Program-made: the position numbers and the translations under genes
Shown here: one piece after another, positions 1-64,000 of the stretch
Numbering within the stretch: position 1 is the stretch's first letter
Layout: each line of letters opens with the position of its first letter
From: an uncultured Elusimicrobia bacterium
Lineage (GTDB): Bacteria; Elusimicrobiota; Elusimicrobia; UBA1565; UBA9628
Direction: 5' to 3'
DNA: 64,000 nt
Assembly: GCA_964358485.1 (NCBI GenBank)
Contig: CAYHPY010000009.1
Span: 294 to 64,293, forward strand
Notes under the pieces: generated by a model
The model's input: the letters and a program-made list of their open reading frames with translations, nothing else
Told to the model about the DNA's origin: nothing
Database searches by the model: none

Positions 1-233
1 CTGATGCCGGCCCGCAAGGAGCCGGCCCCCGCCTGATTGATCTGGTCGGCCGTCTTCTGCCAAACCTCGGCCGCGGCGTCGTAGACGTCCTGGAAGGAGG
101 CGGGGACGGCGCGCCGGGTCCCCTGGCCTTTCTTGGCGCGAACATATTGCTGATGGTTGAGCCCGCCGATCGTCGGCGTCATGCAGCCTGCCATCGCGAG
201 GAAGAGGAGGGCCGGAAGGGTCATTGTCCGCAT
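1..233 (-). CDS. Putative lipoprotein, N-terminal part (runs off the window edge)
   Basis: Hand translation MRTMTLPALLFLAMAGCMTPTIGG... with a lipobox-like MAGC; frame open to position 1; TATAAT lies 5 nt upstream of the ATG. Confidence 0.65.
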   Translation of the reverse strand, partial: MRTMTLPALLFLAMAGCMTPTIGGLNHQQYVRAKKGQGTRRAVPASFQDVYDAAAEVWQKTADQINQAGAGSLRAGI

Positions 234-299
234 GGCCGATTATACCCATTTCCGGGCCTACCGGCGCTGTCTCGAATTGCTATCATTTCGCCATAAACC

Positions 300-1238
300 A
301 TGAATAACGAACAAGAACCCGGAGGTTCCGCCGGCGCCGCCCCGGAACCCGCCCCCGAACCCTCTCTGAGCCCCGAGGAGCGCGCCTCTTCGGCCGCCGC
401 CCTGGCCAAGATCGCACGGCAGGCCTACACCGTCGATTCCGTCCTTTTGATCGATGGGGACAACGACCCCCACCTCCCGCCGGATTTCCCCATCACCGAC
501 CGGACCCTGGTCCGGGTCTTCCTGCGCCCGCTGGCGGCCATGCCGCGCCCGCTGGAGCGGCGCCTGGGACGACTTCCGATGTGCGTGAGCGTGGTTTCCC
601 CCAAGGGAGGGGCCAATTCCGCGGATTTCGTGATGTCTTTGCACGCCGGGGTGCTTCACGCCACCTTGCCCCTGGCCATTCCCTTCACCTTGGTCTCCAA
701 CGACAAGAGCCTGGGGGCCATGGCCCAGGAGCTTCAGCGCATCGGCCGCCGGGCCGAGCTCTGGACGTCCCATCCGGACAACCGTCCGGAGCCCGAAGAG
801 CCGTCGGCCGCGCCGTCGTCAAGCCGCGGTCGGGGACGCGGCGGCCGCGGTTCCAGCGGCGGCGGCGGACGCGGCCGGTCCGGCGGACGCGGCAGGACGA
901 GTTCTCGGTCGGGCCGAAGCTCGGGAGGGCGGTCCTCCGCCCCCGCCCCGAGGCCGTCCGCGCCGGCTCCGGCGCCCAGCGTCGCTCCCGCGGCCGCGGA
1001 AACCGCGTCCCCGGCGGTTTCCTCGAAGAAGGCGTCCCGCAGCATGGCCGACGTCGCGGCCTCTTACGCCCTGCGCCTCAAGCGGGTGAAAAATCCCCCT
1101 TCGCGCCTGAAGGCCCTGCTCAACGACATCAAAAACCGCGCCATCGGCTCCTCGGCCAGCCCAGAGGAGATTCTTGAGGAGCTCAAGCGCGCGCACGGCA
1201 TTGTCATCGATGAGCAGGGGCGCGTCCGCCACGGCTGA
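300..1238 (+). CDS. PIN/NYN-like nuclease-fold protein with RG/S/P-rich linker and C-terminal helical domain
   Basis: LLIDGDN, NSADFVM and LVSNDKSL match the acidic motifs of PIN-like (NYN/PIN7-type) domains; low-complexity RGRGRGGRG linker. Confidence 0.65.
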   Translation: MNNEQEPGGSAGAAPEPAPEPSLSPEERASSAAALAKIARQAYTVDSVLLIDGDNDPHLPPDFPITDRTLVRVFLRPLAAMPRPLERRLGRLPMCVSVVSPKGGANSADFVMSLHAGVLHATLPLAIPFTLVSNDKSLGAMAQELQRIGRRAELWTSHPDNRPEPEEPSAAPSSSRGRGRGGRGSSGGGGRGRSGGRGRTSSRSGRSSGGRSSAPAPRPSAPAPAPSVAPAAAETASPAVSSKKASRSMADVAASYALRLKRVKNPPSRLKALLNDIKNRAIGSSASPEEILEELKRAHGIVIDEQGRVRHG

Positions 1239-1243
1239 CGCCC

Positions 1244-1735
1244 GTGAAGAAAATCCTGGCGGCCGCCATTCTGATCCCCGCTTTGGTCGCGGGTTTTTAC
1301 GCCCTTCGCGCCCAGCACCGCTGGGCGAATGTCGTGAATGAATTTACGCGGACCGAGGTTCTGCTCGTTCCCATCGATCTTTCCACGCTGGAGACCCTGA
1401 AGGCGGCGGTGGAAAAGGACGGAGTGGCCGCCAATGTCGCCGGCATCGCGCCCCAATTCACCTACCTGACGGTCCGGATCGGCGAAAAGAACCTGACCGT
1501 CCGGCCCGCCTATACCGAAAAGCACGCCCCGGTGGGCACGCTGATGAGCGCCGATCCGTTGGGCTTTCTTCGTTCCGCCGCCGATGATCCCAAGGCCGAG
1601 GGCGTGGCCATCAATCCCAACGTCCCGGACGCCCCCTATACCGCGGTGCTTGACCGGGACGGGGTCCTGCGGATGATCAAGTCCCTCAAGCGGCGGGGCT
1701 TGGACAAGCCCGCGCCAACGGTCAAGGTTCAGTAG
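1244..1735 (+). CDS. Membrane-anchored protein, possibly SseB-like
   Basis: N-terminal hydrophobic helix; C-terminal EGVAINPN...AVLDRDGV resembles the SseB-family GxxINP motif. Confidence 0.45.
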   Translation: MKKILAAAILIPALVAGFYALRAQHRWANVVNEFTRTEVLLVPIDLSTLETLKAAVEKDGVAANVAGIAPQFTYLTVRIGEKNLTVRPAYTEKHAPVGTLMSADPLGFLRSAADDPKAEGVAINPNVPDAPYTAVLDRDGVLRMIKSLKRRGLDKPAPTVKVQ

Positions 1736-2643
1736 CGGCCGAGGGCGCGGAGTTGCTCCAGGGCCGGGCTTTCTCCGGTCCCGGTATCGGCGAAGGACGG
1801 CGCCGGCGGCGCGGCTGGTTTTTCCGAATCCGGCGGATTCCAAGAGGCGAAATCGGCCTTGAAGGCCGCCAGGACTCGGCGCCAATGCTCCCGGGCGGCT
1901 TCCAGCCGGGCGCGGCGCTCGGGACCTCGGGCCTCGCGGATCATCTCGTCGACGGGTCGAAGGTGGTCCGATTCCCCGGAATGTTTCCAGGTTTCCAGGA
2001 TCCGCTTGCGCGCCGCCTCCCTCCGGGGGGCGGGAGCCGCGGACGCCTCCTCCCCCGCTTTCTGAAACAGGTTCGCCGCGTAGGCGTCGCGGACCTGCTC
2101 CACGAGACGGTCCACGCCGCCTTCTTCGAAGAGCAGGCGGTAGCGCAGTTCCATCTCGAACGGGGCGCCGGGGAAATTCGGGAGATTGCGCAGAGCGTGG
2201 TGGATTTCCATCTCCTTGAGAAAGGCCTCGCATTCCTGCTCCACCGAAGGGGACAATTCCCAGTCCAGTTTTTGGCGGGCGTGGGTGGCCTCGTGGGCGA
2301 TGACCATGGCCAGAAAGACCGCCCCCTTCTCGACGGTGTCGAGCTCGGGGCCGCCCAAGCGCCGCAGGAGGATGACGGGGTTTCCGTTGGAGTCGGTCCC
2401 GAAGCCCCCGTGGGTGCCGCCGTTCATGCCGCTGAAATAGAGCGTCACCGGCCGCTCGGCGATGAAGCGGGCCAGGGGTTTTCCGGCCTCGATGGAGCTA
2501 AGCGCCTCCAGGGCGCGCATGCGGGTCAGGATTTCCAGGGCGCCGGGCCGGGCCACGGTCTCCGTGGTGGCGGGGCCGGCGGCGGCGGCCGCGGCCAATG
2601 CCGCGAGGGCCAGGAGCGACAATAACGGCAAACGGGGGCGCAT
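1729..2643 (-). CDS. Secreted HExxH zincin-like protein
   Basis: Signal peptide MRPRLPLLSLLALAALAAAAAA; IAHEATHARQ plus downstream EQECEAF. Confidence 0.65.
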   Translation of the reverse strand: MRPRLPLLSLLALAALAAAAAAGPATTETVARPGALEILTRMRALEALSSIEAGKPLARFIAERPVTLYFSGMNGGTHGGFGTDSNGNPVILLRRLGGPELDTVEKGAVFLAMVIAHEATHARQKLDWELSPSVEQECEAFLKEMEIHHALRNLPNFPGAPFEMELRYRLLFEEGGVDRLVEQVRDAYAANLFQKAGEEASAAPAPRREAARKRILETWKHSGESDHLRPVDEMIREARGPERRARLEAAREHWRRVLAAFKADFASWNPPDSEKPAAPPAPSFADTGTGESPALEQLRALGRY

Positions 2644-2677
2644 CACCCCAGTGTAAGCCCGGGGGCGGGCGGACGGA

Positions 2678-2717
2678 AGGGTCTTTGGGCCCCGCAGGGA
2701 TTGGGGCTTAGGACCCT
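2678..2717. promoter_or_regulatory. Two WGGGYC-N4-GRCCYW boxes (2678-2693, 2702-2717)
   Basis: AGGGTCtttgGGCCCC and TGGGGCttagGACCCT, 24 bp apart; the proximal box is 22 nt from TACACT (2655-2650, minus strand). Confidence 0.65.
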
Positions 2718-3961
2718 TCGAGGGTGCGGCGAAACGCGCGGGCCTTGCGGTTGACGGCCGCGGCGAAAGCCCGGTAGCGCCGGGCTCCTTCCGGAGTCCG
2801 GAGCGTCCGCGAATCGTGTTCGATCCACGCCAGGGTCCGCTTGGTCCCGGCGATGTTGCGGCGCAAGGGCGTGATCTGGTCCGCTTCGTAGACTTCGCGC
2901 TGATCCGCGGAGTGTCCGATGGATTCCATGGACCGCAGGACTTCTTCCCGGCGAAGCAGTTCTTTCTCCTTTCGTTTGAGGGACCGGGAGTGCTTGGCGG
3001 CGTTATTCTCCAGTTGGGCGAGATAGGCCTTCAGGTTCGAGCCGATGAGCGGGATGTTTCCCTTGTACTCCTTGCCGAGCCATCGGACGAAATCCGGGAA
3101 GCTTTTCTTGAACTGCTCCAGGCCCTTGCCCTCGAAGCTGCGGGGGCGGATGGGAATGCCGAGCTCGGTCATGACCCGCCAATCGGTCAGGTAGGCGTCC
3201 AATTCCAACTCCAGGGCGTCCGAGGGAACGCCCTCGGATTTTTGGACGACGTGCAGAAGTTCGTGGACCAAGGTCGGGGCGACCTCGATGAGCGGGAGCT
3301 TGCGGTGGACCAGGCTCAGGGTGACGACCTCGGTGTCGAAGTCGTAGGTTCCCAGGTTTGTGATTCTCTGCACTACGACCGTGACGGGGCGGCCGCGCTT
3401 GACGGCCATCGCCTCGACTCGGGCCAGCACGCGCCGGGCGGCGGCCGACCTGGAGGCCTCCTCCAAAACCAGGGACACCCAGAGGGCGTCCCCGGGATCG
3501 GCCACGCTCAGGTAACGCGGGAGGACGGAGTCCGTGAGCGGGAGTCCAGGAACGGACTCCGGGGCGGCGTTCACCGGCAGGGGGCCTTTATTGCGATGAT
3601 CGAAAACGCGGCCGGCGGCTTCCTTGGCTTGATCCTCGGGAGCGGGCGCGGCGTCCGGGGCGGGAAGGAATTCGGCGGCTTGCTCCAAGCCCTCCGAGGC
3701 CGGCCGGGGGGCCGGGGAATCCGGGGATTCGGTTCCGGGGGCGGGGTGAACTTGCCAGCCGGACGGGGTCGCGAGAATCGATTTGAGGCCCGGCAAGGCG
3801 ACGGCCGGCGCCCTGCCCAATCCCGGGGAAAGCGCCGAAGCGGGAAGGGGCCTGGCCGCGAAAACCGACGCCGTGGGGCTGAGCTGGATTCGGACCGGAG
3901 CCACCCGAACCGTTTGCGACCAACCCGCCGCGACCGCCGCCGCCAAAAGCGCGTTTATCAT
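2708..3961 (-). CDS. Secreted HExxH zincin-like protein with Pro/Ala-rich N-terminal region and coiled C-terminus
   Basis: Signal-like N-terminus; LVHELLHVVQ...LELELDAY. Confidence 0.65.
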   Translation of the reverse strand: MINALLAAAVAAGWSQTVRVAPVRIQLSPTASVFAARPLPASALSPGLGRAPAVALPGLKSILATPSGWQVHPAPGTESPDSPAPRPASEGLEQAAEFLPAPDAAPAPEDQAKEAAGRVFDHRNKGPLPVNAAPESVPGLPLTDSVLPRYLSVADPGDALWVSLVLEEASRSAAARRVLARVEAMAVKRGRPVTVVVQRITNLGTYDFDTEVVTLSLVHRKLPLIEVAPTLVHELLHVVQKSEGVPSDALELELDAYLTDWRVMTELGIPIRPRSFEGKGLEQFKKSFPDFVRWLGKEYKGNIPLIGSNLKAYLAQLENNAAKHSRSLKRKEKELLRREEVLRSMESIGHSADQREVYEADQITPLRRNIAGTKRTLAWIEHDSRTLRTPEGARRYRAFAAAVNRKARAFRRTLEGS

Positions 3962-3995
3962 GGCCGCACTTTACAAAAAGCGACGCCCGGGTCGA

Positions 3996-4057
3996 TGGGC
4001 CGGAGGGCCTAGAAGTCAATGACAGGGGGCCCAGGCCGCAATGGGCCCTCCGACCCT
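3996..4057. promoter_or_regulatory. Two boxes in a divergent promoter region (3996-4011, 4042-4057)
   Basis: TGGGCCggagGGCCTA and TGGGCCctccGACCCT; each is 22 nt from a -10-like hexamer (TAAAGT minus strand 3973-3968; CATACT 4080-4085). Confidence 0.7.
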
Positions 4058-4091
4058 CCCCGGGGCCTAGAAACCGGCGCATACTTAGGGT

Positions 4092-5975
4092 ATGAATAAA
4101 TTCCTCACGGTTGCGGCGGTTCTGGCGGCGGGGGCGGTTTCGGCCCAGGAAACCCCGGTGTCCAATAGGAGCAAGTCGGCGGTCCCCCCTCCCCCCGTGA
4201 CTACTGAAAAGATCAAGGAAAATAAAGAAGAATCCGTGTTCCCCGTGGCCCTGAAACTTTCCGAGGACGCCGCCGATTTGGCTCTGCGCTACAGCTTCGG
4301 CTCCCGGAGCTTCCTCCAACTGACCCCCTTCGTCCACGCCGGGGCCTTGGCCCCCTTCGGCGGCACTTCCCATCCCTACTCCATTTTGGACCAGTCCCCC
4401 TATCTGATGGGCGGGGCCAAGCTGGAGCACAGCGGCAATTTCGAGGCCCTGGGAGTGGTGACCGGGGGCTACCTGAACATGCGCTCCCACAAGGGCATCG
4501 CCGACCCGGACGGCGGCGCCGCCTCCCCGGCCAGCTCCCTGCGCAAACAACAGGATTTCAGCCAGAAGTGGATGACCTCCAGCGCCTACGCGGATATGGG
4601 CAAGGTCTTCACGGTTTCTCAAAACGTCAAAACGGCCTTCTGGGTGGCGGCCGACGCCTTCGGCTATCAGGCGCTCGGGGCCGATTCCAAGTACGGCGCC
4701 GGCGACGGCCTCATCGAGGCCAATATCGGAAATCTTTGGATGTACAAAAAAGGACGCAACGAGTTCAGCCTGGTGGGCGACCTCCGTTTGGAAGGGGCGT
4801 CCAAGACCATGTACCGCAATGGGGATTACACGGTGTCTCCGGCCGGAACGGTGGGCGCCGAGTACGCCTATGATCTGGGTTCTTCCCGGATCAAAACCGG
4901 CGTCGAAACCTCCCTGCAGCCCGCCGACCTGGGGATCCGCCCCTACGTGGGCTGGTCCAACTCCAAGGTGGACACCACCTTGGCGGGAAATTTCCGGCAG
5001 AGCCGCAACGACTTTTACCCGGACGTCACGGGCCTTGCCGCCGACGTGAAATACCGGGTGGCCTCCGGCGTGCAGGTCGGCGTGCTGGCCAACTACTCCC
5101 GGGAGCAGTTCTCCATGGCCCCCGGGCCGGAGCAGTACTACAGCGCGATGGGCACGCTCACCATCGAGATCGACCGGCTCTTCAAATCCGAGTCCAGCTA
5201 CCGCGCCCGCCGCGCCCCGGTCCAGAACTACCGGCCCTCGGATTCGACCGAGATGAACAACCGCCTCCCGGGAGACGCCTACGCGGCCACCTTCCGCCAG
5301 GCGCTCCAGTCCTCGGAGAATTTCGACCAGTTCGTCAAACGCCTGCCCATGAACGGCACCGACGACGTCCTCAAGGCGGTCTCGGCCTTCACCTCCTCCT
5401 TCGGCAACAACAACTACAACAACAACGAGGGCAGCCCCGAGAACGTGAACTCGATCGAGGAGCTCTACAAGCGGGGTCGCGCCAGCTACCTGACCGGCAA
5501 GGACGATCCCATCCTGGTCTGCATCGGCTCATCGCAGTTCGCGGCGGTTTTGGCCGAGGAGCTCGGCAAGAAGGCAGGGGTCCCCATCCAGGCCATGGCC
5601 ACCACGGTCTCGGTCCCGGACAAGAAGGGCGTCTCCTCCGGCCACGCGGTGGCCGCCATCAAGACCAAGGAGTACGGCATCGTCTTCGTCGATTGGGGCC
5701 AACTGACCCCGACCCACACCTACGACACCCGCCAGGCCCTGCGGATCTATCAGGCTCTTCAGGGAGTTCCCGAGCTCATGCACGCGGTCACCGACGGCCG
5801 GGACGGGCGTCATGTGGGCTACCTGTTCAGCGAGGAGGGAAAGATCTACGTGCGCAACCTGACCTTCCACGCCGAGATGCCCGAGTCCACCCTGCCCCGC
5901 CTCTTCGAGGACGACCCCCGCGGCCACGACACCTCGATCGGCCGCTACCGCGACCTCACCCGCAAGAAATTCTAA
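4092..5975 (+). CDS. Exported protein: beta-rich N-terminal region plus C-terminal transglutaminase-like (Cys-His-Asp) domain
   Basis: Signal peptide; alternating aromatic/Gly beta-strand pattern over about 300 aa; LVCIGSSQF...GHAVAAIK...FVDWGQ. Confidence 0.55.
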   Translation: MNKFLTVAAVLAAGAVSAQETPVSNRSKSAVPPPPVTTEKIKENKEESVFPVALKLSEDAADLALRYSFGSRSFLQLTPFVHAGALAPFGGTSHPYSILDQSPYLMGGAKLEHSGNFEALGVVTGGYLNMRSHKGIADPDGGAASPASSLRKQQDFSQKWMTSSAYADMGKVFTVSQNVKTAFWVAADAFGYQALGADSKYGAGDGLIEANIGNLWMYKKGRNEFSLVGDLRLEGASKTMYRNGDYTVSPAGTVGAEYAYDLGSSRIKTGVETSLQPADLGIRPYVGWSNSKVDTTLAGNFRQSRNDFYPDVTGLAADVKYRVASGVQVGVLANYSREQFSMAPGPEQYYSAMGTLTIEIDRLFKSESSYRARRAPVQNYRPSDSTEMNNRLPGDAYAATFRQALQSSENFDQFVKRLPMNGTDDVLKAVSAFTSSFGNNNYNNNEGSPENVNSIEELYKRGRASYLTGKDDPILVCIGSSQFAAVLAEELGKKAGVPIQAMATTVSVPDKKGVSSGHAVAAIKTKEYGIVFVDWGQLTPTHTYDTRQALRIYQALQGVPELMHAVTDGRDGRHVGYLFSEEGKIYVRNLTFHAEMPESTLPRLFEDDPRGHDTSIGRYRDLTRKKF

Positions 5976-5976
5976 A

Positions 5977-6045
5977 GTTGGTGCCTGGCATTCATATTCT
6001 TCAAATTCTCCGAGAAAGTGGAGAATATGAATGCCAGGCACCAAC
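5977..6045. repeat. REP/REPIN-like inverted repeat with perfect 24-bp arms between convergent genes
   Basis: GTTGGTGCCTGGCATTCATATTCT (5977-6000) and its exact reverse complement (6022-6045); related copies at 42903, 44606 and 46541. Confidence 0.85.
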
Positions 6046-6051
6046 GATTGT

Positions 6052-7720
<1,669 letters not shown>

Positions 7721-7779
7721 GGACTCGGCGCTCCGTGCGGCTCCCCGAGCGGAGAGGGAGCTTCGCAAGCAGGCGTCGA

Positions 7780-8187
7780 TTATACCATTTTACGCCGAGG
7801 ATGGGCGATGGGGGGGTGGTGGATGAATTGAATGACGACGCCCTCGGGATCGCGGGTGTAGAGGGAGCGCGCGCCGTCGCGGTGGGTTTTTGGTTCCTTG
7901 ATTAAAGGGACTCCGTGAGCCTTCAAATGCGCGGCCCAGGCGTCCACGTCCTCGGCCCGCTTGAGCATGATCCCGAAATGGTCGAGGGCGGAGGTCCCGG
8001 AAAGCGGCTCGTCGGTCCGGTGCAGGGCTAGGTTGTCCAGGTCCCGGATCAGGTAAACATTGTCGCGATCGGGCCGCCATTCCACCCGGTAGCCGAGAAT
8101 TCCGGCGTAAAATTTCTCGGCGGTCTCCAAGTCCCGCACCTTGAGGGCGACGTGTCGGATTCCGAGGGTTTTCGGCGGGGCCTTCAT
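7780..8187 (-). CDS. VOC/glyoxalase family protein
   Basis: IRHVALKVRDLETAEKFYAGILG, LDHFGI and SLYTRDPEG motifs. Confidence 0.88.
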   Translation of the reverse strand: MKAPPKTLGIRHVALKVRDLETAEKFYAGILGYRVEWRPDRDNVYLIRDLDNLALHRTDEPLSGTSALDHFGIMLKRAEDVDAWAAHLKAHGVPLIKEPKTHRDGARSLYTRDPEGVVIQFIHHPPIAHPRRKMV

Positions 8188-8215
8188 CGGGGCAATATAG
8201 TAGAATTGCCGCCCG

Positions 8216-9085
8216 ATGGCAACGATGAAATGCCCGAGATGCCTCACCGAGCAGGCCGATGGCGGGGGGGCGTGCGTCCGGTGCAAGATCGTTTTCTCCG
8301 AATACGGGCACCGGGAAGCCGAGGCTCTGGCCCCGGAGGCGCCGCCCTCCGCGGCCGGCACCGACCGGCGCAAGACCCTGGCCAATGCATTCACCTTCGT
8401 CGTCATCGGCGCGGCCGGGGCGTGGTTGTTCGTGCCGCCCGCCGGCAAGCCCCTGCCCAAAGGGGCCTTCGAGCATCCCCGCTGTTATTTCGCGATGGTC
8501 CCCATCCTGGGCTGGAAGGAGATGCTCGGCGGGATGGGCGTGGGAGCGTGCGGCACCGCGGAGACCATTTTGGGCAAGCCGAAGGTCATCGAAGCCTACA
8601 AATCCGAGGGGGCGGCCGGCGCGTCCGGAGAGCCGGCCACCCTGAGCGTCATCGTCGCGCCCCAAGAATTGCCCTCTCTGGGAAAGACGGTTCCGCCGAC
8701 GCTTGTGGCCTCCTATCCGGTGGGCCTCGGGGATTACTACAATCTTCGGACCGCCGCCAGCGACATCATCGAAGTGGACCGGCTCAAATCGGCCCGCCTC
8801 GTGGCACAGGCCAAGCGCCTGGTCGGGGGCACGGAGCGGGATTTTTCCATTTTCATCGCTTTGGTGCCCGGCCGGGATCGGACCTACATCCTGCGGGGCG
8901 TGACCGAGGACTCCTCGGTCCTCTCCCGTTGGCAGATCGCGTTGGATTCCTTCCGCGTCACCCAGCGGCCCCTCAACTATTCCCACGGGATCAAACGGGT
9001 CATCGAGGGGCAGATCGAGGATAAGCTCATCGGCCTGGTGATTGCCGCCGCCGTGGTGTATTGGCGGCTGATGTTCAAAAGCTAG
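8216..9085 (+). CDS. Zinc-ribbon membrane protein
   Basis: CPRC...CVRC N-terminus, one TM segment after it and one at the C-terminus. Confidence 0.65.
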   Translation: MATMKCPRCLTEQADGGGACVRCKIVFSEYGHREAEALAPEAPPSAAGTDRRKTLANAFTFVVIGAAGAWLFVPPAGKPLPKGAFEHPRCYFAMVPILGWKEMLGGMGVGACGTAETILGKPKVIEAYKSEGAAGASGEPATLSVIVAPQELPSLGKTVPPTLVASYPVGLGDYYNLRTAASDIIEVDRLKSARLVAQAKRLVGGTERDFSIFIALVPGRDRTYILRGVTEDSSVLSRWQIALDSFRVTQRPLNYSHGIKRVIEGQIEDKLIGLVIAAAVVYWRLMFKS

Positions 9086-9127
9086 CGATATCCCGCCCCT
9101 CGCCGGAATTGGTATAATCGGGGCCCC

Positions 9128-11110
9128 ATGGCCGTCCTGACACGCCTCCCCTATTGCCCCGACCTTTTCCGGTACGCTCGCCGTAAAACGCGAACGGTCA
9201 TGGTCGGAAAGGTCCCAATCGGAGGCGACAACCCGATCCGCCTGCAGTCCATGACCACCACCGACACCTTGGACGTGGAGGCCACCGCCCAGCAGGCCTT
9301 GCGCATGGCCCAGGCCGGCTGCGAAATCATCCGCATCACGGCCCCCACCGTCGAGGATTCCCGGGCCTTGGGCAAGATCAAGTGCCGCCTGCTCCAGTTG
9401 GGAGTCGACGCTCCGATCGTGGCCGACATCCATTTTCAGCCCCTGGCGGCCATGGAGGCCGCGGAATGGGTGGAGAAGGTCCGCATCAATCCGGGCAATT
9501 TCGTGGACAACAAGCGCTTCGCGGTCAAGGAATACACCGACGCCGAGTACGCCGCGGAGCTCGAACGCATCGAGGAACGCTTCACCCCCCTGGTCGAAAA
9601 GCTCAAGCGCCTCAGGCGGGCCCTGCGCATCGGGACCAACCACGGCTCGCTTTCGGACCGTATCATGAACCGCTACGGGGATTCCCCCCTCGGGATGGTG
9701 GAAAGCGCTTTGGAGTTCACCGCCATATGCGAGAAGAACGGCTACCGCGACATCATCTTCTCCATGAAAGCCTCCAACCCCAAGGTCATGATCGAAGCCT
9801 ATCGCCTGCTGGCCGCCCGGCTGGACGCCGACGGGCGGGATTACCCGTTCCACCTCGGCGTCACCGAGGCGGGCGACGGCGAGGACGGCCGGATCAAGTC
9901 GGCCATTGGAATCGGGAGTTTGCTGGAAGATGGGATTGGGGATACGATACGGGTCTCTCTGACGGAGGATCCCGAATTAGAAATTCCCGTCTGCGCCGCT
10001 TTGGCGGGGCCATTTAATTCCGTTCCCTCTATCGTTTCCCAGGTTGATTCCTTTACGGCAACAGATCCGGGAACGGATCCTTTTTCCTACGCCCGCAAAA
10101 AGACGCGGGCGTTATCAATCGGTCCGTTCCTGACCGGCGGCCCGCAATTGGTGCGCGTTTTCACCCGCGTCCCCCCCGATTGGTCGGCCAAGGACATTCT
10201 GGCCTGGCTGGAGGAGCGGCTCAAGGCCTCCCAAAGCCAGGACCCCGAGGTGCTTGAGTTCGTCTTGGACGGCCCCGCGGCGGTCGAGCGGCTGGCCTCC
10301 CTGCGGCGGGATTTGGCCGCGGAGACCTCCCGCCTGGCCTTCCTGGGGCGTTGCGAGGCCGGCCTCAAGGAGGCCCTAAGCGCCCTGCCCTCGGCGGACC
10401 TGATTTGCTGGACCACGCCGACCGCCTCGGAATTTCCCGCCTTCCTGGCGGCCGTCAAGGAGCGGGGCATCCCGACGCTCCTGGAGGCCCCAAGCGCCAA
10501 GGAGGCCCTGGCCCTCGACGCCCAATGCGCGGCGGCGGGGGTCCCGGCGCTCCTCTCGATCCGCGGAACCGGCACCGCGTCCTTGGTCCGCGAATACCGT
10601 CGGCTGGGGGCTGCTTCGACCCGCTCGCCCATCCACCTCCGCGCCCCCGGCAAACCCGCGGAACTCGAGCAAATCCTGGAGGCCTCGCGCCTGATCGGCG
10701 GCCTTCTGTGCGACGGAATCGGCGACAGCGCGCAGGTGGAAGGGGCCGACCCCCGCCGCAACCTGACCTTGGCCTACAATATCCTCCAGGGCGCGGGCGT
10801 TCGCATCACGAAAACCGAATTCGTCTCCTGCCCCTCCTGCGGGCGGACTCTTTTCAACCTGCAGACCACTACGGAGCGGATCAAGGCCAAGACCGGGCAC
10901 CTCAAGGGCGTCAAGATCGCCATCATGGGCTGCATCGTCAACGGCCCGGGCGAAATGGCCGACGCCGATTTCGGCTATGTCGGCGGCGCCCCGGACCGCA
11001 TCAACCTTTATGTCGGCAAGGAGTGCGTGGAGAAAGGAATCCCCGCCGACCAGGCCGACCAGGCGCTGATCGATCTCATCAAGAGCAACGGGAAGTGGGT
11101 TGATCCTTAA
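9128..11110 (+). CDS. ispG: 4-hydroxy-3-methylbut-2-en-1-yl diphosphate synthase, long (insert-containing) form
   Basis: QSMTTTDT, VADIHF, RINPGN, RIGTNHGSL, HLGVTEAG, SCPSCGR and IMGCIVNGPGE motifs. Confidence 0.97.
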   Translation: MAVLTRLPYCPDLFRYARRKTRTVMVGKVPIGGDNPIRLQSMTTTDTLDVEATAQQALRMAQAGCEIIRITAPTVEDSRALGKIKCRLLQLGVDAPIVADIHFQPLAAMEAAEWVEKVRINPGNFVDNKRFAVKEYTDAEYAAELERIEERFTPLVEKLKRLRRALRIGTNHGSLSDRIMNRYGDSPLGMVESALEFTAICEKNGYRDIIFSMKASNPKVMIEAYRLLAARLDADGRDYPFHLGVTEAGDGEDGRIKSAIGIGSLLEDGIGDTIRVSLTEDPELEIPVCAALAGPFNSVPSIVSQVDSFTATDPGTDPFSYARKKTRALSIGPFLTGGPQLVRVFTRVPPDWSAKDILAWLEERLKASQSQDPEVLEFVLDGPAAVERLASLRRDLAAETSRLAFLGRCEAGLKEALSALPSADLICWTTPTASEFPAFLAAVKERGIPTLLEAPSAKEALALDAQCAAAGVPALLSIRGTGTASLVREYRRLGAASTRSPIHLRAPGKPAELEQILEASRLIGGLLCDGIGDSAQVEGADPRRNLTLAYNILQGAGVRITKTEFVSCPSCGRTLFNLQTTTERIKAKTGHLKGVKIAIMGCIVNGPGEMADADFGYVGGAPDRINLYVGKECVEKGIPADQADQALIDLIKSNGKWVDP

Positions 11111-11146
11111 AATGAAGCCCCCGCGGAGCGGAGGCTTCATTTTAAG
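11106..11146 (+). terminator. Hairpin after ispG overlapping the start of the next gene
   Basis: CTTAAAATGAAGCC...GGCTTCATTTTAAG inverted repeat followed by a T-rich tract. Confidence 0.6.
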
Positions 11147-12185
11147 CTTCTTTCCGTTTTTTCCCGTAGTTCTTTTCCCGATATTTTTTTCCGGCTGCCT
11201 CGAATTCGACCCCGTCAGCACCGTCTGCTGGGAACCCGAAGGCCGCGCGGTGGCCTTTCTTTCCGGAGGCCGTCCCTGGACCTACACCCTGGGAACCGGG
11301 GAGCTTTCCCCCCTTCCCTCCGAGGGGCCGTTCGGTTCCCTGGCCTGCTCCCCGGACGGACGCTGGATCGCGGCGTCCAGCCACACCTATCTGTCGCTTT
11401 TCCGCCGGGAAGGCGGCGGCTATCAAAGCGAGCAGACTTTTGCCTTACCGGGCGGCGACGGCCTGATTTCTCCCACCCTTTCCTGGCACCCGTCCTCGCG
11501 CCGCCTTATGGCCGGATTGGCGGGAGCGGCCGCGCTTTCCACCTTCGAGGTGGATCTCGATTCGGGGACCATGACCCCGGCCGGGGCCGGGCTGGGGATT
11601 TTCGGCGGCGCCGATTGGCTGCTGTGGGGCAATAAGGTCTCCCTGGGCAAGTCCCGGGAATTGCTGGCCCTGGACCGGCAGGACGAAGAAGGCCGGCCCC
11701 TGCCGCTGAGCCGTCCGGCCCACGACTCCCTGGAGGACGGGGCCTTCGATCTTTTGTCCTCGCTCGGGGATTTCGCGGCCCTTCCGCTTTGCTGGAGCGG
11801 CCAAAACGGGGGCCGGACTTTTTCCGCCTGTTTGGCGGAAAACGGCTCCGTCGTTTGGAAATCGAAGGCCCTGCCCAAGGACGCGCGGATCTTCGCCAAT
11901 CCGGCCCGGACGCTGTTTGCCGGAGTCGTCGACGATGGAAAAAACGATCTCCGCCTGGCCGTCTTCGACGGCCAGGGAAAAATCCGCGCCGATGGAGCGC
12001 GCCTGCTCAAGACCCTCGACGCCGAATTGGCGCGCGCGGGCCGGGACCGCAAGGATTCCTCCCGGTCGATCCACGCCTCCCGCGTGGCTTGGGACCCCGG
12101 GGGCAACTGGCTGGCCTGGGTGGTGGACGGGCGGTTGTTCCTTTGGAACTGGCGCAACGATATATTGGCGGTTCGAGGGCCTTGA
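11112..12185 (+). CDS. Putative lipoprotein with TolB/WD40-like beta-propeller repeats
   Basis: Lipobox-like FSGC; repeated W-x-P-x-G-x-x-L/IA motifs (WEPEGRAVA, CSPDGRWIA, WHPSSRRL, WDPGGNWLA). Confidence 0.65.
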   Translation: MKPPRSGGFILSFFPFFPVVLFPIFFSGCLEFDPVSTVCWEPEGRAVAFLSGGRPWTYTLGTGELSPLPSEGPFGSLACSPDGRWIAASSHTYLSLFRREGGGYQSEQTFALPGGDGLISPTLSWHPSSRRLMAGLAGAAALSTFEVDLDSGTMTPAGAGLGIFGGADWLLWGNKVSLGKSRELLALDRQDEEGRPLPLSRPAHDSLEDGAFDLLSSLGDFAALPLCWSGQNGGRTFSACLAENGSVVWKSKALPKDARIFANPARTLFAGVVDDGKNDLRLAVFDGQGKIRADGARLLKTLDAELARAGRDRKDSSRSIHASRVAWDPGGNWLAWVVDGRLFLWNWRNDILAVRGP

Positions 12186-13207
12186 AGAGCGCGCCAGCGC
12201 TCCTGCTCCTGTTCTGTTTCCAAGGTTGTTCCCCCGTTTACGTTCTGAAATCCGCCGCCGGACACGCATCGTTGTTATCACGACGGCAATCCATTGACGA
12301 ACTCCTAAAGTCGCCGAAGACGCCGGAACGGTTGAAGGACAAGCTGAAGCTTGTCAATGAGATCAAAGCCTTCGCCTTCGAGCAAATGGCCCTGCGCCCA
12401 AGCCGCGATTATTCCACGGTCGCGAAAATCGACGGCCCCCATGTCAGCTATCTGGTGGCCGCCTGCCGGAAAACCGCGTTCGAGCCCTATCGCTGGACCT
12501 TCCCCTTCGCGGGCTCGTTTCCCTACCTGGGCTATTTCAAATACGCCGACGCCGCCGCCCACGCGCGGCGCCTGGAGAAAAAAGGCTGGGACGTCCATGT
12601 GGCCGGGGCCGCGGCCTACAACACCCCGCTTTGGTTTTCCGACCCGATCCCCGAGCCCGCCCTTCAGGACTCGGTCGGGGAGCTGGCCGTCCTGCTCATT
12701 CACGAATTGTCTCATGGAACGATTCATTACCGAAGCAAGATGGATTTCAACGAGGCTTTGGCCAGCTTCATCGGGGAGACCGGAGCGGCGCAATTCCTGG
12801 AGGGCCGGTACGGAACGCAGTCCTTGGAATTGGCGGAATTTCATTCCTTCCGGGAAAGGGATCGACTTTGGGTCGGTATCATGGCGGACCTCCGCCATGA
12901 ACTCGATGCCGTTTACCGGAGTTCCGTTCCCGATGCCGTTAAGCTCCAAAAGCGGGAGGCGATCTTTCTGAAAGGACGGGAACGATTAAATGAAATCACC
13001 CCGTTGGGAAAGGAATTCGTGTTGAACAACGCCGTCCTCATGACCTACGGTCTTTACCATCGGGATTTCTCCCCCTTCCAGGCCGTCCATGATTCTTGCC
13101 TCAGGCAATGGCCTTGTACCATTAAGAAATTCCGGAAATTGAACCGGCGCAACCCGGAAGGGTCCCTTAAGGCCGCCGCTCTAAAGTCGGGGAATAGGCG
13201 CCCATGA
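12182..13207 (+). CDS. Predicted zinc aminopeptidase lipoprotein
   Basis: FQGC lipobox; WTFPFAGSFPYLGYF, AYNTPLWFSDP, LIHELSH and FNEALASF. TTG start overlaps the upstream stop. Confidence 0.8.
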   Translation: MKSAPALLLLFCFQGCSPVYVLKSAAGHASLLSRRQSIDELLKSPKTPERLKDKLKLVNEIKAFAFEQMALRPSRDYSTVAKIDGPHVSYLVAACRKTAFEPYRWTFPFAGSFPYLGYFKYADAAAHARRLEKKGWDVHVAGAAAYNTPLWFSDPIPEPALQDSVGELAVLLIHELSHGTIHYRSKMDFNEALASFIGETGAAQFLEGRYGTQSLELAEFHSFRERDRLWVGIMADLRHELDAVYRSSVPDAVKLQKREAIFLKGRERLNEITPLGKEFVLNNAVLMTYGLYHRDFSPFQAVHDSCLRQWPCTIKKFRKLNRRNPEGSLKAAALKSGNRRP

Positions 13208-14993
13208 AGCGCCTGGTCCACCAGGCGCCGGTCTTTCTCCCCTCGCTCCAGCCCGTGAAACGGTACTCGTAAAGGACGGAACGGATCGCGCGCGGGGTTT
13301 GGCCGGGGAACGGGTCGGCGGCGAGAAGTTTTTTGACGGGCTCGGACCCCGTGGCCAGGCGGCCCATCAGGTGCAGCAGCCAGGGATTTGATTGGTAGTC
13401 CCCGAGGGCCGCGAACCACATCTGCCAATCCAAGCGCGGCATGTGCGGGGCCATAAACCCCGGCCTGCGGCCGGGGTCCCCGATTTTCCATTTGAATTGA
13501 TATTCCTTCCAGTTCTTTCCGTCCAAGGTTCCTTCGATGATGATTTCCGGCCGCGTCGTCGTCATGACGGCGAACAGGCCGTAGGAATTTACGGAGCGCA
13601 ATGGACCCAGCCAATCTTGGAGCGAGGACAAGGGCCGCGGGGCTGTTTTTCGGGCAAACAGTTGCCATAGCTCCCCGGCCCCGGCAGCCATGAGCAGGGT
13701 GCACGCCGCGGCCCGAAGCCAACGCGTTTCGGGGAACCGTTCGGGAAGGCGGGGGGCGGCGTCCGGGCGGGCCTTGAGAAAGCGCGCGTCGTCGAGCAGG
13801 GGCAGGCACAGGATCAAGGTCAGCAGGTTGAAAAACCCGTAATTCCCGGTCAGCAGGATCAAGCCCTGGAGCAAGGCCTGCAGCCAAAACGCCGCCAAGC
13901 GGGGCCGACGAGGGAGGAAAAACAGGAAAGGAACCGCCAGTTCGATGAAAAACATCGCGCCGGCCGAGAAGCGGTGAAATCCCGCCGGAAGCTGGTGGGC
14001 GTACCAGGCGGTCCACGGGGGCAGAGGCTGGGTCTCGTAGTGGAAGGTCAGCGCGGTGAGATTCCTCCACACCGGGTCGCCGCTGAAAAGTTTGACCAAA
14101 CCCGAGGCCAGCATCAAGCGGAACAACAGGATTCGCGACAGCATGAGAACGAAAATGGAAGGGATGGGATCATTTTCCGGGCGTCCCGAAAACGGGCGCC
14201 AGGGAGCCCAAAGCGCCGCTAAAAGGCCGACTTCCAAAAGCAGGCTGTCCCATTGAAAATTCATGAAGGGAACTATCGGAACGCAGAGGGAAAGATAGGC
14301 TCCCCAACAGAAAAAAAGCAGCGGCGCCTGAAAAATTCCAGCCGCGGCAAAAAGGCCGGCCGCGGCACCGGCCCAACACAGCCCGCTCATGGCGCCGTCC
14401 GAGGCGTTCAGCCAAAGGACCGTCGGGAACGCCCTCCAGGCCCCGTCCCCGAAGCGGGAGCCGATGGCCGCCAGCCGCGCCGCCGCCGGGGCGATGCCGT
14501 CCTGCCCCGCCAGCCCGAGGACCTGGACGCCCAGGGAGGCGAAGGCGAGCGCGAACACCAGCGCCGTGAGGCGCACGAAGAGGGACCGGATCAGGAAATA
14601 CGAGGGAAGCGCGACCATTTCGCCCCAGGCCAGGACCGTGAGGCGCGAGAAAAGCATCCGGCGGCGGGCCATGAGGCGGTAGAACCAATCGCTCGCGGGA
14701 CGGATGGCCGGCAGGTTTTCATAGGCCCACAGCCGCCACGCCTGTCCGGGAGCCGTTGCCAAGGCCCGGAAAACCGCCTCGGCGCCCGCCGTGACCCGCC
14801 CGGAAGGTTCGACCAGGAACACGGAGGCGGCCAGTTGCTCCAGGGTCAGTTTCGGGAGGTACATGGGCGCGCCGACTTCGGCGGGCAGGTAGTCCACCCG
14901 GTCGCCCGTGACATGCGACCACCGGGCCACCCACCGGCGGTAGAAGCGGCAGTCCCCATCGAAAATCAGCGTCGGTTTGCGCGGGGGAATCAC
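13167..14993 (-). CDS. Lipase maturation factor family protein with N-terminal DCC1/DUF393 thiol-disulfide oxidoreductase-like domain
   Basis: LIFDGDC N-terminus; FQWDSLLLEVG, HYETQPLP, TGNYGFFN, NSYGLFAVMT and PHMPRLDWQMWFAAL. Confidence 0.9.
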   Translation of the reverse strand: MIPPRKPTLIFDGDCRFYRRWVARWSHVTGDRVDYLPAEVGAPMYLPKLTLEQLAASVFLVEPSGRVTAGAEAVFRALATAPGQAWRLWAYENLPAIRPASDWFYRLMARRRMLFSRLTVLAWGEMVALPSYFLIRSLFVRLTALVFALAFASLGVQVLGLAGQDGIAPAAARLAAIGSRFGDGAWRAFPTVLWLNASDGAMSGLCWAGAAAGLFAAAGIFQAPLLFFCWGAYLSLCVPIVPFMNFQWDSLLLEVGLLAALWAPWRPFSGRPENDPIPSIFVLMLSRILLFRLMLASGLVKLFSGDPVWRNLTALTFHYETQPLPPWTAWYAHQLPAGFHRFSAGAMFFIELAVPFLFFLPRRPRLAAFWLQALLQGLILLTGNYGFFNLLTLILCLPLLDDARFLKARPDAAPRLPERFPETRWLRAAACTLLMAAGAGELWQLFARKTAPRPLSSLQDWLGPLRSVNSYGLFAVMTTTRPEIIIEGTLDGKNWKEYQFKWKIGDPGRRPGFMAPHMPRLDWQMWFAALGDYQSNPWLLHLMGRLATGSEPVKKLLAADPFPGQTPRAIRSVLYEYRFTGWSEGRKTGAWWTRRFMGAYSPTLERRP

Positions 14994-15076
14994 CCCGCGA
15001 CGATACAAAATCCGCCGCCGCCCTTGAAAACGGCCTTTCCCGGGGCTACACTCAGGGAGTCATCGGAGGTGGGTTC

Positions 15077-15439
15077 ATGCATCACGAAGAAGGCGGGCCG
15101 GGCGGCGGAAAATCCCATTTTCATCCCTGCTGCCGGCAGGCGCACGGGGAAAATTCGCGGGAGGGCGGGGAGCCGGAGGATCACCTCGACCAAAGCGCGG
15201 CGGCCTGGGAGCGGGCGTTCTGGAAAGCTCTGCATGAAGTGAGGGTGGAGATGATGAAAGAGCGCATCCGCGCGGCCTGGGGCGAAGGGATGAAAGAAAC
15301 CGCCGACGGCGTCCTGGCTGCGATGCACGCCGATTGGAAAAAGTTCCGGGAACTGGAGGCCGCGGAGGAGGCGAAGGCCGGACCCCGCGAGGCCCTGCGC
15401 GCCGTGCTGAAGGAAGGGCTCAAACGCGGGCCGCAATAA
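15077..15439 (+). CDS. Small hypothetical protein with His/Cys-rich N-terminus and helical C-terminus
   Basis: GGAGGT RBS; MHHEE...HFHPCC; amphipathic helices. Confidence 0.65.
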   Translation: MHHEEGGPGGGKSHFHPCCRQAHGENSREGGEPEDHLDQSAAAWERAFWKALHEVRVEMMKERIRAAWGEGMKETADGVLAAMHADWKKFRELEAAEEAKAGPREALRAVLKEGLKRGPQ

Positions 15440-15442
15440 GGG

Positions 15443-16636
15443 CTAAAAGAAGTATTGGACCTGCAGAAACCCGAGGTTGGGAAGGCGCCCGAATTCGGTG
15501 ATCCGGGCGCCCGAGTTGCGGTGAAAGCCCGCGCTTAGGTAGAGGTCGGGCAGGGCGTTCCATTGGATGGACGGCGCGGCGAAGCTGGAGAGATCGTTGA
15601 GGTTGGCGATGACGGAGAGTTCCAGTTTGAGCAGGGCGTGGGCGTCTTTGGAATAGGTGAGCCCGGCGTAATCCTTGGCGACGGCCGTGTCTTTGCCGTT
15701 GGCCAGGGCGGCGTAGTCGTACCGGTGGACATGGGCGCTGCCCAAGCCGTTGTGGTAATACTCGACGGCCATGACCGCCTCCCGCAGAAAGACCGCGGCC
15801 AGGGGCCAGTCGGCCGTGAAGTTGTAGTCGTAGCCCACCCCGAGCCGCCAAAACGGGGTCCGTGTCCCCGGTTCCTGGAGGGAAAACTCCCCCCGGAGCG
15901 TGCCGTCCTTGAGCTCCCCCGCGAAGTCTCCCCCCACGATCCAGGAGGTGGTCGAGCGGTCGGTCTTTCCCCCCATCACGGACACGTCGAAGCCGCGGGC
16001 GTTGGAGCGCAAGCGGCCCAACAGCGAGGTCCGCCGCCAATCCTCGTGAGGCGCCCAAGCCGCCTCGGTCTGGGTAAGCTCTCCCAGGCCCAGCCTTCCG
16101 TATAGCGCGTCCACGCCCCGGCGCTCCTCCCGTTCGACGGCGGTGGGCTGGTAGGGGTTGAGGACGTCGGTTGGATTCCAGATGCGGCCGGTGCCCCAAG
16201 CCACGCGCTGGCGCCCGAAGCGCAGGACGGCGCGTTCGCTTTCGAGGCCCGTCCAGCCGCGGTAGAGGCGGTGGCGCCAAATGGAGGTGGCGGAGGTCGA
16301 GATGGTTTGGTCCATCGTCAACCAATTTGTCGGCTCGGCCAATCCGAGCCGGCGATATTCTTTCGTTCGAAAAAAACTTCCGCTCAGCGATTCGTGATCG
16401 TATTCCGCCCGGGTTTTCCATTGGAAATCTCCCGCCGGGACGCTCGTCTCCAGTTCCAGCCGGGCTCGGGAGGTGTTTAGAAAGTAGGGGCGCCGGTCCA
16501 AGGTCGAGGCCGAGTATTGCCAGAGGTTTTTGAGATGGCCCGAGGCGGAGACGGCCGGTCCCGTTCCCCAAGCCGACCCCCCCCCGAAAAGGAGGAAGAG
16601 CAACGACAGAACGGGGCCGCTACGCGGCCGTCTCAT
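15443..16636 (-). CDS. Outer-membrane beta-barrel protein associated with the ABC exporter
   Basis: Signal peptide; LRFGRQRVAWGTGRIWNPTDVLNP; C-terminal LQVQYFF. Confidence 0.75.
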   Translation of the reverse strand: MRRPRSGPVLSLLFLLFGGGSAWGTGPAVSASGHLKNLWQYSASTLDRRPYFLNTSRARLELETSVPAGDFQWKTRAEYDHESLSGSFFRTKEYRRLGLAEPTNWLTMDQTISTSATSIWRHRLYRGWTGLESERAVLRFGRQRVAWGTGRIWNPTDVLNPYQPTAVEREERRGVDALYGRLGLGELTQTEAAWAPHEDWRRTSLLGRLRSNARGFDVSVMGGKTDRSTTSWIVGGDFAGELKDGTLRGEFSLQEPGTRTPFWRLGVGYDYNFTADWPLAAVFLREAVMAVEYYHNGLGSAHVHRYDYAALANGKDTAVAKDYAGLTYSKDAHALLKLELSVIANLNDLSSFAAPSIQWNALPDLYLSAGFHRNSGARITEFGRLPNLGFLQVQYFF

Positions 16637-17321
16637 CCACCAGCCTCCCATCGTGGATCCGGACGACGCGGGTGGCGCGGGAGAGAACCGCCGGATCGTG
16701 GCTGGAAAAAATGAAGGTCAGGCCCCGCTCGCGGTTGAGCCCCTGCATCAGGTCCAGGAGGGCGGCCCCGGTCTTGGAGTCGAGGTTGGCCGTGGGCTCG
16801 TCGGCCAGGATCACCATGGGCTTGTGGACGATGGAGCGGGCCACCGCCACCCTCTGCTGTTGACCTCCGGAAAGCAGGTCCGGCCGCCGGTGGGCCATGG
16901 ATTCGAGCCCCACCCATTTGAGCACCTCCATGGCCCGCGCCCGGCGTTCGGCGGGCGCGAAGCCCTGCAGGACGAGGGGGTATTCTGCGTTTTCGACGGC
17001 CGTGAGCACGGGGATCAGGTTGTAGGCCTGGAAGACGAAGCCCAGGCTCCTCAGCCGGAATTCGGCCAGTTCCACCGGCCCCAGCGCGGAGACTTTGCGG
17101 CCCTCGTAGCGGATTTCCCCGTGCGTGGGGGTGTCCAAGGTGCCGATGATGTTGAGCAAGGTGGACTTGCCCGAGCCCGAGGGTCCGGCGATGGCGGTGA
17201 ATTCTCCTGAGCGAAAGCTCAGGGTCAAATTCTGTACTGCCGTGACTTTGTTGGTTCCGTCGTAAATTTTCGATACGTTATGAACCTCGATCAGCGGCGG
17301 CTTGGGGGCGGGGTTAGACAT
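16620..17321 (-). CDS. ABC transporter ATPase (LolD/MacB-like)
   Basis: GPSGSGKST, LSGGQQQRVAVAR and ILADEPTANLD. Confidence 0.95.
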   Translation of the reverse strand: MSNPAPKPPLIEVHNVSKIYDGTNKVTAVQNLTLSFRSGEFTAIAGPSGSGKSTLLNIIGTLDTPTHGEIRYEGRKVSALGPVELAEFRLRSLGFVFQAYNLIPVLTAVENAEYPLVLQGFAPAERRARAMEVLKWVGLESMAHRRPDLLSGGQQQRVAVARSIVHKPMVILADEPTANLDSKTGAALLDLMQGLNRERGLTFIFSSHDPAVLSRATRVVRIHDGRLVDETAA

Positions 17322-18537
17322 GGCGCAAAGCCTCCGCGGGCCGCAACCGGCAGGCCCGGAGCGCGGGCGGGATCGCCGCCAGGATGCTCACGACCAGGAC
17401 CGAGGTCCCGGCGAAGAGATGGCTCGGCCAGGCGTAGCGCAGGAAGAGGACGTTGGGAAAGGGCAGGAAGTAGGCGAAGGCGTCTCCCACCGGCAGGGGC
17501 AGGCCCACCCGGCCGAAATGGGCGATCAGCAGGCAACCCACCGTGAAGCCGAACAGGGTTCCCATGACCCCCAGGCACAGCGACTCCAGAAGGACCAATC
17601 GCAGGATCCACCCGGGCTTGGCGCCGATGGCCATGAGCACGCCGAATTCGCGCACCCGCTCGAAAAGGCTCATGAGCAAGGTGTTGAGAATGCCCAGGGC
17701 CACGATCAAGAAAACCACCAGCAGGACCATGTCGAGGAGGGCGTTTTGGAATTTCTGGATGGCCAGGATCTCGAAGTCGACCTGTTTCCAGCTCAGGACC
17801 TGGACTGGCTCGCGGGAGAGCGCCTCCGCCAGGCCCTGCTGGATCTCATCCACTTTTTCCATGTCCGCGACCCGGGCGACGACGTTGTTGACCTTCGCCC
17901 CGGTCCCCAGCAGTTCCTGGGCGCCCGCCAAGGGGACGTAGACGATCTGCCCGTCGAAAGAGGCGCTCCCGGTGTGGTAGATTCCGGTCAGCCGGAAGGC
18001 CTCGGCCCCCATGCTTCCGTCGTCGGCCTGGGCCATGACGACCACCTTCTCCCCCACCCGCAGGTCCAGGCGTTGGGCCATTTTGTCGCCCATGGAAATG
18101 CCGCGCGCGCCCGCGCCCACGAACTCCCCTTGGACGATGTGGCTGGCGATGGTGGTGATCTTCTTTTCTTTCTCCGTTTCGACGGCCACGATCAGGCTGC
18201 CCAGCGAGGTCGTCGGGGAGGCCACCAGGCCCGTGATCGTGATGCGCTTGGCGAACTCGAAGATTCCGGGCTGGCGCCGCATCGCTTCCTCCACCGGAAC
18301 GGGATTCTCCACATAACGGTCGGGGAACTTGTAGTCCTTGATCGAGCGGTTCTGGACCTGGATGTGGCCGGTGATCGAGCCGGTGGCCTTGTCGACGAGT
18401 TGATGCTGGACGCTCTTGACCATGCTTTGCCCGAACATGATGGCGGCCAGGCCGAAGCCCATGGAGGCCATCGTGATCAGGCTCCGGCGGCGGTTGCGCC
18501 ACACGTTGCGCCAAGCCAACATCAGGGCGCCGCTCAT
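17314..18537 (-). CDS. ABC permease (FtsX/MacB/LolE-like)
   Basis: LAWRNVWRNRRRS, ILNTLLMSLFERVREFGVLMAIG and C-terminal PAEALR. Confidence 0.9.
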   Translation of the reverse strand: MSGALMLAWRNVWRNRRRSLITMASMGFGLAAIMFGQSMVKSVQHQLVDKATGSITGHIQVQNRSIKDYKFPDRYVENPVPVEEAMRRQPGIFEFAKRITITGLVASPTTSLGSLIVAVETEKEKKITTIASHIVQGEFVGAGARGISMGDKMAQRLDLRVGEKVVVMAQADDGSMGAEAFRLTGIYHTGSASFDGQIVYVPLAGAQELLGTGAKVNNVVARVADMEKVDEIQQGLAEALSREPVQVLSWKQVDFEILAIQKFQNALLDMVLLVVFLIVALGILNTLLMSLFERVREFGVLMAIGAKPGWILRLVLLESLCLGVMGTLFGFTVGCLLIAHFGRVGLPLPVGDAFAYFLPFPNVLFLRYAWPSHLFAGTSVLVVSILAAIPPALRACRLRPAEALRHV

Positions 18538-19331
18538 TTGGAAAGGGACTTCTGAAGGCGCGAGAGGCTGAAATAGGATTCTTTCAGGGGAATGTCGAAC
18601 TCGAGTTCCTTGTAGTTGAGAATGGTCTTCTGCCCCGGTTTTCGGGCCGGCTGGCATTCGAGCCGGGTGGGCACCACGCGGCCGCCGACGCGCTTGACCT
18701 TGGAAAGGGTGATCGTCCGGATGAGTTCCCCCCGCTCGGAGTAGTCTTCTTCCTTGATCGGGACCACGTCGGGATCGGGCCCCGGGTAGACCGCGCACCA
18801 GAAAATCACCTTGCCCCAGACGACGGGGGCGTCGGGCCGGGGCAGGCCCTCGAGCTTGTAGACCGTCCGGCGGGTCTCTTTGAGCCCCAGGTCGGCGGCC
18901 TCTTGCGCGGTCAGGGTTTCCTCCTTGGTCTCCAGGACCTTGTGATCGTAATCCTTGACGATGGAGTCGGCCTTGACGATGTCCTCGTAGGTGAAATCCG
19001 AGCCCTGCCAGGAGGAGTGCATCATGGTGGGCGGAATCTTGATGACCCGTTCGACCCTCTGCATCCAGAGCCACATCTCGTTTTTGCGGCGCAAGGTGGC
19101 GTTGTCCTTGTCCTTGGGCGGGGCGTGGATGATGATGTGGGCGAATTGCCGGCCGTAGTTCCAGCCCTCCACCTCCACGGTCCGGGTCCAGGACGGGGTC
19201 ACGATGGTCATTTCCAATCGCCCATGGCTGGAGTCGCCCCGCAGGGCCTTATTGGCGCGGTCCACGATCTCATGGATCGACAGGTCCGCCGCGGCGGCGG
19301 GCAGGGCCAGGAGGAGCAAAAGCGGGAACAT
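18534..19331 (-). CDS. Outer-membrane lipoprotein-sorting (LolA-like) protein
   Basis: Signal peptide; MWLWMQRVERVIKIPPTMMHSSWQGSDFTYEDI. Confidence 0.85.
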   Translation of the reverse strand: MFPLLLLLALPAAAADLSIHEIVDRANKALRGDSSHGRLEMTIVTPSWTRTVEVEGWNYGRQFAHIIIHAPPKDKDNATLRRKNEMWLWMQRVERVIKIPPTMMHSSWQGSDFTYEDIVKADSIVKDYDHKVLETKEETLTAQEAADLGLKETRRTVYKLEGLPRPDAPVVWGKVIFWCAVYPGPDPDVVPIKEEDYSERGELIRTITLSKVKRVGGRVVPTRLECQPARKPGQKTILNYKELEFDIPLKESYFSLSRLQKSLSK

Positions 19332-19365
19332 GCCGCGATTGTAGCTGATTTGGTACGATTCGCGA

Positions 19366-20700
19366 ATGGCCGATGAGCCCGACGTCATCGAAATTCTCCG
19401 GGACCTGATTCGCTTTGACACCACCAACCCGCCCGGAAACGAGAAGCCGGCGGCGGACTACCTCGCGCGGCTTTTGGCCAAAGACGGGATTTCCTCGGAA
19501 CTGGTGGAGCCCGCCCCGGGCCGCGCCAGCGTGATCGCGCGCCTCAAGGGCGGCTCGGAGCCGCCCCTGCTTTTGTCGGCGCACTTGGACGTGGTCGCCG
19601 CCGCCGGGAAGTGGGAACGCCCCCCCTTCTCGGGCGACCTCCACCGCGGCTATGTCTGGGGGCGGGGAGCGGTGGACATGAAGCACATGGCCGCCATGAG
19701 CGCGGCGGTCCTGGTCGGCCTCAAGCGTTCCGGGGCCCCCCTGCGCCGGGACGTGATTTTCGCCGGGGTCGCCGATGAGGAAGCCGGGGGCGCGTTCGGC
19801 GCGGGTTGGATCGTGGAAAACCGCCCCGATCTTCTCAAGGCGGGCTATTGCATGACCGAGGTCGGGGGCATGGCCACCCCGATGCCCAAAGGGATCGTCG
19901 TGCCGGTGCAGGTCGCCGAGCGCGGCTTTCTTTGGTTTCGCCTGAAGGCCAAGGGGCCGGGCGGCCACGGAAGCACCCCGCGCTCCGCGAGCGCCGTGGC
20001 CACCCTGGCGGCGGCGGTGGACCGGCTTTCGAGCAAGCCTCTTCGTTACCATTTGACCCCATCCGCGCGCGCCTTCATCAAGACCGTCGCCGCGGCCAAC
20101 GGCCCGGCGGCCTCGGCGGTGCTGGTCGGATTGCTGTCCTCCAAAACCGCTCCCCTTGCCTTGAAGATGCTTCCGGCGGAACGGCAAAACGTCTTCCGGG
20201 CCATGCTTTACGACACCGCCGTAGTGACCGTTCTGTCGGCGGGTTCCAAGGTGAACGTCGTTCCCGAGGAGGCCGTGGCGGAGGTTGACGGCCGCTATCT
20301 TCCCGGCGTCAGCCCGGACCCCGGCGTCAGCCGGGAAGAGTTCCTTTCCCAAATTCGTTCCGTTGTCGGCCCTTCCGTTGAGATTTTGCCGTTCACCGAA
20401 GGCCCCCCCACCGAAATGCCGGGCACCGGCCCCCTGATGGACTCCATCGTTCGCGTCCTGGGCCGCCGCCTTCCCGGGGCCAAGGTGACTCCTTATTTGA
20501 TGCCGGGGATGACCGACGCCAAGCATTACGCCAAGCTGGGCATGACCGTCTACGGCTTCGCCCCTGTGTCCCTGAAACCCGACGAGCCTTTCGCCGCCCT
20601 CTACCACGCCCCCGATGAAAGAATCTCCGTGGAGGGAATGCGGACCGGCTACTCCTGGCTGAAAGAAGTCGTCGAGGACTTTTGCCTGGAGAAGGCGTGA
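19366..20700 (+). CDS. M20/M25/M40 family metallohydrolase (ArgE/DapE-like)
   Basis: DTTNPPGNE, AHLDVV, WGRGAVDMK, ADEEAGG, GHGS and HAPDERI. Confidence 0.92.
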   Translation: MADEPDVIEILRDLIRFDTTNPPGNEKPAADYLARLLAKDGISSELVEPAPGRASVIARLKGGSEPPLLLSAHLDVVAAAGKWERPPFSGDLHRGYVWGRGAVDMKHMAAMSAAVLVGLKRSGAPLRRDVIFAGVADEEAGGAFGAGWIVENRPDLLKAGYCMTEVGGMATPMPKGIVVPVQVAERGFLWFRLKAKGPGGHGSTPRSASAVATLAAAVDRLSSKPLRYHLTPSARAFIKTVAAANGPAASAVLVGLLSSKTAPLALKMLPAERQNVFRAMLYDTAVVTVLSAGSKVNVVPEEAVAEVDGRYLPGVSPDPGVSREEFLSQIRSVVGPSVEILPFTEGPPTEMPGTGPLMDSIVRVLGRRLPGAKVTPYLMPGMTDAKHYAKLGMTVYGFAPVSLKPDEPFAALYHAPDERISVEGMRTGYSWLKEVVEDFCLEKA

Positions 20701-21038
20701 AAGCCCTGGCTCGCCATCATCTCATCGAGTTCTTCGGTTGCGCCCCCCGCCGCGTCGGTTCGGGGAAAGCGGTCGAAGAGGCCTTGGACCTTTTTTGCCG
20801 GGAGGCCCGCTTGAACCGGGTCCGCAAGGCGCGCCATGCCTTCGTTCCCCACGGCCTGACGGTGGCGTTGATCCTTAAAGAAAGCCATCTGGTTCTCAGC
20901 ACATGGCCGGAGCGCCGTTACGCGGTGATGAGCCTTCAGCTATGCGCCGAAGTTCCGGTTTTAAATAAATCCCTTTCGGCCTTGCGTCGCGGCCTCGGGG
21001 CCAAGCGCCTGCGCCGCCGCTTGTGGCGCTGCGGCTGA
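20697..21038 (+). CDS. Divergent S-adenosylmethionine decarboxylase (SpeD)-like pyruvoyl proenzyme
   Basis: HHLIEFFGC, HAFVPHGLT and LKESHLVLSTWPERRYA...C with the E-S cleavage site retained. Confidence 0.7.
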   Translation: MKALARHHLIEFFGCAPRRVGSGKAVEEALDLFCREARLNRVRKARHAFVPHGLTVALILKESHLVLSTWPERRYAVMSLQLCAEVPVLNKSLSALRRGLGAKRLRRRLWRCG

Positions 21039-21057
21039 ACATGGAAAGGAGTTGAAA

Positions 21058-21348
21058 ATGAGCGAACGAACCGAGGTGGAAAAGCAGATCGAGGCGGCCT
21101 TCGACTACCGGGGCCACGTGACGATCACCTTCGTCAACGGAGAGACCTTGGTGGGATTCATCTTCAACCGGGCTTTCTCCACGCCCAAGCATCCCGTGGA
21201 ACCTTTCATCGAAGTCTACCCCAAGGGCTCCGACGCGGCCAAGAAGTTTCTGATGTCCGAGGTCCGCTCCGTGGCCCTGACCGGAGAGGACGCCGCCGCC
21301 GGCAATTCCTACGAGGACTATCTCAAGAAAAAGAAAGGCGCGGCCTAG
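21058..21348 (+). CDS. Conserved-looking hypothetical protein, possible Sm/LSm-like beta fold
   Basis: AAGGAG RBS; AFDYRGHVTITFVNGETLVGFIFN pattern resembles an Sm1 motif. Confidence 0.6.
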   Translation: MSERTEVEKQIEAAFDYRGHVTITFVNGETLVGFIFNRAFSTPKHPVEPFIEVYPKGSDAAKKFLMSEVRSVALTGEDAAAGNSYEDYLKKKKGAA

Positions 21349-21420
21349 CGGTTGTCCGGGTAAAATTCGAACACCCCCCCCACCCCCCATCCCAAAGAGT
21401 TTTGCTGAAATTTTCAGTAT

Positions 21421-21448
21421 AATTTACATCGTCCAGACGATGTAAATT
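21421..21448. other. 28-bp palindrome, dif-like or operator
   Basis: AATTTACATCG-TCCAGA-CGATGTAAATT, in an AT-rich intergenic patch. Confidence 0.5.
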
Positions 21449-21546
21449 CCGCTTATTTTTTAATAATTTATTGAAATGACGCCCCCTCCCCCCCCCGATT
21501 CCCCCGTTTCTAGCATGAAGGCCCTGGGAACTGGTAGACTCTGCCT

Positions 21547-21681
21547 GTGACCAAGCCCCTGGTGGCGCTTTTAATTTGCCGGGGGCGGAGAAAAAGAAGC
21601 CGCGGTCATCGTGGGGGCTAAGAGCGAAAAGGAGCCGACGGACCTAGATGACGGCGCCTGACAAAGATTCGAGGTGATAAC
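21547..21681 (+). ncRNA. Candidate structured 5' leader RNA
   Basis: Starts 6 nt after TAGACT (21535-21540); several helices and an 8-bp loop-loop complementarity. Confidence 0.4.
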
Positions 21682-21924
21682 ATGAGCCAAGACGCACTGA
21701 TGGCGGAATTGGAGAAGTTGAAGGCGGAGAACGCGTCGCTCAAGCAGGCGAGCTCCCGGGGCGTTTCGCTCAAGGTCAGCCAGAAGGGCGCCTTGTCCCT
21801 GTACGGCATGGGCCGCTTTCCCGTCACGCTCTATAAAGAGCAGTGGGTGAAAATCCTGGACATGGAGGGCGCCATCCGCGCCTTCATCAAGGACAACGAC
21901 GCCCAGCTGAAAGCTAAGGAGTAG
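21682..21924 (+). CDS. Small conserved-looking hypothetical protein
   Basis: GAGGTG RBS; short coiled N-terminus then LKVSQKGALSLYGMGRFPVTLYKEQW. Confidence 0.8.
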   Translation: MSQDALMAELEKLKAENASLKQASSRGVSLKVSQKGALSLYGMGRFPVTLYKEQWVKILDMEGAIRAFIKDNDAQLKAKE

Positions 21925-22678
21925 GCGGCGCCGGGCGGCCCTTGTAGTCCAGCAGGATCCGGTCCACCCGGTCCTCGCTCGGGGAAATTCCCCCGTAGGG
22001 ATCGCGGAAGGTGGATTTTCCCCGGGTCTCGGATTTGACGACCTGGCCGAGCTCCGGCGAGAACCAGACGCGCTCGACGCCTTGGGTCTGGTGCCGGGAG
22101 CCGCCGTAGGGGCCGGACTCCCAGACGGTTGCGCCCTCCGCCGCGGTCTCGATGACGAAGCAGTCGAATTCCCCGGCCGGGACCCGGATTTTTTCCTTGG
22201 CGACGATTTTGTGCTTGCCCTCGATCTTGAGCCTGAGGGCCGAGGCGCCGGAAACGGCTCCGACCACCTCGGACATCCCGACGCCCTCGGTGGCGGTGGT
22301 CCACTTGCGGCCCACCTTCCATTTGCGGGGGTAGGCCAGGGCCGGGGGCGTGAAGATGGTCCGGTTCCGAGAGCCGAGCGTTCCGGTGGCCGTGGTCTGG
22401 ATTCCCGCGAGCCGGGCCCCCTCGGTGGAGGTCGAATAATAGGTCCGCAGGCGGCTGGCCCCTTCCTCGCTTTCGAAATAGAAGGCGGGGGCGCCGTCGA
22501 ACTCCTCCTTGGCGCCCGTCGTGGTCCGGCTTTTCGCGGGAATGGTTCCGCGGGTCACTTCATATTCCCACCAACCCCCCTCCGTGAAGGACAGGGGGGC
22601 GGTGTCGGTCCCGGCCGGAGCGCAATGCCCCGCGGGAGCCAGGGCCAGAAGCGGCAATAAGAAAAGTCCAAGGTTCAC
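21914..22678 (-). CDS. Secreted beta-rich protein (DUF3108/TapB-like)
   Basis: Signal peptide from GTG 22678; IRVPAGEFDCFVI...VWFSPELGQVVK. Confidence 0.65.
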   Translation of the reverse strand: MNLGLFLLPLLALAPAGHCAPAGTDTAPLSFTEGGWWEYEVTRGTIPAKSRTTTGAKEEFDGAPAFYFESEEGASRLRTYYSTSTEGARLAGIQTTATGTLGSRNRTIFTPPALAYPRKWKVGRKWTTATEGVGMSEVVGAVSGASALRLKIEGKHKIVAKEKIRVPAGEFDCFVIETAAEGATVWESGPYGGSRHQTQGVERVWFSPELGQVVKSETRGKSTFRDPYGGISPSEDRVDRILLDYKGRPAPPTP

Positions 22679-22702
22679 CCAAGAATTATACAATAGGAGG
22701 GC

Positions 22703-25159
22703 ATGAACGAACGGTTTCTTTGCGTCCACGGACATTTCTACCAGCCCCCCCGGGAAAATCCCTGGACCGAGGCCATCGAGGCCCAGCTCTCCGCCCGTCC
22801 CGACCACGACTGGAACGCGCGCATCGCCCGGGAATGCTACATCCCCAACGGGGTCGCCCGAGTGATCGATGAGAAGCGGACCGTGGTGGACCTGGTCAAT
22901 AATTACTCCTGGATGAGCTTCAATTTCGGCCCGACCTTGCTCTCCTGGTTCCAAACCCACTGCCCGGCCGCCTACGCCCGCCTTCTGGAGGCTGACCGCG
23001 AGAGCGCCAAGCGGCTGGACGGCCATGGCAACGCCGTCGCGCAGGCCTACAACCACATGATCATGCCGCTGGCCGACCCCCGGGACCGGCGCACGCAGAT
23101 TCTCTGGGGCCTGGAGGACTTCCGCCGCCGCTTCGGGCGCGAGCCCGAGGCGATGTGGCTGCCCGAAACCGCGGTCAGCGACGAGGTCCTGGCGGACCTG
23201 GCGGCCCACGGCCTCAAGTACGCGATCCTGGCGCCGAACCAGGCCGAGAAGGTCCGCCCCCTGGCGGGCGGAGAGTGGAGCGACGTGAGCGGCGGAGGCA
23301 TCGATACCTCGCGCCCCTACCGCTGGAAAGGCGCCGCCGGCGGGAGCATCGACCTTTTCTTCTACCACGGTGGAGTGTCCCATTCGGTCGCCTTCGAGCG
23401 TCTGATGGGCGACAGCGCGGTCGCGGCCCGGCGCCTCATGGAGGCCTATCCCGCCCAAGGCGGGGGCCTGGTCTCGGCGGCCACCGACGGGGAGTCCTAC
23501 GGGCACCACCAAGCCTTCGGGGAGATGGGCCTGGCGCACCTTTTGAGATACGAGCTTCCCGCCCAGCGCGTGCGGGTCGTCAATTACGCGTGGTTTCTGG
23601 CCAAGCATCCTCCGGTTCAAGAGGTCCGGATCAAGCCGGGGCCCGACGGTCTCGGGACCGCCTGGAGCTGCGCCCACGGCGTGCGCCGCTGGAGCGACGA
23701 CTGCGGCTGCGGAGCGGAAGGCCGCAGCCTCGCCTGGCGCCGGCCCCTGCGCGACGCCTTGGACTGGCTGCGGGACCGATTGGCGGAGGTCTTCGAGAGC
23801 GAGGCGGCCCGCCTGTTAAAAAACCCCTGGGCGGCGCGGGACGCCTACATCCGCGTGGTGCTGGACCGGAGCCCCGAAAGCGTGGAGCGCTTCCTGGCCG
23901 AGCAGGCCGCGGGCTCTCCGACTGGAGCGGAGGTCCGCCGGGTCCTGGAGCTTTTGGAGATGCAAAGATACGGCATGCTCATGTTCACGAGCTGCGGCTG
24001 GTTTTTCTCGGAGATTTCCGGCCTGGAGGGAACCCAAAATCTCAAATACGCCGCTCGGGCCGTGGAACTGGCGCGGCGGGCGTCGGGCCGGGATTTGGAG
24101 CCGGAATTCCTCAAAATGCTGGCGGCCGCGCCCAGCAATATTCCCGACTTCGGGACCGGGGCCGGGGTCTATGAAAAATTGGTCCGCCCCGCCGTTTTCG
24201 ATGAGGAAAAAGCCGCCGCGCTTTACGCCATCCTCCAGCTTCAGGGCGAGCCCGCGCGAAAAATCTACCGCTGGACGGCCCAGTCCGAACGGGGCGTGCG
24301 CAACTCCGTCGCCGGGGTCCGCCTGGCGGCCGGGCGCGCGCGGTTTCGGGATTCGGCCACCGGGGAATCTTTTTCCCGGGTCTATCTGGCGCTGGCCCTG
24401 CCCGACGAATCGGTGAAGGCCTTCGTGGGGGACGGCTCCGCCCCGGAGGAGGCGCTCGAGGCCCTGATCCGTCGCGTGGAAACCTTCAGCGCCGGCGACC
24501 TCCTAGAGGGGGCCGACGCCCTGAGAGCCTCTCTTTTCGGGGAACGCGCCTACTCCCTCAAGGACCTATTTCACGATGACCGGGAGCGCCTGCTCAATTT
24601 GATCCTCGCCCGCCGCCTTCAGCAGCTGGAAGCGTCCTGCGAGGACGTCATCGAGGATTACCTTCCGCTGGCGGAACGCTACGCCGCGCTGGGGTTGGAA
24701 GTTCCCCCCTCCTTGAAGGACCAGATCGAGCTGGCCGTCGGGCATTGGCTGGCGCGGCGGGCCTCCGGAGCCGCGGAGTCGGCCGATGCCGCTCCGGTCG
24801 AGGAGATGCGCGCGCTGGCCCAGCGCGCGCGCCGGGCGGGGCTGGTCCTCAACCTTGAGTTTTCCGAGCCGGCCTGGAGCCGGCTGGCCTCGTCCCGCCT
24901 GGACGGGGTGGAAGGGCGTTGGAAGACCGAAAGCGTCCGGGATCTCAAGGCCGTCGTCTCGCTGGGTTTGGAGTTGGGGTACAAGGAGTGGCGCTACGCG
25001 GCGGAGAACCGGCTTTTCCAGCTTCTGCACCGCCGCCATCCCAGGAGTCCCGAGGAGCGGGCCCTGTGGGCCGAGGTCGCCGAAGCGGCGCGCCTGGTCG
25101 GCATCAGCCCGGCGCCCCGGGAAGCGGCCCCCGTTCCCCACTCCGGAGCCCCGGCGTGA
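22703..25159 (+). CDS. Glycoside hydrolase family 57 / DUF3536 protein
   Basis: HGHFYQPPRENPW, SFNFGPTL, WLPETAV, ATDGESYGHH and MFTSCGWFF. Confidence 0.92.
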   Translation: MNERFLCVHGHFYQPPRENPWTEAIEAQLSARPDHDWNARIARECYIPNGVARVIDEKRTVVDLVNNYSWMSFNFGPTLLSWFQTHCPAAYARLLEADRESAKRLDGHGNAVAQAYNHMIMPLADPRDRRTQILWGLEDFRRRFGREPEAMWLPETAVSDEVLADLAAHGLKYAILAPNQAEKVRPLAGGEWSDVSGGGIDTSRPYRWKGAAGGSIDLFFYHGGVSHSVAFERLMGDSAVAARRLMEAYPAQGGGLVSAATDGESYGHHQAFGEMGLAHLLRYELPAQRVRVVNYAWFLAKHPPVQEVRIKPGPDGLGTAWSCAHGVRRWSDDCGCGAEGRSLAWRRPLRDALDWLRDRLAEVFESEAARLLKNPWAARDAYIRVVLDRSPESVERFLAEQAAGSPTGAEVRRVLELLEMQRYGMLMFTSCGWFFSEISGLEGTQNLKYAARAVELARRASGRDLEPEFLKMLAAAPSNIPDFGTGAGVYEKLVRPAVFDEEKAAALYAILQLQGEPARKIYRWTAQSERGVRNSVAGVRLAAGRARFRDSATGESFSRVYLALALPDESVKAFVGDGSAPEEALEALIRRVETFSAGDLLEGADALRASLFGERAYSLKDLFHDDRERLLNLILARRLQQLEASCEDVIEDYLPLAERYAALGLEVPPSLKDQIELAVGHWLARRASGAAESADAAPVEEMRALAQRARRAGLVLNLEFSEPAWSRLASSRLDGVEGRWKTESVRDLKAVVSLGLELGYKEWRYAAENRLFQLLHRRHPRSPEERALWAEVAEAARLVGISPAPREAAPVPHSGAPA

Positions 25160-27066
25160 GCGCCGCCTCCCGCCCCGTCTCCGAGATTCTCACCGGCTTC
25201 GACCTCCATCTCTTCGGCGAGGGAAACCACCTCGAGCTCTACCGCAAGCTGGGCGCGCAGGTTTGCGTCAAGGACGGGCGCCCCGGGGTCCATTTTTCCG
25301 TTTGGGCGCCCAACGCCGCCGCGGTCAGCGTGGTCGGGGACTTCAACTCCTGGAAACCCGCGGCCCAGCCCATGAAAAACCTCGGGGACTCCGGGGTGTG
25401 GGCGCTTTTCGTGGCCGGAGTCTCCCCCGGCGCGCGGTACAAGTACGAGATTTCTTTTAAGGCGGGCGGCTCGGCCCAAAAGGCGGACCCGTTCGCTTTT
25501 TTCGCGGAAGTTCCCCCGCTTTCGGCCTCGGTGGTCTGGGACACGGCCGCCTACGCCTGGGGCGACCGGGAGTGGCTGGACAAGCGCGCGGCGCGGGACC
25601 CCCTGAACGGCCCGGTCAACGTTTACGAGTGCCACCTGGGCTCCTGGCGCCGGGGCCCCGGCGGGCGGGAACTGACCTACGCCGAGCTGGCCGACGAGTT
25701 GATCCCCTACGCCGTCTCCATGGGCTACACCCATCTGGAGCTCATGCCGGTCATGGAGCATCCCTTCGGCGGGTCCTGGGGCTATCAACTCACCGGTTAT
25801 TACGCCCCGACCTCCCGGTTTGGCACGCCGGATGATTTCATGCGCTTCGTGGACCGCTGCCATCAGGCGGGCCTCGGGGTGATCCTGGACTGGGTCCCCT
25901 CCCATTTCGCCACCGACGGCCACGGGCTGGGCCTGTTCGACGGGACCTGCCTCTACGAGCACGAGGATCCTCGGAAAGGTTTTCATCCGGACTGGGGCTC
26001 CCACATCTTCAACCACGGGCGCAACGAGGTGAAGGCCTTCCTTCTTTCCAACGCGATGTATTGGCTGAAGGTGTTCCACGTCGACGGCCTGCGCGTGGAC
26101 GCCGTGGCCTCCATGCTGTATCTGGATTACTCCCGAAAGGAAGGGGAGTGGATTCCCAATGAGTTCGGCGGCCGGGAGAACCTGGACGCCGTGGAGTTCC
26201 TCAAGAAATTCAACACCTTGGTCCACCGCCACTTCCCCGGAGTTCTGACCATCGCCGAGGAATCCACGGCCTGGCCCATGGTTTCGCGCCCGGTGCATCT
26301 GGGCGGGCTGGGTTTTTCCCTCAAGTGGAACATGGGCTGGATGCACGACATGCTGGAATACATGACCAAGGAGGCCGTCCACCGCAAGTACCACCATTAC
26401 GACGCCACCTTCAGCATGCTCTACGCCTACACCGAGAATTTCATGCTGGTCCTCTCCCACGACGAGGTCGTCCACGGTAAGCGGGCCCTCTTGGACAAGA
26501 TGCCCGGGGACCTGTGGCAGAAGCTGGCCAATCTGCGCGTCTTCTACGGCTTCAAGCTGGGCCACCCCGGAAAAAAGCTCCTCTTCATGGGGGGCGAGTT
26601 CGGGCAATGGCGGGAGTGGAACCACGGGCAAAGCTTGGATTGGCACCTCTTGGACCAAGGGGACGAGCATCGCCGTCTTTGGGATTACGTCCGCGCGCTC
26701 AACCGCCTCTACGTTTCCGAGCCCGCGCTCTACGAGCGGGATTTCGAGCCCGGGGGCTTTGAGTGGATCGACTGCAACGATTCCGACAACTCGGTCTTCA
26801 CCTTCCTGCGGGCGGACAAGCATTGGACCCAGGAGTTGATCTTCGCCTGCAATTTCACCCCGGTGCCCCGCGTGGACTACCGGATCGGCGTGCCCAAGGC
26901 GGGCCGCTACCGGGAGATCCTCAATTCCGATTCCGAGTATTTCGGGGGAAGCAATAAGGGCAACGCCGGGGGCCTGGAAGCCGAGGCCGTGCCGTGGCAC
27001 GGGCGGCCTTTTTCCCTGCGGGTCACCGTCCCCCCGCTGGCGACCGTCGTTTTCAAGCGGGCTTGA
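25156..27066 (+). CDS. glgB: 1,4-alpha-glucan branching enzyme
   Basis: VWAPNA, YECHLGSW, SWGYQ, LRVDAVASMLY, IAEESTAW and LSHDEVVHGK. Confidence 0.97.
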   Translation: MSAASRPVSEILTGFDLHLFGEGNHLELYRKLGAQVCVKDGRPGVHFSVWAPNAAAVSVVGDFNSWKPAAQPMKNLGDSGVWALFVAGVSPGARYKYEISFKAGGSAQKADPFAFFAEVPPLSASVVWDTAAYAWGDREWLDKRAARDPLNGPVNVYECHLGSWRRGPGGRELTYAELADELIPYAVSMGYTHLELMPVMEHPFGGSWGYQLTGYYAPTSRFGTPDDFMRFVDRCHQAGLGVILDWVPSHFATDGHGLGLFDGTCLYEHEDPRKGFHPDWGSHIFNHGRNEVKAFLLSNAMYWLKVFHVDGLRVDAVASMLYLDYSRKEGEWIPNEFGGRENLDAVEFLKKFNTLVHRHFPGVLTIAEESTAWPMVSRPVHLGGLGFSLKWNMGWMHDMLEYMTKEAVHRKYHHYDATFSMLYAYTENFMLVLSHDEVVHGKRALLDKMPGDLWQKLANLRVFYGFKLGHPGKKLLFMGGEFGQWREWNHGQSLDWHLLDQGDEHRRLWDYVRALNRLYVSEPALYERDFEPGGFEWIDCNDSDNSVFTFLRADKHWTQELIFACNFTPVPRVDYRIGVPKAGRYREILNSDSEYFGGSNKGNAGGLEAEAVPWHGRPFSLRVTVPPLATVVFKRA

Positions 27067-27090
27067 CCCTGGGCCCTTGGTTGGCCGGAG

Positions 27091-27447
27091 TTACCTTGCG
27101 TGCCGAGCCAAATGTCCTAGTTCCCGAAAACGGGCCAGAACATAAAGCATGTACTGATTCAAGGAAACGCCTTCCTCCGTGGCCAAGCTTAGGTACTCTT
27201 GATGTAGCTCCCGGGGCAATCTGAGGAGTATTCTGCCGCCGGCATTTCGCGTGGCAAGGGGTTTGGGAGCGATCCATTTCTTAGTTTTCGCCGTTTCCAG
27301 CCAAAGTTCAATGGCCGTGTCGAGTTCTTCAAGCGCGCGCTCCGGCGTCTTCCCAAAAGCCGAGCAACCGGGGAGCTCCGGAGCCGCCGCGATCCACGCT
27401 TTGTCTTCCGCGCTATAGAACACCTTTCGCTCATATAGGTCAATCAT
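27091..27447 (-). CDS. hicB: HicB antitoxin with C-terminal RHH domain
   Basis: PELPGCSAFGKTPERAL; GRILLRLPRELH...EGVSLNQY. Confidence 0.88.
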   Translation of the reverse strand: MIDLYERKVFYSAEDKAWIAAAPELPGCSAFGKTPERALEELDTAIELWLETAKTKKWIAPKPLATRNAGGRILLRLPRELHQEYLSLATEEGVSLNQYMLYVLARFRELGHLARHAR

Positions 27448-27700
27448 TTTCAACACCCCCGACGCGCAATTGGTTTCGGTCGGCACAATCGAGCAATTGG
27501 CGGACTTGGTAGGCTTTTGCCTTGCCGCGGTCATCTTGAAAGTTCATCATCTGTCGAATGGCATCGTTCGAATAAATCTTATGGGACCCTTTCTGGCGCT
27601 GGAAAACGAATCCGAAAGCCTCCGCCAATTTGCAAAGTTCCGCGAATCTCAGGCCCGTCGGGCTGCGGCGCGCCTTGTCGAGCAGCTTCTCCGGCCTCAC
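27440..27700 (-). CDS. hicA: HicA toxin
   Basis: FGFVFQRQKGSHKIY...AKAYQVRQLL; overlaps hicB. Confidence 0.88.
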   Translation of the reverse strand: MRPEKLLDKARRSPTGLRFAELCKLAEAFGFVFQRQKGSHKIYSNDAIRQMMNFQDDRGKAKAYQVRQLLDCADRNQLRVGGVEND

Positions 27701-27735
27701 AGTGATATTATATACGATATCATGTCAGCCGTCAA
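27701..27735 (-). promoter_or_regulatory. sigma70-type promoter and operator of hicAB
   Basis: TTGACG-N17-TATAAT-N6-GTG; palindrome TGATAT-N8-ATATCA at 27703-27722. Confidence 0.7.
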
Positions 27736-27824
27736 TCCCCCGTATCCACTCACGTAAGATGTTGCCGAACCAGCGGATCCGGGGCACGAGCGCGCGCGGG
27801 GGCGTCATCGGCGTGAATATATCA

Positions 27825-27864
27825 TAGTCCCTTGGACCCAGGGCGCGGTGGGTCCAAGGCTCCT
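27825..27864. promoter_or_regulatory. Two boxes (27825-27840, 27849-27864)
   Basis: TAGTCCcttgGACCCA and TGGGTCcaagGCTCCT, 24 bp apart; the proximal box is 22 nt from TATCCT (27887). Confidence 0.6.
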
Positions 27865-27899
27865 GGAGAGTTTTCCCGCCCCGGGGTATCCTTGGGGAA

Positions 27900-28778
27900 A
27901 TGGGCCGAACCTCCTCCACTCTCGCCGTGACGCTGACTTTTCTCCAGGCGGCCGCGCCCCTGTCCTTATCCGCCCAGGCGTTGGAATCCGTCTCGGTGGC
28001 CGCCGCCAAGGAATTCGAAAATCCCGTTGTTTCGCCGAATGTCGTCAACGCGAGCGGGGCGGTGGTCCGGGCCTCACCCGCCAAGCTTCCGGTCAAGGTG
28101 GCTTCGGGCCTGGGGGCGGCCGGGGCCCTGAAATCGGCCGGCCTGACCATTAAGCCCCCCACCGCCGCTCAGCTCGACGTGATCGGGCCCGGAGGGGTTC
28201 CGCGCGGCCGCGGCTTCGCGACTGGGATCGGCCCCGTGAGCCGCAACTCCAATCCCGGCTATTTCAAGGGCCTGCTTGGCGGCCTCTTGGGCCTGGTCCT
28301 GGCCCCCATCGCTTTCGCCGCGGAGGTCGTGCAGGCGGTGGCCTTCACCCCGGTTCGGATGGTCAATGGGCTGATCAACGGCGATCCCCTGGCGCTTTTG
28401 GAGCCGATCCGCACCGTTAAGAATCTCGCCCAGGACGCGATCATGACGGCCGGAGGGATGCTCAATTGCGCCACGGCGCCCGTTTGGAACGCGTTCCGCC
28501 CGGACCAGAGCACGGATTTTCAATACGCCAACAACCGCCTCATCTTCCAGGGCGGCCCGATCGGCGGCATCCACGAGTCCATGGGTTGGGCCGCCATGGC
28601 CCCGAGCTGGCACACCGTCTTCATGACCGGGGACAAAACCGGCTACTACGCGACCGAACACGAATTCGTCCACAATAAGCAGTGGCAGAAATCCTTCGCT
28701 TGGGAGCACGTCGGCGAGGACTATTACGGCTACAAGAAGTGGAACGACGCCGACGCCCACGAGTACCTGAACTGGTAG
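27900..28778 (+). CDS. Secreted/membrane protein with C-terminal HExxH
   Basis: Signal peptide; hydrophobic GLLGGLLGLVLAPIAF segment; TEHEFVHNKQW. Confidence 0.65.
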   Translation: MGRTSSTLAVTLTFLQAAAPLSLSAQALESVSVAAAKEFENPVVSPNVVNASGAVVRASPAKLPVKVASGLGAAGALKSAGLTIKPPTAAQLDVIGPGGVPRGRGFATGIGPVSRNSNPGYFKGLLGGLLGLVLAPIAFAAEVVQAVAFTPVRMVNGLINGDPLALLEPIRTVKNLAQDAIMTAGGMLNCATAPVWNAFRPDQSTDFQYANNRLIFQGGPIGGIHESMGWAAMAPSWHTVFMTGDKTGYYATEHEFVHNKQWQKSFAWEHVGEDYYGYKKWNDADAHEYLNW

Positions 28779-28779
28779 C

Positions 28780-30645
28780 TCAGGCCCGTCCCGCCACCGT
28801 AACGAACCCGTCAGGGTCCAGGGAGCCGAGGTCCCCGGTCACGAAGCAGCCGTCTTTGATGACCCGCGCCGTGGCCTGGGCGTCCTCCAGGTAGCCGATC
28901 ATCAGATTGGGGCCTTTGACCAGGAGCAAGCCCGTCTCTCCCGGGGGCAGGTCCGCCCCGGTGGAGGGGTCCACCACCCGGAACACCACCCCCGGCAAGG
29001 GCTGTCCGATGGTCCCCAGCTTGGAGCCGGTTTGGCGGGCCGTGGGCCAGTCCACGTCGGGTATGTTCACCGCCGCGATCGGCGAGAGTTCGGTCGTGCC
29101 GTAGCCTTCCAAAGGCGGGAGGCCGAAGCGCTCCTGGAAGGCCTTGGCCAGTTCGTCCTTCAGGCGTTCTCCCCCCACGATGACGGTCTTGACGGTCCGA
29201 AAGGACCGGGCGTCGATCGCCCCGAGCCAGAGGCCGAGCTGGGAGGGGGTCCCGAGCAGAAAAGTCGCCCCGCCTTCTTCCGCCAGTTTTCCCAACGCGC
29301 GGGCGTCGGCGGGATCGGCCGAGCGCAGGACGGCCTGCCCGCAGATGGCGGGCAGCCAAAGCGTGGCGGTGAGCCCGAAGGCGTGATGCAGGGGCAGGGC
29401 GGCGGCGAGGCGGTCCTCCGGGGAAAGCTGGTAGATTTGGGCCACCCCCTCGATGTTGGAGAGGATGTTGGCGTGGCTGAGGACCACGCCCTTGGCCGGG
29501 CCGGTCGATCCGCTGGTGAAGAGGACCGCGGCGGGCCGCTCCAAGGGGACCGCCGCGGCGGGAATGAGCTTCTCCAGCAGGGAGGCCGGAATCAGGCGGA
29601 GCATGAGGCCGGCCGCGAAGCGCTCCAGGCGGGAGGGCCCGGCCAAATCCTCGAAGGCCAGCCACGGAGCGCCCGACACTCCGAGCTTTTGGAGGAGCTT
29701 TCGCTCGGCGACGATGCGCTCCGCGCCGGCCCGGCGCGCCCTCTCCTCCAACACGGCCGCCGGGCGGTCCGGGTTGAGCAGGACCGCGGTTTTCCCCGCC
29801 AAGGCCGTCCCGAGGCAGGCCAGCGCGCCGTCGGCCGACCCCGGCAGGGCCAGGGCCACGGAGTCGGCTCGCCCGCGGCGGCGCAGGGCGGCCGCGAAGA
29901 GCACGGCCCGGGTGAGGGCTTGTCCGAAAGTGAGGACGCGGCCGCTTGAGTCGCGCATGGCCAGGTCCCGCCAGCGCCGTTTGGCGGTGGCGGCGAATTC
30001 CAGGCCCAGAGAGAGGCGCTCCCGGATGCGCAGGCCGAAGGCCGTGGCGCCGAGGTCCAGAATCGCCTGGCGGACCTGGTGGGCCGTGGCCGTGGACGGC
30101 AGAGGTTCGCCGAAGCTCACGGTGATCGGGTAAGGGAGCCGCCGGGGGCGTTTGAGGAGGACTTGACCGCCCTCGAAGCTGAAGACCGAACCCCAGACCC
30201 GGTCCAAATGCACCGGGATCACGGGAACCGACATTCCCTTGACCATGCGTTCGAAGCCCTTTTTGAAACGGAGCATCTGCCCGTGCCGGCTGATGGAGCC
30301 CTCGGCGAAGATGCAGACCAGGTCCCCGGCGCCCAAAGACTCCCGGACTGCCTCGAAGGATTTAAGGACCGATTTCGGGGAATCCTTGTCGCTGATGGGG
30401 ATGGCCCCCATGGCCTTGAAAAACCAGCTCAGCCCCGGCGCCTCGAAGTAGGAACGGTACATCAAAAAACGCACGGGCCGGGGGCAGGCCCCGGAAATGA
30501 GAAAGGCGTCGATGAAGGAGAGGTGGTTGGAGACCAGCAGGCCCGCCCCGCGGACGGGAAGACGGGCGGCGCCCTCGGGGCGGATCCGGTAGAAAATCCG
30601 CGTGACCAGCAGGAGCGTGAACCGCGCCAGGGCGGTGGGGTTCAC
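28780..30645 (-). CDS. aas: Aas-like acyltransferase / acyl-ACP synthetase, C-terminally truncated
   Basis: NHLSFID and FAEG (PlsC domain); FTSGSTGPAKGV, EGYGTTELSP and TGDLG...GR followed by a stop. Confidence 0.8.
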   Translation of the reverse strand: MNPTALARFTLLLVTRIFYRIRPEGAARLPVRGAGLLVSNHLSFIDAFLISGACPRPVRFLMYRSYFEAPGLSWFFKAMGAIPISDKDSPKSVLKSFEAVRESLGAGDLVCIFAEGSISRHGQMLRFKKGFERMVKGMSVPVIPVHLDRVWGSVFSFEGGQVLLKRPRRLPYPITVSFGEPLPSTATAHQVRQAILDLGATAFGLRIRERLSLGLEFAATAKRRWRDLAMRDSSGRVLTFGQALTRAVLFAAALRRRGRADSVALALPGSADGALACLGTALAGKTAVLLNPDRPAAVLEERARRAGAERIVAERKLLQKLGVSGAPWLAFEDLAGPSRLERFAAGLMLRLIPASLLEKLIPAAAVPLERPAAVLFTSGSTGPAKGVVLSHANILSNIEGVAQIYQLSPEDRLAAALPLHHAFGLTATLWLPAICGQAVLRSADPADARALGKLAEEGGATFLLGTPSQLGLWLGAIDARSFRTVKTVIVGGERLKDELAKAFQERFGLPPLEGYGTTELSPIAAVNIPDVDWPTARQTGSKLGTIGQPLPGVVFRVVDPSTGADLPPGETGLLLVKGPNLMIGYLEDAQATARVIKDGCFVTGDLGSLDPDGFVTVAGRA

Positions 30646-31772
30646 GGCTTTTTGGCGTTTTGGAGGCGGTCGCGGATGCGGCCGAGAGCGTCGGGATCAT
30701 AGCCCGGCGCGACGAAGTCCGGCTTGTGGGCGTAGTCCCAACCCCGGGCTTTCCCGAGATCGGGTTTTCCCGCGGCTTCCCAGGCCCCCCGCCAAAGGCG
30801 GGCCAACGCGGCGGCCGAGCCCGCGACCTGCTCGGTGATCATCGGGCGGAAGGCCGGGGCCGCGGCCTCGGCGGGCCGCCGCTGGGCGGCCGAGCCCCGC
30901 TGCCCGGCCGCGGAGGGCGAACTGCGGCGGGTAATGAAGGCGTCGTCGATGCTGCGCAGTTCGGGCAGGCGCGCGAAAGCGAATTTGCCCAGCTCCCGGC
31001 AAAGAAAAGCCGCGGGGCGGGCGCCCCCCTTCTGGAAAGCCCCCTCGATGTCGAGCTTGATCCAGCGCTCGGGGATTTTTCGGTGGACGTCGGCCTCGAA
31101 GTCGGGGGTTTCCACCTCCGGGATGTCGGTCTCGAAGAACGCGTGCACGCCCCCGTTGCCGGTGCCGTAGCCGTCGTAATCGGTGGCGTTGTGGTAGGGC
31201 ATGGAGGCGTCCCCGATGAAATGCGCCAGCAGGCCGCTGTAGACGACGGCTTTTTGGGCGGCGGCTTTCTGCTCCGGGGAGCCGGGGGTGGAAGCCTTGA
31301 CCGTCTTCCATTGCTCGACGGCCAGGTCATAGAGTTCCTGCGAACGCCAGATGGAGGTTCCGCTCTCGAACAGGTCGATGGGCTTGCGGTCGATCCGGTT
31401 GGGCTTTCCGTGGTATTTTTGAAGCGCCGCGGGATAGTCCAGGGGAATCGAGTCGAAATCGTCGGTCCACTGGTCCGCGTCGGCGAAATGGGTGGGCCCG
31501 TTTTGGGCCGAGGCTTCCGAGTCCAGGCTCCGCCAGGCCGTGTCGGGAATGTTGGACAGGTGCCCCAATTGGATGGCCTTGCGGCGGAAGAAGGACTCCA
31601 GGGACCGGTAGGCGTCGGCTTCCTCCGCGGAGAGCGCGGAGAGGTCGAGCCCGGCCAGGACGGTCAAGGCGGCGCTGCGCGCGGCGGAGTGGTGCCCGCG
31701 TTCCCCCCAGGATAGGGCTTGGCGCGGGATCGCCAGGGTGAGGAAAGCGGCGGCGAGGAATCGGGTTTTCAT
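30642..31772 (-). CDS. Secreted S1/P1 nuclease / zinc phospholipase C-fold protein
   Basis: Signal peptide then W-GERGHH; HFADAD, HFIGDASMPYH and HAFFE. Confidence 0.75.
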   Translation of the reverse strand: MKTRFLAAAFLTLAIPRQALSWGERGHHSAARSAALTVLAGLDLSALSAEEADAYRSLESFFRRKAIQLGHLSNIPDTAWRSLDSEASAQNGPTHFADADQWTDDFDSIPLDYPAALQKYHGKPNRIDRKPIDLFESGTSIWRSQELYDLAVEQWKTVKASTPGSPEQKAAAQKAVVYSGLLAHFIGDASMPYHNATDYDGYGTGNGGVHAFFETDIPEVETPDFEADVHRKIPERWIKLDIEGAFQKGGARPAAFLCRELGKFAFARLPELRSIDDAFITRRSSPSAAGQRGSAAQRRPAEAAAPAFRPMITEQVAGSAAALARLWRGAWEAAGKPDLGKARGWDYAHKPDFVAPGYDPDALGRIRDRLQNAKKP

Positions 31773-32752
31773 AGCTTTGGAAGCTCCGGAGACTTGATTT
31801 GGATGTTCTGCATCTCTTCGCGCAGGTAGTGGAGGATGGCCGGGGCCAGGATGATCCCGGGGACCCCCAGGATTCTCTCTCCGATCAGGATGCCCAGCAA
31901 AGTCTGCCACATGGGGGCGTTGATGGAGGAGCCGACGATCTTGCTGTTGAGAAAATACTCCAGCTTATGGACGAACACCAGGAAGGCCAGGGAGAAGGCC
32001 GCGTCCCGGGTCGAGATGGCGAGCGCGGTGCCCACGATCAAGGTGTTGGAGAGGATGTTGCCGATCAGAGGCAGGATTCCCAGGAGAAAGGTGGCGGGAA
32101 CCAGAAAGTGGATGTATGGAAGTTCCATATATACGAGGAAGAGGGTGGTGACCCCGGTGTTGATCAAGGAGATGATCACTTGGGCGCCGAGAACTTTTTC
32201 GAAGCTGGTCAGGAAGGTCCGGATTCGGAGGTTGAACTCCCTGCGGATCGCGTCGTAGAGGTTGGTTTTGTATTCCTGGGGCTGTTCATTGAGGAAGAAA
32301 AGGACGGCCACGAAGATGCCGATGATCACATGGAACACGCTCTTGGTCAGCAGGCCTCCGGTGGTGGTGATCTGCACCACGTTTTCCCGCAGGGCGTCCA
32401 TGGCGACCTGGCGGAGCTCGCTGAGATTGTCGAAGGGGAGATTGAGGCCGAATTGCTCCCCGAGCTCCACGATCCGGGGGACCGCGGTCATCGCGATCTT
32501 GGGGACGGTGGAGAGGGTCTGCCGGAGGAAATACCAGACCGCCCATGAGACGGCCGTGGCCGTGGCGATGAAAATGGTGACGCTTGCGGTGCGGGCGTAG
32601 AACCGGCGCACCCGGCCCGCCAGCAGGTGGTGGGTGAAGTGCAGGACCATGTAGGAGAACAAAGTGGCCAGAATGACCGGGCCCAGCTGCAGGGCCGCGG
32701 CGGCGACGATCACGCCCGCGAATAAGAGGAAGGAGAGGCTCCGGAAAGACAT
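31769..32752 (-). CDS. AI-2E (PerM) family transporter
   Basis: Multi-TM; LGILPLIGN, HKLEYFLNSKIVG and GVPGIILAP. Confidence 0.88.
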   Translation of the reverse strand: MSFRSLSFLLFAGVIVAAAALQLGPVILATLFSYMVLHFTHHLLAGRVRRFYARTASVTIFIATATAVSWAVWYFLRQTLSTVPKIAMTAVPRIVELGEQFGLNLPFDNLSELRQVAMDALRENVVQITTTGGLLTKSVFHVIIGIFVAVLFFLNEQPQEYKTNLYDAIRREFNLRIRTFLTSFEKVLGAQVIISLINTGVTTLFLVYMELPYIHFLVPATFLLGILPLIGNILSNTLIVGTALAISTRDAAFSLAFLVFVHKLEYFLNSKIVGSSINAPMWQTLLGILIGERILGVPGIILAPAILHYLREEMQNIQIKSPELPKL

Positions 32753-32783
32753 GAGGCCGAGAATAGCAATTTGGCGGCCGCTA

Positions 32784-32812
32784 TTGACAGTCCCGATATT
32801 AACCGGTAATAT
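32784..32812 (+). promoter_or_regulatory. sigma70-type promoter
   Basis: TTGACA-N17-TAATAT, 7 nt before ATG 32820. Confidence 0.7.
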
Positions 32813-32819
32813 GAAGCCA

Positions 32820-33860
32820 ATGAGGCGTTGGCACTCCGTCGTGGTCGTCGTCGCGGGTCTCCCATCGCTTTTAAACGCTCAATCCGCCTCTTCCTTGATC
32901 AGCGTCGGGGCCTCCGACGACCATGTCAGCTTCCACCTCACCAGCGAGGCCTCCCAGGAGATCGTGTTCCAGGACGCGCCCGCCCGCCTGATCGTCGATT
33001 TCAAGAACACCCGCCTCGAGGCTCCCGCGAAGGTCATTGAGGTCGAGGGCCGAAACCTCAGCCGCATCCGCCTGGGCAAGGTGACGGACGGCCCGGCTCC
33101 CATGGCCCGCGTCATTCTCGAAATGCCGGCGGAAGCCCCCTACCGGGCCGAGTGGGTCGGGGGGACCATGATTCTTTGGCTCGGCCAGGCCGCAATGGAC
33201 ACTCCCGCTCCCCCTGCGCCCCTGCCCCCTCCTTCTTTGGCTCAGAAGCCCGAGGTCAAGGCGTCGGTCCCGGCCAAGCCGAAGACCGTCGCCAAAGCGA
33301 CGGCGGTCGCCGCCAGCCCCGCCTCGGTCCCATCGGTGGCGCCGACTCCGGTCCCAAAGTCCCCGGCGGCTCCCGCGCCGTCCCCGAAGGCTCCCGTTGC
33401 CCCGGCGCCGGCCCCGAATGCTCCCGTTGCCCTGGCTCCGGCCCCGAAGGCCCCGGCGGCCCCCGCTCCGGCCCCGAAGGCCCCGGCGGCTCCCGCTCCG
33501 GCCCCGAAGTCTCCGGCGGCGCCCGCGCCCGCTCCCCTAGCCCCCGTGGCCCCCGCGGCCGCGCCCAAGGTTCCGACCCCCCCTTCCGTGACGGTCTTGT
33601 CTCCGAAAGCTCCGGCGGTCAAGGTTTCGTCGGCGAAGTTCTGGGTCCAGCTCGGCTCCTTCGGAGAAGAAGCGCGCGCCGAGGCCATGAAGGAGAAAAT
33701 CGGGAAAGCGGACTCCCCTATTTTGGTGGCGCACACCCCCGTCGACGGAAAAACGTTTTACCAGGTTCGGGCGGGTCCCTTCGAGACCCAGGCTTTCGCC
33801 GACGCGGCCGCCAAGAAACTTTCCGACGCCGGTTGGAAAGGGATCGTTCTCAAGCGCTGA
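32820..33860 (+). CDS. AMIN domain - Pro/Ala linker - SPOR domain envelope protein
   Basis: PARLIVDF...RIRLG...RVILEM (AMIN); FWVQLGSF...YQVRAGPF (SPOR). Confidence 0.82.
   Translation: MRRWHSVVVVVAGLPSLLNAQSASSLISVGASDDHVSFHLTSEASQEIVFQDAPARLIVDFKNTRLEAPAKVIEVEGRNLSRIRLGKVTDGPAPMARVILEMPAEAPYRAEWVGGTMILWLGQAAMDTPAPPAPLPPPSLAQKPEVKASVPAKPKTVAKATAVAASPASVPSVAPTPVPKSPAAPAPSPKAPVAPAPAPNAPVALAPAPKAPAAPAPAPKAPAAPAPAPKSPAAPAPAPLAPVAPAAAPKVPTPPSVTVLSPKAPAVKVSSAKFWVQLGSFGEEARAEAMKEKIGKADSPILVAHTPVDGKTFYQVRAGPFETQAFADAAAKKLSDAGWKGIVLKR
33345..33575 (+). repeat. Degenerate 30-bp coding tandem repeat (PAPAPKAPAA)
   Basis: About seven imperfect 10-aa units in the linker. Confidence 0.75.
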
Positions 33861-33882
33861 TTCCCCCCTCACAGGAGATCAT

Positions 33883-35106
33883 TTGAAGAATTTCAATCCC
33901 GGAAGCATGGTGGACACCAAAAGGCCGTACGACTTCGCCAACATCTCGTTTCTGTTCCTGACCCCGATCGTCGGATTCGGGGTGGGCTCCTGGTACATCC
34001 TCAATTACGGGATCACCTGGCTCGAGATCCTGAACTGCTTCATCATGTACATGCTGACCGGAATCGGCATCACCGCGGGGTACCACCGCTACTACGCCCA
34101 CCGCACCTACGATTGCGCGGGCTTTCTGAAGGCCTACTACCTCCTCTTCGGCGCCGCGGCCGCCCAGAATTCCGTCCTGAATTGGTCCTCCGATCATCGC
34201 TACCACCACCGCTTCGTCGACACCGACGCCGATCCCTACAACGTCAAGCGGGGCGGCCTTTGGGCGCATGTGGGCTGGATTTTCTACAAGAACACGGAAA
34301 ATGACGAGGTCCGCTACAAGAACGTCCCCGACCTCCTGAAAGACCGCTGGATTCTCTGGCAGCACCGCTGGTACATCGCCATCCTGGCGGTCGTCTCCTT
34401 CGGCTTGCCCGCCGCCGTCGGTCTGCTCGAGGGGCGCCCCTGGGGCGGCCTGCTGTGGGGCGGGTTCATCCGGGTGGTCCTGGTTCATCACACCACCTTC
34501 TTCATCAACTCCTTGGCCCACCTTTACGGAAGCCAGACCTATAGCCTGGACAACACGGCGCGGGACAGCTGGTGGCTGGGGCCGCTCAGCTTCGGGGAGG
34601 GCTACCACAGCTTCCACCACAAGTTCCAATTCGACTACCGCAACGGCGTCCGCTGGTATCATTTCGACATCGCCAAATGGATGATCCACGCCTTCAGCAA
34701 GTTCGGCTGGACCTGGCGGCTGAGCCGCGCCCCGGACCCCATGATCCTGAAGGCCCGGCTTGCCGTGGAGACCCGTCAGCTGGCCATCCGTTTGGCGGCC
34801 GCCGGGGCCTCCCAGAAGCTGTGGGACCGGATTCAGGCGCGCTTGGAGTCGGGCAGCGCCCGCCTGGAGTCCGCCATGGCCCAATACCAGGCCGCCAAGC
34901 TGGAGTACCGGCGGCGGCACGACGAATGGTCGGCGGACGCGCGCCGGCAATTCGCCGCCAAGGTCCTGGAGTACCGCTACGATTTCGAGGAAGCCCGCGG
35001 CCGTTGGACCGACCTGGTCCGCTCGATGAACCGCATGGCCCAGCCCGCCAAGGGCCTGCTGACCTTCACCGCGGTCGTCGACATCCTCAAGATGCGGCTG
35101 TTCTAG
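33883..35106 (+). CDS. Delta-9-type acyl-CoA/lipid desaturase with C-terminal coiled extension
   Basis: His boxes HRYYAH, HRYHH and HSFHH; TFFINSLAH. Confidence 0.92.
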   Translation: MKNFNPGSMVDTKRPYDFANISFLFLTPIVGFGVGSWYILNYGITWLEILNCFIMYMLTGIGITAGYHRYYAHRTYDCAGFLKAYYLLFGAAAAQNSVLNWSSDHRYHHRFVDTDADPYNVKRGGLWAHVGWIFYKNTENDEVRYKNVPDLLKDRWILWQHRWYIAILAVVSFGLPAAVGLLEGRPWGGLLWGGFIRVVLVHHTTFFINSLAHLYGSQTYSLDNTARDSWWLGPLSFGEGYHSFHHKFQFDYRNGVRWYHFDIAKWMIHAFSKFGWTWRLSRAPDPMILKARLAVETRQLAIRLAAAGASQKLWDRIQARLESGSARLESAMAQYQAAKLEYRRRHDEWSADARRQFAAKVLEYRYDFEEARGRWTDLVRSMNRMAQPAKGLLTFTAVVDILKMRLF

Positions 35107-35130
35107 TCCCCACCCTGCCCTGACGGCAAT

Positions 35131-35220
35131 TGGGCCCTAGGGCCCAGGTTTCGTCCGCCAAAAGACTGTTCCTTTCTGGCCCAGAGGCCCCTGGGGAGCC
35201 AACCCCCTCCCGGTTAAACT
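35131..35220 (+). promoter_or_regulatory. Boxes at 35131-35146 and 35177-35192 plus -10-like TAAACT
   Basis: Perfect palindrome TGGGCCctagGGCCCA; TGGCCCagagGCCCCT ends 22 nt before TAAACT (35215-35220). Confidence 0.65.
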
Positions 35221-35284
35221 AATATCGGTCGCCCCTTTTCCCCGCCCTTTTGGGTCGGGGATAATTTGATTTCGGAGATTGATC

Positions 35285-37567
35285 ATGGAACATGAAAACG
35301 CACGGGCATTGACTCGCCGTCTGCGGGCCCTCTTGAGATTGGCCGGGGCGATGGCGATGAGTCTTGCGGTCGGTGTGCTTCCCTCCATCGCCCGCGCGGC
35401 CCAAAGCAGCCGAAGCAAGTTTGATTCGTCCAGTTTCCTGCCCGCCTCCCCGGTCCGAGGCGCTTTCCGGGCCGATAACGACAAAGACAAGGACAAGGAG
35501 GATGGCGGCCGCAAGGAGCGGGAAGAACAGGACCGAAAGAATCGGGACGAACAGGAACGGAAGAATCGGGAAGAACAAGACCGGCGGCAAAAAGAGGAGG
35601 CGGAAAACCGTCGGCGCCAGGAAGAGGAATCTCGCAAGCGCCAGGAAGAAGAGAACCGCAAGCGGCAGGAAGAGGAGTCTCGCAAGCGGCAGGAAGAAGA
35701 GGGCCGCAAGCGTCAGGAAGAAGAGAACCGCAAGCGGCAGGAAGAAGAGTCCGCTCGGCAACGCCTGGAAGAAAGGCGTCGTCAGCAGGAAGAGCAGGAA
35801 GCCAAACGCAAACGGGACGAAGAAGAGGGCCGCAAGCGGCAGGATGAAGAGAACCGCAAGCGGCAGGATGAAGAAGGCCGTAAGCGGCAGGATGAAGAGA
35901 ACCGCAAGCGCCAGGATGAAGAAGGCCGCAAGCGCCAGGACGAAGAGAAGCGCAAGCGGGATGAAGAAGAGGGCCGCAAGCGGCAGGATGAAGAAGGCCG
36001 CAAGCGCCAGGACGAGGAAAAGCGCAAGCGGGACGAAGAAGAAGGGCGCAAGCGGCAGGATGAAGAGAACCGCAAGCGGCAAGACGAAGAAGGCCGCAAG
36101 CGCCAGGACGAGGAAAAGCGCAAGCGGGACGAGGAAGAGGGCCGCAAGCGCCAGGACGAAGAGAAGCGCAAGCGGGACGAGGAAGAGGGCCGCAAGCGGC
36201 AGGATGAAGAAGGCCGCAAGCGCCAAGAAGAGCGTCGGCGGCTTGAGGAAGAGGCGCGCCGCCGCCAGGAAGAAGAAAACCGCCGCCGCCATGATGAGGA
36301 ACGCCGCCGCCCGGATCCCGAGGAGCGCCGCCGGCAGGATGAGCGCCGTCGCCAGGAAGAAGAGGGCCGCCGCCGCCAAGAAGAGGAGAATCGTCGTCGG
36401 CAGGATGAGGAAAATCGCCGCCGCCAGGAAGAAGAGCGCCGGCGCAACGATCCCGAGGAGCGCCGCCGCCAGGAAGAAGAAGGCCGGCGCCGTCAGGAAG
36501 AGGAGACTCGCCGCCGTCAAGAACAGGAGCGGCAGCGTCAGGAAACGGAGCGCCGCCACCAAGAAGACGAGCGCCAGCGCCGGGAGCGTCCCACGGACAC
36601 CCCGCGTCCTCCCGTCTTCCACCCCCGGCCCGAGCGGGGCGGGAACGGCCGTTCCCACATGCCCCGGCCCGAGCCGATCCAGGACGGCGGGCGCATCGTC
36701 CGGGACCGCTATCAGCCCCGGCATCCCGATTACCGTTGGGACGGCAAGCCCCGGACCCACAAGCCCTGGAAAGGGCATCCCGACCACCGGACGATCATCG
36801 ACAACGTCACCGTCATCAACGAGATCAACCGCTACTCCGAAACCGAGCGTATGCCCAACAATTACTTCTGGCACGAATACGGCGACGGTTACTGGTGCCA
36901 TTACTACGACGATTGGGGCTACCATTGGGTGGGCTTCTATTGGGGCGATTCCTATTATTGGACCCGGTACTACGATGGGCGCTGGTGGTACTTTGACGGC
37001 GTCTCGGATCGGTGGTGCTACTGGCACGACGGCTACTGGTGGTATCAGGATCCCTCACGCGTCGAGGTGGTCTACGTCTACGTGGGCGACGGCTACTACC
37101 GCTACGGCGGGCAAACCGGACGCGTGATCCTGGACCCCGAGCGTCCGGGCCGCAAGCTCTTCGTGGATACCGACGGCAACCGCATGGTCGAGCTCTTCGG
37201 AGACAACGGCCGGGCGGTGCTCTTCGACCTCAATGAGCGCGACCCGAACGGGGATCCTAAATTCCTGGCTTTCCTGGGCGCGGGCGCGGTGGACGTGCGC
37301 TTCTCGGAGCCCGGCGCCTGCGACACGGGCTGCTGCCTGAAAATGGTGGTGGTCTATCAGGACGGGACCTTGAAGCTCTTCGACGCCTACGGCGAGTTGA
37401 TCAAGACCCGGACCGCTCCTTACGCCGACGCCTTGAGCAACACCGAGGTGGGTTGGGGCGACGCCTCCGCGTCTTCCGGCTTTGAAAAAAGCCGGGCCAA
37501 AAAGATGATCCAGGTCCTGGACAACGCCCAGGGCGACTGGGACAAATTATTCGAGGCCGCCCAATGA
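35285..37567 (+). CDS. Exported protein with very long E/R/K/Q repeat, Tyr/Trp-rich region and C-terminal domain
   Basis: GGAG RBS; signal-like N-terminus; about 350 aa of KRQDEEGR-type octads; YWxxYYDG/WWY repeats. Confidence 0.8.
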   Translation: MEHENARALTRRLRALLRLAGAMAMSLAVGVLPSIARAAQSSRSKFDSSSFLPASPVRGAFRADNDKDKDKEDGGRKEREEQDRKNRDEQERKNREEQDRRQKEEAENRRRQEEESRKRQEEENRKRQEEESRKRQEEEGRKRQEEENRKRQEEESARQRLEERRRQQEEQEAKRKRDEEEGRKRQDEENRKRQDEEGRKRQDEENRKRQDEEGRKRQDEEKRKRDEEEGRKRQDEEGRKRQDEEKRKRDEEEGRKRQDEENRKRQDEEGRKRQDEEKRKRDEEEGRKRQDEEKRKRDEEEGRKRQDEEGRKRQEERRRLEEEARRRQEEENRRRHDEERRRPDPEERRRQDERRRQEEEGRRRQEEENRRRQDEENRRRQEEERRRNDPEERRRQEEEGRRRQEEETRRRQEQERQRQETERRHQEDERQRRERPTDTPRPPVFHPRPERGGNGRSHMPRPEPIQDGGRIVRDRYQPRHPDYRWDGKPRTHKPWKGHPDHRTIIDNVTVINEINRYSETERMPNNYFWHEYGDGYWCHYYDDWGYHWVGFYWGDSYYWTRYYDGRWWYFDGVSDRWCYWHDGYWWYQDPSRVEVVYVYVGDGYYRYGGQTGRVILDPERPGRKLFVDTDGNRMVELFGDNGRAVLFDLNERDPNGDPKFLAFLGAGAVDVRFSEPGACDTGCCLKMVVVYQDGTLKLFDAYGELIKTRTAPYADALSNTEVGWGDASASSGFEKSRAKKMIQVLDNAQGDWDKLFEAAQ
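35510..36585 (+). repeat. 24-bp-period coding tandem repeat
   Basis: Recurrent CGCAAGCG(G/C)CAGGA(T/C)GAAGA units, roughly 40 imperfect copies. Confidence 0.9.
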
Positions 37568-37590
37568 AGCGGCGCGTGGGAGACAAGAAC

Positions 37591-38109
37591 ATGAAAAGAA
37601 CCATTCTCGGTTTGGCGGCCGCGCTTCAGCTTGTGGGTTCCGGGGCCCTGTGGGCCGCCGCGAACGCTCCCCTGAAGGCCTTGTCCGACATCTCGGCGGG
37701 CGGCAGCGCCGTCCAAGGGAAATACTTCGACGGGGGCGCTCCGGGCGCGCCCGGCGCCGACGCGGTGGTCCCCGGCGGGTCCCATGGGCTCCAAGGCCCG
37801 CAAGACCCCGCCCTGGACGCGGCTCGCGAACGGGAGATTCAGCGGCTCCTGAAGGAACCGGTCCCGGCCCCGCGGCTCTGCAAGGAAAAGGGCGTCGAGT
37901 GCTGCGGCGCTCATCAGCCCGACGGCCGTCGGACCGGCGGTTATTCGAGCTGGAAAATCAGCTTCACGGGTTGGAACATCTTCGGCGCGGTCGTGGGCGC
38001 GCTGGTCGGAGCCGCGGTGGGCTTCCTGGTGGCGGGGCCGGTCGGCGCGGTGCTTGGAGGCCTCGCGGGCGGGGCAGTCGGTGGATATGTCGGTGGGATC
38101 TTCCGATAG
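37591..38109 (+). CDS. Exported protein with C-terminal glycine zipper
   Basis: Signal peptide; GAVVGALVGAAVG...GAVLGGLAGGAVGGYVG. Confidence 0.7.
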   Translation: MKRTILGLAAALQLVGSGALWAAANAPLKALSDISAGGSAVQGKYFDGGAPGAPGADAVVPGGSHGLQGPQDPALDAAREREIQRLLKEPVPAPRLCKEKGVECCGAHQPDGRRTGGYSSWKISFTGWNIFGAVVGALVGAAVGFLVAGPVGAVLGGLAGGAVGGYVGGIFR

Positions 38110-38190
38110 GGGGACGTCTGGGGGTGGTCGCCGAAAATTTCGTTGGCGAAAGTGAAATTATTATTTATCTATCTTTTTAAAAGATATTTT

Positions 38191-39474
38191 CTATTCTCCA
38201 CGACCAGGACCGCCTAGAAGGGCGGTTTCCACCGTTCCAAGGGCTCGGTGGAGGTCCAAGAGGGCGCGCTGACGGGCGTAGCGCGCCTTCGTCCTTTCCG
38301 CCTCGGCCGAACGAAGGGTCGAGGCCGAATCCAACAAGTTTAGGTAGGGGTCCATGCCGGCTTCGTGCCGCTTGGCGGTCCGGTCGTAGGCGGTCCGGGC
38401 GGCCTCCACCCGAGCCTCGTCGGCTTCCAGGACGGATAGGGCGGCCTCCGCGGCGTCGAAAGCCAGGGAAGCGCTCAAGGCGGCCTCGTCCGAGGTTTGT
38501 TGCAGGCGGCCTTTCGCCGCGGCGGTCTTGGCCCGGGCGCCCTGAGAGGCCGCCAAGGATTCCCCCCCGCCGAACAAATTCCAACGGGCTTGCAGATACC
38601 CGTAGGACTCCCGCCTGACTTGGTGAAGGGTCTCGGGGGTCTGGATCGAGCCACGCTGGGCGGCGCCCGCGACCAAGGCGGGCGCCCAGCGGCCGTCGGC
38701 CGCGGCTTGCGCGCGCCGTGAAGCCTCCAGGGTTTGGAAGGCCGCCCGAGTCCGGGGATTGGCGAGGCGGGCGGCCTCCGCCAGGGATTTGCGGTCCCCG
38801 CCCGGGACGGGAAGGGGGAAGGGCGGAGAGAGACCGTCCTCCAGGTTCAAGCCGGTGAGCATTTCCAGCCTGTGGCGGGTTTCGGCCAGGAAACGGCCGG
38901 CCTCAATGAGGTCGGCGGAGGCTTTCTTGGCTTCGGCTTCGGCCCGGCGCAAATCGGCGTCGGAGAGAACCCCCGCGTCGGCTCGTTTTCTCGCGGCCTC
39001 CCAATGGCCCTGCCGCCGGGAATTTTCCGCCTCGGCGTACTGCAGGGCTTCCCGGCGTTCCTGCCAATCGAAGCTCAGCCAAGCCGCCCGGTAAAGAACC
39101 TCCTCACGGGCCGCCTTGGTTTGGCTTTCGGCCGCGCGGTGGAGGGCGGCGGCTTCCCGGTAGCCGCCCAGCAGGGAGCCGCCCTGGAACAAAGTTTGCT
39201 CGGCCTTCACCTCGACTCCGGCTTCCCGGCCCGGACGCAGAATGCCCACCGGAAAGGCCGGGCGGGCGTCCGCCCAGGAGGTGAGCCCGGCGGTGGTGTC
39301 GATCCTCGGGAGCATGGGCGCGGCGGAGCGTTTCGCCTGCCACGAGGAGGTCCGTTCCTCGGCGTGCGCGATGTCAAGCTCGGGCGCGCGGGTCACCGCC
39401 GCTTGAAAAAGGGGCGTCGGAGGCACCGGTCCCGCCAGCGCCCCGGCGGCGAGCAGGAGCAGTAAATTGTTCAT
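38191..39474 (-). CDS. TolC family outer-membrane efflux protein
   Basis: Two OEP-like halves (EQTLFQGG, WNLFGGG); operon with MFP and ABC genes. Confidence 0.88.
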   Translation of the reverse strand: MNNLLLLLAAGALAGPVPPTPLFQAAVTRAPELDIAHAEERTSSWQAKRSAAPMLPRIDTTAGLTSWADARPAFPVGILRPGREAGVEVKAEQTLFQGGSLLGGYREAAALHRAAESQTKAAREEVLYRAAWLSFDWQERREALQYAEAENSRRQGHWEAARKRADAGVLSDADLRRAEAEAKKASADLIEAGRFLAETRHRLEMLTGLNLEDGLSPPFPLPVPGGDRKSLAEAARLANPRTRAAFQTLEASRRAQAAADGRWAPALVAGAAQRGSIQTPETLHQVRRESYGYLQARWNLFGGGESLAASQGARAKTAAAKGRLQQTSDEAALSASLAFDAAEAALSVLEADEARVEAARTAYDRTAKRHEAGMDPYLNLLDSASTLRSAEAERTKARYARQRALLDLHRALGTVETALLGGPGRGE

Positions 39475-40304
39475 TTCCCGTTCCCCTTGATCCTAACTTC
39501 CGCCGACAACCCCGGACGCAATCCCTCTTCCGTTTGCAGTTCTATCAATACTTCTAAAACTTTCCCATCCAGCCGTTCCTTCGGATCATCGGACCTGAGC
39601 CGTCGGCGCCCTAGAATCCCGCTCATGGAGACCACCTTCCCGGGCACTTCCCTTCCCGGATAGGCGTCCGGCAGGACGACGGCGGAATTTCCGGCCGCGA
39701 TCCGCTCGATGTCGAGCTCGTCGATCTCCGCCCGCACCCGCAAGGTCCGGATGTCGCCGATGACAAACAGAGGGCTTTCCCCACGGGCCTCGATGCTTTC
39801 CCCGGGTTCCAAATAAGTCTTGAGGATTTTTCCGGAGAACGGGGCCTTCATGTTCCGCTCCGCGAGCGCGGCCGCGGCCTTGTCCCTCCGCGCGCGGGCC
39901 AGGCGGAAGGCCCCTTCCGCGTCGTCGGATTCCTGGTCGGAGGCCACCTTTTGGGCATGAAGGATTTTTATCCGTTTGTGCCGGGCCTCGGTTTGAAAGA
40001 CTTCCGCCTCGGCTTCCAGCAGGGCCGCTTTTTCGGCGTCGTGGTCCAGAAGCAGGACCAGCTCCCCTTCCTTGGCCCACTCGCCTTCGGTTTTGAGCCA
40101 CTTGAGGATTCTCCCCCCTCCCTTGGCGCGGATGGAGGCTTCCTTAAGCGCCTCGATCTTGCCGGTGGCCGAGATCTCCCCGGCCGAGCCCCGCGCGGCC
40201 GGCGCGGGATGGGGAGCCGGCCGGGATTTGGCCGACCAGGTGAGGGCCCCCGAGCCGACCAGGACAAAAATCGCCAACGCCCAAATTTTTCCATTTAAGC
40301 TCAT
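39471..40304 (-). CDS. Efflux periplasmic adaptor (HlyD/MFP)
   Basis: ISATGKIE, KAPFSGKI, AEIDELDI and LRPGLSAEV. Confidence 0.9.
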   Translation of the reverse strand: MSLNGKIWALAIFVLVGSGALTWSAKSRPAPHPAPAARGSAGEISATGKIEALKEASIRAKGGGRILKWLKTEGEWAKEGELVLLLDHDAEKAALLEAEAEVFQTEARHKRIKILHAQKVASDQESDDAEGAFRLARARRDKAAAALAERNMKAPFSGKILKTYLEPGESIEARGESPLFVIGDIRTLRVRAEIDELDIERIAAGNSAVVLPDAYPGREVPGKVVSMSGILGRRRLRSDDPKERLDGKVLEVLIELQTEEGLRPGLSAEVRIKGNGK

Positions 40305-40999
40305 ACCGCGCCTCCGGTCCTGCTTTGTTCGGTGAGTCGTCCATCTTCCATCGTGTACAGCCGGTCCATGAATTCCGCCAGCCTGGGGTCGTGGGTGACG
40401 ACCACCACGGCCGCCCCGGACTCCTTGGCCCGGCGGACCAGAAGCTCGATGACCGACCGCCCGTTCTTGGCGTCCAGGGCTCCGGTCGGTTCGTCGGCCA
40501 GGACATAAGAGGGATTGCCGGCCAGGGCCCGGGCGATGGAAACCCGTTGTTTTTGGCCGCCGCTCAAATCCTCGGGAAGAAATTCCATGCGGTCGGAAAG
40601 GCCGACGGCTTCCAGGGATTTTTCCGCCTCCGCGCGGGCGGCGTCCGGCTCAAGCCCCCGCAGGCGCAGGGCCGCCTGCACGTTCTCCGAGGCCGTCAGG
40701 GCCGGGAATAAATTGAAGTGTTGGAACACGTAGCCGATCTTGGCGCGGCGCACCCGCGCGGTTTCGGCCGAAGTGAGGGAGGAGAAGGCCCGGCCCTCGA
40801 CGAGAACGTCTCCCCGGGTGGGCGCCAGCATTCCCCCCAACATGGTGAGCAAGGTGGTTTTCCCGGAGCCCGACGGGCCCATGAGCGCCACCACTTCCCC
40901 GGGGGCGGCGGTCATGTCCGCCCCGCGGACCGCTTCCACCTTTAGATTGCCCTGGGTGTAGACTTTCCAGACCCCGCGGGCTTCGATGGCGGTTTTCAT
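40301..40999 (-). CDS. ABC transporter ATPase
   Basis: GPSGSGKTT, LSGGQKQRVSIAR and LADEPTGALD. Confidence 0.95.
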   Translation of the reverse strand: MKTAIEARGVWKVYTQGNLKVEAVRGADMTAAPGEVVALMGPSGSGKTTLLTMLGGMLAPTRGDVLVEGRAFSSLTSAETARVRRAKIGYVFQHFNLFPALTASENVQAALRLRGLEPDAARAEAEKSLEAVGLSDRMEFLPEDLSGGQKQRVSIARALAGNPSYVLADEPTGALDAKNGRSVIELLVRRAKESGAAVVVVTHDPRLAEFMDRLYTMEDGRLTEQSRTGGAV

Positions 41000-42153
41000 G
41001 CGCGAAACACCATGGCGGGATCCAAGGCCAAGGCCTTGCGGACGCTGATGATGGAGGCGCCCAGGCACATCGCCACGTCCAGGGCGAAGACCGCGGGATA
41101 CATCAGGGGCGGCAGAACGATGGTCAGGCCCATGCTGTCGAGCCAGCGGGCGCCGAACCACACGGCGCCCAGGGAGACCACGAAACCCAGGACGGCGCTG
41201 ACGCCGGCCTGCGTCCAGAGGATGACCCGCAATTCCGCGTCGGTGGCGCCCAGGGCCTTCAACGTGGCGTATTCCCGCAAATGCTCCATGGTGGCCGCGT
41301 AAATGGTCTGTCCGACGATGGCCAGGCCCACGCCCAGGGCCAGCATGGTCATCGCCATGAAGCCGAAGCCCATGCCGGTTTGGATGGTCCAATACCGCCG
41401 GGTTCGCCGACTGTAATCGTTCTTTGTTAAAACATCAACATACGGAAGTCTTTCTTGGAGCCGTTGTTTTAGCTCTTCGGCCGTCACGCCCGCTTCCGCC
41501 TTGGCAAGGACGAAGACCGTATTTCTTTCCCCGAGATAAGATGCAAGCTTTTGCGCCGTTTGATAAGACACGAACACGAAGGGCGCCGTCGTCATGGACC
41601 GAATCCCCCGGGTGAGCCCCACGATCTTGACCTCGCGTTCCATGATCTCGACCCGGTCCCCGACTCCATTGACTCCGAGCCTTTCCAGGGAGGACTCGTC
41701 CACGATCATCCGCTCGCCTCCTTGAACATCTGAAGGTTCGCCGGAAACCAAGTTCCAAGGCTCTCCCCAACCCGCTTCCGGGGAGGGGTGGTAGCCGATA
41801 AGCTCCACCTGTTCGGTTCCGCCGCCGGGGCGGCGGAGAAATGCCCAAGCGAAGATCAGGGATTTGGCCTGGGCCACGCCCGGGGTGGAGCGCACCTTGG
41901 TCAGATATCGCTCGGGGAAGGGTCTGGACCAGTCGAAATTTGGGGAATTTTTGCTCACCACCCAGACATCGGCGTCGGAGCGGTCGATCATGCAGGAGGC
42001 GTTGTGCATGAATCCCAGGTACATCCCCCCCTGCATGAAGATGAGCATGATGGCCACCGCCACCCCTCCGGCGGTGATGGCGAAGCGCACGCGGTCGTGG
42101 AGCAGGATGCGGATGGCTACGAAGCGCAGGTCGGCCGATTTCTGGACTGACAT
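40996..42153 (-). CDS. ABC permease (DevC/FtsX-like)
   Basis: RILLHDRVRFAIT, EHLREYATLKALGA and DPAMVFRA. Confidence 0.9.
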   Translation of the reverse strand: MSVQKSADLRFVAIRILLHDRVRFAITAGGVAVAIMLIFMQGGMYLGFMHNASCMIDRSDADVWVVSKNSPNFDWSRPFPERYLTKVRSTPGVAQAKSLIFAWAFLRRPGGGTEQVELIGYHPSPEAGWGEPWNLVSGEPSDVQGGERMIVDESSLERLGVNGVGDRVEIMEREVKIVGLTRGIRSMTTAPFVFVSYQTAQKLASYLGERNTVFVLAKAEAGVTAEELKQRLQERLPYVDVLTKNDYSRRTRRYWTIQTGMGFGFMAMTMLALGVGLAIVGQTIYAATMEHLREYATLKALGATDAELRVILWTQAGVSAVLGFVVSLGAVWFGARWLDSMGLTIVLPPLMYPAVFALDVAMCLGASIISVRKALALDPAMVFRA

Positions 42154-42163
42154 ATCAGTCTAG
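42142..42163. promoter_or_regulatory. Putative TetR operator 2, overlapping the permease start codon
   Basis: CTGGACTGAC-AT-ATCAGTCTAG, a near copy of operator 1. Confidence 0.7.
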
Positions 42164-42180
42164 TCTCCGGTCAAAAAAAA

Positions 42181-42801
42181 TCATCCCAGCCATCCCTTGG
42201 TTCGAATGCCCGACTCCAGCAAATCCAGCCATTGATCCACGATCCGGTCCAAATCCGGTTTTTCCTCGGGAATGATGTAGTGCAGCACGACGCTCAAGAC
42301 GATCCCCGAAAAGATCACGCTCAGGAAATGCGGGTCCACCCCTTTCTTGATGAAGCCCACCTTCTGGAACTTGGTGATGTGGTTCTGCCAATGCGAAAAG
42401 CAGGTGTAGAGCATGGCGTTGACCTTGCTCTCGAAATCCGGCTCGATGGCGTTGGCCTCCCGGAACACCACCTTGGCCAGGTCCTTGTTTTGCGCGAAGA
42501 GCTGGAACCACTCCATGAGGGATTCCCGGATGCGGGCCCGGACCATCAGGGGATTGGTGTAGGAGCGGGCCAGCTCCTTGTCCACCACGCCTTGGAACAG
42601 TTCGAAGTACCGGTCCATCACCGCGTGAAAAACCGCCAGCTTGGAGTCGAAGTAAAGGTAGAAAGTCCCCCGCGCCACCCCGGCCGCCTCGATGATGTCG
42701 GTGATGGCCGCCGACCGGTATCCTTTTTGGGCGAATACCTTGATCGCCGCGTCCACGAGCTGGCTGCGCCGCTCCTCTTTGTCTAAAACCGTTCTGGACA
42801 T
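42181..42801 (-). CDS. TetR/AcrR family regulator
   Basis: AAIKVFAQKGY...IIEAAGVARGTFYLYFDSK HTH. Confidence 0.95.
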   Translation of the reverse strand: MSRTVLDKEERRSQLVDAAIKVFAQKGYRSAAITDIIEAAGVARGTFYLYFDSKLAVFHAVMDRYFELFQGVVDKELARSYTNPLMVRARIRESLMEWFQLFAQNKDLAKVVFREANAIEPDFESKVNAMLYTCFSHWQNHITKFQKVGFIKKGVDPHFLSVIFSGIVLSVVLHYIIPEEKPDLDRIVDQWLDLLESGIRTKGWLG

Positions 42802-42803
42802 GA

Positions 42804-42847
42804 CTAGACTGACACGTCAGTCTAGCAGACCATCGCCCCAAAGTCAA
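42804..42847 (-). promoter_or_regulatory. tetR promoter with overlapping operator 1
   Basis: TTGACT-N17-TAGACT; perfect palindrome CTAGACTGAC-AC-GTCAGTCTAG at 42804-42825. Confidence 0.78.
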
Positions 42848-42902
42848 TGGTGCCGGTGGTTGACATGCTTGCTTTGCTTGCCTTGGCTAGGACGGCGGGC
42901 GG

Positions 42903-42931
42903 GAATTTGAAGAATATGAATGCCAGGCACC
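42903..42931. repeat. REP-like repeat copy
   Basis: 29/29 identical to the reverse complement of 5980-6008; a degenerate inverted partner lies at about 42849-42870. Confidence 0.85.
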
Positions 42932-42949
42932 GCGGGACCGCTGGAGTGC

Positions 42950-43378
42950 TTATTGGGAAAGGCGAACTCCGTGAACTTCGAAGCCCATGGCTTGGGCGGC
43001 GGTCCCCAATTGGAGGTCGTGGGTCAGAAAAGCCAGGTCGCTCTTTCGCTCCGCGCGGTAGAGCAAGGCGCTCGCCAAATGGATCGCGTCCAGGGTGGCG
43101 AGGATGGTTGGAAAGGGCTCCGCGGCCCGATCTAAAATTTCACGGTCCAGGGAAATGACGCTGATGAGCTCGAATATTTCCAGGAGCGCCTTTCGCTTTT
43201 CCGAGACTTCGCCGTCCTGAATGTCCCCTTGAAGGCGAAGCCGGTCCAGGGCGCGAAGCGATTCGATCAGGGCAAGTTCGCTGGTCGCGCCCTTTCCCCA
43301 ACGATTCCAGTCTTTGACCGGATCCTTTTCGTCGAGCAATTTCCTAAGAATGACCGAGGAATCCAGGTAGGCGTTCAC
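42950..43378 (-). CDS. vapC: VapC-type PIN toxin
   Basis: AYLDSSVIL, LATLDAIHLASA and FLTHDLQL. Confidence 0.9.
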   Translation of the reverse strand: MNAYLDSSVILRKLLDEKDPVKDWNRWGKGATSELALIESLRALDRLRLQGDIQDGEVSEKRKALLEIFELISVISLDREILDRAAEPFPTILATLDAIHLASALLYRAERKSDLAFLTHDLQLGTAAQAMGFEVHGVRLSQ

Positions 43379-43632
43379 CGGCGCTCCCGTTCCTCTCGCA
43401 GGAGTTTGGTGCTATCCGTCTTTTTTTTGAGCGGCCTGAATTTCATTTTATCGATGTCGCCCAACGGCTTGGCCGCTTCGCGGATGGTCAGCCCTCTGCG
43501 CGTTTCCCCCGCGGAGACGACTCTCGCCACGGGCGTTTTGCGGTCGAAAATCAAAAGCTCCCCCCCGCTCCGGACTTGCCCGAGGTAGTAGCTCAATTTC
43601 GCCTTGAGCGTGGCGATCTTAACCTCTATCAT
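43375..43632 (-). CDS. Phd/YefM family antitoxin
   Basis: VKIATLKAKLSYYLGQVRSG...IFDRKTPVARV; TTGACA-N17-TACAAT-N6-ATG promoter with an ATGAC...GTCAT palindrome. Confidence 0.88.
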   Translation of the reverse strand: MIEVKIATLKAKLSYYLGQVRSGGELLIFDRKTPVARVVSAGETRRGLTIREAAKPLGDIDKMKFRPLKKKTDSTKLLREERERR

Positions 43633-43794
43633 GACCATATTGTAGTCATAAATAGTCATATTGTCAAGACGCGGAAAGTGCCGGAGTAACCCCTCTGTTG
43701 CACCATGTAACCAGGCTGTGAATTTACAGCCGGGGGTCCCGGGGCTATACTGAACCAAATCAAATTTTCCGTGTCCTACCCTGGAGGCGATGAA

Positions 43795-44601
43795 ATGATT
43801 ACCGATGCCGCCCGTCCCGCTCCCGTCCCTCTGGGGGACTACGAAAACCGTGCCATCCTGGACGCCGCGCGAAGCCTCCCCCCTCCCCGGGCCTCGGACA
43901 TCATCATTTTGGCCCCGGTTCCAGACTTCTGCCTAAGGTGCCCGAACTGCCAATTCCTGGACGACCGCATCCGCCCGGAGTGCCATGTTTGCGGAGTCAT
44001 CTTCGCCAAATGGTCCAAGCGGACGGCGCCGGTCCCTGAGCCGGAAAGCGGGTTCTGGGGCTGGGTGGATGTAATCCTGGATTTGGTTTTGGGGAACCCC
44101 CGCAAATTGGCGGTTTTCGCGGCGGCGATGGCCGTGTTGTGGGTGGCCGACGGGCCCCGTCGCCTGCATGCGCCCGTGGCTCCGATCGCTCCGGGAGCGT
44201 GGAAGCCCGCGGGTCCATTGTCGTATCGAATCGGCTACCTCAAACCGGAAGGAATGATGGGGACTCTGCCCATTTACCACGAAGGCGACCGGGTGGGCTA
44301 TATTTTGGAGGTCAAAAACGTCGGCCCGGGGCCGATCTCGGGCCTCCGAATCAAGTCGATCCAGGAAGTTCCCGGGCGGGGAGCCAAACCGGCCCAAACC
44401 TTGTCGGACATCCGCCTCTTCGGCGCGCCCCAACTCCAGGTCGGGGAAGCCGCGCAATTCCACGGGGTTTTCACCGTGGCGGGGTTCAATACGACGGGAA
44501 GCCACACCGAATTCACCCATCTGACCTTCGACCAACGGGGGTCCACGGGAGAGCTCTTCACCTTCTCTGACATTCCCAACGCGGGAGTCATCGATCCCTA
44601 A
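43795..44601 (+). CDS. Zinc-ribbon, TM, Ig-like-domain protein
   Basis: GGAGG RBS; CPNC...CHVCGVIFAKW, a TM segment, then YILEVKNVGPGPISG. Confidence 0.65.
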   Translation: MITDAARPAPVPLGDYENRAILDAARSLPPPRASDIIILAPVPDFCLRCPNCQFLDDRIRPECHVCGVIFAKWSKRTAPVPEPESGFWGWVDVILDLVLGNPRKLAVFAAAMAVLWVADGPRRLHAPVAPIAPGAWKPAGPLSYRIGYLKPEGMMGTLPIYHEGDRVGYILEVKNVGPGPISGLRIKSIQEVPGRGAKPAQTLSDIRLFGAPQLQVGEAAQFHGVFTVAGFNTTGSHTEFTHLTFDQRGSTGELFTFSDIPNAGVIDP

Positions 44602-44605
44602 GCGC

Positions 44606-44637
44606 GAGAAAGTTAAGAAAGTGGATACCTGGCACCA
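44606..44637. repeat. REP-like repeat copy (variant)
   Basis: GAGAAAGTTAAGAAAGTGGATACCTGGCACCA aligns ungapped with 6012-6043. Confidence 0.75.
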
Positions 44638-44639
44638 AT

Positions 44640-44676
44640 AAAAAAACCGGGCGGCCGTTGGGCCGCCCGGTTTTTT
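44640..44676. terminator. Bidirectional intrinsic terminator
   Basis: A-tract, CCGGGCGGCC-GTTG-GGCCGCCCGG stem, T-tract, between convergent genes. Confidence 0.9.
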
Positions 44677-44685
44677 CTTGAGTCT

Positions 44686-45312
44686 TTAGTCGAACTTGAT
44701 GTCGGCCGGCTTGATGTCCTCGAGCTTCTTGGACATCCGGTCCCAGCGACCGCCACGGTCATGATCCGGGCGCTCGCGGCACCAGACGTTGCGTGAGTCG
44801 ATCAGGTAGTTCTGCCCTTCCTGCCGGGAATTGAAGGAACCGACGGCATGGGAGGTGGCGGCGTCCGCGAAAGCCACGCTCCAGTCCTCGTTTCCTTTCT
44901 GCCAGCTGTCTTCGGTCTCCCAGCGGCCGTTGAAGCCGCAGGAACCACCGGTGCCCCAGGACTTGCTGACGGCGCCGTAGAGCTGGATGTTGCGCCTGCT
45001 GCTGAAGTCCATGGGTTGTCCAACGTCCTTTCCAAGGACGGTGAAGTTCCAGTTGTCCGCGTTGGGCACCTTGCCGGAGAAGGTCGCGGTGCGGCCGTCT
45101 TGCTCGAGCTTCACCGTGAACTTTCGGCCGCTGGAGGCGCCGAACTCGACCTTGAGGGGGCCGGCGAAGAATTCTACGGTCTTGCCGTCCTGCGAGGCGA
45201 TGCGAACGGGGGCGGATCCGGCCAGGGTCAACTGTCCGGTGCGGGTTTCTTCGCCGCAGGCCGCCAGGAAAATGGCGCTTGCGACGGTGAGGAACATGGT
45301 CCTTCTGTTCAT
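44686..45312 (-). CDS. Lipoprotein of unknown function
   Basis: AAGGAG RBS; MNRRTMFLTVASAIFLAAC lipobox. Confidence 0.8.
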   Translation of the reverse strand: MNRRTMFLTVASAIFLAACGEETRTGQLTLAGSAPVRIASQDGKTVEFFAGPLKVEFGASSGRKFTVKLEQDGRTATFSGKVPNADNWNFTVLGKDVGQPMDFSSRRNIQLYGAVSKSWGTGGSCGFNGRWETEDSWQKGNEDWSVAFADAATSHAVGSFNSRQEGQNYLIDSRNVWCRERPDHDRGGRWDRMSKKLEDIKPADIKFD

Positions 45313-45463
45313 GGTCTCGGCTCCTTGCTGCAGGGATCCCCTGATATCAATCAAACCAGGAAGCCGGGTGGGGTCGGCTTCCTGGTTTCATCCGATTTGA
45401 GGTCGGATCGTGGATACCCCGGGGCCAATCCCCCGGGTTACAGGTTCCTTATTATCGCACCGA

Positions 45464-45519
45464 AAGGCCTGTCGGCTCAAGGGTCGGAGGGCCTAGAGAT
45501 AATTAGGTCTAAAGGCCTA
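45464..45519. promoter_or_regulatory. Boxes at 45480-45495 and 45504-45519 (weaker one at 45464-45479)
   Basis: AGGGTCggagGGCCTA and TAGGTCtaaaGGCCTA, 24 bp apart; the first is 23 nt from minus-strand TG-n-GATAAT (45456-45451). Confidence 0.7.
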
Positions 45520-45843
45520 GGCGCCTGGGCGCGCGGAACGGGGCCCCTTGGCGGGGATCGGGAAGAATCCGATGCGGATGCCGAAAGCCGCCAGGATGAG
45601 TTCCAAGGTGCCGAGCTCCGGGTTGCCGGCCGGGGAGAGAGTCTTGTACAGGCTGGTGCGGCTCAATTTGGTATTCTCCGCGAGCTTTCCGATGCCGCCC
45701 TGGGCCTGGACGACGTTTCGGATGGCCTTGAGAAGGTATCGGATTTCCCCATCCGCGGAGACGGAATTGAGGTAGGCCGCCGCTTCACCGGGGTTTTTCA
45801 ATTTGCCGAGCAAATAGTCTTTGTGAGGAATGGTTCCGATCAT
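45517..45843 (-). CDS. Addiction-module antidote protein (HTH), orphan
   Basis: LKNPGEAAAYLN...LLKAIRNVVQAQGGIGKLAENTKLSRTSLYKTLSPAGNPELGT. Confidence 0.88.
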   Translation of the reverse strand: MIGTIPHKDYLLGKLKNPGEAAAYLNSVSADGEIRYLLKAIRNVVQAQGGIGKLAENTKLSRTSLYKTLSPAGNPELGTLELILAAFGIRIGFFPIPAKGPRSARPGA

Positions 45844-45929
45844 CTTAGCCTCCCGTTCGGGGGAAGGGTTGCTAATCAAGTGTATCCTATAGACGACATG
45901 CTGTCAAGGGGCGAGGTTTCTTCCCCCTA

Positions 45930-46139
45930 CTAAACTACGACGTAAGCCGCCCGGGCGGCATGCCGAGGGACGGGGTGCCCGTCCTCTTTAAGTCCGTCCA
46001 GGTGGAAGGAAATGGCATCCCGGATGTTTTTTTCCACTTTTTCCCGGGTGGGGCCGGTGGCGATGCAGCCGGGGAGGTCCGGACAAAAGGCCGAAAAGTT
46101 CCGGCCCGCTTTTTCGATGACCACGAGGAATTTGTTCAT
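45930..46139 (-). CDS. hicB: Short HicB antitoxin
   Basis: FLVVIEKAGRNFSAFCPDLPGCIATG. Confidence 0.88.
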   Translation of the reverse strand: MNKFLVVIEKAGRNFSAFCPDLPGCIATGPTREKVEKNIRDAISFHLDGLKEDGHPVPRHAARAAYVVV

Positions 46140-46321
46140 TTTAATCCCGCCTGCTTTAGAATGCTGTTTAGCGTCCCTGGCGACAGATCGTCGCCTGGAT
46201 GGCCGGCGATCGTTACGCGGCCGGGCTTGTTTGGATGATGGAATTGCCGGTGACTCCCTCTCGTCTCGACGAGATACCAACCGTCCTTTGTGATCAGCCG
46301 TAGAACGTCCCGCAACTTCAT
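46136..46321 (-). CDS. hicA: HicA toxin
   Basis: DGWYLVETRGSHRQFHHPNKPGRVTIAGH...GTLNSILKQAGL. Confidence 0.92.
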   Translation of the reverse strand: MKLRDVLRLITKDGWYLVETRGSHRQFHHPNKPGRVTIAGHPGDDLSPGTLNSILKQAGLK

Positions 46322-46540
46322 TTTTAGTATAGCCCCTGCGGGTCGCATTCGTCAATCCCGCAATATTAATACGAGTGAGCGAGGGCTTTTGTTCCATATC
46401 AATTTTAAAATTCGACGATTTATCGACGGGCGGATTTAATCGTCCGTGGGGGCGGGGGTCCCGGTCAATCCGGTTCCTTGACCTTTCCATGTGTCGCTGA
46501 TGGATAGACGCCAAGCGGGAACGAAATCTTTCAGGCGGAA

Positions 46541-46570
46541 AGAAAGGTAAGAAAGTGGATACCTGGCACC
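46541..46570. repeat. REP-like repeat copy (variant)
   Basis: AGAAAGGTAAGAAAGTGGATACCTGGCACC, 29/30 identical to 44607-44636. Confidence 0.8.
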
Positions 46571-46571
46571 G

Positions 46572-47234
46572 CTAGGGTTGGGCTTGGCAGAGCTTCACGG
46601 CCTCGGGGTACTGGACATTGTCTTGCCGGGCGGAGCGGTAGCAAGCCACGGGGTCCACGGCCGATACGCTGCCTTTGCAGAGGACGATGGCTTCCAGGAA
46701 GGCCACATTGGCCTCGCGGGCGTTCTGGTAGCAGCGGGCCGGGGCGTCGGGGGAGACGGAGCCTTCGCAAAGGGTGAGGGCCTCGATGTACGGGACATTG
46801 CGCTCGCGGGCCAGGCCGTAGCAGAGGGCGGGCGCCTCGGAGGAGGGGCTGCGCTTGCAGAGCGTGACCGCCTCTTTATATTGCACCAGCAGGGCGCGGG
46901 CCTTGGAGTAGCAGGCGGCGGGGCCGTCCGGGGAAGGTTGGCTGCGGCAGGCCGAGATGGCTTCGAAATAGCCCATGCCGCGGCGCCGGGCGTCGGAGTA
47001 ACAACGGGCCGGGGCGTCGGAGGCGGGGGTTTCCCGGCAGAGGATGGCGGCGTCGCGGGCCTCGACTCCGTTTTCGCAGGCGCGGCGTTCACAGGCGCTT
47101 TTGCGATTGGCAAATCCCGCCTTGGATTGGGAGACGATGGAGGTGATGGCGGAGGCGGGGAGTTCGGGGAGGGGCTGGGGGGCGGCTACGGAAACGGAGG
47201 CAAGGAAGGGAAGGATGAGGAAAGATGATTTCAT
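46572..47234 (-). CDS. Secreted cysteine-rich helical repeat protein
   Basis: Signal peptide; five or more ~30-aa repeats of PAxCYxxAR...YxEAxxLC. Confidence 0.75.
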   Translation of the reverse strand: MKSSFLILPFLASVSVAAPQPLPELPASAITSIVSQSKAGFANRKSACERRACENGVEARDAAILCRETPASDAPARCYSDARRRGMGYFEAISACRSQPSPDGPAACYSKARALLVQYKEAVTLCKRSPSSEAPALCYGLARERNVPYIEALTLCEGSVSPDAPARCYQNAREANVAFLEAIVLCKGSVSAVDPVACYRSARQDNVQYPEAVKLCQAQP

Positions 47235-47271
47235 GGGTACGACATTATAAACGGACTTTCCGAAAAGAATA

Positions 47272-47334
47272 AGGGTCCAAACGCCCAATGGAACTGGGTC
47301 TTTTAACGGAACCGGTCATGGGTCCAACGGCCTA
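47272..47334. promoter_or_regulatory. Three phased boxes in a divergent promoter (47272, half-site 47295, 47319)
   Basis: AGGGTCcaaaCGCCCA, TGGGTC half-site and TGGGTCcaacGGCCTA; the outer boxes are each 22 nt from TATAAT (minus, 47249) and TATTAT (47357). Confidence 0.7.
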
Positions 47335-47368
47335 ACTAGGTTTCCTCGCGGAAAAGTATTATTCGCTA

Positions 47369-49462
47369 ATGATAAGATTATCCCTCTACGGCATGATAAT
47401 ATTGTTCTCCCCCTTCGGGGTCGAATCCGCCGGCGCCCAGACCTTCTCCGGGCGTCCGGTCCGCTCCTCCCCCGCCGCCGGAGTCCCCGCGCAAATTTCT
47501 CCCGCCCAGATCGCGGCGGGCTACGCGGCCGCCAAGGCGCGGCATCAAACGGCGCTTTCGCTCATCACCTCCATCCCCTCGGCCCAGCGCACCTTCGCCA
47601 ACACCGTCCGCGCTTTTGAATCGGCCGAGGCGGCGTTCTCCGAGGAATCCACCCCCCTTCTGTTTCTGGCCTATGTCTCCCCCGATGAGGCCGTGCGCGC
47701 GGCCGCCGTCGAGGTCGAGAAGCAAGCCGAAATGGATTCCATCGAGGTCTGGTCCCGCCCCGAGCTTTACCAGGCGATGAAGGATTTCTCCGCGCGCGGC
47801 GAGGCCTTGGAGGGCGAGGATCAACGCCTCCTGGATTTCACGCTTCGGGGATTTAAGGAACAGGGCCTGCACCTTCAGGAGGAAAAGAAGGTTGAATTGC
47901 GCCGGGTCCAGGAGCGGCTGTCGGAGCTGGAGATTCAATTCGCCTCGAATATCCGCGAGCACAAGGATTCCCTGGAGGTCTCCGCGGATGATCTGGACGG
48001 GCTCCCGGCCGATTACGCCGAGGGGCTGGAAAAGACTCCGGAAGGGAAATATCTGGTGACGCTGGATTATCCGAGCTATCTGCCGTTCATGCAGTACGCC
48101 AAGAACGGCGAGCTTCGACGGCAGCTGCATCTGAAATATCAGAACAGAGCTACGGAACGGAACGTTCCGATCTTGGAAGAGGCTTTGAGCCTGCGGCACA
48201 AGGCCGCGGGCTTGTTGGATTATCCAAGCTACGCCCATCGGGCTTTGGACAACAATCGGATGGCCAAGGAACCGGGGAAGGTAAAGGCATTTCTGGAGCG
48301 CTTGCGCGCTCTTGTTACCGAGCGCGGCCGCGCCGAGATCGCGGACCTGCTGGCGGTCAAAAAGCAGTCCGATCCCGGGGCCTCCCGAATCGAGCCCTGG
48401 GAACTCTCCTATTATTCCAACATTCTCCGCCGCGCCCGCTACGACCTGGACCCCGAAGAGGTCAAGCAGTATTTCCCGGTCGAGCGCGTGGTCGAGGGGA
48501 CCCTGGCGATCTATCAGGAGTTGCTGGGGCTTCGCTTCGAAGAGGAGAAAGGCGCGGAGGTCTGGCACCCGGAAGTCAAAAAATACCGGATTTTCGACAA
48601 GGAATCGGGCCGCTCGATCGGAACCTTCTTTCTGGACCTCTTTCCCCGGCCGGGCAAGCACAACCACTTCGCCGCCTTCGGCCTGATCCAGGGGCGGGTC
48701 CTGGACGACGGCTCCTACCGGGAGCCGCTCTCGGCCATGGTCGCCAATTTCTCCAAGCCCACGCCCGGAAAGCCCTCCCTGCTCAAGCACGGCGACGTGG
48801 AGACCTTCTTCCACGAGTTCGGCCACATCATGCACCAGACCTTGACCACGGCCCGGCACGCCACCCTTTCGGGCTCCCGGGTGGCCCGGGATTTCGTGGA
48901 GGCCCCCTCCCAGATGATGGAGAACTTCGTCTGGACCAAGGAGGTCCTGGACCGGCTCTCCGGGCATTACCAGGACCCTTCCCGGAAACTTCCCCCCGAG
49001 CTCCTGGAGAAGATGCTGGCGTCCAAGCGCTACAACCAGGCGCTTCATTACCTGGGCCAGATCGCCTACGCCTCCATCGACCTCGCCCTGCACAGCGGCC
49101 TCCCCGGGGACACGACCGCGCTTTTCCTGCGCATGATGGAGGAGATCGGCCTGATTCCCGCCGCTCCCGGGGCGCATCCACAGGCCGGCTTCGGGCACCT
49201 GCTGGGCGGCTATGGGGCGGGCTATTACGGCTACCTGTGGTCGGAAGTCTTCGCGGCCGACGTCTTCTCGCGGTTTCGCAAGGAAGGGCTTCTCAGCCCC
49301 GAGGTGGGCATGGCCTACCGCCGGGCGATCCTGGAGCGGGGCGGCTCCCGGCCGGAGATCGACTCTCTCCGGGAATTTTTAGGGCGTGAGCCCAACGAGG
49401 ACGAATTCCTGGAGGAGCTCAGCCCGCCCGAGGGCCGGAAAGGGGCGGGGACACCACGCTAG
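47369..49462 (+). CDS. M3A oligopeptidase (thimet oligopeptidase-like) with signal peptide
   Basis: LDLFPRPGK, FFHEFGHIMH, DFVEAPSQMMEN and YYGYLWSEV. Confidence 0.95.
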   Translation: MIRLSLYGMIILFSPFGVESAGAQTFSGRPVRSSPAAGVPAQISPAQIAAGYAAAKARHQTALSLITSIPSAQRTFANTVRAFESAEAAFSEESTPLLFLAYVSPDEAVRAAAVEVEKQAEMDSIEVWSRPELYQAMKDFSARGEALEGEDQRLLDFTLRGFKEQGLHLQEEKKVELRRVQERLSELEIQFASNIREHKDSLEVSADDLDGLPADYAEGLEKTPEGKYLVTLDYPSYLPFMQYAKNGELRRQLHLKYQNRATERNVPILEEALSLRHKAAGLLDYPSYAHRALDNNRMAKEPGKVKAFLERLRALVTERGRAEIADLLAVKKQSDPGASRIEPWELSYYSNILRRARYDLDPEEVKQYFPVERVVEGTLAIYQELLGLRFEEEKGAEVWHPEVKKYRIFDKESGRSIGTFFLDLFPRPGKHNHFAAFGLIQGRVLDDGSYREPLSAMVANFSKPTPGKPSLLKHGDVETFFHEFGHIMHQTLTTARHATLSGSRVARDFVEAPSQMMENFVWTKEVLDRLSGHYQDPSRKLPPELLEKMLASKRYNQALHYLGQIAYASIDLALHSGLPGDTTALFLRMMEEIGLIPAAPGAHPQAGFGHLLGGYGAGYYGYLWSEVFAADVFSRFRKEGLLSPEVGMAYRRAILERGGSRPEIDSLREFLGREPNEDEFLEELSPPEGRKGAGTPR

Positions 49463-49501
49463 TGGTGCCCCCCTTGATGGACTAGAATGATGCCCCGGCT
49501 C

Positions 49502-50374
49502 TCAGACGAAGAGAGCCATGAAGGCGTTGAGCCGGCGATAGACGTTCATCAGCAGGCCGTGGTATTCGGTCGGCTGAGGATAGACCTCGACGGGCTCGGG
49601 CAGGTCGGCCGCGCAGATCGGAACGGTGAAGAAGAAAGAGGAGCCGATTCCCTTCCAGCTCTCGGCCCAGATCCGGCCCCCGTGGAGCTGGATCATCGAG
49701 CGGGCCAGGGTCAGGCCCAGGCCGGTTCCGTCGCACTGCTTGCCGTTCTCGGCGGACTGGACGAAGGACTCGAAAATCTTTTCCAGGTCCTTCTCCGGGA
49801 TCCCGCAGCCGGTGTCCTTGACCTTGAAGATCAAAGTGCCCGCGTGCTGGCCGGTTCCTTCCTTAACCGAGATGCTGACGATGCCCCGGGCCGGGGTGAA
49901 CTTCAAAGCGTTGGAGACCAGGTTGGTCAGGACCTGGATGATGCGGTCGGCGTCGGCCATGACGCGGGGCAGGGGGCCCGGGTCTTCCTTGACCAGGCGG
50001 ATCCCCTTGGTGATGGCCCAGGCCTGAAAGCTCTCGGTGACTTCGGAGACCATGTCCCGGCAATCGGTCGCGACCAGCTTCAGATTCATCTTGCCGGAGA
50101 TGACCTTGGTGTAGTCCATGATGTCGTTGACCAAGGTCTGCAGGCGAGAGGTGTTTTTAACGGCCAGGGCCAACATCTGCTTTTCATCGGGGGCCAGCCG
50201 GTCGCCGGTCTGCTCCTGCAGGATCTCAAGGCCCAGGCGGATGGCGGTGACGGGGGCGCGGAGCTCGTGGGTGAGGTAGGAGGCCATCATGGGCTCGGCC
50301 GCCTGTTTGGGTTTTTGGTTGCGGATCACGAGGTCCTCGAACACCGGCTTCTGCGTCGAGATTGTGTCGTTCAT
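49502..50374 (-). CDS. Histidine kinase (HisKA + HATPase_c) without sensor domain
   Basis: THELRAPV, NLVSNALKFT, DTGCGI and GTGLGL. Confidence 0.92.
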   Translation of the reverse strand: MNDTISTQKPVFEDLVIRNQKPKQAAEPMMASYLTHELRAPVTAIRLGLEILQEQTGDRLAPDEKQMLALAVKNTSRLQTLVNDIMDYTKVISGKMNLKLVATDCRDMVSEVTESFQAWAITKGIRLVKEDPGPLPRVMADADRIIQVLTNLVSNALKFTPARGIVSISVKEGTGQHAGTLIFKVKDTGCGIPEKDLEKIFESFVQSAENGKQCDGTGLGLTLARSMIQLHGGRIWAESWKGIGSSFFFTVPICAADLPEPVEVYPQPTEYHGLLMNVYRRLNAFMALFV

Positions 50375-50408
50375 GGTTTTACCCTTGCCCACAGTCTAAC
50401 ACCCACCC

Positions 50409-50447
50409 ATTACAGGGGCATTACAGCGATGTTACGAGGTTGTTACG
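50409..50447. promoter_or_regulatory. Four RTTACR direct repeats at exact 11-bp phase
   Basis: ATTACA 50409, ATTACA 50420, GTTACG 50431, GTTACG 50442. Confidence 0.65.
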
Positions 50448-50540
50448 AACCCACCCCCCCCTCCCCCCTTCTCCGTCGGAGAATGCAGAATTCGTGGAAC
50501 AAAACAGGCCCCTCGCTCGTAATAATGGGTGGAGGGTAGA

Positions 50541-51074
50541 ATGCTGGAGAAACTGATCTCGGAGCACGCGGAGCAGGCCTACGGCTACGCCTGCCGTCTG
50601 ACCGGGGATACCCAGGAGGCAAAAGAGCTGGTGCAAGAAGCGTTTTTTAGGGTGATGCGCAATTTTGAGGATTTTGACCGGTCCCAACCGTTTTCCAACT
50701 GGCTTATGACGATTTTAAGGCACATTCACATGGACGCCCAGCGGAGTTTTGAGCGCCGGAACATAATTTCTCTTGATATTCCTTTGGAATCCGAAGAAGG
50801 GACCCATGGGGACAGCCTCCAGGACGGCCAGGATGACGTTTTGGAGCGCATGACCCGGGAGGATGCGGCGGAGAAGGTCAGGCGGGTCTTGGACCGCCTG
50901 CCGAACGAATACCGGGGGGTTTTGCACCTCTGCGACGTTCAAGGATTGGGCTACGAGGAGATCGCCAAGGTCATGGAGTGCTCGGTGGGGACCGTGAAAT
51001 CGCGGCTGTCCCGGGCGAGGGTGGAACTGCGCAAGCAGGTGCAGGCGGAATATCCCGATTTGGTGGAGGCTTGA
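50541..51074 (+). CDS. ECF RNA polymerase sigma factor (RpoE-like)
   Basis: AKELVQEAFFRV, FSNWLMTI and YEEIAKVMECSVGTVKSRLSRAR. Confidence 0.93.
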   Translation: MLEKLISEHAEQAYGYACRLTGDTQEAKELVQEAFFRVMRNFEDFDRSQPFSNWLMTILRHIHMDAQRSFERRNIISLDIPLESEEGTHGDSLQDGQDDVLERMTREDAAEKVRRVLDRLPNEYRGVLHLCDVQGLGYEEIAKVMECSVGTVKSRLSRARVELRKQVQAEYPDLVEA

Positions 51075-51079
51075 AAGGC

Positions 51080-51589
51080 ATGAAAACTCACGAAACGCCG
51101 GGTTGGGAGGAACAGCTTTCGGCCTACGCCGACTCCGAGCTTTCCCTCCCGGAGCGGGCCCGCGTCGCGGCCCATTTGGCGGGATGCCGTTCCTGCCGGG
51201 GGCGGGTAAAGGGATTGACGGCTCTCAAGGGGGCGGTGAGCCGGGCGCCGGCGCCCGCGCTTCCCGAGGATCTTCGCCAGGCCTTGTTGGGCGAGGCGCG
51301 AAGGTTGGATAGCCGGGAACGGGCAAAACCCGCTTCCTTGCGGGAGCTTTGGCGCGCTTGGAGGATGGTCTTGGTTCCGGCCGGAGCATCCATGGCTTTA
51401 GGCGGGGCGTTGATTCTTCTTCAGCCGGAGCCGCGCGGGCCCGAGGAAGAGGCCGTTTCGGTGGACGCGCTTTTGTCGGAGCATCGGCGTTACGAGGAAG
51501 CCCGGCCGGTCGGCCCCGCCGAGGGGCTTTTGGCGGAGCCGGAGGAAAAGGCGGACGACGAATTCGAATCGGGAGAGGAGGGATTGTGA
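51080..51589 (+). CDS. Zinc-binding (zf-HC2) transmembrane anti-sigma factor
   Basis: LSAYADSEL...HLAGCRSC, followed by a TM segment. Confidence 0.88.
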   Translation: MKTHETPGWEEQLSAYADSELSLPERARVAAHLAGCRSCRGRVKGLTALKGAVSRAPAPALPEDLRQALLGEARRLDSRERAKPASLRELWRAWRMVLVPAGASMALGGALILLQPEPRGPEEEAVSVDALLSEHRRYEEARPVGPAEGLLAEPEEKADDEFESGEEGL

Positions 51590-52572
51590 TTTCGCTTGGG
51601 ATTTTGATGATGGCCGTCGCCGCTTCGGCCGAGTCCGTTCCGTCGCCGGAGGAATTGTTCCGCCGCGTCGTGGAGGCGCCCGCGGCCGTGTTTGCCGGCC
51701 GGGTCCGGACCGAGGGAGCCGACGGCCGCGCGCGGCTTCAAACGATCAAATACGCGCCCGGGGGACGGCTGCGCCGGGAGATCCTGGGCGAGGACGGTCG
51801 CCCCGTCCGGTTGACGGTGTCCGACGGCAAGCGGGAGTGGACCCAGGATTTGAAGAGCGGACGCCATTGGAGCGGGCCGCCCGCCGAGCCTTGGCAGAGG
51901 CGTCTTGGGCCCGATGAGACGGAGCGCGTTTCCTCGGCCTATGAAATGACTTCCTCCACCGGAGAGGCCGTGGCCGGGCGGGAGACTTGGCGCTTGGACC
52001 TGCATCCCAGGACCGGCGCCCGCCCCGGGCGCCGCCTCTGGGTGGACCGCGTCCACGGCCTGGTGCTCAAAAGCCGGAGCGTCCGGCCGGACGGGGAAAA
52101 ATCCCTCGAAACCGGATTCGACGCGATCGTTTTTCCGGAAAAACCGGAGGCGGCGTGGTTCAAATTCGCTCCCCCCGCCGGGGAACCGTCGTACGCTCGG
52201 GCTCAGGCCGATGAGAGCGCCTTGGCGGATGCGCGGCGCGCGGGCCTTGACCCTAAGCTGCCGGCGTGGCTGCCGTCCGGGTTCGTGTTTGAGGGGCTCA
52301 AGGTTCTGGATTACCGGAAAGGCAAGCGGCTGATCCACTTTCGGTTCAGCGATGGGGCCAGCGTGGTCTCCCTGTTCCAGTGCCCCCCGCGCAGCCGTCT
52401 GGATTTCGGAAAGCGCCCGAAGGAGAAAGTGCGCGTGGCCGGTAGCCAAGGATATTTGTCCTGGACCGAGGAGGGAAACCTTTTGGGCTGGGGGACCCCG
52501 GGAGCCCGGATGGTCCTGGTCGGCCCGCTGGGTTTCGACGTTCTCAAGCGCGTGGCGGAGTCCATCCGGTGA
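51586..52572 (+). CDS. MucB/RseB-like periplasmic regulator
   Basis: Signal peptide; VAGRETW, LWVDRVHGLVLK, LPAWLPSGF and FSDGASVVSLFQ. Confidence 0.82.
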   Translation: MISLGILMMAVAASAESVPSPEELFRRVVEAPAAVFAGRVRTEGADGRARLQTIKYAPGGRLRREILGEDGRPVRLTVSDGKREWTQDLKSGRHWSGPPAEPWQRRLGPDETERVSSAYEMTSSTGEAVAGRETWRLDLHPRTGARPGRRLWVDRVHGLVLKSRSVRPDGEKSLETGFDAIVFPEKPEAAWFKFAPPAGEPSYARAQADESALADARRAGLDPKLPAWLPSGFVFEGLKVLDYRKGKRLIHFRFSDGASVVSLFQCPPRSRLDFGKRPKEKVRVAGSQGYLSWTEEGNLLGWGTPGARMVLVGPLGFDVLKRVAESIR

Positions 52573-53231
52573 ACGCGGCCGAAGCGGCCCCGGCCGAGCG
52601 TCCTCGGGAGAGGCTGGCCCGTTTGGGGCCGGAGGCGCTCAAGGATCAGGAATTGGTGGCGTTGATCCTTCGCACGGGTTATCCGGGGCGGGGAGCGATG
52701 GACTTGGCGGCGTCTCTCATCAACGACCACCCGCGGGGTTTGGGCAGGGTTCCCTACGGGGTCCTGCGCCGGGTCAAAGGCGTGGGCGCCAGCCGGGGCG
52801 CGGCGATGGTCGCGGCCTTCGAGCTGGCGCGCCGGGAAGGGGCCGTGGACCCGCGGCCGGTTCTGGACAGTCCCGCGCGGGTGCTGGAGCACGTTCCCAA
52901 AGCGGTGCTCGAGGCGCGCAAGGAGCACTTCCTGGCCTTCTACCTCAACGGCCGGAGCCAGTTGATCGGCTCCGAAACGATCTCCATCGGGACCTTGTCG
53001 GCCAGCCTCGTCCACCCCCGGGAGGTGTTCCAGCCGGCCATTTCCCATTCGGCGGCGGCGCTGGTGGTGGCGCACAACCATCCCTCCGGCGACTGCTCCC
53101 CCTCCCCGGAGGACCGGGAGGCCACCCGGCGCCTGGCGCGCTGCGGGGAACTGCTCGGAATCCCCCTCCTGGACCATGTCGTCGTCTCCGCCCGCGGCTT
53201 CTTCAGCTTCAAAGAAAGAGGTATGCTTTGA
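52569..53231 (+). CDS. radC: RadC family JAB-domain protein
   Basis: ERPRERL, ELVALILRTG, VHPREVF and HNHPSGD...LLDHVVV. Confidence 0.95.
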   Translation: MNAAEAAPAERPRERLARLGPEALKDQELVALILRTGYPGRGAMDLAASLINDHPRGLGRVPYGVLRRVKGVGASRGAAMVAAFELARREGAVDPRPVLDSPARVLEHVPKAVLEARKEHFLAFYLNGRSQLIGSETISIGTLSASLVHPREVFQPAISHSAAALVVAHNHPSGDCSPSPEDREATRRLARCGELLGIPLLDHVVVSARGFFSFKERGML

Positions 53232-53234
53232 GTC

Positions 53235-54050
53235 GTGGGTAACAAGACTCTCGGGGCCCTGGGCGCGATCCTGATTCTCACGGGCGCCGCCGGCTGCGAC
53301 TTCGTGCGGTGGAAGGCCGCCGAGTATTACGCCAAGGCCCGGCGTTTTCCGGAGGCCATTCGGGCTTACGAGGACGTCGCCCGGCGCAGCCTGGACCGCC
53401 CCCGCGCCTGCCGGGCGCATGTGAGGGCGGGCGACATCTACGCCAAAGAATTATCGCGCTGCGAGGAAGCCCGCCGTCATTACGAGTCCGCGGTGCGCGG
53501 CTTCGAGGAGCAGGCCGCCTGCGTGGAGCAGGCCAAGGCGGGGCTGTTGAGCTGTCCGGACTATTTCCCCACCGACGCGGGCCGGACCTGGGTGTACGGC
53601 GACTCCGCCAGTAAGGGTAAAAACATGCGCCTGGAGTGGGAGCTTCGGCTTTCCAAGGACGGAAAACGCGAGATCGTCGGGGGTCTTTTCGCCGGCAACA
53701 AAAAGATTTCCGACCAAAACGCGAAATACGCCAAGGAAGGTTGGGCGGTCTGGGAAGAGACGGCCGGCGGCAAAACGGTCATCCTCCGCTATCCCTACCA
53801 GACCGGCCAAAGTTGGGAGGGGCGCTCCGGCGGCCACCCGGTCGAGTTCTCGGTCGAGGACGACGCCGCCCGGGTGGAAACGGCCGCCGGGGTCTTCACC
53901 GGCTGCCTCAAGGTCAAGGAGCGCGACCGCCGGTTTCCCGGGACTTGGAAGATCACCTACTACGCTCCGGGGGTGGGCCGCATCAAGACCAGCATCGGGG
54001 GGCCGGGGTTCGAGAATCCCAATACGGAACTGCTGAGTTGGAAAAAATGA
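53235..54050 (+). CDS. Lipoprotein with TPR-like helices and C-terminal beta domain
   Basis: AAGC lipobox; TPR-like region; YFP...TWVY...VETAAGVFTGCLKV...YYAPGVG. Confidence 0.7.
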   Translation: MGNKTLGALGAILILTGAAGCDFVRWKAAEYYAKARRFPEAIRAYEDVARRSLDRPRACRAHVRAGDIYAKELSRCEEARRHYESAVRGFEEQAACVEQAKAGLLSCPDYFPTDAGRTWVYGDSASKGKNMRLEWELRLSKDGKREIVGGLFAGNKKISDQNAKYAKEGWAVWEETAGGKTVILRYPYQTGQSWEGRSGGHPVEFSVEDDAARVETAAGVFTGCLKVKERDRRFPGTWKITYYAPGVGRIKTSIGGPGFENPNTELLSWKK

Positions 54051-54106
54051 TTCCGGGGCCCCCCGTTTGGTAAAATAGCGAGGGCCGCCCCAAGGGGCGG
54101 CCGGTC

Positions 54107-55264
54107 ATGAAGCTTCCCCGCCCCCTCTCGCACTCCTCGATCACGCTCTACACGGAGTGCCCTCAGAAATACAAATTCAAGTACGTCGACAAGATCCCGG
54201 AGAAGCCCCGCCACTTTTTCTCCTTCGGCTCCAGCGTCCACCTCGCGCTGGAATTTTTCTACGGGGCCAAGGAGCCGCCCGCCCCTTCCCTGCTTGAGCT
54301 CCTGCGGCATTACAAGGAAATCTGGATCAGCGCGGGGTACAAGGACGCGGGCCAGGAGGCCGAGTATTTCCAGGACGGCAAGGACATCCTCACGGCCTTT
54401 CATAAGAAGCATTCGGACACCTACGAGGTCCCGTTCTCCGTCGAATACCATTTCAACCTCCTGGTCGGCTCCGTGCCGGTGACGGGAAAGATCGACCGCG
54501 TGGACAAGCTCCCGGACGGGCGCCTGGCCATCCTCGACTACAAAACCGGAAAATCCATCCCGTCGGCCCGGATCGCCGAGGACGCCCAGCTGACCATGTA
54601 CCAGCTCGCCTGCGAGCAAACGCTCGGCGCCAAGGTGGGCCGGCTGACTCTTTATCACCTTCCCACCCTCAAGGAGCACGTGACCGAGCGCCATGACGCC
54701 GGCCTGGTGGAGAACCTTTCCAAAAAGATCGTTCACACCGCCGCCTCCATCGAGGGGGAGCGCTTCCCGCCCCTGCCGGAAGAGCGCAAATGCATGTGGT
54801 GCGATTACAAGCCCCTCTGCCCGGTGTTCAAATCCCAATTCCCGACGGCCCCCCTCCCCGCAGCGGCCGGACCGGCGGGGGCGGACGCGGAATTGGCGGA
54901 GCTCGTGGACCGTTACGGCGACCTGCTTTCCGACGCCGAGAAGTTGAAGGCCGAAGCCGCGGCCCTCAAGGGGAAAATCCTGGCCCTCCTCCTGGAGAAG
55001 GGGTTCATCCGGGTCTTCGGCAAACGCTATGAGCTGACCCGGACCTCTCTCGAAAAATGGGACTTCACCGACCGCAAGCGGGTGGTGGAAATCATCCGGC
55101 GCGCGGGGCTTTACGAAAAAATTCTGGCGCCGTCCTCTCCCTTGGTCGCCCAGTTGATGGACGACCTCAAGGCCCCCCCGGACATCCGCAAGGAACTCTC
55201 GGCCCTGGCCCGCAAAGTCGAGGAGGTCGAGCTCACGCTCAAGCCTCTGCCGGAGGAGTCGTGA
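54107..55264 (+). CDS. PD-(D/E)XK nuclease (RecB/AddB/Cas4-like) with predicted Fe-S cluster
   Basis: LSHSSI...CPQKY, GKIDRVD...ILDYKTG, QLTMY and CMWCDYKPLCP. Confidence 0.88.
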   Translation: MKLPRPLSHSSITLYTECPQKYKFKYVDKIPEKPRHFFSFGSSVHLALEFFYGAKEPPAPSLLELLRHYKEIWISAGYKDAGQEAEYFQDGKDILTAFHKKHSDTYEVPFSVEYHFNLLVGSVPVTGKIDRVDKLPDGRLAILDYKTGKSIPSARIAEDAQLTMYQLACEQTLGAKVGRLTLYHLPTLKEHVTERHDAGLVENLSKKIVHTAASIEGERFPPLPEERKCMWCDYKPLCPVFKSQFPTAPLPAAAGPAGADAELAELVDRYGDLLSDAEKLKAEAAALKGKILALLLEKGFIRVFGKRYELTRTSLEKWDFTDRKRVVEIIRRAGLYEKILAPSSPLVAQLMDDLKAPPDIRKELSALARKVEEVELTLKPLPEES

Positions 55265-56736
55265 GCAAGGAAATCGTCCTGGCGCTCGATCAGGGCAGTT
55301 CGAGTTCCCGGGTTCTGGCGGTCGAATCCTCGGGGCGGGTGCTGGCGCGCGTTCAAAAACCCCTCAAGGCGTATTACCCCAAGCCGGGTTGGGTGGAGCA
55401 CGACGCCGAGGAAATTTTCCGCACCCAAACCCGGGCGCTCGACGAGGTCCTCCGGGCCCTCCCCCGCTCGGCGAACATCCTCGGCGCGGGGTTGGCCGCC
55501 CAACGCTCGACCGTGGTGCTTTGGGACCGGGAGACCGGCAAGTCCCCCTGCCGCGTTCCCAGTTGGCAGGACGGCCGCGCCGTTTCGGTCGTGGCGCCCC
55601 TGCAGGGACGCCAAGCCGAGGCGCACGAAAAAACCGGCCTTTATCTCACTCCGTATTACTCGGCCCCGAAAATCCGCTGGTTGTTGGACCACGAGCCCCA
55701 GGCGCGGAAACTCTTGGATCAGGGCCGGCTCATGATCGGCCCGGTCTCCAGCTATTTGATTTGGCGGCTGACCGGCGGCAAGGTCTTCGCCGTCGACCCT
55801 TCGATGGCCCAACGGATGATGCTGTTCAACCTCCGGACCTTCGATTGGGATCCGGACCTTCTGGAGCTGTTCAATATCCCGCGTTCCTGCCTCCCGGAAA
55901 TCCGCCCCTCGGCGGGGACCTGGGGCTCGTTCGAGCGCCTCGGCCGGAAAATCGACCTCCGGGCCTGTCTGGGGGACCAGCAATCGGCCACCTTGGGGCT
56001 GGGCGGGGTCTGCGAAGGCTCCTCAGTGGCCAACTACGGGACCGGGGCCTTCCTCCTTCTCAACACCGGTCCCCGTCAGCACCGCATCCCGGGGCTGTTG
56101 ACCTCGGTGGGCTGGTCCCGCGAGGGCGCGCCCCCCGTTTTCCTGGAGGAGGGCACCGTCCACGCGGCGGGGACTTCCTTCGATTGGCTTCGGGATAACC
56201 TCGGCCTTCTCAAAAAAAATTCCGACATCGATCGGCTGTGCCGGGCCTCCAAGCGGCGGGTTTGGGCCCTTCCCGCCATCGGCGGGCTGGGGGCGCCGCG
56301 TTGGGACTATCAAACGCGGACGGCGTTCTTCGGGCTGGATTCCCAGACGCGCCCGGAGGACCTGGTGCGCGGCGTGGCGGAGGGCTTGGCGTTTTTCATC
56401 TCCGACATCGCGGGGGCGATGCGCGGCGGCGGCCTGCAATTGCGCGAGGTGCGGGCCTCGGGCGGGCTGTCGCGAATTTCCTACTTGATCCAGTTCCAAG
56501 CGGATTTGCTGGGCCTGCCGATCACCCGCTGCCGCGAGGCGGAGGTCACCGCCCTGGGCGCGGCCTCTTTGGCCGTGGAGGCCGCCGGGGCCTCTTGGGC
56601 CGGGAAACTGCGAGGGACCGCCGAGGACCGCAAATTCGAACCGCTCCTGCCGGGCGCCGAGGCCGAAGCCTTGCGCCAAAACTGGAAGGCCTTCGTGGAA
56701 GCGCAGGTGGCGCTTAGTCGGCTCGTCCGAAACTGA
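55261..56736 (+). CDS. glpK: Glycerol kinase (FGGY family)
   Basis: LALDQGSSSSR, PGWVEHD, WQDGR, GDQQ, YGTGAFLL and GLGAPRWD. Confidence 0.82.
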   Translation: MSKEIVLALDQGSSSSRVLAVESSGRVLARVQKPLKAYYPKPGWVEHDAEEIFRTQTRALDEVLRALPRSANILGAGLAAQRSTVVLWDRETGKSPCRVPSWQDGRAVSVVAPLQGRQAEAHEKTGLYLTPYYSAPKIRWLLDHEPQARKLLDQGRLMIGPVSSYLIWRLTGGKVFAVDPSMAQRMMLFNLRTFDWDPDLLELFNIPRSCLPEIRPSAGTWGSFERLGRKIDLRACLGDQQSATLGLGGVCEGSSVANYGTGAFLLLNTGPRQHRIPGLLTSVGWSREGAPPVFLEEGTVHAAGTSFDWLRDNLGLLKKNSDIDRLCRASKRRVWALPAIGGLGAPRWDYQTRTAFFGLDSQTRPEDLVRGVAEGLAFFISDIAGAMRGGGLQLREVRASGGLSRISYLIQFQADLLGLPITRCREAEVTALGAASLAVEAAGASWAGKLRGTAEDRKFEPLLPGAEAEALRQNWKAFVEAQVALSRLVRN

Positions 56737-57493
56737 GGGTCCGCGTCAAGCCCAGACGGATGCCCCAGTCCGGCGAACGCGCGGTCGCCCCGCGGGTGAC
56801 GGCGCCGAAGTAGCGCCAGGGCCCCGCCCCCGGCTCCCAGGCGGCACCCCAGCGCATCATCGTGTAGCCGGGAAGGTAGCCCTTGCCGGTGGCCCCCTGG
56901 AGTTCGTTCATGACCTGCCAATCGGGGCTCAGGCGCAGCGCCGCGGCGACGCCGAAGGTCAGCACGTCGTTTTGAAGGCTGTACTGGGTGGGGTCGCCCA
57001 AAATCCCCAGGCCGAGGTTTCCGTCCAGCCGCCAGCGCCCGAGGGTCTTGGTTCCCAGCCCTTGAAAATGGAAGTCGACCTCGTCGGTGCCCAGGTCGCT
57101 TTGGTCGGAGGCGTTGGGCATCTTGACGCCCCAGCGCAGGCTCATGGCCGGACGGTTTTCCCGATCCTTGGCCGCGGCCCACTTGGTCCAGATGGTGAAG
57201 TCGCCGATCTCGGAGCGATCCCCCCCGGCGTCCGGGTAAGCCCAGACTTGGACCGGGCCGCTGAGCTTGAATTCGACCGTCTCGGCCAAGCCGTAGCGAA
57301 TCCCCAGGACCGGGCCGGTGATGAGCATCCCCTCGGGGGAGTGGTAGCGCACATGGGGAGTCTGCTCGGCGTCCAAATAGGTTTCCAGGGTGAGGTCCCC
57401 CTTTTTGGAGGCCTCGGCGCTTTCGGTCGTCATCGGCAGGACTGAAGTCGCGCCGGCCCAGGCGGCGAAAAGCAAGAGCCCGGCGGAAATCAT
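56714..57493 (-). CDS. Putative outer-membrane beta-barrel protein
   Basis: Signal peptide; IRYGLAETVE, IGDFTIWTKW and LGTDEVD; amphipathic strands. Confidence 0.65.
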   Translation of the reverse strand: MISAGLLLFAAWAGATSVLPMTTESAEASKKGDLTLETYLDAEQTPHVRYHSPEGMLITGPVLGIRYGLAETVEFKLSGPVQVWAYPDAGGDRSEIGDFTIWTKWAAAKDRENRPAMSLRWGVKMPNASDQSDLGTDEVDFHFQGLGTKTLGRWRLDGNLGLGILGDPTQYSLQNDVLTFGVAAALRLSPDWQVMNELQGATGKGYLPGYTMMRWGAAWEPGAGPWRYFGAVTRGATARSPDWGIRLGLTRTLSFGRAD

Positions 57494-59232
57494 GGCTCGA
57501 CGGGCGCCGGCGCGAGCTGTTGGAATTTGTAGAGCGTGGCGTAGACCCCGTTTTTGGCCAGCAGTTCGGCGTGGGGGCCGCTCTCGGCCACCTCGCCTTG
57601 ATGCAGGACCAGCACCCGTCCGGCGTTTTTGAGGGTGGACAGGCGGTGGGCGATGGTGATCACGGTGCGGCCGCGCGCCAGGGAGTCGAGGGCGCCCTGC
57701 ACGCTGCGCTCGCTGCCGGTGTCGAGGTTCGAGGTGGCCTCATCGAGGATGAGGATCGACGGGTCCTTGAGCACGGCGCGGGCGATGGCGATCCGCTGGC
57801 GCTGGCCGCCGGATAGGCGCAGGGCGCGGTCGCCGAGCGGGGTCTGCAGGCCGTTGGGAAGCTCGTCGATGAAGGAAGCGGCGTCGGCCACCTCCAAGGC
57901 GGCGCGGATCTGGGCTTCGGTGGCGCCGGGGCGGCTCAAGGCCACGTTGCCGGAGACGGTATCGTTGAAGAGCACGGTCTCCTGGGTGACCAGTCCCACA
58001 TGCCCGCGCCAGGAAGAGATGGAGTATTCCCGGAGGTCCTTGCCGTCCACCAAGATCTCGCCTTCCAGCGGATCGAAGAGCCGGAGCAGAAGGTGGACCA
58101 GGGTGGTTTTTCCGGAGCCGCTCGGGCCAGCCACGCCCAGGATCTCCCCGGCCCCGATGCGCAGGTTCACGCCGCGCAGGGCCCAAGCCTCGCGCTCCGG
58201 ATATCGGAACGAGACGTTTCGAAATTCGATTCCCTTTTGCAGGCGCGAGAACACCGCCGGGGCCGCCGACTCCCGGACGGTGGGCTTCTCGTCCAAAATG
58301 GAGAAGATTCGTTCGGAGGCGGATAGGGCCATCTGCAGGGTGGAATTGAGCTGGGAGAGGTTCTTGATCGGGGCGTAGGCCGCGAAGAAGGAACCCAGGA
58401 AGGTGAAGAAGGCGCCGGGGGTCATCCGTTCCTTGATGATCGCCCAGCCGGCCTGGTAGACGATGCAGGCGAGAATCAGGCTTCCCAGGAACTCCATCAA
58501 GGGGCCGGAGATCGCGGTGGCGCGGAAATAGCGCATCATCTGCTCGAAGAAGAGGGCGTTCTCCTTGTCGAATTTCTCGATGGCGCCCTGCTCGTAGTTG
58601 AAAGCTTTGACCACCAGCATGCCCTGGAGGCTTTCCTGGAAGCGGTGGTAGATCTCGCCCATGATCTCCTGGCTGCGCTTGCTGGCGCCCCGGAGCTTGC
58701 GCCCGAGCACCGCCAGCACTCCCCCCGCCACCGGGATGGCGATGATCGCGATGAGGGCGAACTTCCAGTAGAGATAGAACATCACGAAGAGCAGGACGAT
58801 CACGGTGAGGGTGTCGCGCACCAGGTAGAGCGGGACGAAGTGGAGCCCCGACTGAAGGTTGGACAGGTCGTTGGTCAGGCGGGAGAGGATTTCGCCGGAT
58901 TTGCGCTTCCAGAAAAAATCCATGGAGAGGGCGTGCATGTGGCGGAAGAGGTCCTCCCGCAGCTTTTGTGTGATCCGCTGGCCCAGCCAGCTCATGAGGT
59001 AGCTCTGGGTGTAGGTCAGGATCATCTTGAGGAAGAAGACCAGGGGGATGACCGCCACCAAGGTCTTGAGCATCTGGGGGTCGCGGCTGATGAAAACGTA
59101 GTCGACGGCGGGTTTTAGGATCCAAACGGAGAGGCCGTTGAGGATCGCGACGAAAAACATCACCACGCAGGCCTGGATGAAGCGGCCCCGATGGGGCGCC
59201 AGGTAGGGGCGCAGACGCTCGACGCCGTTCAT
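57490..59232 (-). CDS. MsbA-like ABC exporter (fused permease/ATPase)
   Basis: Six-TM domain; GPSGSGKTT, LSGGQRQRIAIAR and LDEATSNLD. Confidence 0.9.
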   Translation of the reverse strand: MNGVERLRPYLAPHRGRFIQACVVMFFVAILNGLSVWILKPAVDYVFISRDPQMLKTLVAVIPLVFFLKMILTYTQSYLMSWLGQRITQKLREDLFRHMHALSMDFFWKRKSGEILSRLTNDLSNLQSGLHFVPLYLVRDTLTVIVLLFVMFYLYWKFALIAIIAIPVAGGVLAVLGRKLRGASKRSQEIMGEIYHRFQESLQGMLVVKAFNYEQGAIEKFDKENALFFEQMMRYFRATAISGPLMEFLGSLILACIVYQAGWAIIKERMTPGAFFTFLGSFFAAYAPIKNLSQLNSTLQMALSASERIFSILDEKPTVRESAAPAVFSRLQKGIEFRNVSFRYPEREAWALRGVNLRIGAGEILGVAGPSGSGKTTLVHLLLRLFDPLEGEILVDGKDLREYSISSWRGHVGLVTQETVLFNDTVSGNVALSRPGATEAQIRAALEVADAASFIDELPNGLQTPLGDRALRLSGGQRQRIAIARAVLKDPSILILDEATSNLDTGSERSVQGALDSLARGRTVITIAHRLSTLKNAGRVLVLHQGEVAESGPHAELLAKNGVYATLYKFQQLAPAPVEP

Positions 59233-60392
59233 CGTTCCATAGCCGAGGCGATCCGCGCCAATCCTTTTTTGATGTTGGCCACCGAATTGGCGTAGGAGAA
59301 GCGAAGGTACCCCTCGCCGTGGGCTCCGAACGAGGTCCCCGGAAGGCAGGCCACCCCGGCCTTGTCCAAAAGCAGGTCGGCCAGCTCCTTGGACTTCATT
59401 CCGGTTCCCCGAATGTTCGGAAAAGCGTAGAAGGCCGCCTCCGGCATGCGGCAGGAAAATCCGGGGATTTTATTGAGCCCCGCGACGATCGTTTTCCGAC
59501 GGCGGTCGAATTCCCGGACCATGCGGCGGACCGGCTCCTGAGGCCCCTCCAGGGCGGCGATCAGGGCCTGTTGGGCGAAGGAGGCCGTGCAGGAATGACT
59601 GTTGGTGGCCAGCCGCGACATGGCGGCGATCAGGGGGCGGGGCGCGGCGCCAAATCCCAGCCGCCAGCCGGTCATCGCGTAGGTTTTCGAGAGGCCGTCC
59701 AGGACGATGACCCGGTCCTTGAGGCCGGGAAATTGAGACAAGGAATGGACCTTGCCGCCGTAGGTCACCCGGGAATAAATCTCATCGGAGAGGACCATGA
59801 CTTCAGGGTAGCGCTTGACAAGCCGGGCGATTGCCGAAAGCTGCCGTTCTCCCAGGACTCCACCGGTCGGATTGGCGGGAGAGTTGAGGATGAGCAGGCG
59901 GGTGCGCCGGCTGAAAAGGCCTTCGAGTTCCTTGACGTCCAGCGAGAAGCCGTTTTCCTCCCGGACCGGGATGGGCACGGCCTTGCCGCCGACGAAATTG
60001 ATGAGGGACTCGTAGATGGGAAAGCCGGGGTTGGGGTAGATGACCTCGTCTCCGGGATCGACCAGGGCCATGACGGCGAAGGTCATGATCGGCTTGGCCC
60101 CCGGGGTGATGATGATTTCCTCGGGGTCCCAACGCACCCCTCGGGTCCGGCTGAGATACCGCGCCACCGCCGCCCGGGCCTCGGGCAGGCCGGCGGCGGG
60201 GCCGTAATGGGTCCACCCCTCGTCGAGGGCCCGTTTGGCCCGGGCGCGGATGTGGGCGGGGGTGTCGAAATCGGGCTCTCCGATCTCCAGGTGAACGATG
60301 TCCCGGCCCTTGGCCTCCAGGGCCTTGGCGCGGGCCAGGACCTCGAAGGCGGTCTCGGTTCCGAGGCGGGACATCCAGCGGGCCAGGCGCAT
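59229..60392 (-). CDS. Class I/II PLP aminotransferase (aspartate aminotransferase-like)
   Basis: IGEPDFDTP, NSPANPTG, SDEIY and SKTYAMTGWRLG. Confidence 0.95.
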   Translation of the reverse strand: MRLARWMSRLGTETAFEVLARAKALEAKGRDIVHLEIGEPDFDTPAHIRARAKRALDEGWTHYGPAAGLPEARAAVARYLSRTRGVRWDPEEIIITPGAKPIMTFAVMALVDPGDEVIYPNPGFPIYESLINFVGGKAVPIPVREENGFSLDVKELEGLFSRRTRLLILNSPANPTGGVLGERQLSAIARLVKRYPEVMVLSDEIYSRVTYGGKVHSLSQFPGLKDRVIVLDGLSKTYAMTGWRLGFGAAPRPLIAAMSRLATNSHSCTASFAQQALIAALEGPQEPVRRMVREFDRRRKTIVAGLNKIPGFSCRMPEAAFYAFPNIRGTGMKSKELADLLLDKAGVACLPGTSFGAHGEGYLRFSYANSVANIKKGLARIASAMER

Positions 60393-60434
60393 CAGAGGAT
60401 TGTCCCGAATTGGGGGCGGGCGGTCAAGGACGCC

Positions 60435-60863
60435 TCAGTAGGCGGTCCAAGCGCTTCCTTTGCTGTCGGTGTGGGTGCAGTCGATCCAGAGGGCCCCGAA
60501 ATTGGAGTTGGCGGAGACGTTGTTGTAGCCCCAGCCGTTGGTGTCGGCACGAACCGCGCCTTCGGCGACCGCCGCGGTTTTGGCGTGGTAATTGGGGACT
60601 CTAATTTCCGGAAATGTTTTTATATACCTGGCGGAGACGGTCAGCACCCCCAAGGAGCTCGGAAACTGGCCGTCGAGATCGGCGTAATAGATGGAGAGCG
60701 CGGACCGCATGGCCCCCAGGTTTCCGTAGACGTTGCCTTCGTTGGATTTTCTCAGGAGGTCGGCGTATTTGACCATGGCGATGCTCGAAAGGATGCCGAT
60801 GATCACCACCACGATCATCAACTCGGCGAGGGTAAAGCCGGAGCGGGCCGCTTTCGATTTCAT
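60435..60863 (-). CDS. Type IV pilin / pseudopilin-like protein
   Basis: Prepilin motif SG|FTLAELMIVVVIIGILSSIA. Confidence 0.9.
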   Translation of the reverse strand: MKSKAARSGFTLAELMIVVVIIGILSSIAMVKYADLLRKSNEGNVYGNLGAMRSALSIYYADLDGQFPSSLGVLTVSARYIKTFPEIRVPNYHAKTAAVAEGAVRADTNGWGYNNVSANSNFGALWIDCTHTDSKGSAWTAY

Positions 60864-60946
60864 GGGGTTTTCTCTTCCGCGGCCCGATTGACTCCCTCGA
60901 GCGGGGAATGGTATCTTACAAAAACCGCTCCCTGGAGGGAATAACG

Positions 60947-62458
60947 ATGACGACGACGGCCGCTCCCTTGGTTCATCCCGACGTTCAGAAATTCCTGTCC
61001 GCCGCGCCCAAAAATCTCCTGATCGGCGGCCGATGGGAACCCGCCTCCTCGGGCAAAACTTTCGAGACTCTCAATCCCGCCGACGGCACCTCCCTGGCCC
61101 AAGTGGCCGAGGGCGGAGCGCAGGACATCGACCGGGCCGTCGCGGCCGCCCGCAAGGCCCTGACGGGACCCTGGTCCAAGCTGTCCCCGGCGGAACGCGA
61201 GAAAGTCCTGCACCGCCTGGCCGACCTGGTGGAAAAACACGGCGAAGAACTGGCCCAGCTCGAGACTTTGGACAACGGCAAGACCATCCGGGAGGCCAAG
61301 GGCGGTGACCTGCCGCTGGCCATCGGCCTTCTGCGCTACTTCGCCGGTTGGCCCACCAAGATCACGGGGGAAACGGTCCCGGTCAGCGTCCCGTATTATC
61401 CGGGCGCCAAGTTCTTCCATTACACGGTGCGGGAACCCGTCGGCGTCGTTGGGGCCATCATCCCCTGGAATTTCCCCCTGCTCATGGCGGTGGAGCGCAT
61501 CGCGCCGGTCCTGGCCTGCGGCAATACTCTGGTTCTCAAACCCGCCGAGCAAACCCCTCTGTCGGCCCTGCGTCTGGGCGAGCTTATTCTTGAGGCCGGC
61601 ATCCCCGAGGGCGTGGTCAACGTGGTGCCCGGCTTCGGGCCCACCGCCGGGGCGGCCCTGGCCTCCCATCCGGGAGTGGACAAGATCACCTTCACGGGCT
61701 CGACCGAGGTCGGCCGGGAGATCGTCAAGGCTTCCGCCGGAAACCTCAAGCGCCTGTCCCTGGAATTGGGCGGCAAGTCCCCCAATATCGTCTTCGCCGA
61801 CGCCGACCTGGAAGCCGCGGCCAAGGGGATGTTCATGGGCATCTTCTACAACCAGGGCCAGTGCTGTTCGGCCGGCTCCCGGGTCTTCGTGGAAAAATCC
61901 AAATTCGACGGCCTCGTGGACGCGCTGGTCCAACGGGCCAAGACGGTCCGCCAGGGCCCCGGCATCGACCCCAAGACCCAGATGGGGCCGCTGGTCTCGG
62001 CCGAGCAGCAGAAGCGGGTACTGGGCTATGTCGAAGCGGGGCGCAAGGAAGGCGCGCGCCTGCTCTGCGGCGGAGAGAAGGGGGCCGGGACGGGGTACTT
62101 CGTTCAGCCCACGGTCTTCACCGACGTCAAGGACGAGATGCGGATTTCCCGCGAGGAGATCTTCGGCCCCGTGCTGACGGTCTCCCCATTCGAATCGATG
62201 GACGAGGTGGTGGGACGCGCCAACGGCACCGACTACGGCCTGGTGGCCGGGGTTTGGACCAAGGACGTCAAGAAGGCCCACCAGATGGCCCAGGCCCTGA
62301 AGGCGGGCACCGTCTGGATCAACTGCTACCATTTCGTCGACGCGGCGGCCCCCTGGGGCGGCGTCAAGCAGAGCGGGTACGGAAGGGAGAAGGGGCAGTA
62401 CGCTTTGGAAAATTACACGCAACTGAAATCGGTTTGGGTTGATCTCAATGACCGCTGA
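60947..62458 (+). CDS. Aldehyde dehydrogenase
   Basis: IIPWNFP, FTGSTEVG, LELGGKSP, NQGQCC and EEIFGPV. Confidence 0.96.
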   Translation: MTTTAAPLVHPDVQKFLSAAPKNLLIGGRWEPASSGKTFETLNPADGTSLAQVAEGGAQDIDRAVAAARKALTGPWSKLSPAEREKVLHRLADLVEKHGEELAQLETLDNGKTIREAKGGDLPLAIGLLRYFAGWPTKITGETVPVSVPYYPGAKFFHYTVREPVGVVGAIIPWNFPLLMAVERIAPVLACGNTLVLKPAEQTPLSALRLGELILEAGIPEGVVNVVPGFGPTAGAALASHPGVDKITFTGSTEVGREIVKASAGNLKRLSLELGGKSPNIVFADADLEAAAKGMFMGIFYNQGQCCSAGSRVFVEKSKFDGLVDALVQRAKTVRQGPGIDPKTQMGPLVSAEQQKRVLGYVEAGRKEGARLLCGGEKGAGTGYFVQPTVFTDVKDEMRISREEIFGPVLTVSPFESMDEVVGRANGTDYGLVAGVWTKDVKKAHQMAQALKAGTVWINCYHFVDAAAPWGGVKQSGYGREKGQYALENYTQLKSVWVDLNDR

Positions 62459-63248
62459 ACAAGCGGCCGCCGCTCAGGCGGCCGCGGAGATCATTGTCGT
62501 TAAAGAAAGTTCCGTTGCCATTATTTCGTTAAATCGCCCCAAAGCGATGAACGCCCTGAACCACTCGTTAATGAGAAGTCTTTCGGCCGCCTTGGACGAG
62601 TTGGAAAGAGATAACGAAACCCGTGCGATTGTAATCACTGGCGGGCCGAAAGTATTTGCCGCCGGGGCCGACATCAAGGAGATGGAAAACGCCACCGTCG
62701 CCGAGATGACCGTGGACGACTATCTGTCCCATTGGGACCGGGTCGCGCGCTTTCCCAAGCCCGTGATCGCGGCGGTGGGCGGGGCGGCGTTGGGCGGAGG
62801 CTGCGAATTGGCCCTGGCCTGCGACCTGATCGTGGCCGGGGAGCACGCCTCGTTCGGCCAGCCGGAGATTCTCATCGGGGTGATTCCCGGCGCGGGCGGC
62901 ACCCAGCGCCTGACCCGGATTCTGGGAAAGCAGAGGGCCATGGAACTGATTTTGACCGGCCGGAGGCTCAATGCCCGCGAGGCCCTGGCCTGGGGCCTGG
63001 TCAACCGGGTGGCTCCCGCCGAATCCTTTTTGGACGAGGCCAAGGCCCTCGCCAAGGAAATCGCGGCCAAAGCGCCGCTGGCGGCGCGCCTGGCCAAATC
63101 CGCCGTCTTGCGGGCGCAGGACGGCGATCTGGCCGGCGGCGTGGATTACGAGCGGCGCCTGTTCTGGTCGCTGTTCGCCACCGAAGATCAGAAGGAAGGC
63201 ATGAAGGCTTTCTCGGAGAAAAGGGCTCCCCTTTTCAAAGGCAAATGA
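62448..63248 (+). CDS. Enoyl-CoA hydratase (PaaF-like)
   Basis: FAAGADIKEM, ALGGGCEL and FGQPEILIGVIPGAGGTQRL. Confidence 0.92.
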   Translation: MTAEQAAAAQAAAEIIVVKESSVAIISLNRPKAMNALNHSLMRSLSAALDELERDNETRAIVITGGPKVFAAGADIKEMENATVAEMTVDDYLSHWDRVARFPKPVIAAVGGAALGGGCELALACDLIVAGEHASFGQPEILIGVIPGAGGTQRLTRILGKQRAMELILTGRRLNAREALAWGLVNRVAPAESFLDEAKALAKEIAAKAPLAARLAKSAVLRAQDGDLAGGVDYERRLFWSLFATEDQKEGMKAFSEKRAPLFKGK

Positions 63249-64000
63249 GCGAAACCGCGGCGGCGCAAACCGAGGAACAGCTTCTCATCGTCGAGGCGGG
63301 CGGGGTCATGACTTTGACCCTCAACCGCCCGAAGGTCCTCAATTCCCTGACTTTGGGAATGCTCAAGGGCCTCATGGACGCCCTCAAATCCGCCGAAAAG
63401 CGGCCCGAGATTCGCTGCGTCGTCATCACCGCGACGGGCCGGGCCTTCTGCGCCGGGGCCGACCTCGGGGATTTGCGCAAGCGCCAGACGGAAGCTCCCT
63501 TTTCCCTCGGCGAGGAGCTTCAGGGCCATTTCAATCCGCTCATCCAGCAGATCCGCCGCATGGAAAAACCGGTTCTGGGCGCGGTCAACGGCCTGGCCGC
63601 GGGCGCCGGGGCCAGCTTGATCCTGGCCTGCGACATCAAGGTCGCCGCCGAGGAGGCCTCCTTCATCTGCGCCTTCGTCCGGGTGGGCCTGGTGCCCGAT
63701 TCCGGGATGACCTGGATGCTGCCGCGGACCCTGGGCCTCTCCAAGGCGCTGGAGCACGCCTGGACCGCCCAGCCCATCACGGCCCAGCAGGCGTTGGAGG
63801 CGGGGCTGGTCAATCACGTCGTGCCGCCCTACCGGTTGGAGGCGACCACGCTGGCCTTGGCCGCCAAGCTCGTGGAGGCCCCGCCCCGGGCGGTGGCGCT
63901 CACCAAGCGGGTGATGAACCGGTCCTGGGAGAACTCCTTGGACGCCCAGCTTGAGTATGAGGCTCAGTTGCAGGAAGTTTTGGGTAAAACGAAGGACCAC
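63245..64000 (+). CDS. Crotonase-family isomerase (PaaG-like), runs off the window edge
   Basis: Hand translation: LTLNRPKVLNSL, FCAGADL, AAGAGASL and AFVRVGLVPDSG. Confidence 0.85.
   Translation, partial: MSETAAAQTEEQLLIVEAGGVMTLTLNRPKVLNSLTLGMLKGLMDALKSAEKRPEIRCVVITATGRAFCAGADLGDLRKRQTEAPFSLGEELQGHFNPLIQQIRRMEKPVLGAVNGLAAGAGASLILACDIKVAAEEASFICAFVRVGLVPDSGMTWMLPRTLGLSKALEHAWTAQPITAQQALEAGLVNHVVPPYRLEATTLALAAKLVEAPPRAVALTKRVMNRSWENSLDAQLEYEAQLQEVLGKTKDH

Follow-up and report, generated by a model that had tools for sequence, protein, structure and literature searches.

The window, a 64,000-nucleotide stretch of a 4.4-Mb Elusimicrobiota genome (G000), contains eight genes preceded by one or more copies of a 16-bp palindromic box (Table 1). 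All eight products were originally predicted to be exported, and signal-peptide-like N-termini were indeed found in 8 of 8. The HExxH motif is present in the proteins encoded by the genes starting at 2643, 3961 and 27900 and in the M3 peptidase. The predicted distance between the proximal box and a -10-like hexamer was likewise read from the sequence at 8/8 genes, being 22 nt in seven and 23 nt for gene 45312. As the ATG follows the hexamer by 6 to 9 nt, the mRNAs of six of the eight genes are leaderless, while that of gene 35285 is leadered (64-nt leader, GGAG before the ATG). Eleven of the 13 boxes listed in the original prediction scored PWM≥8; the box at 35177 is weak (4.8) and that at 47295 does not match (-2.2).

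Table 1. Boxes, -10 hexamers, riboswitch aptamer and genes at the eight promoters (positions of the window).
Feature	Position	Strand	Sequence, score or evidence
Exported HExxH protein, 304 aa, without Pfam family	1729..2643	-	
-10 hexamer TACACT, ATG 6 nt on, leaderless	2650..2655	-	Sequence reading
Proximal box of gene 1729-2643(-)	2678..2693	.	AGGGTCTTTGGGCCCC, PWM 13.6; 22 nt to hexamer
Distal box of gene 1729-2643(-), 24 bp from proximal	2702..2717	.	TGGGGCTTAGGACCCT, PWM 15.5
Exported HExxH protein, 417 aa; weak sub-cut-off DUF6782 metallopeptidase match	2708..3961	-	
-10 hexamer TAAAGT, ATG 6 nt on	3968..3973	-	Sequence reading
Proximal box of gene 2708-3961(-), 46 bp from box 4042	3996..4011	.	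TGGGCCGGAGGGCCTA, PWM 15.6; exact match
Proximal box of gene 4092-5975(+)	4042..4057	.	TGGGCCCTCCGACCCT, PWM 12.0
-10-like hexamer CATACT, not strict TANNNT; ATG 6 nt on	4080..4085	+	Sequence reading
Exported protein, 627 aa, without Pfam/NCBIfam family	4092..5975	+	
Distal box of gene 27900	27825..27840	.	TAGTCCCTTGGACCCA, PWM 18.2
Proximal box of gene 27900, weak	27849..27864	.	TGGGTCCAAGGCTCCT, PWM 8.6
-10 hexamer TATCCT, ATG 7 nt on	27887..27892	+	Sequence reading
Exported HExxH protein, 292 aa	27900..28778	+	
Strong perfect-palindrome box, 46 bp upstream of weak proximal box 35177	35131..35146	.	TGGGCCCTAGGGCCCA, PWM 21.9
Weak proximal box of gene 35285	35177..35192	.	TGGCCCAGAGGCCCCT, PWM 4.8
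-10 hexamer TAAACT, 22 nt past weak box 35177	35215..35220	+	Sequence reading
Exported protein, 760 aa, no family	35285..37567	+	
Lipoprotein-like exported protein, 208 aa, FLAAC lipobox, no family	44686..45312	-	
2'-dG-II purine-family riboswitch aptamer	45377..45448	-	RF03165
-10-like hexamer GATAAT, 23 nt past box	45451..45456	-	Sequence reading
Proximal box, riboswitch promoter	45480..45495	.	PWM 15.1
Distal box, riboswitch promoter	45504..45519	.	TAGGTCTAAAGGCCTA, PWM 21.6
Cys-rich exported protein, 220 aa, 13 Cys	46572..47234	-	
-10 hexamer TATAAT, ATG 9 nt on	47244..47249	-	Sequence reading
Proximal box of gene 46572-47234(-)	47272..47287	.	AGGGTCCAAACGCCCA, PWM 13.5
Proximal box of M3 peptidase gene	47319..47334	.	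TGGGTCCAACGGCCTA, PWM 18.1
-10 hexamer TATTAT, ATG 6 nt on	47357..47362	+	Sequence reading
Exported peptidase M3, 697 aa	47369..49462	+	PF01432, 2.4e-128

The eighth promoter, that of gene 45312, drives a 2'-dG-II riboswitch, located in the leader of that gene. The RF03165 match reached 77.3 bits (gathering score, 60) and covered model positions 1-71 of 71. The Rfam aptamer starts where the box geometry places the transcription start site (TSS), and thus provides an independent check of the predicted start. Because non-standard pairs make up the outer three of P1, the working P1 begins at about 45445, at the box-predicted TSS. A hairpin followed by a T-run downstream of the aptamer (about 45350-45395) is likely the expression platform.

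The exact pattern WGGGYC-N4-GRCCYW gave 8 matches in the window versus 0.88 expected, a number reached by 0 of 100 shuffles; as two of the sites are palindromic and hence counted on both strands, these matches represent 6 sites. In the whole genome, the pattern occurred 150 times, with 84 matches in the 10.5% of the genome that is intergenic, and the enrichment was lost when the spacer was changed to N3 or N5. Genome-wide refinement yielded the 16-bp palindromic consensus TRGGYCYWWRGRCCYA (PWM: T R G G Y C Y W W R G R C C Y A; G 0.97, G 0.95 and C 0.97), with the half-site TRGGYC. The motif was expected to be more common than in shuffled intergenic DNA, and this was the case: with a PWM trained on the same genome that it scores, 133 intergenic sites were found at PWM≥12 versus 10.0 ± 2.9 in dinucleotide shuffles (~13-fold) and 104 at PWM≥14 versus 3.0 ± 2.2 (~35-fold). 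At PWM≥14, intergenic DNA (10.5% of the genome, genes having been called with a crude in-house caller) held 112 sites versus 23 in coding DNA.

The positional peak relative to the -10 hexamer was confirmed genome-wide. Of 294 box directions, 41 had TANNNT exactly 22 nt past the box, whereas other offsets gave about 2 to 3 and the signal recurred at 46 and 68-69 nt. The 73 composite promoters (box plus TANNNT) detected in G000 had a box-to-hexamer distance of 22 nt (51 promoters), 21 nt (10) or 23 nt (12). With TANNNT exactly 22 nt downstream, the proximal box extends from -50 to -35 and is centered at -42.5, which agrees with the proposed activator-like position near -42 and places the box where a -35 element would lie. 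Indeed, as the original prediction held for the window, no good -35 element accompanies the box: TTGAC was absent from 53 box promoters, while the 362 box-less leaderless promoters showed TTGAC at -35 together with an extended -10 TG. The majority of box promoters were leaderless. Conversely, among 430 leaderless ATG promoters, a box was located at offset 21-23 in 41 and at the control offsets (10-12, 15-17, 27-29 and 33-35) in 0. Distances between boxes peaked at 24 bp (30 pairs), with a further peak at 46-47 bp, and a distal box 23-25 bp away was present in 30/73 promoters versus 0-5 at control offsets. The transcription starts assigned to box promoters are predictions derived from leaderless ATGs and the one riboswitch. 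An aquifer metatranscriptome run contained 7% of the sampled words, as contigs spanning intergenic regions; since it holds contigs only, it gives no start positions.

Genes downstream of the box were enriched in exported products throughout the genome, as they were in the window. Signal-peptide-like N-termini were found for 33 of 53 box genes versus 214 of 806 box-less leaderless genes (p=1.7e-7), and a looser test gave 42/53 versus 369/806 (p=1.7e-6). The targets comprised peptidases, nucleases, phospholipase-D-like enzymes, cell-wall hydrolases and many family-less proteins; about half of those scanned (24/47) had no Pfam family. About a fifth of the G000 targets are cytoplasmic, and box carriers outside the secretome include pyruvate phosphate dikinase (with the best box), a methyltransferase, a PAS-GGDEF protein and an SDR. 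The proposal that one activator controls a dispersed set of exported hydrolases is thus upheld with respect to the single site, its fixed position, the strong exported bias and the many hydrolases, but the set is not purely a secretome.

Box, geometry and exported bias were also found in distant relatives. The composite pattern occurred 21 times in G000 versus 4 times in the control, and seven families within the class had it in 24/26, 4/4, 1/1, 87/88, 18/22, 4/4 and 1/1 of their genomes. It was found in 0/12 genomes of four other families of the class and was next to absent from the other classes of the phylum that were sampled. Genomes bearing the motif range from 40% to 65% GC and include small genomes of 40% GC; three small genomes, G260, G050 and G248, had 20, 21 and 29 composite matches, respectively. 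In the complete 1.64-Mb genome G066 (40% GC), 38 of 46 box sites were intergenic, TANNNT was present at +22 in 24 of 92 box directions, and 27 of 28 box-driven genes versus 403 of all 1,461 genes encoded signal-peptide-like products (p=3e-14). Conservation at individual loci was partial, with a box-like match within 300 bp upstream of M3 peptidase orthologues at 4 of 13 Elusimicrobia loci. An exact composite match was missing from seven genomes of the motif-bearing families; when one mismatch was allowed in five of them (G276, G298, G060, G118 and G228), four were not above control.

The box has the appearance of a binding site for one master activator that has not been described so far. The most likely candidate for this role is a conserved response regulator of the NarL/DosR family, P0001 (gene G000:C141:5304-5972), together with its orthologues; it was picked for the resemblance of the box to DevR/NarL sites. 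GerE-type response regulators were present in 5/5 small genomes, with two in each, and of these two groups G000 shares just one; the second regulator of the small genomes (helix NTVHVH) was rejected, having no G000 counterpart. LysR was also rejected as the binder, PF00126 being present in one of five small genomes. A best match to P0001 at E≤1e-88 was obtained in 143/146 genomes of the motif-bearing families and in 0/154 others. This co-occurrence amounts to few independent events, since it is largely one clade versus its sisters, and many other genes must share the same clade distribution. Among solved structures, P0001 matched VraR, DevR and NarL; the match to DevR reached only 8e-31, and no NCBIfam equivalog cut-off was reached. 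The operon encoding a dCache-HAMP histidine kinase, a REC-histidine kinase and the response regulator is kept between G260 and G000.

In sequence, register and architecture, the closest match to the box is the NarL/DosR (DevR) type. In the Mycobacterium tuberculosis DevR regulon, DevR reads G4G5G6A7C8T9 in each palindrome half, of which the third G and the C (given as G5 and C7) are essential (PMC3177182). The DevR half-site GGGACT-W is compatible with the RGGYCY-W found here at 5/6 positions in the same register, the exception being position 4 (A in DevR, Y here), and the DevR-critical G and C are among the three most conserved half-site positions of the box (0.95 and 0.97). Tandem boxes are a DevR hallmark, with those of tgs1 at -42.5 and -63.5 and adjacent boxes required to be in helical phase at 21 bp (PMC3177182), and a DosR dimer at about -43.5 touches sigma region 4, alpha-CTD and alpha-NTD (PMC13486717). 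The likeness extends to a proximal box centered at -42.5 or -43.5 that abuts a poor -35, and to tandem boxes (here in 30/73 promoters). However, the boxes here lie 24 bp apart (with shoulders at 23 and 25; ~2.3 helical turns) and not at an in-phase 21 bp. DevR base contacts are made by Lys179, Lys182 and Asn183 (PMC4082495), and P0001 has the same K-x-x-K-N triad, its recognition helix KTIKNH aligning with KTVKNY of DevR. This helix does not explain specificity, as nearly the same helix occurs in homologues of motif-less lineages. The DevR-type pattern RGGAC-N4-GTCCY plus -10 gave 0, 0, 0, 0 and 1 matches in five motif-less genomes with a homologue, a result that points neither way. DevR autoregulates and is fed by the haem/GAF sensors DevS/DosT. 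In contrast, no box was found near the P0001 operon in G000, G260 or G050, the kinases feeding the candidate would be a dCache sensor and a REC-kinase hybrid, and the targets here are exported proteins and not dormancy genes. NarL/NarP sites follow a 7-2-7 arrangement, and the lux box bound by LuxR-type regulators is centered at -42.5. The box can also be read as 7-2-7 (TRGGYCY-WW-RGRCCYA), for which a GerE-type helix-turn-helix dimer is proposed; its sequence is unrelated to those sites.

Taken together, we lean towards the box being the operator of a dimeric activator, likely P0001 fed by the kinases of its operon, that would serve about 70 units and be used across one class. One dimer would occupy the 16-bp palindrome from -50 to -35, against the site of sigma region 4, and would substitute for the missing -35 of a sigma-70-type promoter with the -10 element TANNNT. 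A second dimer would often bind 24 bp upstream (center -66.5) and a third sometimes at 46-47 bp. In G000, this arrangement would drive some 70 mostly leaderless units encoding mainly Sec-exported proteins, and the same code would be used throughout one class of Elusimicrobiota. The phosphate could pass from the dCache-HAMP sensor kinase to the REC-HisKA-HATPase hybrid kinase of the same operon and on to P0001. We infer activation rather than repression, and the binder and the signal proposed are likewise putative.

The same architecture and regulon could instead depend on a different DNA-binding protein, from another or an undescribed helix-turn-helix family, with the same clade distribution. 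We consider this rather unlikely, although the choice of P0001 by resemblance leaves room for it, as do the missing autoregulation box and the occurrence of the P0001 helix in motif-less lineages. Moreover, G276, G298, G060, G118 and G228 all have a close P0001 orthologue (E 1e-93 to 1e-102), so that four genomes combine the orthologue with a box pattern not above control at one mismatch. Against this stand the agreement with the DevR box in register and critical positions and in promoter position and tandem layout, and the absence of the two other families tested from most small box-keeping genomes (CRP/FNR over cut-off in 0/3, LysR in 1/5). Activation of the CRP/FNR type, which the original prediction suggested, was not borne out and is extremely unlikely. 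Class II CRP/FNR dimers bind sites centered at about -41.5 that overlap the -35 region, FNR sites have a 5-N4-5 layout, and the half-site consensus is TGTGA or TTGAT. The box is similar in its location near -41.5 and its 5-N4-5 core, and in G000 the HTH_Crp_2 cut-off is exceeded by 4 genes and cNMP-binding domains number 20. However, its half-site TRGGYC is unrelated to either consensus, and G260, G050 and G248 use the box heavily without any HTH_Crp_2 match over the Pfam cut-off; the weak matches in small box-using genomes were LexA-like proteins only. CRP/FNR was therefore rejected as the binder.

Palindromic operators are typical of repressors too, and the direction of regulation is deduced, so the box might be bound by a repressor or nucleoid protein or be a structural DNA element without activation. 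This is quite unlikely, as repressors require no fixed register to the -10 element such as the 22 nt observed in 51/73 promoters, and promoters lacking the -35 that box-less ones have would be weak unaided. A large and functionally coherent promoter class, as observed here, is also what an alternative sigma factor would produce, with RNA polymerase itself reading the box as a promoter element. We regard this as very unlikely, because the element is a two-fold symmetric 16-mer that recurs in tandem 24 bp upstream, its end lies 22 nt before the -10 element and thus beyond the reach of region 4 at normal spacing, and the -10 element is of the housekeeping type. Low-GC relatives additionally have TTG or TGG in the usual -35 location, immediately following the box. 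Like copies of a repeated or mobile element, the sites are palindromic and occur many times in intergenic DNA; alternatively, they could have been inherited with duplicated genes. Practically no weight can be given to this explanation. Box promoters resemble each other only within the box, with unconserved flanks and a box-to--10 spacing fixed at 22 nt, unlike REP or MITE elements; the register to the ATG is fixed as well, the targets are not paralogues (only 3 weak pairs among 53), and the box is kept in genomes from 40% to 65% GC.

The operator of a dimeric activator remains the preferred reading, and a stronger version of it can tentatively be entertained as a possibility. One response regulator might control the secretome of the class almost in the manner of a dedicated sigma factor, with nearly all strongly box-driven genes encoding Sec-exported proteins, as in G066, with the box replacing the -35 element at maybe at least a tenth of the units in small genomes and with dimers stacked out of phase. 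If so, dimers 24 bp apart would form an oligomer on DNA unlike that of described NarL-family activators, and the whole set of surface proteins and exo-enzymes would be switched by one dCache-sensed signal. No description of Elusimicrobiota promoters or regulons was found in the literature searched (open-access papers and bioRxiv). As a rule applied to the sequence, the box predicts where transcription starts, which start codons are leaderless and which exported proteins are co-regulated in one class of the phylum, and the analysis names a candidate regulator and sensor pair that can be tested. A natural comparison to DevR is also provided, the two differing by one base in half-site preference and in the spacing of their boxes, and the 2'-dG-II riboswitch is placed in a defined promoter and organism context.

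Features shared by the exported targets were also sought downstream of the signal peptide. Box targets did not differ significantly in a basic stretch at this location (net charge, p=0.21; A[QE] site, p=0.19), and richness in small residues was the only tested feature of this region in which they differed.

The 16-bp palindromic box that the original prediction placed upstream of eight exported-protein genes (WGGGYC-N4-GRCCYW) was over-represented in the window, with 8 matches against 0.88 expected, a number reached by 0 of 100 shuffles. Eleven of the 13 individual boxes listed there scored at PWM ≥ 8, while that at 35177 was weak (4.8) and that at 47295 was no match (−2.2); the claimed distances from box to −10 hexamer held for all eight genes when the sequence was re-read. 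The window's M3 peptidase locus has its nearest relatives, among named genomes, exclusively in groundwater Elusimicrobia/Elusimicrobiota MAGs (~50% identity). Across the window's own genome (G000; 4.43 Mb, 65% GC, 246 contigs; the window is C9:294-64293), in which our own crude gene caller predicted 3,694 genes covering 89% of the sequence, the exact pattern occurred 150 times, 84 of them within the 10.5% intergenic fraction. This intergenic bias was gone for the spacer variants N3 and N5. Iterative refinement gave the palindrome T-R-G-G-Y-C-Y-W-W-R-G-R-C-C-Y-A, for which 112 intergenic and 23 coding sites scored at PWM ≥ 14. Compared with dinucleotide-preserving shuffles of the intergenic segments, 133 sites were found at PWM ≥ 12 (10.0 ± 2.9 expected) and 104 at PWM ≥ 14 (3.0 ± 2.2 expected), figures that are somewhat generous because the PWM was trained on G000 itself; the raw-pattern counts are unaffected. 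The box finding is real, statistically strong and, as described below, conserved.

The predicted fixed position relative to the −10 element also extended genome-wide. Of 294 box directions, 41 had a TANNNT hexamer exactly 22 nt past the box. Nearly all other offsets gave counts of 0 to 5; the peak was flanked by shoulders at 21 and 23, and echoes appeared at 46 and 68 to 69. The most common distance between neighboring boxes was 24 bp (30 pairs), and 46 to 47 bp formed a second peak. Among the 73 promoters with box and hexamer, the gap was 22 nt in 51, 23 nt in 12 and 21 nt in 10, and a distal box at 23 to 25 bp was present in 30. As the start codon followed within 9 nt of the hexamer in 44 of the 66 box promoters with a scorable ORF, these mRNAs would be leaderless. 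In the box promoters compared (n = 53), the box occupied −50 to −35, a second but weaker one lay at −74 to −59 and no −35 element was recognizable, whereas box-less leaderless promoters (n = 362) were sigma-70-like, with a weak TTGAC at 17-bp spacing, a −10 extended by TG, and TAtAAT. Boxes numbered 41 at the true offset of leaderless promoters and 0 at control offsets. Leaderless starts appear to be a common, general habit of G000, with TANNNT 6 to 8 nt before ~480 called start codons (258, 131 and 94 at 6, 7 and 8 nt, respectively; background, ~20 to 50). The sole RNA run identified, an aquifer metatranscriptome, consists of contigs, in which starts do not show.

We consider it likely that these sites constitute an activator-site regulon. 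The regulon is undescribed, and a literature search of open-access papers and bioRxiv found nothing on promoters or regulons of Elusimicrobia; its mechanism would be of a known kind, class II activation from tandem boxes by a protein of the response regulator type. Its size and the almost exclusive association with exported proteins seen in one small genome are notable, as is its retention across a class spanning 40 to 65% GC.

The association with exported proteins was strong in G000, where 33 of 53 box genes passed a strict signal peptide heuristic, compared with 214 of 806 box-less leaderless genes (p = 1.7e-7); a looser hydrophobic-segment test gave 42 of 53 and 369 of 806, respectively (p = 1.7e-6). 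Pfam matches were obtained for 23 of 47 target proteins. These included peptidases (M3, M28, two S41, M50-like and a CAAX protease), endonuclease I, four PLD-like enzymes, and cell wall or envelope proteins (Amidase_2, SLT, beta-lactamase-like and TonB_C). Cytoplasmic targets were a methyltransferase, a PAS-GGDEF protein, an SDR, a REC-HisKA-HATPase hybrid kinase and pyruvate phosphate dikinase, a central metabolism enzyme that carries the top box of the genome (PWM, 22.8). When paralogy among the targets was looked for, they were not paralogues of each other. In the 40 residues past the signal peptide of box products, A, G, S, P, V and T made up a fraction of 0.61, compared with 0.48 in other proteins whose N terminus contains a hydrophobic segment (p = 8e-11); D and E were scarcer. 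Many of these stretches read like AQ...VR..PVR repeats, with a K-rich equivalent in low-GC relatives, and may be a shared linker or sorting segment. One box promoter directly precedes a small cNMP-binding gene; G000 has 20 cNMP-binding domains.

Conservation in relatives, proposed originally as a check, was assessed by scanning 301 genomes of the phylum for a composite pattern (box, 23 N, TANNNT), which had 21 matches in G000 and 4 in the control. Control matches were mostly 0 to 1 per genome. The pattern was found in seven families of the class: f1 (24/26 genomes), f2 (4/4), f3 (1/1), f4 (87/88), f5 (18/22), f8 (4/4) and f11 (1/1). The f4 genomes, of 1.2 to 2.6 Mb, had up to 29 matches. It was absent from the same-class families f6 (0/5), f7 (0/3), f10 (0/3) and f12 (0/1), occurred as a single match in one of two f9 genomes and in 1 of 89 genomes of f14, from another class, and had next to no matches in the rest of the phylum. 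In G260 (~50% GC), a signal peptide was visible by eye at the start of 9 of 13 downstream ORFs, in most cases with AQ as its last residues. In the single-contig genome G066 (40% GC; 1.6 of 1.64 Mb analyzed), 38 of 46 box sites were intergenic, 24 of the 92 box directions had TANNNT at +22, and boxes were again spaced 24 bp apart. The strict signal peptide test was passed there by 27 of 28 downstream genes, one of which resembles a glycosyltransferase false positive, compared with 403 of all 1,461 called genes (p = 3e-14). Immediately after the box in G066 stands TGG, TTG or ATG, in the usual −35 position. Within the family to which the window belongs, the pattern was lacking in a single genus (G276 and G298); the one-mismatch matches there include 3-nt rather than 4-nt centers (TGGGCCTTTGGTCCC and TGGGCCTTTGGCCCC, then TTGG), and the box spacing may have changed in this genus.

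A CRP/FNR-type activator, for which the original prediction suggested candidates, was not borne out. Although four genes of G000 exceeded the HTH_Crp_2 cutoff, none did so in the small genomes G260, G050 and G248, and the weak matches in small box-using genomes were LexA-like proteins. The sole such matches, in G260 and G248 (202 aa), had, by eye from the translation, a winged HTH and an S24 peptidase-like C-terminal domain. LysR was likewise rejected, being found in one of five small genomes. Each of five small genomes encodes two GerE-type response regulators, as does G000, where a contig end truncates one of them. The sole group common to G000 and the small genomes starts with VLIADDQTLFREGIKD and carries the helix SVKTIKNHLN. 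When its G000 member, the NarL/DosR-family regulator P0001, served as the query, 143 of the 146 genomes in the seven families with the motif yielded a best match at E ≤ 1e-88 (64 to 89% identity), as did none of 154 others (best outside match, 7e-73). In this distribution, kin are not independent and essentially one clade is set against its sisters. P0001 reached no NCBIfam equivalog cutoff; among solved structures, it matched VraR (5e-36), DevR (8e-31) and NarL (6e-28). The G260 operon reads dCache-HAMP-HisKA-HATPase, REC-HisKA-HATPase, regulator; in G000, where the contig breaks off within the first kinase, the last two genes share this arrangement. The box-driven hybrid kinase shares 31% full-length identity with the regulator-adjacent one and may feed back into the phosphorelay.

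For DevR, each palindrome half is described as read G4G5G6A7C8T9, with G5 and C7 essential in the 18-mer, at least two tandem boxes as the hallmark of its promoters, and tgs1 boxes at −42.5 and −63.5 (PMC3177182). Base contacts are ascribed to Lys179, Lys182 and Asn183 (PMC4082495), and a DosR dimer centered at about −43.5 is described as contacting sigma region 4, alpha-CTD and alpha-NTD (PMC13486717). The recognition helices align (KTIKNH in P0001, KTVKNY in DevR), and RGGYCY-WW-RGRCCY is in register with DevR GGGACT-WW-AGTCCC, with five of six half-site positions compatible and the DevR-critical G and C among the three most conserved here. However, boxes 24 bp apart do not share a helical phase, whereas in-phase boxes are described as a requirement of DevR (PMC3177182). 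Homologues in motif-less lineages have a nearly identical helix (SEKTVKNH), and a DevR-type pattern sought in such lineages showed no enrichment. With one mismatch allowed, the pattern was not above control in four of five close-orthologue genomes tested, and no box was found near the regulator operon in G000, G260 or G050. The family was, moreover, picked from a resemblance rather than through an unbiased screen. On these grounds, we give P0001 even chances of being the binder. A putative activator-site regulon for which P0001 is no more than the most probable binder is slightly favored, as a judgement on that wording and not as a product of the two probabilities; if both had to hold, the chance would fall somewhat short of even.

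Coordinates of the features discussed (plain numbers refer to the window)
Feature	Location	Strand	Remark
2'-dG-II purine-family riboswitch aptamer	45377-45448	-	RF03165; Rfam 77.3 bits, gathering score 60
Hexamer GATAAT, eighth promoter	45456-45451	-	puts predicted start near 45445
Terminator-like hairpin and T-run	about 45350-45395	-	after aptamer, ahead of gene
Lipoprotein-like gene, eighth promoter	44686-45312	-	208 aa, no known family
P0001, response regulator	G000:C141:5304-5972		candidate binder
Pyruvate phosphate dikinase	G000:C34:2571-5380		not exported
Box-driven hybrid kinase	G000:C104:2896-4122	-	
Small cNMP-binding gene	G000:C5:82610-82873		box promoter C5:82419
LexA-like protein	G260:C1:141326-141934		
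LexA-like protein	G248:C14:32710-33318		
One-mismatch match	G276:C97:18294-18337		
One-mismatch match	G298:C50:144701-144744		

The length of the eighth gene's leader is explained by the riboswitch that sits in it, directly downstream of the box promoter. Standard pairs of stem P1 begin at ~45445, the predicted start, and the three outer model pairs are non-standard; this agreement is an independent check of one predicted start. The hairpin and T-run after the aptamer are likely its expression platform. The 2'-dG-II class is described from an "environmental sequence" (PMC6847200); the present example belongs to an Elusimicrobiota MAG and lies downstream of a box promoter.
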